From: Heterodontus francisci
Taxonomy: Eukaryota
Direction of reading: 5' to 3'
NCBI RefSeq assembly: GCF_036365525.1
Contig: NC_090409.1
Span: 31,382,437-31,446,436 of the forward strand
DNA: 64,000 nt
Position numbers and translations under genes: made by a program
The notes under the pieces: model-generated
Database searches by the model: none
Told to the model about the DNA's origin: nothing
What the model saw: the letters and a program-made list of their open reading frames with translations, nothing else
Part shown: positions 1-64,000 of the stretch, piece after piece
How positions within the stretch are numbered: position 1 is the stretch's first letter
Layout: each line of letters begins with the position of its first letter

Positions 1-3000
1 TTTAGATCCACGGACGGAGTGTATGTTAATCATTTAGATACACGGATGGATGGTGTGTTAATCATTTAGATACACGGACGGAGTGTGTGTTAATCATTTA
101 GATACACGGACAGAGTGTGTGTTAATCATTTAGATACATGGACGGAGTGTGTGTTAATCATTTAGATACACGGACGGAGTGTGTGTTAATGATTTAGATC
201 CACGGACGGAGTGTGTGTTAATCATTTAGATACACGGATGGATGGTGTGTTAACTGTTCAGATACACAGACGGAGTGTGTGTTAATCATTTAGATGGACA
301 GACGGAGTGTGTGTTAACTGTTCAGATACACAGACGGAGTGTGTGTTAATCATTTAGATACATGGATGGAGTGTGTGTTAATCATTTAGATACACGGACG
401 GAGTGTGTGTTAATGATTTAGATCCACGGACGGAGTGTATGTTAATCATTTAGATACACGGATGGATGGTGTGTTAACTGTTCAGATACACAGACGGAGT
501 GTGTGTTAATCATTTAGATGGACAGACGGAGTGTGTGTTAACTGTTCAGATACACAGACGGAGTGTGTGTTAATCATTTAGATACATGGATGGAGTGTGT
601 GTTAATCATTTAGATACACGGACGGAGTGTGTGTTAATGATTTAGATCCACGGACGGAGTGTATGTTAATCATTTAGATACACGGATGGATGGTGTGTTA
701 ATCATTTAGATACACGGACGGAGTGTGTGTTAATCATTTAGATACACGGACAGAGTGTGTGTTAATCATTTAGATACATGGACGGATTGTGTGTTAATCA
801 TTTAGATACACAGACGGAGTGTGTGTTAATCATTTAGATACATGGATGGATGGTGTGTTAACTGTTTAGATACACAGACGGAGTGTGTGTTAATCATTTA
901 GATACACGGACGGAGTGTGTGTTAATCATTTAGATACACGGACGGAGTGTGTGTTAATCATTTAGATGCACGGATGGAGTGTGTGTTAATCATTTAGATA
1001 CATGGACGGAGTGTGTGTTAATCATTTAGATACACGGACGGAGTGTGTGTTAATCATTTAGATACACGGACGGAGTGTGTGTTAATCATTTAGATACACG
1101 GATGGAGTGTGTGTTAATTATTTAGATACACGGACGGAGTGTGTTAATCATTTAGATACACGGATGGAGTGTGTGTTAATTATTTAGATACACGGATGGA
1201 GTGTGTGTTAATTATTTAGATACACGGATGGAGTGTGTGTTAATCATTTAGATACACGGACGGAGTGTATGTTAATCATTTAGATACACGGACAGAGTGT
1301 GTGTCAATCATTTAGATACACGGATGGAGTGTGTGTTAATCATTTAGATACACGGATGGAGTGTGTGTTAATCATTTAGATACACGGACGGAGTGTGTGT
1401 TAATCATTTAGATACACGGACGGAGTGTGTGTTAATCATTTAGATACACGGACGGGGTGTGTGTTAATCATTTAGATACACGGACGGAGTGTGTGTTAAT
1501 CATTTAGATACACGGACGGAGTGTGTGTTAATCATTTAGATACACGGACGGAGTGTGTGTTAATCATTTAGATACACGGACGGAGTGTGTGTTAATCATT
1601 TAGATACACGGATGGAGTGTGTGTTAAACATTTAGATACACGGACGGAGTGTGTGTTAATCATTTAGATACACGGATGGAGTGTGTGTTAAACATTTAGA
1701 TACACGGACGGAGTGTGTGTTAATCATTTAGATACACGGACGGAGTGTGTGTCAATCATTTAGATACACGGACGGAGTGTGTGTTAATCATTTAGATACA
1801 TGGATGGAGTGTGTGTTAATCATTTAGATACACGGACGGAGTGTGTGTTAATGATTTAGATCCACGGACGGAGTGTATGTTAATCATTTAGATACACGGA
1901 TGGATGGTGTGTTAATCATTTAGATACACGGACGGAGTGTGTGTTAATCATTTAGATACACGGACAGAGTGTGTGTTAATCATTTAGATACATGGACGGA
2001 GTGTGTGTTAATCATTTAGATACACGGACGGAGTGTGTGTTAATGATTTAGATCCACGGACGGAGTGTGTGTTAATCATTTAGATACACGGACGGAGTGT
2101 GTTTTAATCATTTAGATACACGGACGGGGTGTGTGTCAATCATTTAGATACACGGACGGAGTGTATGTTAATTATTTAGATACACGGACGGAGTGTGTTT
2201 TAATCATTTAGATACACGGACGGAGTGTGTGTCAATCATTTAGATACACGGACGGAGTGTGTGTCAATCATTTAGATACACGGACGGAGTGTGTGTTAAT
2301 TATTTAGATACATGGATGGAGTGTGTGTTAATCATTTAGATACACGGACGGAGTGTGTGTTAATCATTTAGATACACGGACGGAGTGTGTGTTAATCATT
2401 TAGATACACGGACGGAGTGTGTGTTAATCATTTAGATACACGGACGGAGTGTGTGTTAATCATTTAGATACACGGATGGAGTGTGTGTTAATCATTTAGA
2501 TACACGGACGGAGTGTGTGTTAATCATTTAGATACACGGATGGAGTGTGTGTTAAACATTTAGATACACGGACGGAGTGTGTGTTAATCATTTAGATACA
2601 CGGATGGAGTGTGTGTTAAACATTTAGTTACACGGACGGAGTGTGTGTTAATCATTTAGATACACGGACGGAGTGTGTGTCAATCATTTAGATACACGGA
2701 CGGAGTGTGTGTTAATCATTTAGATACATGGACGCAGTGTGTGTTAATCATTTAGATACACGGACGGAGTGTGTGTTAATGATTTAGATCCACGGACGGA
2801 GTGTATGTTAATCATTTAGATACACGGATGGATGGTGTGTTAATCATTTAGATACACGGACGGAGTGTGTGTTAATCATTTAGATACACGGACAGAGTGT
2901 GTGTTAATCATTTAGATACATGGACGGAGTGTGTGTTAATCATTTAGATACACGGACGGAGTGTGTGTTAATGATTTAGATCCACGGACGGAGTGTGTGT

Positions 3001-6000
3001 TAATCATTTAGATACACGGATGGATGGTGTGTTAACTGTTCAGATACACAGACGGAGTGTGTGTTAATCATTTAGATGGACAGACGGAGTGTGTGTTAAC
3101 TGTTCAGATACACAGACGGAGTGTGTGTTAATCATTTGGATACACGGATGGATGGTGTGTTAACTGTTTGGATACACAGACGGAGTGTGTGTTAATCATT
3201 TAGATACATGGATGGATGGTGTGTTAACTGTTTAGATACACAGACGGAGTGTGTGTTAATCATTTAGATACACGGATGGAGTGTGTGTTAATCATTTAGA
3301 TACACGGACGGAGTGTGTGTTAATCATTTAGATACACGGATGGAGTGTGTGTTAATCATTTAGATACATGGACGGAGTGTGTGTTAATCATTTAGATACA
3401 CGGACGGAGTGTGTGTTAATCATTTAGATACACGGACGGAGTGTGTGTTAATCATTTAGATACACGGATGGAGTGTGTGTTAATTATTTAGATGCACGGA
3501 CGGAGTGTGTTAATCATTTAGATACACGGATGGAGTGTGTGTTAATTATTTAGATACACGGATGGAGTGTGTGTTAATTATTTAGATACACAGATGGAGT
3601 GTGTGTTAATCATTTAGATGCACGGACGGAGTGTATGTTAATCATTTAGATACACGGACAGAGTGTGTGTCAATCATTTAGATACACGGATGGAGTGTGT
3701 GTTAATCATTTAGATACACGGATGGAGTGTGTGTTAATCATTTAGATACACGGACGGAGTGTGTGTTAATCATTTAGATACACGGACGGAGTGTGTGTTA
3801 ATTATTTAGATACACGGACGGGGTGTGTGTTAATCATTTAGATACACGGACGGAGTGTGTGTTAATCATTTAGATACACGGACGGAGTGTGTGTTAATTA
3901 TTTAGATACACGGACGGGGTGTGTGTTAATCATTTAGATACACGGACGGAGTGTGTGTTAATCATTTAGATACATGGACGGAGTGTGTGTTAATCATTTA
4001 GATACACGGACGGGGTGTGTGTCAATCATTTAGATACACGGACGGAGTGTATGTTAATTATTTAGATACACGGACGGAGTGTGTGTCAATCATTTAGATA
4101 CACGGACGGAGTGTGTGTTAATCATTTAGATACACGGATGGAGTGTGTGTTAATCATTTAGATACACGGATGGAGTGTGTGTTAATCATTTAGATACACG
4201 GACGGAGTGTGTGTTAATCATTTAGATACACGGATGGAGTGTGTGTTAATCATTTAGATACACGGACGGAGTGTGTGTCAATCATTTAGATACACGGACG
4301 GAGTGTGTGTTAATCATTTAGATTCACGGACGGAGTGTGTGTCAATCATTTAGATACACGGACGGAGTGTGTGTTAATCATTTAGATACACGGACGGAGT
4401 GTATGTCAATCATTTAGATACATGGATGGAGTGTGTGTTAATCATTTAGATACACGGATGGAGTGTGTGTTAATCATTTAGATACACAGATGGAGTGTGT
4501 GTTAATCATTTAGATACACGGACGGAGTGTGTGTCAATCATTTAGATACACGGACGGGGTGTATGTCAATCATTTAGATACACGGACGGAGTGTATGTTA
4601 ATTATTTAGATACACGGACGGAGTGTGTGTCAATCATTTAGATACACGGACGGAGTGTGTGTTAATCATTTAGATACACGGATGGAGTGTGTGTTAATCA
4701 TTTAGATACAAGGATGGAGTGTGTGTTATTCATTTAGATAAACGGACGGAGTGTGTGTTAATCATTTAGATACACGGATGGAGTGTGTGTTAATCATTTA
4801 GATACACGGACGGAGTGTATGTCAATCATTTAGATACATGGATGGAGTGTGTGTTAATCATTTAGATACACGGATGGAGTGTGTGTTAATCATTTAGATA
4901 CACAGATGGAGTGTGTGTTAATCATTTAGATACACGGACGGAGTGTGTGTCAATCATTTAGATACACGGACGGGGTGTGTGTCAATCATTTAGATACACG
5001 GACGGAGTGTATGTTAATTATTTAGATACACGGACGGAGTGTGTGTCAATCATTTAGATACACGGACGGAGTGTGTGTTAATCATTTAGATACACGGATG
5101 GAGTGTGTGTTAATCATTTAGATACAAGGATGGAGTGTGTGTTATTCATTTAGATAAACGGACGGAGTGTGTGTTAATCATTTAGATACACGGATGGAGT
5201 GTGTGTTAATCATTTAGATACTCGGACGGAGTGTGTGTCAATCATTTAGATACACGGACGGAGTGTGTGTTAATCATTTAGATTCACGGACGGAGTGTGT
5301 GTCAATCATTTAGATACACGGACGGAGTGTGTGTTAATCATTTAGATACACGGACGGAGTGTGTGTCAATCATTTCGATACATGGATGGAGTGTGTGTTA
5401 ATCATTTAGATACACGGATGGAGTGTGTGTTAATCATTTAGATACACGGATGGAGTGTGTGTTAATCATTTAGATACACGGACGGAGTGTGTGTCAATCA
5501 TTTAGATACACGGATGGAGTGTGTGTTAATCATTTAGATACACGGATGGAGTGTGTGTTAATCATTTAGATACACGGACGGAGTGTGTGTTAATCATTTA
5601 GATACACGGATGGAGTGTGTGTTAATCATTTAGATACACGGACGGAGTGTGTGTCAATCATTTAGATACACGGATGGAGTGTGTGTTAATCATTTAGATA
5701 CACAGACGGAGTGTGTGTTAATCATTTAGATACACGGACGGGGTGTGTGTTAATCATTTAGATACAGGGACGGAGTGTGTGTTAATCATTTAGATACATG
5801 GACGGAGTGTGTGTTAATCATTTAGATACACGGATGGAGTGTGTGTCAATCATTTAGATACACGGACGGAGTGTGTGTTAATCATTTAGATACGCGGACG
5901 GAGTGTGTGTTAATCATTTAGATACACGGACGGGGTGTGTGTCAATCATTTAGATACACGGACGGAGTGTATGTTAATTATTTAGATACACGGACGGAGT

Positions 6001-8600
6001 GTGTGTTCATCATTTAGATACACGGACGGAGTGTGTGTCAATCATTTAGATACACGGACGGAGTGTGTGTCAATCATTTAGATACACGGACGGAGTGTGT
6101 GTCAATCATTTAGATACACGGACGGAGTGTGTGTCAATTATTTAGATACACGGATGGAGTGTGTGTTAATCATTTAGATACACGGACGGAGTGTGTGTCA
6201 ATCATTTAGATACACGGACGGAGTGTGTGTTAATCATTTAGATACACGGATGGAGTGTGTGTTCATCATTTAGATACACGGACGGAGTGTGTGTCAATCA
6301 TTTAGATACACGGACGGAGTGTGTGTTAATTATTTAGATACACGGATGGAGTGTGTGTTAATCATTTAGATACACGGACGGAGTATGTGTTAATCATTTA
6401 GATACACGGACAGAGTGTGTCTCAATCATTTAGATACACGGATGGAGTGTGTGTTAATCATTTAGATACACGGATGGAGTGTGTGTTAATCATTTAGATA
6501 CACGGACAGAGTGTGTGTCAATCATTTAGATACACGGATGGAGTGTGTGTTAATCATTTAGATACACGGACGGACAGTGTGTGTTAATTATTTAGATACT
6601 CGGACGGAGTGTGTGTTAATCATTTAGATACACGGATGGAGTGTGTGTCAATCATTTAGATACACGGACGGAGTGTGTGTTAATTATTTAGATACACGGA
6701 TGGAGTGTGTGTCAATCATTTAGATACACGGACGGAGTGTGTGTTAATCATTTAGATACACGGACGGGGTGTGTGTTAATCATTTAGATACACGGACGGA
6801 GTGTGTGTTAATCATTTAGATACATGGATGGAGTGTGTGTTAATCATTTAGATACACGGATGGAGTGTGTGTCAATCATTTAGATACACGGACGGAGTGT
6901 GTGTTAATCATTTAGATACGCGGACGGAGTGTGTGTTAATCATTTAGATACACGGACGGGGTGTGTGTCAATCATTTAGATACACGGACGGAGTGTATGT
7001 TAATTATTTAGATACACGGACGGAGTGTGTGTTAATCATTTAGATACACGGACGGAGTGTGTGTCAATCATTTAGATACACGGACGGAGTGTGTGTCAAT
7101 CATTTAGATACACGGACGGAGTGTGTGTTAATTATTTAGATACACGGATGGAGTGTGTGTTAATCATTTAGATACACGGACGGAGTGTGTGTCAATCATT
7201 TAGATACACGGACGGAGTGTGTGTTAATTATTTAGATACACGGATGGAGTGTGTGTTAATCATTTAGATACACGGACGGAGTATGTGTCAATCATTTAGA
7301 TACACGGATGGAGTGTGTGTTAATCATTTCGATACACGGATGGAGTGTGTGTTAATCATTTATATACACGGACGGAGTGTGTGTCAATCATTTAGATACA
7401 CGGATGGAGTGTGTGTTAATCATTTAGATACACGGATGGAGTGTGTGTTAATCATTTAGATACACGGATGGAGTGTGTGTCAATCATTTAAATACACGGA
7501 TGGAGTGTGTGTTAATCATTTAGATACAGGGATGGAGTGTGTGTTAATCATTTAGATACACGGACGGAGTGTGTGTTAATCATTTAGATACACGGACGGA
7601 GTGTGTGTTAATCATTTAGATACACGGACGGAGTGTGTGTTAATCATTTAGATACACGGACGGAGTGTGTGTTAATCATTTAGATACACGGACGGAGTGT
7701 GTGTTAATCATTTAGATACACGGATGGAGTGTGTGTTAATCATTTAGATACACAGACGGAGTGTGTGTTAATCATTTAGATACACGGATGGAGTGTGTGT
7801 TAAACATTTAGATACACGGACGGAGTGTGTGTTAATCATTTAGATACACGGATGGAGTGTGTGTTAAACATTTAGATACACGGACGGAGTGTGTGTTAAT
7901 CATTTAGATACACGGACGGAGTGTGTGTCAATCATTTAGATACACGGACGGAGTGTGTGTTAATCATTTAGATACACGGACGGAGTGTGTGTTAATCATT
8001 TAGATACACGGATGGAGTGTGTGTTAATGATTTAGATCCACGGACGGAGTGTATGTTAATCATTTCGATACACGGATGGATGGTGTGTTAATCATTTAGA
8101 TACACGGACGGAGTGTGTGTTAATCATTTAGATACACGGACAGAGTGTGTGTTAATCATTTAGATACATGGACGGAGTGTGTGTTAATCATTTAGATACA
8201 CGGACGGAGTGTGTGTTAATGATTTAGATCCACGGACGGAGTGTGTGTTAATCATTTAGATACACGGATGGATGGTGTGTTAACTGTTCAGATACACAGA
8301 CGGAGTGTGTGTTAATCATTTAGATGGACAGACGGAGTGTGTGTTAACTGTTCAGATACACAGACGGAGTGTGTGTTAATCATTTGGATACACGGATGGA
8401 TGGTGTGTTAACTGTTCAGATACACAGACGGAGTGTGTGTTAATCATTTAGATACATGGATGGATGGTGTGTTAACTGTTTAGATACACAGACGGAGTGT
8501 GTGTTAATCATTTAGATACACGGATGGATGGTGTGTTAACTGTTTAGATACACAGACGGAGTGTGTGTTAGTTATTTAGATACGCAGATGGATGGTGTGC
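1..8600. repeat. 32-bp tandem minisatellite (consensus TTTAGATACACGGACGGAGTGTGTGTTAATCA), roughly 270 copies, probably intronic in gene A; continues off the left edge
   Basis: 32-nt periodicity visible from base 1 to ~8600. The unit length is not a multiple of 3 and contains TAA/TAG; no ORFs are called here. Confidence 0.98.
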
Positions 8601-8696
8601 CAATGTGTTGAATTGTAGTCAGAAGGATGCAGTCTCTGGTCTGATGCATTAACCATTACTTATCTCTCTCGTGATCTTCTTTTCCTGGTGGTTTAG

Positions 8697-8734
8697 TTGT
8701 GGAGAACATCCCCGCCAGTGTGGAAATGAATGAG
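8697..8734 (+). CDS. Gene A penultimate (cytoplasmic) exon, (x)VENIPASVEMNE
   Basis: Pyrimidine tract + tttag acceptor and GAG|gtacgt donor; 38 nt, phase 1->0. Same phase and similar size as gene B exon 7 (41 nt); joins in frame to the 9543 exon. Confidence 0.7.
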
Positions 8735-8963
8735 GTACGTGCTTCTAAAATATTTTCATCTGACAGTAAGGTATGACGGAGTCTATTACCAGTTTGAGTG
8801 CGGATTAAAACAATAAGCTACTGATGCTGTAATTTGTTAACAAGAGGGACGGCACTTGAAAATTTGAGGGATGAAACTAGCTTTTGGCTTTTGTCATGTT
8901 TGATTCTGGCTGATCAGTGGTGCAAGTGTTAAGGATTTTCCATTGAGCTTAGCTGTGTCATTC

Positions 8964-9330
8964 TTGGCTCAGTCAGCAGCCCCCTCACCTCTAAATCATA
9001 TGTTTCTGCGGTCAGATTCTCCTCCTGGGCTTGAGCATGAAAGTCAAGGCTGACACTTCAATGTAACACTGAAAGAGTGCTGCACTGTTGGAGGTGCTGT
9101 CTTTCAGGTGTGACTTTATACCAGGGTGCAGCCTGTTCTCTCAGGTGGTCACAGTAGATCCCATGGCCTCTATTCTGAAGGAAAGCATCGGATTTGAGTC
9201 CAGGACAATGTTTTGCCCGCAATGCATATCGCCATCGCGGGCTATCTGGTTGTTATCGATTTGCTGCCACCTTTATTCCATCGCTACAGTGACCACACTT
9301 CCTTGGCTGTACAAAGATGTGGGGTGTCCT
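8964..9330 (+). mobile_element. Degraded tRNA-derived DeuSINE/SacSINE1-like SINE
   Basis: tggctcagt A-box-like head and gtgctgcactgttggaggtgctgtctttc core shared with the copy at 50150; boundaries approximate. Confidence 0.55.
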
Positions 9331-9542
9331 ATAGCTGTGAATGTAAACACAAGTCTGTCTTTTTTTTCATTTTGCAGAGTTTTGTTTTCAGCTACAAATC
9401 CTGTCTGTCTAACGGGACATTGATACTGTCCTTACCTGCAGACGTGTGTATATTATTCATTGAGCAGAGTGTACGTTTGAAAGAAACTCTAGCATCTGTC
9501 GATAAGGTAATCACCGTGGTCAAACATGTCTTCCTTCAATAG

Positions 9543-9668
9543 TGTCACCGGGAGATTGTGTATGCATCGCTGAATTTGCACCAGCAAGAAGTAGGAGCTA
9601 CCACAAGGAGAACAGAAGTCCAGCTTGACTCAGAAGGCACTATATATGGCGTTGTCAAACAGAACTAG
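9543..9668 (+). CDS. Gene A terminal exon: CHREIVYASLNLHQQEVGATTRRTEVQLDSEGTIYGVVKQN* (ITIM + ITSM tail)
   Basis: ttccttcaatag acceptor, 42 codons to TAG. IVYASL is identical to the gene B ITIM and TIYGVV fits ITSM TxYxxV. Paralogous to gene B last exon. Confidence 0.85.
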   Translation, partial: CHREIVYASLNLHQQEVGATTRRTEVQLDSEGTIYGVVKQN

Positions 9669-10510
9669 ATTTATTCCACATTTTCTTTTTGATATTTTCA
9701 TCTCTGATGTGTTGCTGAAGCTGAACGCTGACGGTAAAGATAGCCAGATACATTTATACGGGACCCCGCATTGTGGCAGAGTTTAGACCTCGATGAAATT
9801 GTTAAGTTTTAACTCTGTTTTTTTCTGCCCCTTCGCTGCTCCTAACTCGAATCTTGCAGCAATGGCATTGGATGCACAGCTTGTATTTTTATCACTCTGT
9901 AACAATGAGGCATTATCCCTGTGGACGAAGCTGATCAAAAGGTGACAGGTCTGTGCTGTGAGCCACAGTCTGTGTATGAAGGATCCCTCCCGCAGCAGAT
10001 GGAGGGGCTCTAAGCCTGTGTCTCTGGACGCTCATGTGATCTGGAATGAGCTTGTTTGCTGAGAATAAAATCATGCAGTCGTGTGAATTTACAGCAGGGA
10101 AGGAGGCCATTCGGCCCATCGTGTCTGTGCCGGCCACACAACATTCAGCCTAATCCCACCTTCCAGCACCCGATCTGTAGGTCACGATAGCTCAAGTGAA
10201 TATCCAAGTACTTTTTAAAAGTGGTGGGTGGGGTGGGGGGGGGGGCGGTGGGTTTCTACCACCATTTTAGGCAGTGAGTTTCAGACCCCCACCTAATTCT
10301 GGGTGTCAGCTTTTCTCCTTCACTTCCCCCTGTCCCCTGCTTCCATTACTATAAATATATGCCCACTGTTTATTGATCAAGTCATTATTGTTGCTGTTGC
10401 TATCACTGTGCATTGTTGTAAAGTCTTGCTGCCATAATTTGAAATACCAAAGTCCTATATTAAACATTGTGTACCCGAATGGATGCCAAATAACATATGT
10501 TAGTTAGTTC

Positions 10511-10850
10511 GAGATACAGCACTGAAACAGGCCCTTCAGCCCACCGAGTCTGTGCCGACCATCAACCACCCATTTATACTAATCCTGCACTAATCCCATA
10601 TTCCTACCACATCCCCACCTGTTCCTATATTCCCCTACCACCTACCTATACTGGGGGCAATTTATAATGGCCAATTTACCTATCAGCCTGCACGTCTTTT
10701 GGCTTGTGGGAGGAAACCGGAGCACCCGGAGGAAACCCACGCAGACACAGGGAGAACTTGCAAACTCCACACAGGCAGTACCCAGAATCGAACCCGGGTC
10801 GCTGGAGCTGTGAGGGCTGCGGTGCTAACCACTGCGCCACTGTGCCGCCC
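10511..10850 (-). mobile_element. HE1/V-SINE-type tRNA-derived SINE
   Basis: Reverse strand begins gggcggcacagtggcgcagtggttagcaccgcagcc (tRNA-like A box), followed by a ggttcgattc B box, V-domain-like core and CR1-like tail. Confidence 0.85.
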
Positions 10851-12024
10851 CCCTCATATGAACTCAGTTATGCGGAGTTTAGTTTTAATAATCAGAGGGA
10901 AATATATTAAAGCTCTGAGAACATGCATGGCAGACTGGTGTGATGATTTGATCATTGTCTATTGTGGCAGATTTGTGATCGCCATCTCAATAAACATCCA
11001 CAAAGTGAAACAGAGTTTCATTCCCCTCAGCGCTATGTGCTGCACCTGTGTTGTCCTCTCGTTCCTGACAGTGTGTCCACCTAACAAATTGACAGGCACA
11101 TTCGATGCCTATCTGTTTGTCGATAATCTTGGATTGTTTAGGACGGTCACACCGTCAGCTCTCTTAGAAACTGCCGGACCATAGAGTCATAGCACAGGGT
11201 GAGGACCTTCAGCCCATCGTGCTTGGCTGTGCCAATTCATTGCTCGAGCTACCTAATTCGATCCACTGTCCCCGGTCCTACCTCCATCGCCTTGTAATTC
11301 TGTTTTCTTTTTCCATCAAGTATCTATCCGATTCTATTTTGTAAGTCACCATTGAATCTGCTTCCACCAACTTTTCAGGCAGTGCATCCCAGATCAAACT
11401 CATTAATTATAAAACAACTTCATATCACCTCTGGGTCGATGGAGTTAAGACACGGATCAGCCACGACCTAATAGGGCAGTGGAGGAGGTTCCTGGTGCGG
11501 AACAGCTTCCTGCCATTCCTCTGTGCCTTGTTCCCATATCCAATTCCAGTAAGTCTTTTCCGCACCCTCTACAAGGCTTAGACATCCTAAAGTGTGGTGC
11601 CGAGAATTAAACACAATAATCTAGCTGAGGCCTAACCAGTACATTATACAGGTTTAGCACCACTTCCTTGCTTGTGTGCACTCTAAGTCTCTACTAATAA
11701 AGGCAAGGATCTCCCACTCTTTTTAACAATCTGATCGACTTGTACTGCCACCGATAAAGGTTTGTGTGCATACGCCCCTAGGATTTTCTGTTCCTGCATC
11801 CCCTTTAAAATTATACCCTTATCCACTATTCTTTCAATCGTTTTGGTCTTCTAAACTGTCCTTTCCAGCTGCTGCAGTAAATTAAGAGAGAACGCTGCAG
11901 TTCTGTCACAGACCCACTCTCTCCTTGTGTGTGTCTCATGCTCCAACCGCCAAAGTTCATTAACGGGCTGGGTCATTTTCTGCTTTGCCCTCATGTTTTT
12001 TCAAATATGTATTTTTTTATTTAT

Positions 12025-12337
12025 TTAGAGATACTGCACTGAAACTGGCCCTTCGGCCCACTGAGTCTGTGCTGACCAACGACCACCCATTTATACTAAT
12101 TCTACATTAATCCCATATTCCCTACCACATCCCCACCATCTACCTGCACTAGGGGCGATTTACAACAGCCAATTTACCTATCAACCAGCAAGCCTTTGGC
12201 TGTGGGAAGAAACCAGAGCACCTGGTGAAAACCCACGCGGTCACAGGGAGAACTTGCAAACACCGCACAGGCAGTACCCAGAACCGAACCCGGGTTGCTG
12301 GAGCTGTGAGGCTGCGGTGCTAACCACTGTGCCGCCC
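12025..12337 (-). mobile_element. HE1/V-SINE-type SINE (second copy)
   Basis: Highly similar to 10511-10850. Confidence 0.85.
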
Positions 12338-13889
12338 AGCTTGGAGCTTCATGTCTGTTCCTGCGATGAGACCTCTGCATTCACTCTCCCAATTCTCACC
12401 CATTGGTCAGTGTACTGACAATCCTGACTCCCCCTCTCTCTCTCTCTGTAGCTGAGCAGGCCCTGATGTCAGTTTTTTTTCTCCTTCACTAAACCAGGCT
12501 CTCTGCTTCTGTGTTTCTGTGAATACAATTTGTCCCAGGGAAGAGTATACATTTCCTGATGCAATCTGGATCTGGGTAAACACGGACTCTTGCAGATCCA
12601 ATTGGAATGCAACTCTGTTTTTTTATGGATAGGGATTCATAGCTGAGCACCTGGGAAGTGATCAAAGTGCTTGGGGCTGCCCCTTTCGAATTGGAATAAA
12701 TCTCACCAATGTAGAATGTGCAAAATCCGCATGACAGCAAAGTTGGAAATGCGCCTCCAAGTGGCAAGACCTGTGCCGAATTGGAGGATGTGCCATCTCG
12801 ATCTTTGTAGGCAGGGAAGAAGGCGATTCTACCGGGAGGAATGCAGAGTCGATAAGGATTTCCGGGATATTGACGGAAATGATGTCATCCCACATGAGAA
12901 ACTATGTCTTCTCCTGATTCCAACATACCCACAGTTGGCATTGGTGGAATTTGTTTTTGGCTTTGATATGTTGGATTCAGTTTTGTGCATAACGGAGCTA
13001 ATGCTGCCGACGCGATGTGAAATAGACAATGACACTGATCCTATGAAACAGGAGGCTACCCTGCTGGAATCGTTCAACAACAACCTCCCAGGTACTAAGA
13101 AAACTGTTCGGTGCTTTCGCGGCGAGAGCTGCAGGAATAGTAGAATGCAGATATGCCCTTTATCGAAGTGTCAACTGTGGTTAAGTTGGTAGCCTCCTTG
13201 CTTTTGTGTTCGAAAGTTGCCAGTTCAAGTCCTACAGCAATGAGGGAGGAGTGCCTTGTGGGAACTGCTCTTCCACCGAGAGCTCAAACGAAAGTCAGAT
13301 CTACTCTGTTAGGTTGCCTCCGATTTCAAAGTGGACTGGGGGTTGGGGCTGGGTGGGGAGGTGTTGTTCTAGTTAATATCCCGTTCCTCATCCCAGGACC
13401 TTGCTGTGCGAAATCTTGTTTCCTGCGTTGCTGCACTTCAAAAATATACCTATTTACATTATCCTGAGCAAGTCATTTATTGAAACATAACCATCATTTT
13501 GATTGAAACTCTGCAAGAATTTAAAAAAAAAGCATCTTACTGAGCAGCAAATATACAGGGATGTCCCAAGGTCTCAGAGTGCACAAACTTTTCTGAACTG
13601 AAGGGAACATTTGTCTGAAGAATAAGGTGCCATTGTGGGGAGCTGACCAAATTAACTGTTGCAGCAGTATAGGCAAGAACACTTTTATCAAGAACGTGAG
13701 TGGGAGATTAGAAAGTCTAGTGGTTCATAGGGTAACAGCAAAAAGGGAACGGAATGGAAAGCAAATAGGTAACAACACCCAGATACTGTAAAAGGCAGAT
13801 AATAAAACAGATGCATATATTTAAATGCGGTGGAGGGCTCCCATTAGTTAGATGACTAAGATAGATGGATAGATAGAAAGATGATAGGT

Positions 13890-14360
13890 AAGAACACATA
13901 AGATGCAGGAGTAGGTCAGACAGCCCTTCGAGCCTTCTCCTCCATTCATTACAATCGTGGCTGATCTTAGGCTTCAATTCCACTTTCTTGCCCACTCCCC
14001 ATATCCCTTGATTCCCTAAGAAACCAAAAATCTGTCTATCCCAGCCTTAAATGTATTCAATGATGGAGCATCCACAACCCTCCGGGGCAGAGAATTCCAA
14101 AGATTCACAAGCCGATGAATGAAAAGAAAATCTCTTCACCTCACTCCTAACTGATCGCCCCCCCTTATCCTGAGACCCTGCCCCATGTTCTCGACTCCCC
14201 CAGCCAGGGGAAGCAAGCTCTCAGTGTCTACCCTATCCAGCCCCTTCAGAATCTTGTTTGGTTCAATCAGATCACCTCTTATTCTTCTGAACTCCAGAAG
14301 TGTAGGCCCAATTTACCCAGCCTCTCATCCCAGAGACCAATCTAGTGAACCTTCGCTGTA
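13890..14360 (-). mobile_element. CR1 LINE 3' fragment
   Basis: aagaacacataagatgcaggagtaggtc 3'-UTR signature followed by CR1 ORF2 C-terminal sequence on the minus strand. Confidence 0.7.
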
Positions 14361-15813
14361 GCCAGGTATATGATATATAGACGGGGAGATACATGATAGA
14401 TGATAGACAGATGACACAGAGGTGTAGGTAGATTGACTGACGAGTAATTAAGCAGAATGAATCATACCTCTGTAGTTCACGAGATACCGACTGTTCCCCT
14501 AAGTTCAGACCCTGTGAGAAGTGGTCACAATGAGTGAGATTTGCACTTGAAATAGTATGCGTGTTCCACTTACCATGTAAGTATAGTTCAAGTTAGATAA
14601 ATCCTGGAACATAAAGTTCAGACAGTTTACTACAGGTACGTTCAGAAATTGGCATCGACAGAAAGGAAAAGACAAGCGGGCAATGTATCCATGGAAACAG
14701 ACACGTAAAATGTGGCCAACACTTCAACCGTTCATCAGCTTCAACTGACAGTAAATAACAGGTGAGATCATTGAATCTTGAAATCACACAGCACTGACGT
14801 GTGCTTGTCAGCCCATCGAGCCTGTGCTAGCTTTTAGGAAGTGTATCCAATTAGTCTCACTCCCCTACTCTTTCTCCAAAGCCTTGCTCATTTTTCCTCT
14901 TGAACTATTTCTCCAATTCCCTTTTGAAAGTTGAATCTGAATCTGCTTCCACCGCCCTTTCAGGAATGCAGGGTTCAGATCTCAACAACATGGTGCTTCG
15001 AGGTAGCTCCCACAACATCTTACTGGCTTGTCTGTCACTTATCTTAATTTAAAGTGAAAGGTTTGATGAGGAGCGTGGGATAAATTAATGCAGGGTTGGA
15101 TTATCTGTTCAATTTTCTGCCTTTGAAGAGGAACGTTAGCAGATGGTCCCTCTGAAAGCATAAAATAGGACACTTGTATCGTTGCACATTCGTGTTCTAC
15201 CTAATGCAAGCCAGGAATACACTGATGTAAGCCAGCTCATCAATCGTGATGCGATGCGCAGACACAAAATATTGCAGATAATGGAAATCCGAAATAAAAG
15301 GGAACAGAAAATGCCAGAAATATTCAGCCGCCCAGGCAGCATCTGTGGAGGGAGCAACACATTTCAGGCCATTCAGCAGAATCGTTACCAACTGTCCAAA
15401 AGATTAGGAGCGGTGCTTATCATTTGGAACTGTTCAGCTCAGTGTTGAGTCCAAAAAGGTTCTAAATTGCCTAATGGAAAAATGAGGTGCTGTTCCCCGA
15501 GCTTACACTGAGCTTCATTCCAGCAGTGGAGGAGGCCGAGGGTAGAGAGATCAGAGCGGGAGTGGGGTGGAGAATTAAAATGACAGGCCAACAGGAAGCT
15601 CAGGACTGAACGTGGGTGTTGTCGGTGTCGTGAGCAGCGGAAACCAATATGCTAAATAGAAAGTAACTGATCGGGCGGAAAGTGAAAGCGTGAGATGAGA
15701 AGAGTCAGGAAGCTGAATGATGCAGTGGTATGACTAGTAAAGAGCTGCAATGTGTTGAAAGGCCTGTACTTGTGTATGTATTTGATTTCTCCTTTCACTT
15801 TGCAATAGCTTAC

Positions 15814-15949
15814 CTGCTGATTTGTATTGTACTGATCAATAGAACGATGAGAAACACAACAAGAGCAATTGGCTCTTAATCAACTCCTAATACTACACAT
15901 GGGATGATTATGTATCTCTCTGAATTCTTGGCCGGGTCTGCAGGAACAC
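15814..15949 (-). pseudogene. Possible decayed transmembrane exon of an antisense receptor gene: (G)VPADPAKNSERYIIIPCVVLGVD*EPIALVVFLIVLLISTIQIS
   Basis: Minus-strand ctcctaatcttttctccag acceptor and CAG|gtaagc donor flank a 136-nt hydrophobic reading frame with one in-frame TAA. Confidence 0.4.
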
Positions 15950-16272
15950 CTGGAGAAAAGATTAGGAGGCAGAGAACAGCAAAGGATATAAATTGCAAAA
16001 AATAAATCTCCTTTATGTGTGGACCTCCTGTCCATAACCTTGCTTCTGTGCTCAACATTTCTGTCTAACACTTACTGGGCTGTGCAGTTCTCCTACACCA
16101 TTTCTGAGGAAGGAATTAGGCTCTGGCTGTGATAAATTGTGATAGTTTATGCACCTGAAACCAAACCCCGGAGGTGGTTCGAGTGAGTGTTGCACCCACA
16201 TTTCATTTAATGAGCCGACACGAATCATTGGGCAGCTATTTCCAAGACACTGCTTGGCCACAAACGCGCCAG

Positions 16273-17460
16273 AGAATCATAGAATGGTTACAGAGCAGAA
16301 GGAGGCCACTCAGCCCATCCCACCTGTACCATCTCTCTGCAAGAGCAACTCAGCTAGCCCCCACCCTTTCCACGCAGCCCTGCACATTTTCCTCTTAAGG
16401 TACCGATTTCCTATTTATAGCCAGGATTGAATCTGACTCCACCACAACCTCAGGCACGGTCTTCCACATACTCAACACTCGCTATGGCGGGGGGGGGGGG
16501 GGGGGGGAGGGGGGGGGGTGTTTTTCTCGCGTTATTTGCCATTCACCTTAGATCGGTCTCCTGTGCGTCACCGCCCTTCCGCCAATGGGAACAGTTTCTC
16601 ACTATCTACTCTGTCCAGGGTCTTCGTGATTTTGAACTCCCCCACCCCCTCCCACCGCCCCATCAAATCACTGTGGAGGATGACCCCAGCTTCTCCAATC
16701 TATCCACGTAACTGAAGTTCCTCATTACTGGAACCATTTTCGTGAATCTTTTCTGCACCCTCTCTAATGCCTTCTCGTCCTCCCTAAAGTATGTTGCCCA
16801 GAATTGGACACAATACTCCACTGGCGGCCAAACCAGTATTTTATACAGGTTAACCATAACTTCCTTGCTTTTGTACTCTATGCTTCTGTTTATAAAGCCC
16901 AGGATTCCATATACCATTAACGACTTCTTCAACCTGCCCTGCTACCTTCAATGATTAGTGCACATATACCCCAGCTCTCTCTGTTTTGGCACCCTCTTCA
17001 GAATTATATCCTTTAGTTTGCATTCCTTTCCTCATTATTCCTACCAAAAAGCATCACTTCACACTCCTCTGCATTACGTTTCACCTGCCATGTCTCCACC
17101 CATCCCACCAACCGGGCCATGTCCCTTTGAAGCTTATCACTGTCCTCCTCACAGTTCGCAATGCTTCCAAGTTTTGTATCATCCACAGATTTTTAAATTG
17201 CGCCTTGTACACCCAAGTCTAGGTCATTAATGTATATCAAAAAATTAAACATTGGCCCTAATACTGATCCCTGGGGAACGTCACCTTCCTCCAGTCTGAA
17301 AAACAACCGTTCACCACTACTCTCTGTTTCTTGTCACTCAGCCAACTTCGTAACCATGGTGCCCCTGTCCCGCTTCTTCTATGGGCTTTAACTGTGCTGA
17401 CAAGCCTGTTATGTGACACCTTTTGAAAGTCCATACCTACCATATCAAACGCATTGCCCT
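16273..17460 (-). mobile_element. CR1 LINE, 5'-truncated and degraded
   Basis: Minus-strand ORFs with CR1 RT/C-terminal motifs (MDFQK..HNRL, EYCVQFW, LERVQKRFTKM). Confidence 0.85.
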
Positions 17461-18529
17461 TGTGAAAGCGCAAAATCTATTGGACTCACAGACTTGTCTT
17501 CAACTGCATATATTGTAGATCACAGTTTCTGTCAAGCCAGTTAGGTGCTCAGTCCGACTGGGAACGGGTGTCACAGCTGTGTATCGGCACATCTGATATT
17601 CCCATTATCTATTGACAGGGAAATTGGTGCCCTGTAGGTAGATAGACAGATAAAGAAAGATAGCACTTTTGGCAAAATTGGATTGAGTGTCGCACCAAGG
17701 AGTCCCCCAAAAGTGTTCAGGTGGAAGGGAGCAGGTTTCAATGGAGTGAAGGAGAAACTCCTCAGCTGTCGGTGACGTACAGGAGATTTAGGGCGATGAC
17801 GGAAGCCGTCAGAGGCCAATCATCAACAACCTGGGACGTCACTGCAAGCCTTCCTGAGAGCAACCTCGCGGGCCCAATTATGCCTCATCATTAACTGTCC
17901 CTCAGTGATAAGACAGGAGTTGGGCCATTCACTGGCGATTCTACAGCAGTAGTTTGACAAGTGAAAAGTAATGGCGAGGCCTCAGGGAAAGACCACGTCG
18001 GGGAAGAGGGAGTACAATGATCTCCCTCTATGTGTCAGAGTATCGGAGTGACTGGAGATGTGACTTGTGGTAAGAGTAGCAATACAAGGAGGAACAGGTA
18101 ACTGGTTACCATAGCTCTGTTCACCAATGGGGGTTTCCTCATGTTATATCTCTATCTGATGTAGACTAACTGATAGAAATTGATTACTATAAGTTAACAA
18201 CTCCATTATATTTGTGCAATGAGATGATCAGGATGATAGAAGATGATGTAAATGGACCTGGGCGATTCTTCTCATCTGACAATTCCTATCCTCCAATGTA
18301 CAAAAATGTCAAATGCAACCACAACGCAATTGGTAACTAATTATCTGATTGTATTATATGTACAAATTGCCGTCAATGTGAAACATTAGAAGTCATTAAC
18401 CCGCCTCTCCCCCCATCCCAAAGCCGTATATTTGTAACATTTCCATACCGATTAATGTTCAGTTGATCAAGTCGTGATGAATAATACATACCGAGAATTC
18501 TTAAAGGTATTCATTTAGTGATTATTCCC

Positions 18530-21512
18530 TGAGACAATGAGGACAGCTAGTGAAATAAATGAGGAGGACATAATAAATACAGCGAGTAAGACTGAGAGGA
18601 AGAGCAGGCAGGGAGATGTTGCAGAGCACAGCGGGACTGGTGGTCTGAAGTGCATTTGTTTCAATGCGAGAAGTATAACAGGTAAGGCAGATGAACTTAG
18701 AGCTTGGATTAGTACTTGGAAATATGATGTTGTTGCTATTACAGAGACTTGGTTGAAGGAAGGGCAGGATTGGCAGCTAAATGTTCCAGGCTTTAGAAGC
18801 TTCAAAAAAGGATAGAGGGGGATGTAAAAGAGGTGGAGGAGTTGCATTAATGGTTAAGGAGAATATCACAGCTGTACTGCGGGAGGACACCTCAGAGGGG
18901 TCATGCAGCGAGGCAATATGGGTGGAGCTCAAGAATAGGAAGGGTGCAGTCACGATGTTGGGGGTTTACTACAGGCCTCCCAACAGCCAGTGGGAGGTAG
19001 AGGAGCAGATATGTAGACAGATTTTGGAAAGATGTAAAGGTAACAGGGTTGTGGTGGTGGGTGATTTTAACTTCCCTGATATTGACTGGGACTCACTTAG
19101 TGCTAGGGGCTTGGATGGGCAGAATTTGTGAGGAGCATCCAGGAGGGCTTCTTGAAACAGTATGTAGATAGTCCAACTAGGGATGTGGCCATTCTGGACC
19201 TGGTATTGGGGAATGAGCCCGGCCAGGTGGTCGAAGTTTCAGTGGGGGAGCATTTCGGGACCAGTGACCATAATTCCATAAGTTTTAAGGTACTTGTGGA
19301 TAAGGATAAGAGTCGTACTCGGGTGAAGGTGCTACATTGGGGGAAGGCTAATTATAACAATATTAGGCAGGAACTGAAGAATTTAGATTGGGGGCGGCTG
19401 TTTGATGGTAAATAAACATCTGACATGTGGGAGTCTTTCAAACGTCAGCTGATTAGAATCCAGGACCAGCATGTTCCTGTGAGGAAGAAAGACAAGTTTG
19501 GCAAGTTTCGGGAAGCTTGGATATCATGGGGTATTGTGAGCCTCGTCAAAAAGAAAAAGGAAGCATTTATAAGGGCTGGAAGGCTAGGAACAGATGAAGC
19601 ACTTGAGGAATATAAAGACAGTAGGAAGGAACTTAAGCAAGGAGGTAGGAGGGCTAAAAGGGGTCATGAAAAGTCATTGGCAAACAGGATTAAGGAAAAT
19701 CCCAAGGCTTTTTATACATATATAAAGAGCAAGAGGGTAACCAGGGAAAGGGTTGGCCCACTCAAGGACAGAGATGGGAATCTATGTGTGGAGCCAGAGG
19801 AAATGGGCAAGGTGTTAAATGAGTACTTTGAATCAGTATTCACCAAAGAGAAGGACTTGGTGGATGATGAGCCAAGGGAAGGGAGTGCAGATAGTCTCAG
19901 TCATCTCAGTATCAAAAAGGAGGAGGTGTTGGGTGTCTTGCAAAGCATTAAGGTAGATAAGTCCCCAGGGCCTGATGGGATCTAAGCTAGAATACTGAGG
20001 GAGTTAAAGGAAGAAATTGCTGGGGCCTTGACAGAAATCTTTGCATCCTCATTGGCTACAGGTGAGGTCCCAGAGGACTGGAGACCAACAATGTTGTTCC
20101 TTTGTTTAAGAAGGGTAGCAAGGATAATCCAGGAAATTATAGGCCGGTGAGCCTTACGTCAGTGGTAGGGAAACTATTAGAGAGGATTATTCAGGACAGG
20201 ACTTACTCCCATTTCGAAGCAAATGAACTTATTAGCGAGAGACAGCATGATTTTGTGAAGGGGAGGTCGTGTCTCACTAATTTGATTGAGTTTTTTGAGG
20301 AAGTGACGAAGATGCTTGATGAAGGAAGGGCAGTGGATGTTATCTATATGGACTTTAGTAAAGCCTTTGACAAGGTCCAGCATGGCAGACTGGTACAAAA
20401 GGTGAAGTCACATGGGATCAGAGGTGAGCTGGCAAGATGGATACAGAACTGGCTCGGTCATAGAGGACAGAGGGTAGCAGTGGAAGGGTGCTTTTCTGAA
20501 TGGAGGGCTGTGACTAGTGGTGTTCCGCAGGGATCAGTGCTGGGACCTTTGCTGTTTGTAGTATATATAAATGATTTGGAGGAAAATGTAGCTGGTCTGA
20601 TTAGTAAGTTTGCGGACAACACAAAGGTTGGTGGAGTTGCAGATAGTGATGAGGATTGTCAGAGGACACAGCAGGATATAGATCGGTTGGAGACTTGGGC
20701 GGAGAAATGGCAGAGTTTAATCCGGACAAATGTGAGGTAATGCATTTTGGAAGGTCTAATGCAGGTGGGAGGGATACAGTAAATGGCAGAACCCTTAGGA
20801 GTATTGACAGGCAGAGAGATCTGGGCGTACAGGTCCACAGGTCACTGAAAGTGGCAACGCAGGTGGATAAGGTAGTCAAGAAGGCATACGGCATGCTTGC
20901 CTTCATTGGTCGGGGCATAGAGTATAAAAATTGGCAAGTCATGTTGCAGCTGTACAGAACCTTAGTTAGGCAACACTTAGAATATTGCGTGCAATTCTGG
21001 TCGCTACACTACCAGAAGGACGTGGAGGCTTTGGAGAGGGTACAGAGGAGGTTTACCAGGATGATGCCTGCATCAGCTATGAGGAGAGGTTGGAAAAACT
21101 CGGATTGTTTTCACTGGAATGACGGAGGTGGAGGGGCGACATGATAACGGTTTACAAAGTTATGAGCAGCATGGACAGAGTGGATTGTCAGAAGCTTTTT
21201 CCCAGGGTGGAAGAGTCAGTTACTAGGGGACATAGGTTTAAGGTGAGAGGGGCAAAGTTTAGAGGGGATGTGCGAGGCAAGTTTTTTACACAGAGGGTGG
21301 TGAGTGCCTGGAACTTGCTGCCAGGGGAGGTGGCGGAAGCAGATACGATAGCGACGTTTAAGAGGCGTCTTGACAAATACATGAATAGGAAGGGAGTAGA
21401 GGGATATGGGCCCCAGAAGTGAAGAAGGTGTTTGTTTAGCCAGGCATCAAGATCGGCGCAGGCTTGGAGGGCCGAATGGCCTGTTCCTGTGCTGTACTGT
21501 TCTTTGTTCTTT
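18530..21512 (+). mobile_element. CR1 LINE, near-full ORF2 (APE endonuclease + RT) broken by frameshifts and stops
   Basis: CFNARSI, ITETWL, YRPP, GDFN, SDHN (APE); NYRPVSLTS, YMDFSKAFDKV, GVPQGSVLGP, KFADNT (RT); 3' UTR ending in (gttcttt)n. Confidence 0.95.
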
Positions 21513-21924
21513 GTTTGTTCTTTGAAGTCACTTTCCATTTCTCCCCATCCCTTTGCCATTTTCTGTTTAAATGCTTGAGGCAAGGTGTACATTGCTCCCT
21601 ATGTTCCAGCTCTTGTAATGAGAATTCTCACTATTCAATGCCTGTCACACCACTAGTCCACCTCCTGCTCCATTGAATAAAGACAGGACAAACTGTTTTT
21701 TTTTTAAGCAGGATTCAGCAAAGAGATCATCTGCAGTTGATTGATGAAAATGTTCCAACTGTAGTGTCGGTGTCTTTGGAGATAATTGAGAAAATGATTG
21801 TTGTTGATTGTAACTCGACAGATCCTACCTCTTTGGCATCACTTTTTTTCTTTTTTGCAGTCATGAAAATGTGCTGCCAGGAAATGAATGGTGGCTGAAG
21901 GACAGTCCTGGTCTTCAGTGGTCA

Positions 21925-22470
21925 GAGAATCATTACAGTGCAGAAGCAGGCCATTCGGCCCATCGGGATCACACCGGCTCTCTGAAAGAGCACCTCCCTC
22001 ACTTCCATTCCCCTGCCTTCTCCCCATGATCCTGCACATTCTTCCTTTCTATTATAACTGTCTCATTCCCTTTTCAATACTTTAAGCATTAAACAAGCCT
22101 CCATTACATTCACACGCAGGGCATTCCAGACCTTAACCACCAGCTGCCTGAAAAGGTTTCTCCTCATGTCACTTTTGCTTAAATACTTTAAATCTGTGCC
22201 GTCTCATTCTCAATCCTTTCATGAGCGGGAATGGTTTCTCTCGATCTACTCTGTCCAGATCCCTCATGATTTTGAACACCTCTATCAAATCACCTCTCAG
22301 CCTTCTCTTCTCCAAGGAAAACAGTTCTAACTTCTCCATCTATCTTCATAACTGAAATTCCTCATCCCTGGAACCATTCTCATGAATCTTTTCTGTATTC
22401 TCTCTGATGATCTCATATCTTTCCTCACGTATGGCACCCAGAATTGGACGCAATACTCCAGCTGAGTCTG
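21925..22470 (-). mobile_element. CR1 3' fragment
   Basis: QLEYCVQFW...RIQKRFMRMVPG on the minus strand plus CR1 3' UTR. Confidence 0.75.
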
Positions 22471-22652
22471 TTTAGGCTGCTGCCTGGTCACACCGATTAC
22501 CCAAAAATTGCCAGCTTCCATTTCTTATGCACTGATATTACACACTGACTGATCTCAGTGGGCCCGTTTGCCCGGATTCACATTGTCTGATAACACTGGA
22601 CCGATCCTCATTGGGGCACAGATTGCTAAATCACATTGCATTCTTCCTCCAA

Positions 22653-22909
22653 GGGTTACACACTCTCTGATCTCACTGGGCCCATCCAATCTGGATTACA
22701 CACTGTCTGATCTCACTGGGCCCATCCAATCTGGGTTACACACTGTCTGATCTCACTGTGCCCATCCATTCTGGATTACACACTGTCTGATCTCACTGGG
22801 CCCATCCAATCTGGGTTACACACTGTCTGATCTCACTGTGTCCATCCAATCTGGGTTACACACTGTCTGAATTCACAGGGCCCATCCATTCTGGGTTACA
22901 CACTGTCTG
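22653..22909. repeat. 40-bp tandem repeat (CTGGGTTACACACTGTCTGATCTCACTGGGCCCATCCAAT), ~6.5 copies, with diverged units upstream from ~22535
   Basis: Directly visible 40-nt periodicity. Confidence 0.9.
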
Positions 22910-23379
22910 TGTGTTCAGTTTGAAGTTTTTTCTTAAACTTTCTGTGGAAGTCCGATTACTTGAGACTTCTGTATTTTTACTCACAGCTGAAAAGTACCAT
23001 TGTCTGAAAACTGCAGAATAATCTTCTTAACTCCCACCATCAGATCATCTTCTGTGTAATGAACCGATTCAACCCTATTCTCTTGGGTTTGCAACTCAGA
23101 GCGCCCTTTGCATTCTGACCTGGATCAGCTCATTACCTGGTTTTTTTAGAGAAACAGCAATATTTACAAAACAGAAGCAGGCCATTTAGCCTGTTGTATC
23201 CGTACTGGCTGGAAAATAGCAATGCAGTTTCATTGAAACTCCTAGCTCTTGGTCCATAGCCCTGTTAGTTAGAGCAGCTGAAATGTGTATCCAGGTAAAT
23301 TTTCAGATGTGAGGTTTTCTGCCTCAGAAACTTACTCAAAAATCAACTGCTCTCCGCTGGTCTGTTCGGATTTCACCAA

Positions 23380-24660
23380 AACTAGTCATCCCCAGCCCTC
23401 AGCAGAGCTTTGGCCAAAGCATAAACAAAAAATTCTGAATTGCTGAGGTGAGATTAGCATGACTGTCCTTGATCTCAAGGCAACATCTGACTGAGTGTAG
23501 CATCAAGTATCTACAGTAAAATTAAAGTCAGTGGGAATTGGTGAAAACTCTGCACTGCTTGGAGTCAGACCTAGCACAAAGGAAGATATTTATTGCTGTT
23601 GGATGACAGTTATTTATATCCCTAGTGCGTCGCTCTGTGAGTTCCTCAGAGACTTGCACTCAGCCCGAACATCTCCAGCTGTTTCATCAATGACCTTCCC
23701 TCCATCATAAGGTCAGAGTGGAGATGTGCGCTGATAATTGTAGTCCCTGCTTGCAGGAAGTAAAACCTGCACAACATTTAGGCTTCGGCTGAAAAGTGGA
23801 AAGTAACATTTGTGTCACAAAAGTGCCAGGCAATGACCATCTTCAAAGTGAGAAACTAACCATCGGCTCTTGCAATCAGTGAAACTACTGAAAATGTGAA
23901 GGGATAAAGAACTTCAGATACTTGGAATAGGTTGGAGAAGCTGTGCCTGTTCTCCTTGGAGAAAAGAAGATTAGGAGGGATATGATCGAGGTGTTTAAAA
24001 TCATGAGGGGCCTTGCAGAGTCATTAGGAGAAACTGTTCCCATTGGCCAAAAAAATCCAGAACCAGAGGGCGATTGGCAAAAGAATCAGAAGCAAAAGGA
24101 GGCAAAACGTTTTTACACAGATAGTAGTTAGGATCTGGAATGCTCCGCCTGAGAATGTTGTGGAGGAAGCTTGAATCGAGGCCTTAAAGAGGGAATATCT
24201 GAAGGGGAAAAGTTACAGGACTTTGGGGAAAAGGCTGGGGATTGAGGAGGTGAGTTGCTCTTGCAGAGAGCTAGCACAGACACAACTGGCTTCCTTCCAT
24301 GCTGTAACTATTAAAAATACCATTAAGGAATCCCCCCCACCATCAAATCCTTGGGGACACCATTGACCAGAAACATAACTAGAACCGGCAGATGAATACT
24401 GTGATTACAAGATCAGGTCACAGGCCGGGTATTCTGCGGCAGGTGATTCACCTCCTGACTCCAAGCCACACACCTTTCATTCACTGTCGCTGGGTCAAAA
24501 TCCTGGAGCTCCCTTCCTAACAGCACTGCAGACATACCATCACAACATAAACTGCAGCCGTTCAAGAAGATGGCTCACTACCACCTCCTCATGGACAATT
24601 AGGAATGATCAACAAAAGCTGCAGTTTCCAGACACCCACATCCCGTGAATGAATAACACA
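23380..24660 (+). mobile_element. Degraded CR1/L2-group LINE interrupted by a CR1 3' fragment (~23890-24310)
   Basis: Similar to the minus-strand element at 38745-43437 (tcaatgaccttccctccatcataaggtcag; ctgggtcaaaatcctgg...; 3' end cacatcccgtgaatgaataa). Confidence 0.65.
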
Positions 24661-27600
24661 ATTTCTCACTGGTTTAGAACCACAGGGTCTGGTCACTGCT
24701 GTACTGATATCTCAGCATCCTTTGGTACTGATTTATAGTGATACACTATTTACCTGGACACTGGTGTTCTGCTACTCAATTGCTCGATAAATCTGTTTCC
24801 GTGTGTTAATGCCTATTGGGCTTCTGTCTGCCCAAATGTAACTTTCATCTCTGATTTGTGTTTTGTGCTTGACGTAGGTGTGGTTTCTTCTTCATTTGCA
24901 AGAAATTCACTCACTCACAAGCTTGAGGATAATTTAAACCATGATTAATAAACTAAATTCGTTTTGATCTGAACCGGGTTAAATTCCACATAGATGGTGA
25001 ACGGAGCCAGGTATCATTCATCCCTCCACCACACCCAGCCGCTCCCCCAATAATCCCGGACAATTCCTTCATCAGGAATTAAAGGAGGGAATGCAGGATG
25101 CATCGGATTTCTCAATGTTCGTCATTCAGGATACCAAAACTCAGCTTTGTTACAACATGATCTGCCCGATTTAAGATAAAACTTGAATTCACAGGACTGG
25201 ATGTTCCATGCACGTGATGCGTATGAGGGCCCGGTAAATATAATATACCTCGAATTGTTCTATTTGAACTTCAGTAAAGCACAGCTGACTGAACTCAGGG
25301 TTTTCTTTTTAATTTATTAAAGTAGGGACAGGTGCCACAGACTATCCCATTACAAACTGTTAGGGTAAATTTGCGAATTTCTAGAATAACGTTCAGTATT
25401 AGAATTCTCATTTTCTTCTTCTACACTGAAGTATATGTCGTGACAGGAATATTCCATTTCTAATTCCACATTTTGTACAACGTTATGATTGAACTCCTTG
25501 TCACAGTGATGAATTTGTGTAAAGGACTTTGTCCATCCCCCCCCCCCCCCCCCCCTCATTATCTTCAAACCTACTTTTACCGGAAGGAATCCTGTGTTCT
25601 ATTGACATCAAGCACGATTTGGTATAATTTGTTCAAAATTTCAACGGGGATGGCGGCATCTTCGAAAAAAGATGAAAATCGTCACATTAGTAACACTATA
25701 AAACCATTGATATGTTCTGTGTGGGATTAGGTATTTTGATGTTGTCTGTATGTACTGGGTTGTTGGATTATAGAACTGTCCTCTTTCCACCAACATTTAC
25801 TTTTCCTGCTTCAAACGCACATCGAATTTCCCCATAACTATTCTCTGAAGCAAAATATTCTATTCTCCAACAATCTTTCTGCTAACTTCTCTGCTCACTC
25901 CCTTTGTGATCATGTTATGTTAATTATCTTTACCACTGACGAACCAACTAGGCAGAATAATCTCCCTCTCTTCATTTTACCAAAATTGCTCATAATGTTA
26001 AAACCTGCATTCAATTTCTCTTAGTTTTCTCTCCTCCAGTGCATACAGATACCATATCCTGGTTCTCGCCATCAGTAGGGTTCTGATCCCTGGCACCATC
26101 CTGGTGTATCTGATCTCTATATTTAATGGTCTTTCCAAAATGAGGAGATCGAAGCTTCACCTGGTATCCTAACGGTGGCCCGAGCATCTTTTTGCAAAGA
26201 ATCATCATCACTGTTACTCTTGGATCTTTTCCAAAATGTTTGTTTTTTTTTTTTCTTGTGGTCTTTGCACCAGGAAATCCGTTTTCTCGGAAATGAGTAT
26301 TTGTGGCCCTGGAGCTTGTTGCTCACCCACACCCTTCAGCTCCTTTTCATTGAGAACCTGCTCCGAATTCTTTCACGTTCCTGGCAGATTGAAGAGAGAT
26401 GGCAGATGAACAATTTGTAACTGATTCAAAGTTCCTGGAATTTATTCAATTATTATTTGGAATACTATGCAACCGCATAATAACAGTACAATTTACCAAA
26501 ACGACTAATTGTGACTGTCTGCAGACGTTCTGCTCAACACTAACTACTTCAGTTTGACTTTTATTTTGAATTTCTGGCAGGGTTGTTTTTGCAGATAACT
26601 TTCTTTGAATGCAATATTTAATAGGTTTATAACCATTTATTCATTGCTACATTCCTTTAGCATTCAGTTACGGACACTGAGACAGAAAAGCAATGCTATT
26701 TCTCATGATACTGTTTTCGATAGCACAGAAAGAAGGCTCAACCTGTGATGAGTGGGAGACACCAGTCAGTGTACAATCGACATGTTAATTAAATATCTGG
26801 GGCAAAAGAGGTGAAACGCCACATTGATTTGTGTCTGACAGTTTCCTCCATTCGGAAACTTATCATGAGACAAGATCCCGGTTCCATTATCAATGAGGAA
26901 TGAGGATCAATATTCACAACAAACTTCTTATAATGTTATCAATATGGACGATCACAGGATGTTGCTTCCTCGCCAGATGAAGCCTTATTGATGAAATACG
27001 CTGCCGCTCCCGCCAGTATCTCGAATCTGTTACTCACATATCCAACTCCACTGCTGTTATTTTTGAAACAATTTACAGGAGTAAGTTATGTTTACTCAAT
27101 GAAGGAAGGGCGAAGAACGAATGTGACGAAGGTTTCAAACTTGCGACAAACAGTGCGCACAAGAGCGGATTCACTTTTCACATGACCGAAAAGAAGGAAG
27201 TTGAAATTGAGCTTCAGATTTGAACAAGCTTTCTGTAATTTTATCCGCATTTTCTAACTAATCTGAGAATGAATACCCAGAGAGATTTGAACACATTCTT
27301 CAGCTCTTCTCTGAATTTTCTCCGGGTTGCTACATAAATGCATGGGTTTTGAATGCAGCTCAAATACTTAAAGAAAGCTCCGGTTTCAAAGGCGATATAT
27401 CGAGGGGCTGTGTGGTCGCCTCGGTGATAAATGGTGTTTGTCAGTCTGGTTGCTTACGGCAGCTGTCAACCACAACAGTATAAAACAGCCCGAAACAGTG
27501 AACAAGAAAATAATGGATTTCCTGCGATTCTCACTCCTGTTACCCTGGAGTTTCCTGCGGGTTCTATTGGCCACTAAAATACGTCCAATGGTTAGACAAT

Positions 27601-28000
27601 TAAATGAGACAATTAAAGTAAAAGGGAGCCAGGCGCTGTGAAACCAGACCCACGCTGCACCGAGTGGTGAGGAAAAAAAAAATCCACACTTGCCCGACAG
27701 CCCCAGTGCACCTTGTTAATTATTTGCTGAGGTTCGTATGCAAATAAAAAGCGAATATTCTTGAAAAAAACTCAAGAAACAGAACACTTGTTATAACCAC
27801 GCCTGCAGTTCTTGCTGTGCAATATCTTGTTTTAAACTTCTGGAAGCAGACAGCTACAAATCGGTCAAATGTGAAGGAGACTGTGAACCAAACAGACAAA
27901 TCAAAGGTGACTGTACAGAGGTATATAATAACCCGACACACGGGAGTGTAAGACAGGAATGAAAATGGAAAGCGATAGCTGAAAATACGTAACACTGTTC

Positions 28001-28901
28001 TGCGGGAAAACACCTTTGACCACCGGTCCATCAGGCAGTGGTCTGCATGGAATGTCCTCAAGGCCCTACGGGAAAAGGGGACAGTGGATCCTGTCAGATG
28101 GTTCCCCGAGCAGACCGTCAAAGTCATTTGGCGGAATGCCTCTTCACCAGAACTTTCAAACAAGCACCAAGACGTAGCTTGGCTGGTGGTGAGAAGGGCC
28201 CTCCCGGTCAGATCCTTCATGCACACCCGAAGTCTCGCCCCCTCCGCACAGTGCCCCCGCATTGGCTGTGGTGGGGAAGAGACGGTTGCCCACCTCCTCC
28301 TGGAATGTGTCTTCGCAAAGCAGGTGTGGAAAGAGATGCAGTGGTTTTTGTCAAGGTTCATCCCAAGCAGCTCTGTAACACAGGAGTCTGTGCTCTACGG
28401 GCTGTTCCCAGGGACGCACACCGAGACAAACATCAACTGCTGCTGGAGGACTATCAATTCGGTGAAAGACGCCCTTTGGTCTGCCCAAAACTTGCTGGTC
28501 TTCCAGCGCAAAGAGTTGTCCACCACCGAATGTTGCAGACTGGCACATTCCAAGGTCCAGGACTACGTGCTGAGGGACGCACTAAAGCTTGGGGCAGCCG
28601 CAGCAAAGGCTCAATGGGGAAAGACCACAGTGTAAGGTTCCCCCACCAAGCTGGACTGAGGGGCTGGATCCATGGGAAACCCCTCGAACTGTATCGTTAA
28701 TATTCTCAATTGCTGTAAATGTAAAACTGTAATTGACATGACAATTGTGAAACGGAAGGGTTGGGAAGAAACTCATGACAGTATTGAAGAAAACTGATCT
28801 CCCTTGCAATGTTTGTATTTTTTGGTGCTGTTTGGAAACTGTTTGGCAATGTAATTTTTACAGATTTTTATGAATAAAGTATATTTTGGAAATAAAAAAA
28901 A
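28001..28901 (+). mobile_element. Tx1/L1-clade LINE, 5'-truncated 3' end (copy 1)
   Basis: ORF2 C-terminus with zf-RVT motif CPRIGC-GGEETVAHLLLEC, 3' UTR with AATAAA and poly(A); flanked by AACACTGTTC. Confidence 0.9.
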
Positions 28902-28911
28902 AACACTGTTC

Positions 28912-29811
28912 TGCGGGAAAACACCTTTGACCACCAATCCATCAGGCAGTGGTCTGCACGGAATGTCCTCAAGGCCCTACGGGAAAAGGGGATGGTGGAT
29001 CCTGTCGGATGGTTCCCCGAGCAGACCGTCAAAGTCATTTGGCGGAATGCCTCATCACCAGAACTTTCAAACAAGCACCAAGACGTAGCTTGGCTGGTGG
29101 TGAGAAGGGCCCTCCCCGTCAGATCCTTCATGCACACCCGAATTCTCGCCCCCTCCGCACAATGCCCCCGCGTTGGCTGTGGCGGGGAAGAGACGGTCGC
29201 CTACCTCCTCCTGGAATGTGTCTTCGCAAAGCAGGTGTGGAAAGAGATGCAGTGGTTTTTGTCGAGGTTCATCCCAAGCAGCTCTGTAACACAGGAGTCT
29301 GTGCTCTACGGGCTGTTCCCAGGGACGCACACCGAGACAAACATCAACTGCTGCTGGAGGACTATCAATTCTTTGAAAGACGCTCTTTGGTCTGCCCGAA
29401 ACCTGCTGGTCTTCCAGCGCAAAGAGTTATCCACGACCGAATGTTGCAGACTGGCACATTCCAAGGTCCAGGACTACGTGCTGAGGGACGCACTAAAGCT
29501 TGGGGCAGCCGCAGTAAAGGCTCAATGGGGAAAGACCACAGTGTAAGGTCCCCCCACCAAGCTGGACTGAGGGGCTGGATCCATGGGAAACCCCTCGAAC
29601 TGTATCGGAGAAATTTTGTGTGCTGTAAATGTAAAAATGTATATGGCATGACAATGAAATGGAAGGGTTGTGAGGCAACTCATGATTGTATAGAAGGAAA
29701 CTGATCACCTTTGCACTGTTTGTATTCTTTGACTTGATGCTGTTTTAAACTGTTCGGGAATGTAATTTTTACAGATTTTTATGAATAAAGTATATTTTGG
29801 AAATAAAAAAA
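28912..29811 (+). mobile_element. Tx1/L1-clade LINE, 5'-truncated 3' end (copy 2)
   Basis: Same ORF2 C-terminus and same 5' breakpoint as copy 1, different 3' UTR, poly(A); flanked by AACACTGTTC. Confidence 0.9.
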
Positions 29812-30074
29812 AACACTGTTCCATTGATGATCATTACCAGGAGATCTGCTGTTGCCATGGTCACCATGTAAACAGAAATACATTTGGACAGATCGCACTT
29901 GCTTCGGGAGAGAATCGTAATTGTCACCAAGTTCACTGTAAGAAAGAGAGACGAGATAAATAATGTTATAGTGGTTGTTTGAAATATATATGGCGATATT
30001 TATTGACAGCATTCTCCTCCATTCAGTGTGATTATATAGGATTATCCGTGGAGGTATTTCCTGGGAAATACAGG

Positions 30075-30235
30075 TGATAGGTAAATTGGCCGTTGTAAAT
30101 TGCCCCTAGTGTAGGTAGGTGGTAGGGAATATGGGATTACTGTAGGGTTAGTATAAATGGGTGGTTGTTGGTCGGCACAGACTCGGTGGGCCGAAGGGCC
30201 CGTTTCAGTGCTGTATCTCTAAATAAATTAAATAA
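30075..30235 (+). mobile_element. HE1/V-SINE-type SINE 3' half
   Basis: Reverse complement of the tail region of the 10511 copy (gataggtaaattggcc...cagtgctgtatctctaaataaa). Confidence 0.8.
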
Positions 30236-31052
30236 TCAACTTTGATCATAATTAGCATTTGGTTATAGTCATTTAACAAATAGACTCAGCATGTTGTTTT
30301 TTTTTCTAACAATTCAGAATTAGGGGAAAGGTTAACACTAAGTCAGTTTTGAAAACACTAAATTGAAACATTATTTACAAGTGGAATGAAAATGGATCCT
30401 ATTCCCATAGGACCAGCCAATGCAGTGCACTGAGACCGGATTGTCCTGGGCTCTAACCTATTGATTCAACACCTGCACATCAGGCCGCAGAAGAAATCCT
30501 GTAATATTTGTGATGAAAATAGTCCTGCAGCATTGCAGGTGATTTTCGGTTTTTTTTTGAGACGAGTGGGACTAGTACATGTACACAGAGGTCTGCATGC
30601 TTATTTTGCTGCAGTTACACCACGTTCACAGTGGAAGTGGCCATATTCCTCGGGTACTATTGGTACCATTCAATTATGCTATAGCTGAGCAGGCTGGTCC
30701 TGGAATAGTGGTAATGTCATCACTTGTGCCAGAGGTGACCTGGTTCCCCTGATACTAATGGCATCTATGATTACAGTAAATGTGCCCAACTTCCTCTGTA
30801 CCAGTGGCACCAACACTTACAAGAGATGTGATCGCCCTGCTCCAATACTCCTGATTCAGCACATTTACACTGGAGATAACAACCCTTTTCTGATACTGGC
30901 TGTGATTCCATTTGTTGACTCTAGCGTTGGCCACTGGCGTTAGCCCTACACTTATGAGAGATAAAACAATATTCCTCCGGTACTTGTGATCACCTATAAT
31001 TGTAATGGTGGTAACAGCACTCCTTCACTACTAATGGTTCCCTACACTTACA

Positions 31053-31550
31053 TAAGAACTAAAGAAACATACGAAATAGGAGCAGGAGTCGGCCATATAC
31101 CTCTCAGTCCTGCTCCACCACTCAATACGAGCATGACTGATCTTCCATCTTAACTCCAGTTTCATGCCCGCTTCCTCTAGTCCTATTCCTGGAAAGGCTC
31201 AAGAAGTGTCCATCTCAGTCTTAAATACATTCATTCAACGATGGCGCATCCACAATCCTCTGGAGTACACGATTCCAACGAATCAGAACCCTTTGACTGA
31301 AGACATTTCTCTTCATCACAGTCCGAACCCTCACCATAAACTCTTACCCTGAGTATGTACCCCGACATATTCTGGATTCCCCAGGCAGGAATCCCTCACA
31401 AACACCTTCAGATTCTGATTTGTTTCAAAGAGATCACCTCTGATTCTTCTAAAGTCCAGAGAGTAAAGGACCAATTTACTCAACCTCTCATCATTGGAGA
31501 ACTCACTCATCCCAGGAACCAATCTAGTGAACCATCGCTGTACTGCTTGA
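31053..31550 (-). mobile_element. CR1 3' fragment
   Basis: VQRWFTRLVPGM...RRIRGDL on the minus strand and CR1 3' UTR. Confidence 0.7.
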
Positions 31551-32529
31551 TATGAAGGTCCAAAGGCTTGACAGAAGGCAGGGTGGAGGGGGGGAGGGGA
31601 AGGGAGGAGATCTTGTTTGCTAAAACATAATGACCATAACGTCAAACGGTACCCTTTCCATCTGCAATACCTAATCACCCATGAAAACCCTGTGCATCTA
31701 AGTCCTCTTCTTCATTCTTTTGCACAGTCAGCTGAGATAGAGGAAGACTGCTGATCTTGCTCCCCCTTTGGCTATCGATGTTTCCCTCTGTTTGCCTGAA
31801 GCCTGGTGGGCCTCGGCATTTTGGTGTCCTCCTGTGCAAAAACAACCACACCCTCTGTCGTCAGGCATGAAGGAACACTTGGCGTCACTGCAAAGGGGAA
31901 GAGGAACTGCTGGACTCAGCAGGAGCACCCTGATACGAGCCCCGGAAGGGAAGCTGCTTCCCCGCCCTTGCAAGGCAGACTTGTGCCTCCCTGTGGACCT
32001 GAGCTGGTGGTGACTCCAGGTCCCCTGTCATCCTCTCACCTTGCCGCTGGTGCCTTGACCCATGGTCAATACGTGGGTGTTTTGGTCTGTATGAATATTC
32101 TACAGACACTGATTCTTTGCTGAATGTGGCTCACCATCAGAGCTGCCAGACTCTCAACCGAGGACGCCGCTCATGCACCATTCAGAGACAGCACAACCTC
32201 CAAGGCCTGGGTGGACACCTCCATCATCCATGCTTGGGCATCATAACCTCTGCCTTCTCTGCCAGATGTTGCCTAATGTCTCACTGCAACCACAGCATTT
32301 CCCATGATGCTGGCGAGACCATAATCAAGTCATGCATCTGGAGCTCAGCATGGGCCTTGCCTCCCACAGTTCTTCAACTGTCAGAGACCTGGGCTGTCAC
32401 AGTCTCTATCAGTGACACGGGTGCATGTGTGATTTGCTCACCAAGTTCTGTGTCTGAACTTAACTAGCAACACATACCCACCAACCTGCAAGTATATGCG
32501 CTGGTGGAGGAGTCAGGGCTATGAGTTAA

Positions 32530-32818
32530 GGCGGCATTTGCTGACAACGCTACCGCTAGGTGGCGATGCTGTGGCACATGTGCATGAACAGGAGCCCATC
32601 TGCGCATGTGCGCACGGCGGCTCAGCCTGATGACGTCGTCGCAGGCCAGCGTTGTCAGGAATCACTTTGTTAATTTAACAAAGTGATTCCTGACAACGCT
32701 GGCCTGCGAGGACGTCATCAGGCTGAGCCGTCGTGCGCACATGCGCAGATGGGCTCCTGTTCATGCACATGTGCCACAGCATCGCCACCTAGCGGTAGCG
32801 TTGTCAGCAAATGCCGCC
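32530..32818. repeat. 289-bp near-perfect palindrome (144-bp arms, 1-nt centre at 32674, 2 mismatches)
   Basis: ggcggcatttgctgacaacgc...ctttgttaa-t-ttaacaaag...gcgttgtcagcaaatgccgcc; arms compared by eye. Confidence 0.95.
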
Positions 32819-33880
32819 AATAGCAAAAGACAAGGCATGAGTGCAGAGAGAGTGCTAATGGCAGAATAATGAGCAGGTCTGTATGAAAGCAAAATTAAGT
32901 TAGAGACTAGCACACGTTTAAAATAAATAATTAAATAAATAATATGCACATAAAAATAAGATAAAATAAATAAAATAAATTCAAAATAATAAATAAGCAA
33001 GAAATGATGGGGCTCATGGTCTGAAATTATTGAACTCAATATTGAGTCTGGAAGGCTGTAGAGTGCCTAATCAGTAAATGAGATGCTGTTCCTCGAGCTT
33101 GCATTGATGTTCACGGGAACACTACAGCAGGCCAAAGGCAGGAATGTGGGCAGGAGAGCAGGGTGGAGAATTAAAATGGAAATCAATCGAAAGCTTGGCA
33201 TCTTGCTTGTGGATGGAGAGGAGATGTTCAGCAAAGCGCCAACCAATCAGCTTTTGATCTACCCATTGTAGAGGAGATCACATTGTGAGCAGTGAATACA
33301 GTATACTACATTGAAAGAAGTACAAGTAAATCACTGCTTCACACCAACACAATCTCGAGGAACAGCACCTCACCTTCCGATAAGGCATTCTACAGCCTTC
33401 CGGACTCAACATTGAGTTCGATAACTTCAGACCATGAGCCCCATTATTTTTTTGTTTATTTATTATTTGTATTTTAAAAATATTTTTATATATATTATTT
33501 TTATATATATTATTTTCAATTATTTATTTATTTTTAACCATGTGCTAACTTATTTTTCATGTTTTTGCTTTCATACAGACCTGTTCATTATTCTTCCATT
33601 AGCTCTCTCTCTGGTCTCATGCCTTGTCTTTTGCTACAACTCTTTAGATTCCATTTGCAATCTGTTCCATGACACCTGTCATTTCATCTCGCCCCCCCTC
33701 CGTCCATCACAGCCCTTCCTTCTTGTCCTTCTTTCTCTACCCCCTTCTCACTTGCTCAAAGTCTGTTACATTTCTACCTGTTGCCACTTCTGATGAAAGG
33801 TCACTGACCTGCAACGTGAACTCGGATTCTCCCTCCACAGATGCTGCCAGACCGGCTGAGTATTTCTGGAACTTTCTGTT
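32819..33880. mobile_element. Two Penelope-derived 3' fragments in opposite orientation
   Basis: ctcgaggaacagca...ctcaacattgagttc motif occurs on the minus strand (~33030-33100) and the plus strand (~33355-33430); shared with the Penelope element at 52500. Confidence 0.65.
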
Positions 33881-35082
33881 CTCCATGCGGTTGGAAGATG
33901 GATATTTGAACGTGTTTGCAGGACCAGGCCTTAACTCCTTGCTAATGCTTAATGTAGATTTTCCAAGTATGAAAAGCCGAATAAACTCCTGTAATTCTGT
34001 GTAAAACTCACCATCCACTGCAGTGTGTTCAATATGTGGATCGACCCTATGAAAACCATTCAGTGTGGAAAAGGAACGGCAGGGGCTATAACATGGAGAG
34101 TTACAACTTTGCTTTTCTCAGTTCTACCCATTCCTAACTTTTTTATTTGAGACCATCGCCCACTAGAGGTCCAGCAATTGCCACTAACTCGTTCCTCTAT
34201 CGATTTAAAAGACTGAAGGGACAAGAGATATTTGAAACCTTAAATGCACAGAAATGCTGGATTTCACTTTTCTAGCGTGTAATTGTCATCAGACCAGATG
34301 AATGAAAGTTGGGCGTTTTATCGAATTTGGAAAGAAAAATAGAGAAAGAGAGAAAGCGAGAGAAAGCCAAGGGGAGATGACGTTAGAGATACCCCAGTCA
34401 CGGAGAGGGGACGGTTTTATGACTTGCATGCAAATAGCGGATAAGGTTATCAGGGAGATTGAGACACAGGAAGAGGGTGTAGGACCAACTATGGGACTGA
34501 AAGGACAAGGAGGAGCCCCCACACCCTAAAGTGCAAGAACATAAGGAGGGACAAGCAGCACATGGGGCGGAGATAATACCATCACGTTAATGTTCATACA
34601 ATGTTTAATCACTGAGATTTTATAACTTGCTATTCACAAAATCCCAAATGGATCCCACCCTTCTAATAAAAGGTGAGAAAATCCTATAATTCTTCCTAAT
34701 TTATTGTGCCTCATTTGAAAAATGTGTTTGCATCTATACGAGACAGCATTGTATGCCTGCTTGTTAAAGTGTGTTGTCACAGTTGTGGGTTAGACTAACT
34801 GTCTGCCAAACAATGGAGGTGAGCCCATTCTAAAAACAAAATGAACAAAATATTATGAGAGCAGATGCCTTCTTTCTCGCCAAGCTCTAATGACTGAAAT
34901 AACCCAGCTCTTTGCTTTCAAGAGACTGGGGTTTATTTTCTGCTTACTAGGTAAAACGCAGTTCAAAGCTACTGTTGGTCTAGTTACAGTTCGTGGTCAG
35001 AAAGGAAGCAGATGGTCCGTTGAAATAATAAGGAAATAACAGAACAACTCAAAATAAATATCAGCTTTACTGGACAGAAATG

Positions 35083-36700
35083 AGTCATAGAGTCATAGAG
35101 CTTTGCAGCACAGAAACAGGCCCTTCGTTCCATCATGTCTGTGCCGGCCATCAAGCACTTATCCATTCTAATCTCATTTTCCAGCACTTGGCCTGAAGCC
35201 TTGTATGCTATGACGTTCCAAGTGCTCATCTGAATGCTTCTTAAATGTTGTGAGGGTTCCTGCCTCGACCACCCCCTTGAGGCAGTGTGTTCCAGATTCC
35301 AACCACCCTCTGAGTGAAAACTTCTTCCCTCAAATTCCCTCTAAACCTCCTGCCCCTTACCTTAAATCTATGCCCCTGGTTATTGATCCATCCACTAAGG
35401 GAAAAAGTTTCTTCCTATCTATCGTATCAATGCCCCTCATAATTTTGTATACCTCAATCAGGTCCCCCCTCAGCCTTCTCTGCTCTAAGGGAAACAACCC
35501 TAGCTTATCCAGTCTCTCTTCATAGCTGAAATGCTACAGCCCAGGCAACATCCTGGTGAATCTCCTCTGCACCCTCTCCAGTGCAATCACATCCTTCCTA
35601 TAGCGTGGTGACCAGAACTGTACACAGTACTCCAGCTGTGGCCGAACTAGCATTTTATACAGCTCCATCATAACCTCTCTGCTCTTATATTCTATGCCTC
35701 GGCTAATAAAGGCAAGTATCTCATATGCTTTCCTAACCACCTTATCTACCTGTGCTGTTGCCTTCAGTGATCTATGGACAAGTACACCAAGGTCCCTCTG
35801 ACACTCTGTACTTCCTAGGGTCCTGCCATCCATTGTATATTCCTTTGCCTTGTTAGTCCTCCCAAAATGCATCACCTCACACTTCTCAATATTAAACTCC
35901 ATTTGTCACTGCTCCGCCCATCTTACCAACCCATCTATATCGTCCTGTAATCTAAGGCTTTCCTCCTCACTATTTATTACACCACCAATTTTCGTGTCAT
36001 CTGTGATGATCATACCTCCTATATTCACATCTAAATCATTAATGTACACTACAAACAGCAAGGGTCTCAGCACCGATCCCTGTGGTACACCACTGGTCAC
36101 AGGCTTCCACTCGCAAAAATAACCCTCGACCATTGCCCTCTGTTTCCTGCCACTTAGTCAATGTTTCATCCAATTTGCCAAATTGCCCTGGATCCCATTG
36201 GCTCTTACCTTCTTAACCAATCTCCCATGTGGGACCTTATCAAAAGCCTTACTGAAGTTCATGTAGACTACATCAACTGCTTTACCCTCATCTACACATC
36301 TAGTCACCTCCTTGAAAAATTCTATCAAGTTTGTTAGACACGATCTCCCCCTGACAAAGTCATGCTGACTATCCCTGATTAATCCCTGCCTCTCCAAGTG
36401 GAGATTAATCCTGTCCCTCAGAATCTTTCCAATAGTTTCCCTATCACTGATGTTAGACTCACCGGCCTGTAATTACCTGGTTTATCCCTGCTACCCTTCT
36501 TGAATAATGATACCACATTCGCTGTCCTCCAGTCCTCTGGCACCTCAGACTGTGGCCAGAGAGGATCTGAAAATTTGTGTCAGAGCCCCTGCTATCTCCT
36601 CCCTTGCCTCACATAATAGCCTGGGATACATCTCATCTGGGCCTGGGGATTTATCCACTTTTAAGCCTGCTTAAACAGCTAATACCTCCTCCTTTTCAAT
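35083..36700 (-). mobile_element. CR1 LINE, 5'-truncated (RT to 3' UTR)
   Basis: Minus-strand ORFs SQHDFVRGRSCLTNL, GVPQGSVL, MEFNIEKCEVMHFG, QLEYCVQFWSP. Confidence 0.92.
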
Positions 36701-37161
36701 GCTGAGGAAGGTCAACAGATCAGCCACAAGATGAAGCACCAGAAAATAATTCCGCTATTTTGTTAAAATACAAGTTGCTCACTCCCAGAAACAGCTCAGT
36801 GACATTCAACGCCTGGGGGGTAAGTATCAGCTGTGTTGAGAAGTTTGCATGTTGTTGTTGGCCCACTCTTCAGCGGTGTTCGCAAATGGAGCTTCTTAGA
36901 TGGACCCGGGCCTATAAACTGAGTGCAATGAGCAGGGCGGCAGCCAAAATCTTAAAGGCTCAACTTATGCTGTCTTTGCTGGGGGTCTTCAGCCCTGTAG
37001 TGTGCTCTGTGGAGTCTCCAGTCGGTGGGCAGTTGTCTACGTTCTTCGGCGGGATGCCAATTGCTGTGCATGACCCACCAGTTTAGATGAGAGCAGCAGT
37101 CTTATGTCTCAACTGTGACGTGAAACCTCACTCTCAGTAGACATGAAACCGCAGGGCTGCT

Positions 37162-37168
37162 TATAAAA
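37162..37168 (+). promoter_or_regulatory. Candidate TATA box of gene B (TATAAAA)
   Basis: ~190 nt upstream of the leader ATG, with TGACGT and AACCGCA (RUNX-like) motifs just upstream; motif-only inference. Confidence 0.4.
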
Positions 37169-37358
37169 AGAACAAAACATTGCTCTTCATGGATTGCGAC
37201 ACATTTTTCTCTGCTTCCTCTCTGAAATTTGCAACGGTGCAGGTAACATTTGTGGAATAGAGCAGAACTGAATCAATTTGGCAAGGAACTAATGTCTCTG
37301 AAGTGTCACTTGCACCTATTCCATTGAAGATTCGAAGGCCGGTTTTCTCATTTTTAAC

Positions 37359-37407
37359 ATGACTTTATTGGTTTGGATTTCTTCTGCATGCATTGCTCTT
37401 CTCTCTG
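37359..37407 (+). CDS. Gene B exon 1, signal peptide MTLLVWISSACIALLS
   Basis: First ATG after an in-frame stop; hydrophobic; G|gtaagt donor; 49 nt, same length as the gene C leader exon. Confidence 0.75.
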
Positions 37408-38264
37408 GTAAGTTTGCACTTTTTTTTTGTTGCGTGATGCACGTATTTTAGAATATATTTCTAACTTCTTACTTCAAGCTTGGAAATGTAAGGGGCGTCT
37501 CCTGTGTTCAACAGTCCAAAGGCCCAGGTTCTTCCCAAACCGCTAGGATTATGGTCGTAAAATATACAAAATAAGTGGCAGCTGCCAGTATCTTTCTGCG
37601 CTGTCAAGACACATTTGTGACTTAAGATGTCGCCAATCGCGAGGCAGAAATGTTGGCTGGCAGCGAAAATGTCCAAGTACCAAATGGAGAAATGCGATTG
37701 GCAGCTATTTCACCATTTCAAACAGCTAGGAATGATCAAATCATACATCATTCCGCACAGAAGTAGGCCGTTCAGATTTAGATTGTTATTGACTCTCCTC
37801 ATTCTTCATTCCAAAGTTCAACAACCCCTGGTTCCCTGCATTTACATTAATTGGTCATTTGTCTGCCCATTTCACCGTGATATCCTGTTCACTGTTTATG
37901 ACATATCCGCGCACTGTGTTAACTGCAAACTGTCCATGTCATTAAAATATACCAAAAAGAGCAGTAGCCCTATTACTAGCACCTTGCGAACACCATTATA
38001 TACTTCCCTCCGCTCTCAAAAGCAGCCCGTCATCGCTGATACTGGTTTCAACTTACCAGTCATTTTAGGAACCACGCCACCTTCTAAGAAAAAAACGCTT
38101 CTACCTTTTTATTTCCTGTTTGTCAATGTAAGGGGCATCTCATATATTGAGCAGTTCAGATTCAGGTCCCTTACAAAATGGTGTGAGTATACGTGCCTTG
38201 CTTAAGATACTTTGTTTAATAGCACAGCCCGTCTGTCCATCTTTCGCTTGATCTATCAATCTAA

Positions 38265-38321
<57 letters not shown>

Positions 38322-41300
38322 ATAAAATCTTGGAATCATATATCACAATAGGAGGCCATTCAGCCCATTATGCCTTTACTAGCTCTTTGATAGGGCTTTC
38401 AATTGTCTTTCACCTTGGCCAAGTAATGTTTTCCTTTACAAGTATATATCCATTCAGTTCGTATCGAGGTTGCTTTCGCCACCCTTCATTGCAGACCCCA
38501 ACAAGTCACTGTAGAAAAGGAATTCTTCACGTCTCCCCTTCTGGTTCTATTCGCATTTATCTTAAAACTGTGTGCTCTCGTTACGGAGCACCCTGCCACT
38601 GCAAGCAGCTTCTCCTGATAAACCTTCAGCTTTTGAACACCGCTATTCAGTTTCCCCCCAACCTTCTCTGCTGTAGGGGAAACCACGACAGCTTCTCTCG
38701 TCTCTTCACATTAACTGACGTTGCTCAACCCTGGCATTATTCTTTTTTTCATTCGTTCACGGGATGTGGGCATCGCTGGCTAGGACAGCATTTATGGCCC
38801 ATCCCTAATTGTCCTTGAGAAGGTGGTGGTGAGCCACCCACAAAGCTGTTAGGAAGGGAGTTCCAGGATTTTGACCCAGCAACAGTGAAGGAACGGTGAT
38901 ACAGTTCCAGGTCAGGATGTTTTGAGGCTTGGAGGGGAACTTGCAGGTGGTGGTGTTCCCGTGCATCCGCTGCCCTTGTCCTTCTAGTTGGTAGAGGTCG
39001 CAGGTTTGGAAGGTGCTGTCTAAGGAGCTGCAGTGCATCTTGTAGATGGTACACAATTCTGCCACTGTGCGTCGGTGGTGGAGGGAGTGAATGTTTGCAG
39101 ATGGAGTGCCAATCAAGCGGGTTGCTTTGTCCTGGATGGGGTCGAGCTTCTTGAGTGTTGTTGGAGCTGCACCCATCCAGGCAAGTGGAGAGTATTCCAT
39201 CACACTCCTGACTTGTGCTTTGTAGATGGTGGACAGATATTGGGGAGTCAGGAGGTGAGTTACTAGCTGCCGGATTCCTAGCCTCTGACCTGCTCTTGTA
39301 GCCATGGTATTTATATGGCTACTCCAGTTCAGTTTCTGGCCAATGGTAGCCCCTAAGATGTTGATAGTGCGGGATTCAGCGATGGTAATGCCATTGAATG
39401 TTAAGGGGAGATGGTTAGATTCTCTCTTGTTGGAGATGGTTATTGCCAGGCACTTATGTGGCGCGAATGCTACTTGCCATTTATCAGCCCAAGCCGTTTT
39501 GGATACCGTTGCGGGGGATGACTTACCAGGGGTAAGCAATGGGGTACAGGTCTCTGGCACAGAGTCTGTCCCTGTTGCTCAGAAGGGAAGGGGGAAGAGT
39601 CATTGGGGACTCCATAGTTAGGGGAACAGATAGGAGGTTCTGTGGGAACGAGAGAGACTCACGGTTGGTATGTTGCCTCCCAGGTGCCAGTATTCGTGAT
39701 GTCTCGGATCGTGTTTTTGGGATCCTTAAGGGGGAGGGGGAGCAGCCCCAAGTCGTGGTCCACATAGGCACCAACGACATTGGTAGGAAGAGAGATGGGG
39801 ATTTAAGACAGAAATTCAGGGAGCTAGGGTGGAAGCTTAGAGCGAGAACAAATAGAGTTGTTATCTCTGGGTTGTTGCCCATGCCACGTGATAGTGAATC
39901 GAGGAATAGGGAGAGAGAGGAGTTGAACACGTGACTGCAGGGATGGTGCAGGAGGGAGGGTTTCGGTTTCCTGGATAATTGGGGCTCTTTCTGGGGTAGG
40001 TGGAAACTCTACAAACAGGATGGTCTTCACCTGAACCAGAGGGGTACCAATATCCTGGGGGGGAGATTTGCTAGTGCTCTTCGGGGGGGTTTAAACTAAT
40101 TCAGCAGGGGAATGGGAACCTAAAATGTAGTGCCAGTGTACAGGATTTTGAGAGTAGTGAGGTCAGGGATAAGGTTACAAGGACGCAAGAGCGCACTGGC
40201 AAGCAAGAACCTGGTTTAAAGTGTGTCTACTTCAACGCCAGGAGCATCAGGAATAAGGTGGGTGAGCTTGCAGCATGGGTTGGTACCTGGGATCCTGATG
40301 TTGTGGCCATTTCGGAGACATGGGTAGAGCAGGGGCAGGAATGGATGTTGCAGGTTCCGGGATTTAGATGTTTCAGTAAGAACAGAGAAGATGGTAAAAG
40401 GGGGGGGGGGTGTGGCTTTGTTAATCAAGGAGAGTATTACAGCGACAGAAAGGACGTTTGAGGACACGTCTACTGAGGTAGTATGGGCCGAGGTTAGAAA
40501 CAGGAGAGGTGAGGTCACCCTGTTGGGAGTCTTTTATAGACCTCCAAATAGTTCCAGAGATGTAGAGGAAAGGATCGGGAAGATGATTCTCGACAGGGGC
40601 GAGAGTAACAGGGTAATTGTTATGGGGGACTTTAACTTTCCAAATATCGACTGGAAATACTATAGTTCGAGTACTTTAGATGGGTCAGTTTTTGTTCAGT
40701 GTGTGCAGGAGGGTTTTCTGACACAGTATGTAGACAGGCCAACCAGGGGCGATGCCACATTGGATTTGGTACTGGGTAATGAACCCGGCCAGGTGTTAGA
40801 TTTAGATGTAGGTGAGCACTTTGGTGATAGCGATCACAATTCGGTTAGGTTTACCTTAGCGATGGGCAGGGACAGGTATATACCGCAGGGCAAAAATTAT
40901 AGCTGGGGGAAAGGAAATTATGATGCGATTAGGCAAGATTTAGGATGCGTAGGATGGGGAAGGAAACTGCAGGGGATGCGAACAATCGAAATGTGGAGCT
41001 TATTCAAGGAGCAGCTACTGCGTCTCCTTGATAAGTATGTACCTGTCAGGCAGGGAGGAAGTTGTCGAGCGAGGGAGCCGTGGTTTACTGAAGAAGTTGA
41101 AGCACTTGTCAAGAGGAAGAAGAAGGCTTATGTTAGGATGAGACGTGAAGGCTCAGTTAGGGCGCTTGAGAGTTACAAGCTAGCCAGGAAGGATCTAAAG
41201 GGAGAGCTAAGACGAGCAAGGAGAGGACACGAGAAGTCATTGGCGGATAGGATCAGGGAAAACCCTAAGGCTTTCTATAGGCATATCAGGAATAAAAGAA

Positions 41301-44300
41301 TGACTAGAGTTAGATAAGGGCCAATCAAGGATAGTAGTGGGAAGTTGTGTGTGGAATCGGAGGAGGTAGGGGATGTGTTAAATGAATATTTTGCGTCAGT
41401 ATTTACAGTAGAGAAAGAAAATGTTGTCGAGGAGAATACTGAGATTCAGGCTACTAGGCTAGATGGGATTGAGGTTCACAAGGAGGAGGTGTTATCAATT
41501 TTGGAAAGTGTGAAAATAGATAAGTCCCCTGGGCCAGATGGGATTTATCCTAGGATTCTCTGGGAAGCTAGGGAGGAGATTGAAGAGCCTTTGTCCTTGA
41601 TCTTTATGTCGACAGGAATAGTGCCGGAAGACTGGAGGATAGCAAATGTTGTCCCCTTGTTCAAGAAGGGGAGTAGAGACAGCCCTGGTAATTATAGACC
41701 TGTGAGCCTTACTTCGGTTGTGGGTAAAATGTTGGAAAAGGTTATAAGAGACAGGATTTATAATCATCTTGAAAAGAATAAGTTCATTAGAGATAGTCAG
41801 CACGGTTTTGTGACGGGTAGGTCGTGCCTCACAAACCTTATTGAGTTTTTCGAGAAGGTGACCAAACAGGTGGATGAGGGTAAAGCAGTGGATGTGGTGT
41901 ATATGGATTTCAGTAAGGCGTTTGATAAGGTTCCCCATGGTAGGCTATTGCAGAAAATACGGAAGTATGGGGTTGAAGGTGATTTAGAGCTTTGGATCAG
42001 AAATTGGCTAGCTGAAAGAAGACAGAGGGTGGTGGTTGATGGCAAATGTTCATCCTGGAGTTTAGTTACTAGTGGTGTACCGCAAGGATCTGTTTTGGGG
42101 CTACTGCTGTTTGTCATTTTTATAAATGACCTGGAAGAGGGTGTAGAAGGGTGTGTTAGTAAATTTGCGGATGACACTAAGGTCGGTGGAGTTGTGGATA
42201 GTGCCGAAGGATGTTGTAGGGTACAGAGGGAAATAGATAGGCTGCAGAGCTGGGCTGAGAGATGGCAAATGGAGTTTAATGCAGAAAAGTGCGAGGTGAT
42301 TCACTTTGGAAGGAGTAACAGGAATGCAGAGTACTGGGCTAAAGGGAAGATTCTTGGTAGTGTCGATGAACAGAGAGATCTTGGTGTCCAGGTGCATAAA
42401 TCCCTGAAGGTTGCTACCCAGGTTAATAGGGCTGTTAAGAAGGCATATGGTGTGTTAGCTTTTATTAGTAGGGGGAACGAGTTTCGGAGCCACGAGGTCA
42501 TGCTGCAGCTGTACAAAACTCTGGTGAGACCGCACCTGGAGTATTGCATGCAGTTCTGGTCACCGCATTATAGGAAGGATGTGGAAGCTTTGGAAAGGGT
42601 GCAGAGGAGATTTACTAGGATGTTGCCTGGTATGGAGGGAAGGTCATACGAGGAAAGGCTGAGGGACCTGAGGTTGTTTTCGTTGGAGAGAAGGAGGAGG
42701 AGAGGTGACTTAATAGAGACATATAAGATAATCAGAGGGTTAGATAGGGTGGATAGTGAGAGTCTTTTTCCTCGGATGGTGATGGCAAATACGAGGGGAC
42801 ATCGCTTTAAGTTGAGGGGTGATAGATATAGGACAGATGTCAGAGGTAGTTTCTTTACTCAGAGAGTAGTAGGGGCGTGGAACGCCCTGACTGCAACAGT
42901 AGTAGACTCGCCAACTTTAAGGGCATTTAAGTGGTCATTGGATAGACATATGGATGAAAAAGGAATAGTGTAGGTCAGATGGTTTCACAGGTCGGCGCAA
43001 CATCGAGGGCCGAAGGGCCTGTACTGCGCTGTAATGTTCTAATTCTAAAAAAAAAAGCCTGGATATTGTCCAGGTCTTGCTGCATTTCTACACGGACTGC
43101 TTCAGTATCTGAGGAGTCACAAATGGTGCTGAACATTGTGCAATCATCAGCGAACATCCCCACTTCTGACCTTATGATTGAAGGAAGGTCATTGATGAAG
43201 TAGCTGAAGATGGTTGGGTCCAGGACACTACCCTGAGGAACTGCTGCAGTGATGTCCAGGAGCTGAGATGATTGACCTCCAACAACCACAACCAATTTCC
43301 TTTATGCTAGGTATGACCCCAACCAGCGGAGAGTTTTCGCCCTGATTCCCATTGACTCCAGTTTTGCTCGGGCTCCTTGATGCCATATTCGGTCAAATTC
43401 TGCATTCATGTTCAGGGCAGTCACTCTCACTTTACCTAGTAAATCTCCTCCACATCCTCTCTAAGGCCTTGACATCCTTCCCAAAATTTGGTGCCCTGAA
43501 TTGAACAGAACCAGGCTGAACCGGTGAATTATGAAAACTAAGCGTAACTTGTTAGTTTTTGTCCGCCGAACGTTTCTACTCATAAGGCACAGGATTTCGT
43601 ATGCTTTCAAATCAGCCTTCTCAACTTCTCCTGCCACCTTACAAGATCGATGTTAGCCTCCCGGTCTCCCTGATCCTTTAACATTGTACAATTTACTTCG
43701 TGTCTCCTCTCCTCCTTTGACAATTCAACATTGCACACCTCTCTGCACTTAATTGTATCTGCCGTGTGTCTGCCCATTTCACCCATGTGCCAATTTCAAC
43801 GTGAATTCTGCTGCCATCTCATCATTGTTTACTACTTGTCCGACTTTTGTGTCAGCTGCAAACTTTGAAAATATGTCTCTTTATGGCAACTCTCGGTCAT
43901 TAACATATATCAAAATGAGCAGCGATCCGAATGGACGCCTGGGAAACGCCACTGCACAGCTCCCGCCACTCTGGAAAGTGTCGTCCAACAACAGAACTGT
44001 TATTGACAGCCATTTAATCCACAAAAGAGACAGTGCTTTCAATACCAATTCATCTTCTTTGCTTAAGGAGCGAACTTTACAATGTTGTTTTTCAGTCTGT
44101 CTGCCAGTGTAAGATCTCCCTATCTCTCTCCCTATTAATCAATCTAGCTATGCATATTGTGATGATCCCCATACAGATGTACAAACCAAAAACGACCGAA
44201 TTTATCGAAAGAGCCCAACTGAAAAAAAAGAAACAGATAAGTTTTCACCTTTAATAACCTTTATTTTAACAAACCAAAAATCCACATAAAGTAAACATGA

Positions 44301-47300
44301 ATTAACAGACAAATCCCAGTCTATATATACACATATTACAAATTACACCTTAACTATTGGATGCAACAAAGGTCGATCTCGTGGATTTACTGGGCAGTCC
44401 ACTCAGCACTTTTGCCACCAATTACAGCCGCCAAGTTTTTCAAAGCTCTGAACTTGCTCAGGTGGTTCTGCAGAGTCTGTCCTTCAAGGTGCAGTCACTG
44501 ATGCTCACCCGACAGCTATTCCACTTCCACCGGTATGGCCTTCACCAAAACCATAGCACGACCCCAAGATCTTCCTGAACTCTGTTCAGGACAGCCTTAC
44601 CTGAAGTAACTCAAACAGCTGCAGCCACTCGTACTTGCTCCCGGATTCAGCTTCCACTCCCTTCACTCCTCCTGCACTCTGCAACCTTGTGATCTGAGCC
44701 TGGGCGGCTCTCAGTCTGTTTTATCTGGTTCCAACCAGCTCTGTTTCCCCCCACCCCCAAAACCCTGAAATTTTTGGTTTCACTTTTAGTTAGGGACTCT
44801 CTCAGAATCTTGCCTGTGAAAAGTGATTAGTCACATTAATCCTGAATGCAGAGGTCTAATTTTAAAACAGATATTGCAGATTCCCTCATCACAGAAAATA
44901 GCTTCGCCTGTATCTACACCACCGAATTCCATCATCGCTCTGAACATCTCCATTAGATCACTCGTCCGCCTTTTGCTCTCAGTGGAGTACAAGGCAGGTT
45001 TATGCATCATGCCCTCATAATTTAACCCTTGAAGCACCGGTGGCACTTCAATAAATCTACGCTTACCCCTCACCCCCATCCCCCCCCCCCCCCCCCTCCA
45101 AGGCCAGTGAGGTTGCGGTGTCCAGAATAGAACGGAATGCTCCAATCTAACTAAAGCATGACTTTCCACCCTTTGGGAATCCAACTTTCTTCAGGTAAAA
45201 GCCCATTACAAACACATCCACAATTTCCCCACCTCCTTTAAGCAATTCATTACGGTTCTACCCATCGGGCACTCGACTTGTCCCCATCTGACGACCCGTT
45301 ATTTGTTCCGTTACCATTTTAAAGACATATGAAATTCTCTAAATTAGAGCCATATCGTCATTTACACCAGGGAAGGAGGCCATTTGACCCATCAAGTCCA
45401 TTCCAGTTCCCCCTTCGTTCCCTCAACTTGTTGCTTAGCTTCCCCTGTATAAGTGTCTTGCTCTATTGTGAAAAAAGATACAAAGCACACATTTAACAAG
45501 TCTGCCCTTTCCGGATTGTCTAATAGAATTTACCCTGTAAATGTTTTTAATGGTTCCATCTCCCATACTTGTCTATTAATATATTTTATTTAAAAGGGTA
45601 CTGTTAGCTTTAGTGCCCCTTTGGAATGTATGTTCATATTCTCTTCACGGTTCTCTTTATTTGCAGCATCTTGTTGTTTGATTTATAGTTGGCCTAGTCT
45701 GCTGGATTTCTACTTGTTGGCATTTTTGTAAGCCTTTTGTTTGAACTTGCTCTTTGGCACAGACCGAAGGTAATGAGAAATATATCTGTTTGGGAATGCA
45801 TGTGTTATTAAACCTATGTGCCTTTGATTCAGAGTGGCAACATTTCAGCTTCCTTTGTGTCCTAACAGTCTCCAACTATTGTTGTTCTCACAGTGACGGC
45901 CAGTAACAGCATCACGGTTAATGAATCCCTCACTGCTCTTGTTGGGCGTGAAGTGATGCTTCCCTGCCAGATACCAAAGCACACAAAATTCGTGCAGCTT
46001 TCCTGGATAAAGGCGGCTGAGAAGAAAGCCTTGGTGGTATATAACCCTTGGTATGGGATGCAATTCTCAAATGAAGAGTACTCCAGACGGATAGTTTTCA
46101 GAAACCATTCTCTGCAGGACGGATCAATCGTTATAAAGTCTTTGGAAATACAGGATGGGGGTTATTACTCATGCCAGCTGGCATTGTTTCCGCAGGGAAG
46201 CCAAATTAAAAGAATAAGTTTAACTATTCTGGGTATGTATTATGTGTGAAGATTTATCGGTGGGAATGTAATATCGATGCAGTGAGGGAGTTGTGGTGAA
46301 TCTTGGATTGTGTACCTGGGTGCGAATTTAGTTCCCATGCAATTATCATCAAAAATAATCATTGCATATTTTCAACTATCTATTCTAGTCACATTCTAAC
46401 TTCTATTTTTTTTGGCAGACAGCTCACAGTTATTAATCAGATAATTAGTTATTGTTTGCTTTGTGGTTGCGTGTTCAAAATGTATTCATAGGAACTACGG
46501 TACATCATATTTGCCCTCTACCATCATGGTGGTCACATTCTGCAATGCTTTCAGAGTTGTAGCTTAATCAGAGCAATCTATCCCTATCGGTTAATGTACA
46601 ACAGACACAGACATGATGTGAGAAAACTCTTCAGTGTTGTAGCGGTGCATCTGACCGAGAGCAAACTGAATTGCGAACAAATCATTTTCTTTGTAGCATT
46701 ACCGCTCATTCCTTCCTTTCCCGCATTGCTGCCTTCCCATTTTCCTTCTCCCCCCCCCCCCCCGTTATTTCTTACTCCCGTCCTCTCTCTTTCTATAATG
46801 TTATCCGTTATGCGGTTGGACCAATCGATCGATGTTTTAGACTACTCAAACGCCGTTGACATAGCTGAAAAAGGGCACTGAATTAATCGATTGCTTTTCT
46901 TCCTCCCAAGCTATTCCCTCAAACAGAGCGACCCCGGTTCCCGCCAAAGCTGGCGTTTCCGAGCTGCCAGTGGCCAATTGCACCTCGACCAATGGGAAAC
47001 CAGCAGCCAACATCACGTGGATTTCTAATCTGCCTGGCAACTATACGTCAGTCCAGACTAAAAACGACAATGGGACGATCACGGTTACCAGCCAGTACAA
47101 AATGGCACCGAGTAGCTCCGCAAATGGTCAAAAGGTGGCGTGTGCTATATCCCATTCGGCATTAAACAGCACAGAGAATCTCATGGTAGAATTATTAATC
47201 CTCTGTAAGTGCAGCGTGCAAAGACAAATAATCCAATTCTAAGCGTAATATTGTTGAAATAGAAGGCAGCCAAACAGGACAAGGTTTGAAACTGGCTCAT

Positions 47301-50300
47301 TGAGTGTGTTGACTGTTTCTAGACATCTATGAATCCAGTATTTCTGGGAGGTTTAATATGACTGGTTTTAATTGCCGTCCCTCTATTTGTCAACTCCTTC
47401 TGAATACATTTAATAAGCCCTAAATCAATTAATTCTTCAGGGGTTCAGATTTATGGAAGCTTGCATTCTTTTAATAAGGTGAAGATTAGATGACTTGCTC
47501 CCGGTAATTCTGGGTCATTTTAACTTTGAACGGGAGCGCTGCGTGGGACGTGAAGGTTGCTATATAAATGCAAGTTGTTGTTATCTTGCAAAATGGACGC
47601 TGTCGCATGGGCCGGCCGTTGTGCGTCCTGCCCAATCCTGCTTTCCACTGAAGTCGTTGGTTGCGGCAAAGGGCGGAAGCTGCCGATTGGCCAAGTTTTT
47701 GCACGACCGCTCAATGCAAGCTTCGTCTCCTCAGGGTCTTTGCTGAGGCACTTTGTGTTGGCTAATTATCCTGAGAGAAGCTACATGACCCCACTTCTGA
47801 CTTCAGTTAGCAGAACACCCAGCAGATTCCATGGTATGAATAGAACTGTCGCACGTTTTCTTTGCCATTTTCGTTCATGGTCCATCCAACATTAAAGCCA
47901 AACAATGGGATTCCGTATTTGGACGGCCCATAGTTTACTGCCATTGTGGTCGTTTGCCTTATATTCCGATTGATTTAAATTTGATTATCTGATACGTTGG
48001 ATGCACTGACTACATGAGCCCAACCATTTTCCTCTATAGATCCACCGGAAGTGACCATAACAGGGTATGATGGGAATTGGAGTGAAAATACAAGGGATGT
48101 TTCCCTCGAATGTGTCGCCAATGCCAATCCCCCAGCAACAAATTACTCTTGGCAAGGGTAAATAAGTGTTGGATTTATTAAGGATTTCATTGTGTACATT
48201 TTCAAAAAGGGTACAGACAATGGATGGCTGAGATAATTGTATGTTTTCAGCCCCTTTGCGATGTGGTTGTTCAACTGAGAAAAGAAAACTATGAAAATTG
48301 TTGACTTATCACTATTCAGGGCAACGTTTGCGAAAATGTGTTGGAAAAACACAGGGAAATTCAGGACGTTAAGCAGAGCGAGCTTTTCAAGACAGGGGAA
48401 CCTTCCCTCTTAATCAAGGTAGTACGAACGGAGAAAGGGAGATTTGGTGTGTGTAAGATAATCGGGCACGCACTTTGTTTTTTAATGAAGGAGGCTATGG
48501 GGGTAATTTTAATTAACCCGGTTTAGCGGGAAACTAATGTGTTTGGGTTGAACACAGGTTTTGCACCCTGTCTGAGACTATGGAGAGTAAAATCGAGCGG
48601 GATCTGAACCCGCCGGTTTCCCGCCCTGTGATTGGGTTAAAATTGCCCTAGCGTCTCCTAATAGGTAGTGCACAGAGTTTGGACCAAGCAGCCGGAATAA
48701 TTTTAAGCTTTTTTTGTTGGGGTGGGGGAGGTGGTGCAGAGTGGAGGCGATGGTGTGAAACAGGCAATATGGAACTGGTCGTCCCATTATACACCGCGCC
48801 TGATATTCCTCACCAATGCACTCAGTGGAAGCTGCAATCCGCAGGAGCCTATAATGGGTGGCCAACTCTATACAGACCAAAGTTCAAACTACCCAACTTA
48901 AGATAGTCACCAAGACATATCTAAAATGTGAATTTATCAAGATTACCTTCGTTTGCCTGTTTTCCAAGATTACCAGAAAGACTACAGACTGAAAATGCTA
49001 AAATATACATCAAGAAAGTGAGCAGTCTTATGAATGGAAACTGGACCTGCGAAGCGACCAATTCCGTTGGGACAGGGAAGAGTGAAGTGGAGATAATATT
49101 CCTAGAAGCCAGCAATGCAGGTACATGTTAATGAACTGCAGTGAAAAGCGCCGGATTCATTCCATTTTGTGAATTAAAGCAAAGGAGGCGGCTTTTCATG
49201 AAAGATTCGGCCAGAAATCGTTGAATTTGGCGAATGAGCTCACTTTGGAACGGCTGGAGGTCACGAAAGGCGCCATATAAAGGCAATTCCTTCATTCCAA
49301 TGGATGAATGAGCCACAGACTGGTACAGGAGGATACCTTTTTCCTTCAGCTACCATTTCTCCACATTCAGTCAGTCTGGGTGCGGTTGCTTCATTTGCTG
49401 TTGTAACTTTTGGCCGGCCTGAATAGTTAAGTGTGTAACAATGTGAAAGTCTTTTCCCAACGCCCTATATTTTGCCAAAGGGAAGACAAAAGCCGATTTT
49501 GCTGCTCGCATGCCTCCCATTGCAGGGTTGTTTGGGCGTAGCGAGTACAATAGACCATTTTGAGAGCACACCGCATGTATCCCTTCAGGCAATCTAATCC
49601 CATTGATTATATCATGCTGAACTGCCTGCCCTAGCTATCAGGACCAGTAGGAAAATAATTAATTCGGAATTGAATCTTGAATGAATGACATTGCTGTTGT
49701 ACTTCCACATTGATTCATTCCTGTTTGAGGTTCTCCTTGTTCAATGCTAATGACATCTCCCACCAAGAGTGGCTATCAACCTGGAGAGAGAGGCGGTGAC
49801 ACAATAATTTCTGCTCCCAATAAATTTAATGAACCTACATAACATATCCCTATGCTTAGATTTCTATTTTGAATTGCACATTACATATTCCTTTCAAATG
49901 TATTTTCCCAGATGAAAATTTAAGCAAGATCCACATCATCATAGTAGTCGCTGTTATTGTGTGTGTTGTAAGTGTGCCGACCCTGACGTTAACGTGGAGG
50001 AAGAGACGAATTCAAGGTAAGTGTCAAGAAACAGTCCAGAAAGTGACCCTATATATGTCACGGGAAGACGAGTAACTCGAACACAATTTTGACCGGCGTT
50101 ATTGCATTGGCCGCCTGTTACAGGCCGCCCTTGATAGGCCTTGGAGCCTGCTGTGGCTCAGTTGGTACCTCTCTCACCTCTGAGTCACCAGTTGCCAGGC
50201 TCACGTCCCATTCCAGGGGGCGGGAGCACAGAAGTCGAGGCTGTACACTCCAGTGCTGAGGGAGCGCTGCACTGCCGGAGGTGCTGCCTTTCCGATGAGG

Positions 50301-51731
50301 CAATAAACAGAGGCTCCTCTGCCTGCTTGGGTGGAGGTAAAGGATCCCAAGGCACTATTTCGAGGAAGAACAGTGGAGTTCTCCCCGGTGTCCTGTTAGA
50401 TATTCTCCACTCAGCCAGCCTCACAATAAAGCAGCTTAGCTGGTCATTATCACATTGCTGTTTGTGGGAGCTTGCTGTGCACACAATGGCTGCCGCCTTT
50501 CCTGCTTTCCAACTGACTGCACTTGGAAAACAGGTGCCGCAAAGCACTTGGAGACGTTCGGTGGTCGGGAAAGGCGCTATATAAATGCAAGCTACTGGAA
50601 TTGCTTATCAGGAGGGGTGTATATTGACCAGTCAATTGGACAACCTCTGAAATGAATGTCGACCCCTTATATCTGCAGGATTGTGAAACCTTGTTGATTT
50701 TGACAGGGAAGGGATGGTATTCACACAAAGAGCGGTTGTTAAGTAAACCTCATTTCCAAATGAAATGGGACTATTTTGACTGTCTCGTTTGGCAAATTTT
50801 CGATTAATCACTTCACATTATGCTGTTCTTCCAATTTCACAGAAGCAGTTGTTTACCATAACGTCAATAGCTCCCAAACTCTGGTAAGTTAAATCCAAAG
50901 TTTATCTTTCCAGTTTCCATTGTCATCCCATTGTTCCAAATGATTGGCGCTTTTTTTTTTTGGGTGTACATTGTGACCTGTATTCCTGGATATTTAGCAT
51001 CGACTGGAAGGAGGGCAGAAAGGAAAACCAGAAGTGGATGCCCTGGGATTTCCTTTTGCCTCAATTCAATGGCAGGAACAGCAGCAAGTTCTGTTCCAGG
51101 TTTTATCATGGGCCCAAGCAGTATTTCCTCTGTGCTTTTATGCAGGCGATGCTTTACACTCAAGTGCAAACGTCCACAATATACCCCGTTTAAGCATACC
51201 ATTTCATACAGATGCACTTTGGATCCGCCTCTGCATCTCGAGTCTAAAACCAAAGGGCGGGATTTTCCGAACGGTAGGCTTGTTGGAAAGCTGAGTGCAT
51301 TTATGGCACTGGGTGGAAAGCCACTGGAAGCGGTTTTCCCACAAGCCACGCCACGTTCAGGAAATTCAGCCCATAACCAGCGAATTGCATGGACGGAGCG
51401 TCCGTCCAATGAATGGAATATCGGGCGCCCCCCGGGCGATTGCGCCCGTTTTGAACTGGCCCCAGGGTGGATTTCCAGCCGGTTATTTGCCTCTTTTTCA
51501 AGCACTTGACCCATGTCCTGTGGGTTTCTGACAATTTCTGCTGTTGTTTCAAGTGACCTCTGCCCTTACTGGTCTGAAATAGAAGTTTGACAACATGCTT
51601 TCTCCCCACCACAGGAAGAACAGAGGATTGTTTATGCGTCGCTGGATTTCAATGTACCGGCGAAGCATTTTGCTGCCCAAAGGGAAGAGGAGAGAACGGT
51701 GTACGCAGATGTCAAATACAGCCAGAGTTAA
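37359..51731 (+). CDS. Gene B (spliced, 8 exons, 1215 nt, 404 aa): nectin/PVR-like three-Ig-domain receptor with ITIM/ITSM cytoplasmic tail
   Basis: Exons 37359-37407, 45894-46232, 46911-47204, 48040-48157, 48969-49120, 49912-50016, 50843-50883, 51615-51731. All introns GT-AG, phases 1,1,1,2,1,1,0 compatible, open frame throughout. Confidence 0.9.
38262..38321. repeat. (ATCT)n microsatellite
   Basis: Directly visible. Confidence 0.95.
38745..43437 (-). mobile_element. CR1/L2-group LINE (RT + 3' end), split by a nested CR1; pieces 38745-39495 and 43055-43437
   Basis: VPQGSVLDP..FINDL..MFADD..QQDLDNIQA | WADKWQV joins cleanly when the insert is removed. Confidence 0.85.
39496..43054 (+). mobile_element. 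Young CR1 LINE: ORF1 SGNH-esterase part + ORF2 (APE + RT) + 3' UTR/poly(A), with AAGCC target-site duplication
   Basis: GDS / PGA / HIGTND / DGLH esterase blocks; APE motifs; 542-aa RT ORF with FADD; AAGCC at 39491-39495 and 43055-43059. Confidence 0.95.
45894..46232 (+). CDS. Gene B exon 2, IgV domain
   Basis: LPC..FVQLSW..VVYNPWYG..RI.F..DGSI.IKSL..QDGGYYSC.LALFPQG; ctcacag acceptor, G|gtatgt donor; 339 nt. Confidence 0.93.
46911..47204 (+). CDS. Gene B exon 3, second Ig (C-type) domain
   Basis: VANCTSTNGKPAANITW..NGTITVTSQY..VACAISH nectin D2 pattern; cccaag acceptor, T|gtaagt donor; 294 nt. Confidence 0.93.
48040..48157 (+). CDS. Gene B exon 4, first half of third Ig domain (YPPEVTITGYDGNWSENTRDVSLECVANANPPATNYSWQG)
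   Basis: Hallmark nectin/PVR D3 start YPPEV.I.GYD.NW; 118 nt, phase 1->2. Confidence 0.93.
48500..48648. mobile_element. Small MITE-like element with terminal inverted repeats
   Basis: ggggtaattttaa ... ttaaaattgccc termini. Confidence 0.5.
48969..49120 (+). CDS. Gene B exon 5, second half of third Ig domain
   Basis: LPERLQTENAKIYIKKVSSLMNGNWTCEATNSVGTGKSEVEI; 152 nt, phase 2->1. Confidence 0.92.
49912..50016 (+). CDS. Gene B exon 6, transmembrane (DENLSKIHIIIVVAVIVCVVSVPTLTLTWRKRRIQ)
   Basis: Hydrophobic run followed by basic RKRR; ttttcccag acceptor and G|gtaagt donor. Confidence 0.9.
50150..50592 (+). mobile_element. DeuSINE/SacSINE1-like SINE
   Basis: tRNA-like head ctgtggctcagttggt, conserved core, and tail ggcgctatataaatgcaag. 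Confidence 0.7.
50843..50883 (+). CDS. Gene B exon 7, cytoplasmic (EAVVYHNVNSSQTL)
   Basis: ttcacag acceptor and CTG|gtaagt donor; 41 nt, phase 1->0, needed to join exon 6 to exon 8. Confidence 0.8.
51615..51731 (+). CDS. Gene B exon 8, terminal: EEQRIVYASLDFNVPAKHFAAQREEERTVYADVKYSQS* (ITIM + ITSM)
   Basis: ccaccacag acceptor, 39 codons to TAA; paralogous to the gene A terminal exon. Confidence 0.88.
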   Translation, partial: EEQRIVYASLDFNVPAKHFAAQREEERTVYADVKYSQS

Positions 51732-51827
51732 TTTCGCTTCACTTCCTGAAATGCAATGGACATGAAACTGCTGTTGCATCACATGTGCAGTGAAGTCAAA
51801 GGGTACCATGTGTTTTCATGTTAATAC

Positions 51828-51833
51828 AATAAA
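51828..51833 (+). terminator. Candidate polyadenylation signal of gene B (AATAAA)
   Basis: ~100 nt after the stop codon. Confidence 0.5.
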
Positions 51834-52502
51834 TCCGGTGTCAACTCGGCTTGTTCATTCCGGCTCCTGTGCCTCTGGCTGTTGGATCACCTGGGGGGAA
51901 AAAAATACAAGAAAATCGGGCGAGACTGAGCGCACCGCCTGATGTGAAGTCAGTCTGGTAACATTTCATGAAAAATTCCAGGAAGCACTGCTATTATTTA
52001 AAGCCTTTTTTTCCAGCCTTCAGCAGCACGCTTTTAATCAGGGGATTTTTAAAAAACTTTGTTCTTAAAACCACTTCTCTTTCTGATACTCATGTCTGTT
52101 CGCTGCTAAGTTTCATTCTTAATGAGTTCTTGCACAGTTCAAAGACCAGCTTCCCTTTCAGGGTTTTTATTTCGTGATATACAGAGCATCAATTTACAAA
52201 GTAAAGCTTGTCAATTTTTTCGCTACAAACTTTTGAAGAAGTGTTTTTTTTTTTTGCGTTGGCCATCCCTCGTTTGGGCCTAGAGCTGATGCTGAGACTA
52301 TTTTTTTAACCACTGGGTAGTGAATAGAACTGACTGGATTAGCAGGCAGTTCAGAGGGCAGTTCACAGTCAACCATGTTGGTGTGAGACTCTACCCAATT
52401 GCTGCTTAACTTCATGCATTCCATGTCAGAAAACCTCAATCCATTTTCTTTCAACTTCGGATGGTCGCGGAAGTGGGGTTAGCAACCATTCTCTCTGCAC
52501 CT

Positions 52503-54295
52503 CCATCTCCCCACCAGGATGGTTTGAGGGCTCTCCGCTTCTTCCTTGAGCAGAGGCCCAACCAGTCCCCATCCACCACCACCCTCCTCCGCCTGGCTGA
52601 ACTTGTTCTCACATTGAACAACTTCTCCTTCAACTCCTCGCACTTCCTTCATGTAAAAGGTGTTGCTATGGGTACCCATATGGGTCCTAGTTGTGCCTGT
52701 CTTTTTGTGGGATATGTCGAACATTCCTTGTTCCAGTCCTACTCAGGTCCCCTCTCCCCAACTGTTTTTCCGGTACATTGATGACTGTATTGGTGCCGTT
52801 TCCTGATCCCGCCCCAAACCGGAAAACTTTATCAACTTTGCTTCTAATTTCCACCCTTCTCTCACCTTTACATGGTCCAACTCCGACACTTCCCTTCCCT
52901 TCCTCCCCTTCTCTGTCTCCATCTCCGGGGATAGGCTGTCTACTAATATCCATTATCAGCCCACCGACTCCCACAGCTACCTCGACTGCACTTCTTCACA
53001 CCCTGCCTCCTGTACAGACTCCATTCCATTCTCCCAGTTTCTCCATCTCCGACGCATCTGCTCTGATGATGCTACCTTCCATGACGGTGCTTCTGATATG
53101 TCTTCCTTTTTCCTCAACCGAGGATTCACCCACACTGTTGTTGACAGGGCCCTCAACCGTGTCTGGCCCATTTCCCGTACCTCTGCCCTCAACACTTCCC
53201 CTCCCTCCTAGAACTGTGACAGGGTTCTCCTTGCCCTCACTTTCCACCCCATCAGCCTCCATATCCAAAGGATCATCCTCTGCCATTTCCGCCACCTCCA
53301 GCATGATGCCACTACCAAACGCATTTTCCCCTCCCTTCCCCTGTCAGCATTCCGAAGGGATCATTCCCTCGGCGACACCCTGGTCCACTCCTCCATTACC
53401 CCAACCACCTCATCCCTGTCCCATGGCACCTTCCCCTGCAATCGCAGGAGATGTAATACCTGCCCATTTACCTCCTCTCTCCTCACTATCCCAGGCCCCA
53501 AACACTCCTTTCAGGTGAAGCAGCGATTTACTTGTACTTCTTTCAATGTCGTATACTGTATTCACTGCTCACAATGTGGTCTCTGCTACATTGGGGAGAC
53601 CAAACGCAGACTGGGTGACTGCTTTGCGGAACACCTCCGCTTAGTCTGAAAGCACGACCCCAAGCTTCCATTTGCTTGCCATTTCAACACTCCCCCCTTG
53701 CTCTCATGCTCACATCTCTGTCCTGGGACTTCTGCAGTATTCCAGTGAACATCAACACAAGCTCGAGGAACAGCATCTCATTTACCGATTAGGCACACTA
53801 CAACCTGCCGGACTAAACATTGAGTTCAATCATTTCAGAACATGACTCCACCACCACCAACCCCCCACCCCTCCCCCCCCCCCCCCCCCACAATTTTACT
53901 TTCTATTTTTAGTTATTTTTTCTTCTTTGTATTTTTTTTTGTTTATTTTATTTTATTTTATCTTAGTTTGTTCAGTTTGCTTACCCACTGTTTTTTTCAT
54001 GTTTGTACTTGCTGCTGTTCAATTTTCAGTCCGTTAACACCCTATCTGTACTTTGTCTTTCAACACCATTAACATATTGTTTGCCTTTGCTCCCTGACCT
54101 TCTGGTCAGCCCTCTGTGACCTTGTCCTATTTACACCTTCTCCTTTGTTATCTCTTGCCCCACCCCCAACTTTACTTGCTTATAACCTTTCACATTTCTA
54201 ATATTTGTCAGTTCTGACCTGAAACGTTAACTCTGCTTCTCTCTCCACAGATGCTGCCAGACCTGGTGAGTATTTCCAGCATCTCTTGTTTTTAT
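52503..54295 (+). mobile_element. Penelope-like retroelement (RT + GIY-YIG endonuclease), degraded
   Basis: LTLNNFSFN..GVAMGTHMGPS, RYIDD and VYCIHCSQCGLCYIGETKRRLGDCFAEH (GIY-YIG). Confidence 0.9.
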
Positions 54296-54559
54296 TACCG
54301 ACGATCTTCCGCCAAACACTCCCCAGCGGTTACTTTGAGAATTGCAGATACATATGAACAAACAGGGGAGTTGGAAGGAGTTAACAATATTAATAGTATG
54401 AATTGGCTGCCGGATGTCATAGTTTAAAATTAATTGACAACTACGCGGAGACAGGCACAATAATAATTCCTATCAAATAGAGGCAAGCCGGTTTAGCAAT
54501 CTTCCGCTGATTTCCGGTCCCTATGTCGGTGCTAACCAATTTCAATCGACATACGAATA

Positions 54560-54910
54560 TACGAACATACGAATTAGGAGCAGGAGTAGGCCACTCGGCC
54601 CCTCGAGTCTGCCCTGGCATTCAATAAGTTCATGGCTGAACTGATTTCTCCACATTACCACCTACCCACCACTCCCCTCATAACCTTTCACCCCCTTGCT
54701 TATCAAGAATCTATCTACATCTGCCTTAAAAATATTCAAAGACTCTGCTTCCACCGCCTTCTGAGGAAGAGAGTTCCAAAGATTCACGACCCTCTGAGAG
54801 AAAAGCAATTGTCCCCATCTCTGTGTTAAATGGGCGACCCGTTATTTTTAAACAGTGACCCCTGGTTCTCGATTCTCCCACAAAGGGGAAACATCTTTTC
54901 CACATCCACA
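54560..54910 (-). mobile_element. CR1 3' fragment
   Basis: CR1 3' UTR and FPFVGESRTRGH on the minus strand. Confidence 0.75.
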
Positions 54911-55295
54911 TCTACTTCATTGGTACTAATATAACTGAATCTGTTCAGTTTCCTTGTCTGATATTGCGACATCAATCCAGTTAGTTTGAAACATTCAGCC
55001 GAGCTGAGATCATTTCTGTTTTCAATTTAAAACGGAAGCACTCTCATCCTATCAATTGTCTCAAGGCAATAGCGGAACTATGTCTGCTGCCAATGTTTAG
55101 ACCGACTGCTGTTAAACTAGTGTGAGGAAATCCACTGTTCTGGGCGAGATTTGAATGTAAGGTCGTTCCCTCGTCTCTTTATCTCGGAACAATTCAAACG
55201 CAACGGCGACTGGCGAAGGATGTGCGCGGGTTACGTTTTACACCGTGAGGAAGAACGTTCAAACAATTACAACTGAACTGCACCCGGTGTCGGCA

Positions 55296-55344
55296 ATGAG
55301 TGTAGTTGCCCTTGTTTCGTTTCTCCAACTCGTTCTTTCCCCAG
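55296..55344 (+). CDS. Gene C exon 1, signal peptide MSVVALVSFLQLVLSP
   Basis: 49 nt, G|gtaggt donor, hydrophobic. Confidence 0.72.
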
Positions 55345-58300
55345 GTAGGTTTGGTTGGCGCAAGTTAGCATTCCTGTTAGTCCACACACGAACTAGCTCG
55401 TTCACACCTGCAACCACAGGTGAATCTTGAGATATTGCCCCCTTGAAGGTGTCCTTCGTTACTTTCAGCCCATTGTTTGGGAGGTCGAAGTGCATTCGTT
55501 TCCAGGTATCTCACTATTCCGTTCCTGTATCATTCTAAAGGTGGACAGTAGTAGTAAATATTAATTGGTTGTGGACATACAACCTATTTGATAGAAGAGG
55601 TGTGATAACTTGGAAGGCTAGTTGTTGGCGAACCAATATTATGAATCAATATTGGTATATCTCCACTCCCTCTCATGGTTGCTAATTTATATGTTTATCT
55701 ATATGTGTGAGTGTGTATGTTAGTTGATATTTGTAAATCGGGGTAAAATGTACTGTTGGGGATCTGGGCCTTGGTTGCTGACTTTTCTATACTTTCCTCT
55801 CGTGTTGTATTGCACTGAGTTGTATTGCACTGTGCAGTCACAGTTCACTGCCGGCCAAACCACGCCATAATGGTTAAAATGAATAAAATCTTCTCAGTGC
55901 CTCAAGCTAGAAAACCTCCAGGCTATTGGTGGCACACGGTCAAATTTTGACCATTGTGTGTGATATGTTACCGCCCCAGATCTGAACCAATTGACAAATA
56001 TAGCAAGGTCACTCATTCAAATGGAGGCGCTCATTAATGATGTGTTTGGAGGCAGCTCTGAAGACCACTGCTGTGAACTTGTTCCACACCGTTTGTTGAA
56101 ACCGTCCTCTTTGCAGATGTTACTGCTTCTTGGCCTAATCACCTGGGCACCAACCTTGTGAACAGTTGGCCAGCCAATGTAGCTCAAGTACCTTGTCATG
56201 GCTTTGCAAGGCCCAGGGAAATACCTCAAAGACACCTGGTTGCCAATTTCTGATACTGCTGATTTATATCAGTACTGGGCGGCCATGGCAAATGCCACGT
56301 TTCCGACATAATACCAGTGACTAATGATTCAGACAACAGTGCATTGGCCCTAAAGCGTTTTGGGACTACCCAAAGCTGTAGGTNNNNNNNNNNNNNNNNN
56401 NNNNNNNNNNNNNNNNNNNNNNNNNNNNNNNNNNNNNNNNNNNNNNNNNNNNNNNNNNNNNNNNNNNNNNNNNNNNNNNNNNNNNNNNNNNNNNNNNNNN
56501 NNNNNNNNNNNNNNNNNNNNNNNNNNNNNNNNNNNNNNNNNNNNNNNNNNNNNNNNNNNNNNNNNNNNNNNNNNNNNNNNNNNNNNNNNNNNNNNNNNNN
56601 NNNNNNNNNNNNNNNNNNNNNNNNNNNNNNNNNNNNNNNNNNNNNNNNNNNNNNNNNNNNNNNNNNNNNNNNNNNNNNNNNNNNNNNNNNNNNNNNNNNN
56701 NNNNNNNNNNNNNNNNNNNNNNNNNNNNNNNNNNNNNNNNNNNNNNNNNNNNNNNNNNNNNNNNNNNNNNNNNNNNNNNNNNNNNNNNNNNNNNNNNNNN
56801 NNNNNNNNNNNNNNNNNNNNNNNNNNNNNNNNNNNNNNNNNNNNNNNNNNNNNNNNNNNNNNNNNNNNNNNNNNNNNNNNNNNNNNNNNNNNNNNNNNNN
56901 NNNNNNNNNNNNNNNNNNNNNNNNNNNNNNNNNNNNNNNNNNNNNNNNNNNNNNNNNNNNNNNNNNNNNNNNNNNNNNNNNNNNNTTTAGTCTCCACAGT
57001 CATCTAATTCCATGTTGAAGCAGATGCGAAGGGCACTTTGGGCCGTTCTGATCTTTCTTTAACGTCAGCAGTATCCCAATAATCTTGTGCTAGATAACAT
57101 ATGTGCCCAGTAGCTCGGCCTCCTGCTTTATAACTCTTCATCGAGCGATGGATGGGCTTCCTCCCGCCCGGGTGTGAGATGTGGGGCCAGACTGTGAGGC
57201 AGATGTGCACAGGATGTGAAGCAGCTGCAGCGAAGGAGGTTTCTAACCCGCTATTTGAGTATCCTGAAAGGACAGTCGGCCTCATGGTTTGTGGCTTTGT
57301 CAAAGACCCTATCATGAGAAGGTAGATTAAGCTGCCTGTTGAGGTCGCTTTGTGGCAGGGGACATGGCTGTTTAGAACATCATTGGGGCTGACATGGCCC
57401 AAACTTGTGTCAGTTCGGTTCGCCGTGCCGAAAATGGGTATCCCTCATAAAGTCGAGAATGTACTGAGATTTGGGACGATTCCGACTGGATTGTGTTCCT
57501 TCAAGGCCAAGTATGAGATCATGCTCCACATGACCATGACTAGCATGGTTGGGAGGGCGGAGTTGTCGGCAATTATGAATGAAGCTTTGCTTCTCCGACT
57601 GGGGCCTGGGGGGTGGGGGTTAATCTTTGATGCCCATTCACAGGTAACGCCATGAGTGAACACATTAATAGATAGGGTTGTGGAGGAAGCATAAACATTC
57701 TGAAGCTCAGCAGCATTAGTGGGGTAAATCCCATCAGAATGACCTGCCTTTCTTCTTAACTGACATCCGGACACGACAGCCTTCTCATCCGGACACGGTT
57801 CACCACCGAGTCACTTTCTCCTCTTGTCCTATCCCTGCAGTTGTGGTAACGCAGAAGATTAAAGTCGACAGTTCTGTAACGGGGAACGCCGGTGAAGAAT
57901 TGATGCTGCCTTGCCATTTTATCAACAATGACTCCAACCTCACAGTCGTTCAAGTGACCTGGCTGAAGAAAGCTGAGGCAGAGAATGAAAACCTGGCAGT
58001 GTACAACCCACACTTTGGGACAAGTTACCCAGCGACAACAGGAAGGATCACCTTCAACAATGCAAATTCTCAAAACTGCACTTTAGCAATAAACCCCTTG
58101 GAGTTGGATGACGAAGGCCTCTACAGTTGCGAAGTCAACGTTTTCCCCACTGGAAAACAAGAATCCCAAACAAACTTGACAGTTCTGGGTAGGTAATAAT
58201 ATAATTGTTATAAAATCTTAGCTTGGCCCGGCTTTGGGTCAGTGGCAATATTTTTGCCTCTGGGTCAGGAAAGCTTTGCTTCAATAATGAATGTGGTCGC

Positions 58301-61300
58301 CTCTGCATTGGGGAAACCCAACGTAGATTGGGTGAATGCTTTGCGAAACACCCCTGCCCAGTCTGAAAGCAAAGAAACCGAGCTTCTGGTTGCTTGCCAT
58401 TTCAACTGATCACCCTGCTCCCGTACCCACGTTTCTGTCCTTGGCCAGCTGAAGTGTTCCAGTGAACATCAATGCAAGCTTGAGGAACAGCATCTCATTT
58501 ACTGATTAGGCACTCTACAGCCTGCTGGGCTGAACATTGAGTTCAACAGTTCCGGAGCATGACAGCCTTTATTTATTAATTGTTTTTTTAAGTTGTTTTA
58601 TTTTATTTTTTAACTATGTGCCTGCCTTAAACTTGATTTTGCATGTTGTCCTTTTGGACAGAGCGACTCATTGTTCCGCCATTAATACTGTCTCTGGACC
58701 AATGCTTTGTCTTTCACCACACGCATCAGCACTCTCTTTGTTTTTGTCCCACGACATCTTTGTTATTTAATCTCTTCTGCCTTCTACCCTATCACACACC
58801 TTCCCTTTTGTTCTCTTCCCCACAGCCCCACCCCACCTTCACTTCACTTAAAACCTAAGACTTGTCTAACTTTTGCCAGCTCTGATGAAAGGTCACGGAC
58901 CTGAAATGTTAACTCTGCTTCTCTCTCCACAGATGCTGCCAGACCTGCTGAGTATTGCCAGCACTGTCTGTTTTCATTTCAGATTTCCAGCATCTGCAGT
59001 ATTTTGCTTTTATATTCCAACATTGCCGCACACTCCGATCCAGTGACCGAATCAAATCTACCAAGGTCACTCTTCAATGCAGTAATTCATTGACAAAGAA
59101 AGAGACTGCATCCATACAGCGCCTGGTACGACCTCAGGACGCACTGTGCTTTTGGAAGTGTGGGCACTTTTGCAATATAGGCGAGGGGGATGGTCAATTT
59201 GTGCACAGCATGATCTCACAAACTGCAATATTAAAATGAGCAGATAATCTGCTTTTGTGATACTGATTAGAAACACAGAAAATAGGAGCAGGAGTAGGCC
59301 GTTCGGCCCTTCGAGTCTACTCCGCCATTCATTATGATCATGGCTGATCATCCAACTCAGTAACTTGTTCCCGCTTTCGCCCCCTACCCTTTGATCCCTT
59401 TAGACCCAAGAGCTATATCTAACTCCTTCTTGAAAACATACAATGTTTTGGCCTCAGCTGCTTTCTGTGGTAGCGAATTCCACAGGCTCAGCACTCTCTG
59501 GGTGAAGACATTTCTTTATCTCAGTCCTGAAAGGTTTACCCCGTATCCTTAGACTATGACCCCTGGTTCTGGACTCCTCCACCATCGGGAACATCCTTCC
59601 TGCATTCACCCTGTCAAGTCCTGTTAGAATTTTATAGGTTTCTATGAGATTCCCCCCTCACTCTTCTGAACTCCAGCGAATATAATCCTATCCGACTCAA
59701 TCTGTCCTCATACGTCAGTCCTGCTATCCCAGGAATCAGTCTGGTAATTCTTCGCTGCACTCCCTCTATAGCAACTAACCTGTCAAACGCTACAATCTCG
59801 GTGCCAGGTATGGTTCCATTGGTAGCACTCCCAGCTCTGAGTTACAATGGAATCAAGTTGCAATGACTTGGGCAGAAGTATCTAGGGTGACATGTCTCCA
59901 AGATGCCCCCGGCAATATTTACCACACAATGATAGAGGCTTCAGGGGTGATTCCTTCCTCAGATAAGGAGACCAAAACTGCACACAATATTCCAGGTGTG
60001 GCCTCACCGAGGCCCTGTATAATTACAGCAAGACATCCCTGCTCCTGTACTCGAATCCTCTCTCTATGAAGGCCAACATACTATTCGCCAATTTACCGCC
60101 TGTTGCACCTGCATGCTTACCTTCAGCGACTGGTGTACGAGAACACCCAGGTCTCGCTGCATAGTCCCCTCTCTCAGTTTATAGCCATTCAGATAATAAT
60201 CTGCCTTCCTGTTTTAGCTGCCAAAGTGGATAACCTCACATTTATCCACATTATACTGCATCTGCCATGCATTAGCCCACTCTCTCAACTTCTGGCCAAG
60301 TCATTGCAACTTTTTGATTCCATTGTAACTCAGAGACGGGAGTGCTACCAACGGAGCCATACTTGGCTCTGAGATTGTAGAGTTTGGTAGGTTAATGATT
60401 TGTGCTTTACTCCAATTTGCCTATGTTTAGGCTCAACTGTAACTGTTGGTATAATGGGAGTTTCTTGAGCCTATTTTGTATTGAAGCAGAGAATTACTAT
60501 TATAAGTTGTGTCATAGAATTAAAGCTTCCACTCATCACATGCAAATCTCTGATCCTTAGCCAAGCCCATGAATGGTGCAGTCGCAGTCCCAGCAGAGGC
60601 TGGCTTGTCAGAGACGTCAATCGCCAGCTGCACAGCAGCGAATGGGAAACCGGCAGCTGTTGTAACATGGATTGCAAAAGTCGCCGGAAAAGTCACGTCA
60701 ACTCGGATTGAAAATCCAAACAGGACAGTCACCGTCATCAGCCAATACAGGATTGTACCCACTAGAAAGGACAATGGGGAGAATGTGACATGCGTCGTGT
60801 CCCACAAAGCATTATCAGATCGAGTGAGCTTACCAGTGACATTATCAGTCCGATGTAAGTACTACAGGAGGAAGTTGGACTAAACAGCAAATCAAGTGAA
60901 AGTGCAAGATTAATGTATTAACTGCATGACTGAACCATTGAATAGAGCATAGTCCCACTGTAAATACGACGAGATGCATTTTTGGCACATTCTTTACTTG
61001 TTATATTAGTCACCAGTAGAATTTTCCCATTGACCATATAACACATCTCATACACATTCCACAGTTCCAAATGCTTGGAATACTCAAAGGAAGCAATGGT
61101 GCCCAAGAGCCCTAGCGTCCTGGAGATATTACGGCAAAGAATGAGGCCATTTGGGCCCATCAAATCCAAGCTGGCTCTCTATAGAGCAATGCAATCAATG
61201 TTATTCTGCCGCTCTCTTCTCACAACCCTGCAAGTTTATTTCCCCCCCAGTGCTCATTCAATTTCCTTTTGAAATCATATCTCCACTTCCACCCCCGTGG

Positions 61301-63489
61301 TGGGCAGCGAATTCCAGGTCATTACCACGAGCTGCTTAAGAAAGATCTTCCTCAAATCCCCTCTGCATCTCTAGCCCAAAACTTTCAATCTGTGTCCCCT
61401 AGTCCTTGTACCATCAGCTAATGGGAATGGTATTTCTTTGTCTACCTTATTCAAACCTGTCAGAATCTTGTACACCTCTATCAAATCTCCCCTCAATCTC
61501 CTTTGCACCAAGGAGAACAACCCCAGCTTCTCCAACCTAACCCTGTAACTAAAACCCCTCATTCCCTGGAACCAATCTGGCAAATCTCCTCTGCACCCTC
61601 TGAAGGACCCCTACATCCTTCCTAAAATGTGGTGACCAGAACTGGACGCAATAATCCAAACCAGATGCCTAACCAGGTGCCTAACCAGAGCTTTGTAAAG
61701 GTTCAGTAAAATGTCCCTGCTTTTTTCCTCAATACCTTTATTTATGACGCCCAAGATCCCATAGGCTTTGCTAACTATTCTCTCAATCTATCCTGACGCT
61801 TTCAAAGATCTATGCACATGAGAACGAAAGAACATAAAAACATAATGACATAAGTAATAAGAGCAGGAGTGGCCATTCGGCCCTTCCAGCCTGCTCTACC
61901 ATTTAATAACATCAATAATATCTATCTTGAATATAATCAACGTTTCAGCATTCACAACTGGTTGTTGCAGAGAATTCCAAAGGTTAACAACCCTTATATA
62001 GATAGACAGATAGACAGATAGATATATGGACAGACGGGTAGATAAATAGACCGAGAGAGAGGCAGATAGATAGAGCTAGAGAGAGATTCTGAAACCGCAA
62101 TTGTTTCTCTGAGGGACATGATAACCGCTTGTCTCCCATGTCCTTGTTTAAAACAGAATGTCACAATTATTATATATTAGTGTTTTTCTTAAATCTAAGA
62201 ATACATACCACAGAAATGAAGGACTGACTATTTCCCCCATTGTAAAATCGTGCAACAATAGAACAACGGAAGTAGTTAAATGTACTACAATTCTATTTAT
62301 TGGTTTGGAAATATACTTGGGCAAACATAATGTTATTTGCAGTTCTGCACAATTCCGTTTCTTGTGCTTTATAAAATTTCTATTCACCAATGGACCTCAT
62401 TATAAAGTGACAATATAGCAAACTTTTCTCTGATCACTTGTAGCAATTTCTTTTCCTGGTTAGATCCACCGGAAGTGACGATTACAGGATATGACGGAAA
62501 CTGGCACCTCAACAGACGCAAGGTGAACCTCAGGTGCATTGTTGAGGCCAATCCTCCAGCAACAAGCTATCGCTGGACAATGTATGTAGGCTTACAATAT
62601 ATGTGATATGACACTGTGTGTAATTGTAAGGTTATATCAGGCATCTAGAGCAGAATGAAAATCCAGTACCTATTGCAAACAGTTAACCCCTCTCATATCC
62701 CAGAGAAATATTTAAAGTCCTCGAACATTCTGCATGAGAAAGTAACAACATTTTTGAAGTTATCTATCCATCAGTTGATCTGTTTCTTTATCTCTCTCTA
62801 CCTCTAAATCTCTCATTATTTTTCTGCCCCTCTCTTTCTATCGATATCTCTGTCCCCGCCTAATCTCTCGCTTGCTCCCTCAACCTCTCTCTCCAAACAG
62901 CTATACATCCCGCACAGGAAAGATTTAGGTATTGAGATTTCAATCAGCCCGCATTACTCAAAACTAATCGTTGTTGAAAGATAGCTGCAGTCCCTCTCCA
63001 GCTAAAGGCAGGTTATTAACTGAGGGCCGTGTCTATTCATCTAGGACCACAGGACCAGTACCTGAAAATGCCCGAGTGGAAGGAAATCATCTATTTATAC
63101 GACAAGTCGATTACTCTGTTAATGGGACGTGGGTCTGTGAAGCAACAAACGCCGTTGGAAAAGGGAAGGGTGAAATTGCAGTTGTAGTGAGGGAAATGGA
63201 CGCACTCAGCGCAGGTACACTTCCACTATGTTATTGTGGTTTAACGGCGATGTTGCTACTACATGGAGACAAGAAGAGGTTTATAATGTTGCATGGACAT
63301 GCTAACGTGCACAAGGATTGATTACTTGCATATGCAATAACATTGAGAATACTTTCTTTGTTCAAATGTTTATAGGCGAGTCCTTTGGATCCACCGTGGT
63401 GTACATTGTCATCGGAACAGTCATTGGGGTCTTGTTCATTGCTGTCTTACTATCCGTTGTGATAGTCAAAAAAAGACGGACAATCGATG
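55296..63489 (+). CDS. Gene C (spliced, 3' end outside window): nectin-1-like three-Ig-domain type I membrane protein
   Basis: Exons 55296-55344, 57841-58188, 60561-60854, 62464-62581, 63045-63214, 63376-63489. All GT-AG, same phases as gene B, open frame. Confidence 0.9.
56384..56985. other. Assembly gap (N run) in gene C intron 1
   Basis: Run of N characters. Confidence 1.
57841..58188 (+). CDS. Gene C exon 2, IgV domain
   Basis: LPC..VVQVTW..AVYNPHFG (A-x6-G)..RITF..DEGLYSCEVNVFPTG; ccctgcag acceptor; 348 nt. Confidence 0.94.
58290..59010 (+). mobile_element. Penelope-derived 3' fragment
   Basis: cattggggaaaccc...gcttgccatttcaac...gaggaacagcatctc, homologous to 53590-54290. Confidence 0.75.
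59270..60290 (-). mobile_element. CR1 3' fragments (with internal insertion)
   Basis: CR1 3' UTR (gaaataggagcaggagtaggcc) and ORF2 C-terminal antisense sequence. Confidence 0.7.
60561..60854 (+). CDS. Gene C exon 3, second Ig domain
   Basis: AKPMN..IASCTAANGKPAAVVTW..ENPNRTVTVISQYRIVPTR..VTCVVSH, close to nectin-1 D2 pattern; 294 nt, as in gene B. Confidence 0.94.
61130..61820 (-). mobile_element. CR1 3' fragment
   Basis: LEKLGLFSLVQRRLRGDLIEVYKIL..TRGH on the minus strand. Confidence 0.8.
62464..62581 (+). CDS. Gene C exon 4 (YPPEVTITGYDGNWHLNRRKVNLRCIVEANPPATSYRWTM)
   Basis: 118 nt, phase 1->2, strongly similar to gene B exon 4. Confidence 0.93.
63045..63214 (+). CDS. Gene C exon 5, second half of third Ig domain
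   Basis: TTGPVPENARVEGNHLFIRQVDYSVNGTWVCEATNAVGKGKGEIAVVVRE; 170 nt, phase 2->1. Confidence 0.92.
63376..63489 (+). CDS. Gene C exon 6, transmembrane (GESFGSTVVYIVIGTVIGVLFIAVLLSVVIVKKRRTID)
   Basis: Hydrophobic helix followed by KKRR; tttatag acceptor and G|gtaagc donor. Confidence 0.92.
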
Positions 63490-63544
63490 GTAAGCAATAT
63501 AAAATGTTTATGGGTCCATGTACAATTTCACTTTGCGGAAGATG

Positions 63545-63960
63545 CAGGGTTGGTTGATCAATTGCGATTTGGCAGTCGCATAGCCAAGGGCCCTCTGTAT
63601 GGTGAAGTAGCCAGGGCCAGTGGGCCGGTGGGGCAGCCGAAGGTCTTCTTCAAGGATGCTTGCAGGTGCGACATGAAGGCCCTAAATGTCACCTATTGGG
63701 ATTCTCCAACTGGCAAACGAGGGGAATGGCGACACATCCTGTTCACTGGTGTGTACTACCATGATGACCAGTTGCTACAGCAGCTTGGTAACAGGCGCCA
63801 ACATCAAAAACACTTCTCACTGCATCACTCAGCAGCTTCACATGCGGCACTTGTGGCAGAACCTGCCTCTCGAGGATTGGCCTTAACAGCCATCAGCAAA
63901 GGTGCACCAGGAGAAGACACCCCACCTCAATGGATTGTTTGCTGAGTGTTCATCATCTTG
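63545..63960 (+). mobile_element. RTE-clade LINE 3' fragment
   Basis: RIAKGPLYGEV..G.PK..FKD.C..DMKA resembles the RTE ORF C-terminus (RIPK.LLYGEL..GRP..RFKD). Confidence 0.65.
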
Positions 63961-64000
63961 CATAGATGGACGACAACCAATTTGGCCTTTAACCACTGAG

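Follow-up and report, generated by a model that had tools for sequence, protein, structure and literature searches.

Whether the three neighbouring nectin/PVR-family genes in this part of the Heterodontus francisci genome encode canonical nectins, adhesion molecules of another kind, or inhibitory receptors is the question that this locus raises. The window, meaning the whole 64-kb stretch of DNA that was analysed, carries genes A, B, and C, all on the + strand, and holds part of a horn shark cluster of nectin/PVR-family IgSF genes. The reading favored here, with a probability of roughly two in three, is that the single-V gene A and the V-C-C gene B are candidate inhibitory receptors of a shark/ray nectin-PVR branch, with an ITIM and an ITSM carried in a two-exon module.

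Gene structures and transcription

Homology searches were run exon by exon, and full-length comparisons were made through RefSeq proteins instead of spliced models. Every exon listed in a preliminary description of this DNA is present with AG/GT at all borders, and the plan that it had claimed for B and C (shared exons of 49, 294, and 118 nt in identical phases) is confirmed.

The leader of gene B (37359..37407, + strand, 49 nt coding, MTLLVWISSACIALLS) has an ATG, a hydrophobic stretch, and the donor CTG|gtaagt, and equals residues 1-16 of P0001. The V-set exon of 339 nt (45894..46232, +) matches Pfam V-set (3.5e-10) and, in the PDB, nectin-1 D1 (8e-16), and is joined to the next exon at 46232|46911 in RNA from four runs. 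The second Ig domain exon of 294 nt with CTSTNGKP (46911..47204, +) matches Pfam C2-set_2 (7.4e-20) and nectin-1 in the PDB (3.5e-14), and has RNA joints on both sides. The third Ig domain is split between a 118-nt exon reading PPEVTITGYDGNW...ANPP (48040..48157, +; RNA joints 47204|48040 and 48157|48969) and a 152-nt exon (48969..49120, +; RNA joint 49120|49912, four runs). A stalk and transmembrane exon of 105 nt (49912..50016, +), recognized by a hydropathy scan and RNA joints, equals residues 318-352 of P0001. It is followed by a cytoplasmic mini exon of 41 nt (50843..50883, +; AVVYHNVNSSQTL) that fits both ITIM and YxN, with RNA joints 50016|50843 and 50883|51615 in four runs, and by the last coding exon (51615..51731, +), EEQRIVYASLDF...TVYADVKYSQS-stop with ITIM and ITSM, which RNA contigs reach via the transmembrane and mini exons. 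The 3′ UTR extends beyond 51799, the position that the RNA contigs reach.

RNA was compared over the 6-kb gene B stretch, in four runs of one sample without a tissue label. Spliced contigs cover six of the seven joints, those lying between the V exon and the ITIM/ITSM exon, and all are GT..AG-consistent; the leader-to-V joint lies outside the compared stretch. The contigs also contain 29 nt ahead of the V exon, whose mismatches to the intron fit the end of the leader exon. The proposed eight-exon splice thus stands at six joints by RNA, and the model as a whole (1215 nt, 404 codons) equals RefSeq XP_067874875.1 in length and sequence. Gene B is transcribed, correctly spliced, and open in frame. 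Its RefSeq label is 'nectin-1-like', much as the preliminary description had expected of an automatic 'nectin-like' annotation.

Gene C, which is RefSeq XP_067874536.1, begins with a leader of 49 nt coding (55296..55344, +; MSVVALVSFLQLVLSP) equal to residues 1-16 of P0177. An assembly gap (56384..56985, strand not applicable), placed by its position relative to the flanking exons, falls in intron 1 between the leader and V exons, so that no reading frame crosses it. The V-set exon of 348 nt (57841..58188, +; Pfam V-set 4.5e-18) has AG/GT borders and matches P0177. It is followed by the second Ig domain exon of 294 nt with CTAANGKP (60561..60854, +; Pfam C2-set_2 2.1e-17) and by the third Ig domain in two halves: 118 nt (62464..62581, +), recognized by its borders and comparison with gene B, and 170 nt (63045..63214, +), which has a phase-consistent acceptor and donor and equals residues 271-327 of P0177. 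The transmembrane exon of 114 nt (63376..63489, +) was placed by its borders, and the remainder of the gene lies past the end of the window. Identity between B and C is 36% in the V domain, 48% in C1, 70% in the first half of the third domain, and 41% in its second half; judged by their sequences, the two are diverged paralogues.

Gene A contributes a cytoplasmic mini exon of 38 nt (8697..8734, +; phase 1 to 0, VENIPASVEMNE) without a tyrosine, and a last coding exon (9543..9668, +), CHREIVYASLNL...TIYGVVKQN-stop with ITIM and ITSM. Both have AG/GT borders and are identical to the corresponding residues and the C-terminus, respectively, of RefSeq P0251, a protein of 232 aa labelled 'myelin protein P0-like X1'. 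The gene is misnamed: P0251 consists of one nectin/PVR-type V domain, a transmembrane segment, and the ITIM+ITSM tail, which makes its architecture TIGIT-like and not V-C-C. In PDB phmmer searches with the V domain, nectin-1 is the top match (2.4e-11), CD226 and PVR V domains are also among the leading matches, and no TIGIT chain appears at E up to 1e-3. Gene A had been counted as a nectin-derived member; its V domain bears this out, but with a single V it is not nectin-shaped.

A V-set domain akin to those of nectin and PVR is therefore present in all three genes, as P0251 and the exon searches document, and the V-C2-C2 ectodomain with a single transmembrane segment is found in B and C and not in A, which has V only. 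The V domains of the PVR family carry the signature motifs (V/I)(S/T)Q, AX6G, and T(F/Y)P. At these positions gene A has VVD, AVYSPIHG, and TFP, and gene C has VVQ, AVYNPHFG, and VFP. Gene B keeps the signature in part, with FVQ, VVYNPWYG (vs AX6G), and LFP (vs TFP); the canonical shark protein P0114 has VTQ, AVHNPQLG, and TYP.

On the - strand, 14467..15911 holds what appear to be decayed transmembrane and YxNV-type tail exons of a further family member, found by tblastn with shark paralogue tails (E down to 6.7e-4, weak evidence) and by translations that contain an in-frame stop. The order A then B recurs in Heptranchias, where both genes are merged into one RefSeq model.

Tyrosine motifs in the cytoplasmic tails

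Each motif claimed for the A and B tails was found where it had been placed. In gene A, IVYASL (9555-9572) precedes TIYGVV (9639-9656) and KQN-stop, with the tyrosines 28 residues apart; in gene B, IVYASL (51627-51644) precedes TVYADV (51696-51713) and KYSQS-stop, with a distance of 23 residues. IVYASL in A and B fits the ITIM consensus [SIVL]xYxx[IVL], as does the membrane-proximal VVYHNV encoded by the gene B mini exon, and the downstream TIYGVV and TVYADV fit the ITSM consensus TxYxx[VI] and are conserved in orthologues. The tyrosine of VVYHNV corresponds to a His in gene B paralogues and orthologues, and no YxN motif was found in the gene A tail. In PD-1, BTLA, PECAM-1, CEACAM1, and the CD33-type Siglecs, an ITIM is followed about 18-30 residues on by an ITSM, near the C-terminus. 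The A and B tails are alike in order and spacing, but the ectodomains of those receptors are unrelated or distantly related to A and B, and the likeness of the tails is one of motif order and spacing.

A checkpoint-like role had been proposed for the family as a whole; the motifs are present in A and B and absent from gene C. The tail of C, seen in the RefSeq protein P0177 beyond the window, reads ITVFATLNL...ATINADV and ends TSSVK, with both tyrosines lost and no ITIM in Heterodontus, which leaves only A and B as candidate inhibitory receptors. The C-termini (VKQN in A, KYSQS in B, TSSVK in C) all differ from the afadin PDZ-binding end E/A-x-Y-V; canonical relatives have AVYV, EWYV, or GMYV, and among them the nectins of sharks and rays, which are separate genes, end AVYV or GMYV. 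Transcripts with a different terminal exon and a PDZ-binding end would have spoken against the proposal; the gene B RNA contigs use the ITIM/ITSM exon.

A chance resemblance of short tails to the tyrosine motifs, or gene decay, with no signalling role in either case, is a highly improbable explanation. The ITIM and ITSM consensus sequences are short and degenerate, and tyrosines have been lost in gene C and in the minus-strand relic. However, B-type tails keep [IT][VT]YA[SATV]L and T[VL]YA[DG][VI] in Heterodontus (two paralogue types), Heptranchias, Pristiophorus, Cetorhinus, Carcharodon, Scyliorhinus, and Stegostoma, and the A-type tail is kept in Heptranchias and Pristiophorus; in Heptranchias P0002, the A-type half has a tail 51% identical to that of gene A. 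Tyrosines, flanks, and spacing have thus been retained in A- and B-type genes across shark orders, lineages that have been apart for more than 200 million years, and the transcription, correct splicing, and open frame of gene B likewise argue against decay.

Two leads from the tail searches were set aside. Pfam SIT reaches 30.4 bits with the B tail of Heptranchias and leaves that of Heterodontus unmatched, and LST1 and C1orf162 resemble the transmembrane segment and tail of B at sub-threshold Atlas language-model scores of 0.79-0.80.

Placement among nectins and PVR

The three-domain plan of nectin-1 to nectin-4, with the hallmarks CxxxNGKP and YPPEV..GYD.NW...ANPP, is shared by B and C, which differ from these nectins in their short tail, the lack of the E/A-x-Y-V end, and their separate clade. 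In full-length PDB phmmer searches, gene B (3.8e-58) and gene C (7.2e-78) both find nectin-1 first, and PVR, nectin-3, and nectin-2 come next in an order that is not the same for B and C; B scores 170 bits against human PVR. Identity of B and C to the canonical shark nectin P0114 is about 39-45%. A word-based homologue search with B returned sharks only, a result that its limited sensitivity may explain.

In the phylogenetic tree, B-type proteins form one clade (99/100) and C-type proteins another (85/99); the two are sister groups (83/96), and both types come from sharks and rays only within the tree sample. Together they fall outside nectin-1 (100/99), nectin-3 (99/100), and the nectin-2/PVR group, in a sample that lacks canonical shark/ray nectin-1; CD96, CD226, TIGIT, PVRIG, and the human nectins were compared through PDB bit scores instead of in the tree. 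Bat PVR forms a pair with mammalian (rodent) nectin-2 (100/100). Placing it with B+C, a group named after the tree had been seen, costs 104 lnL units and is rejected (p-AU 3e-56). A tree that makes nectin-1 the sister of B+C survives the test (p-AU 0.06), and the deep placement of B+C is tentative.

These results bear on the idea that B and C are simply shark/ray orthologues of a canonical nectin (nectin-1) or of PVR, with the ITIM exon as a minor alternative ending. The RefSeq label, the position of nectin-1 as best solved relative, and the p-AU of 0.06 are all compatible with it. Yet the ITIM/ITSM exon is terminal in all RNA contigs and in every RefSeq isoform read for B and its Heterodontus paralogues, E/A-x-Y-V being absent from them all, and the constraint that holds bat PVR with B+C is rejected. 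Furthermore, the B and C clades are old paralogues of which a genome contains several copies, and nectin-1 has been reported in the elephant shark (PMC7286890). Such orthology therefore has very little probability. B+C forms a clade of its own with respect to nectin-1, -2, -3, and PVR, with no 1:1 correspondence, and the multi-copy family claimed by the preliminary description is borne out.

Proposed function and known counterparts

In the favored reading of A and B as candidate inhibitory receptors, the V domain would bind another nectin-family molecule in trans, and a Src-family kinase would then phosphorylate the tail tyrosines. The phosphotyrosine pair could dock the tandem SH2 domains of SHP-1 or SHP-2, which would damp signalling or adhesion. 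Such recruitment is proposed by analogy with CD155, TIGIT, PD-1, PECAM-1, and CEACAM1. Gene C is most likely a non-signalling ligand or adhesion partner. Among the Ig domains of B, V is the most divergent when B is compared with its paralogue and with three of its four orthologues (53-57% between shark orders), and the C V domain is well conserved (77-79%), as would be expected of a receptor and of a ligand or adhesion molecule, respectively.

A real if minor chance must be given to the alternative that these are non-immune cell-adhesion molecules, in which ITIM and ITSM would let SHP-2 regulate adhesion and migration, in the manner described for CD155/Necl-5, PECAM-1, and CEACAM1. CD155 recruits SHP-2. 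Gene C scores 266 bits against human nectin-1, on par with the canonical shark/ray nectins P0138 (264) and P0114 (257), and CD155 is mainly an adhesion/migration molecule with one ITIM (PMC7286890). Against this stand the multi-copy family with fast-evolving V domains, its single-V members, and the forms with near-identical ectodomains but different tails that occur within one species. Features of this kind are found in immune receptor clusters, although none is proof. The idea of a nectin-derived checkpoint-like family holds insofar as the family is real, conserved, multi-copy, and a clade of its own; an immune role for A and B may be suspected from the likeness to known receptors.

A close counterpart in design is PVR/CD155, with its V-C-C ectodomain and a short ITIM-bearing tail that lacks the afadin-binding end (PMC7286890), all of which gene B resembles. 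The combination of a ligand-type ectodomain with a receptor-type tail, proposed in the preliminary description, is therefore not new, being already found in CD155. PVR differs in having one ITIM and no ITSM, whereas the shark A and B tails have both. Since PVR groups with nectin-2 and is rejected with B+C, the shark tails would represent an independent or far older acquisition. Gene A resembles TIGIT and PVRIG in its single PVR-family V domain (with AX6G and TFP kept), transmembrane segment, and ITIM tail, but its tail is ITIM+ITSM and that of TIGIT is ITT-like+ITIM. In design, A and B are reminiscent of the immune brake that CD155 and TIGIT form in mammals.

In published surveys, PVR is assigned to placental mammals only (PMC7286890) and, in a recent one, the TIGIT/CD96/CD226 group to Amniota (PMC13262535). 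In the literature searched, no paper on this shark/ray nectin family with ITIM+ITSM tails was found. A conserved shark/ray clade with such tails and a single-V member suggests either a much greater age for inhibitory signalling in the nectin family or a parallel origin. A bolder proposal, speculative and rather improbable, is a shark/ray-specific nectin receptor-ligand axis independent of mammalian TIGIT/CD96/CD226-CD155, composed of fast-evolving inhibitory A and B, YxNV-tailed partner forms of almost identical ectodomain in several species, and a slow C-type partner with repeatedly disarmed motifs. If true, a PVR-like immune brake would date from the base of jawed vertebrates or have arisen twice. 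For comparative immunologists, the locus offers concrete genes for tests of NK- and T-cell regulation in cartilaginous fish, genes that RefSeq labels 'nectin-1-like' and 'myelin protein P0-like', names that conceal their signalling tails.

Gene structures and the gene B transcript

Six-frame translation of the window recovers all of the motifs of the preliminary description at the positions it reported. In gene A, the ITIM IVYASL (9555-9572) and the ITSM TIYGVV (9639-9656) are followed by KQN and a stop codon, and in gene B, IVYASL (51627-51644) and TVYADV (51696-51713) are followed by KYSQS and a stop codon, with the ITIM and ITSM tyrosines 28 residues apart in A and 23 in B. NGKP is found at 46991 in B and 60641 in C, and ANPP at 48123 in B and 62547 in C. 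Splice sites and phases place the plus-strand exons of gene A at 8697-8734 and 9543-9668, the eight exons of gene B at 37359-37407, 45894-46232, 46911-47204, 48040-48157, 48969-49120, 49912-50016, 50843-50883, and 51615-51731, and the first six of gene C at 55296-55344, 57841-58188, 60561-60854, 62464-62581, 63045-63214, and 63376-63489, the remainder of C lying beyond the window. AG/GT is present at every internal exon border of the three genes, and the 49-, 294-, and 118-nt exons agree between B and C in both length and phase, as first described. An assembly gap (56384-56985) falls between the leader and V exons of gene C, and is thus intronic and crossed by no reading frame.

The B exons sum to 1215 nt, or 404 codons and a stop. 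Exons were queried singly, and full-length comparisons were made with the RefSeq proteins of gene B (P0001), gene C (P0177; XP_067874536.1, 424 aa), and gene A (P0251; 232 aa), each identical to the window exons. RefSeq already contains the three genes, under names that are uninformative or wrong. In an exhaustive HMMER search, the V exon of gene B is 100% identical to the 404-aa XP_067874875.1, labeled 'nectin-1-like [Heterodontus francisci]', much as the anticipated 'nectin-like' annotation.

Splicing of gene B, the only gene covered, was followed in RNA contigs from four runs of one sample across a 6-kb stretch (45800-51799). Six GT..AG joints (46232/46911, 47204/48040, 48157/48969, 49120/49912, 50016/50843, and 50883/51615) lead from the V exon to the ITIM/ITSM exon, and the 29 nt that the contigs carry 5′ of the V exon agree with the end of the 49-nt leader exon (37359-37407). 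A single 1405-nt contig spans the second half of the third domain, the TM exon, the mini exon, and the ITIM/ITSM exon, and contigs extend beyond the stop codon as far as 51799. Since the contigs are spliced into the ITIM/ITSM exon, the B transcript in this sample uses it, and not the different terminal exon that the preliminary description had weighed against its own reading. Within the intron between the TM and mini exons, 50400-50599 reaches a summed contig depth of 16,000-37,000 with many loose ends in all four runs, and appears to be an interspersed repeat with widespread transcription and no part of the gene B mRNA.

Family membership and relatives

The exons of B and C match Pfam V-set and C2-set_2. 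Among solved structures, B is closest to nectin-1 (3.8e-58), followed by PVR (9e-49), nectin-3 (1.2e-47), and nectin-2 (2.4e-41), while C is closest to nectin-1 (7.2e-78), followed by nectin-2 (1.1e-63), PVR (2.1e-56), and nectin-3 (4.4e-56). The ectodomain of the gene A protein is encoded beyond the window. In this protein, a signal peptide and a single V domain precede a TM segment and the tail VENIPASVEMNE/CHREIVYASLNL...TIYGVVKQN. The best match of its V domain is nectin-1 (2.4e-11), followed by CD226 and PVR, with myelin P0, the source of its RefSeq name, in last place (1.8e-4); no TIGIT chain is among the listed solved-structure matches. These matches, together with the single-V-TM-tail layout, identify gene A at the sequence level as a single-V receptor of the nectin/PVR family, like TIGIT in architecture but not in sequence. 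TIGIT and PVRIG are precedents for single-V receptors of the PVR family with ITIMs. RefSeq names the gene A isoforms P0251 and P0255 'myelin protein P0-like' and 'nectin-3-like protein', and isoform X2 omits the TM exon and so would not be a membrane protein.

Among the 'nectin-1-like' relatives found by word-based searches with B and C, proteins grouping with gene B (B-type) come from eleven shark genera, and proteins grouping with gene C (C-type) from sharks as well as from the rays and skates Pristis, Hemitrygon, Mobula, Rhinoraja, and Narcine. On the same chromosome, Heterodontus has at least two more B-type genes, and further copies lie on two unplaced scaffolds, in keeping with the multi-gene family first suspected. 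Separate canonical nectins, with C-terminal AVYV or GMYV, are present in sharks and rays.

In a maximum-likelihood tree of 44 ectodomains, which included no canonical shark or ray nectin-1, the B clade (99/100) is sister to the C clade (85/99), with support of 83/96 for B+C. A nectin-1 clade (100/99) joins nectin-3 (99/100), and a weakly supported group (83/86) unites the nectin-2 sequences of tetrapods and teleosts with bat PVR and the canonical nectins of sharks and rays; the B+C, nectin-1/nectin-3, and nectin-2/PVR groups branch in no firm order. Grouping PVR with B+C, a constraint chosen after the tree was seen, is rejected (p-AU 3e-56). This and the separate B+C clade argue against one-to-one orthology with a canonical family member, the alternative originally raised, but the test does not reject a tree in which nectin-1 joins B+C (p-AU 0.06). 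A canonical nectin-1 is reported from a chimaera (PMC7286890).

The Heptranchias perlo protein XP_067831298 (P0002), 'nectin-2-like' in RefSeq, is a read-through model that fuses genes of the two types, single-V A-type over residues 1-240 and B-type over the remainder. The A-then-B order is thus common to two shark orders. A canonical Heptranchias nectin (P0114) is presumably on the same 15.7-Mb record as P0002.

The B V domain is 53-57% identical between shark orders, and in comparisons with the paralogue and with three out of four orthologues no Ig domain of B is less conserved. For C, the V domain of Heterodontus shares 77-79% identity with that of Heptranchias or Pristiophorus. These values, which are percent identities and not a selection test, agree with B as a diversifying receptor and with C as a ligand or adhesion molecule under constraint.

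Cytoplasmic tails and their possible function

ITIM and ITSM are kept in the B-type tails of seven genera. The mini-exon tyrosine (VVYHNV), which matches both an ITIM and a YxN Grb2-type site, is found in gene B alone, its paralogues and orthologues having histidine there. B-clade proteins from six species of the sample carry another tail, YxNV ... SVYxE[IL], that recalls the TIGIT arrangement of an ITT-like motif followed by an ITIM. In at least three of these species (Pristiophorus, Cetorhinus, and Stegostoma), the YxNV-tail protein occurs with an ITIM/ITSM form of near-identical ectodomain, as separate genes or alternative ends.

C-type tails (P0177, P0176, P0180, P0191-P0201) keep the flanks of both motifs with the tyrosines replaced, by F, H, or L at the first site and N, H, V, or C at the second. 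For gene C itself, whose tail exons lie outside the window, P0177 shows ITVFATLNL and ATINADV, with no tyrosine at either site; only Heptranchias retains both tyrosines. Several independent losses across sharks and rays seem likely. A family member of the YxNV type has left decayed exons for its TM segment and cytoplasmic tail on the minus strand at 14467-15911; they contain an in-frame stop, and every tyrosine position has been replaced (IIIPCVVLGVD*EPIALVVFLIVLLI; PSANVPLQRQKIEQ; GLNLGEQSVSRELQR). The minus strand of the window yielded no V or C exons to go with them.

The ITIM-ITSM spacing of 23-28 residues falls in the range of PD-1, PECAM-1, BTLA, and CEACAM1. By analogy with such families, the V domain would bind a partner in trans, after which the tail tyrosines may be phosphorylated, SHP-1/SHP-2 could dock bidentately on the ITIM-ITSM pair, and activation or adhesion would be damped. 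The main alternative is that A and B regulate adhesion outside the immune system, a role known for CD155, PECAM-1, and CEACAM1. The damping scheme follows what is known of the named families, in part from PMC7286890.

CD155 already pairs a nectin-type ectodomain with an ITIM (PMC7286890), and the union of a ligand-type ectodomain with a receptor-type tail is thus not in itself new. Additional 'nectin-1-like' proteins have been noted in non-mammals, in a passage that does not mention their tails (PMC7286890), and no description of shark ITIM/ITSM nectin-family genes was found in the literature searched. What is new is the separate shark-and-ray clade, the joining of a tandem ITIM and ITSM to nectin-type ectodomains, the existence of alternative tails, and a loss of tyrosines in C that occurred repeatedly and probably independently.

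Repeats and other elements

A 32-bp satellite (268 copies, 91% matches, strong GC skew of +0.42) occupies 1-8583, upstream of the gene A mini exon and so probably within a gene A intron. One plus-strand LINE copy (40391-42973), in the sense direction in B intron 1, has open frames of 308 and 542 aa (reverse transcriptase), and another (18537-21422) is broken into several frames. A repeat translating to TDAARPAEYF... lies at 33837-33881, 54238-54303, and 58920-58973 on the plus strand and at 15182-15361 on the minus strand. It matches 24 residues inserted behind the leader in RefSeq isoforms of the B paralogues (P0238 and P0004), which suggests that the insert is an exonised repeat. Two near-identical tandem open frames of 183-184 aa are found at 28084-28635 and 28992-29546.
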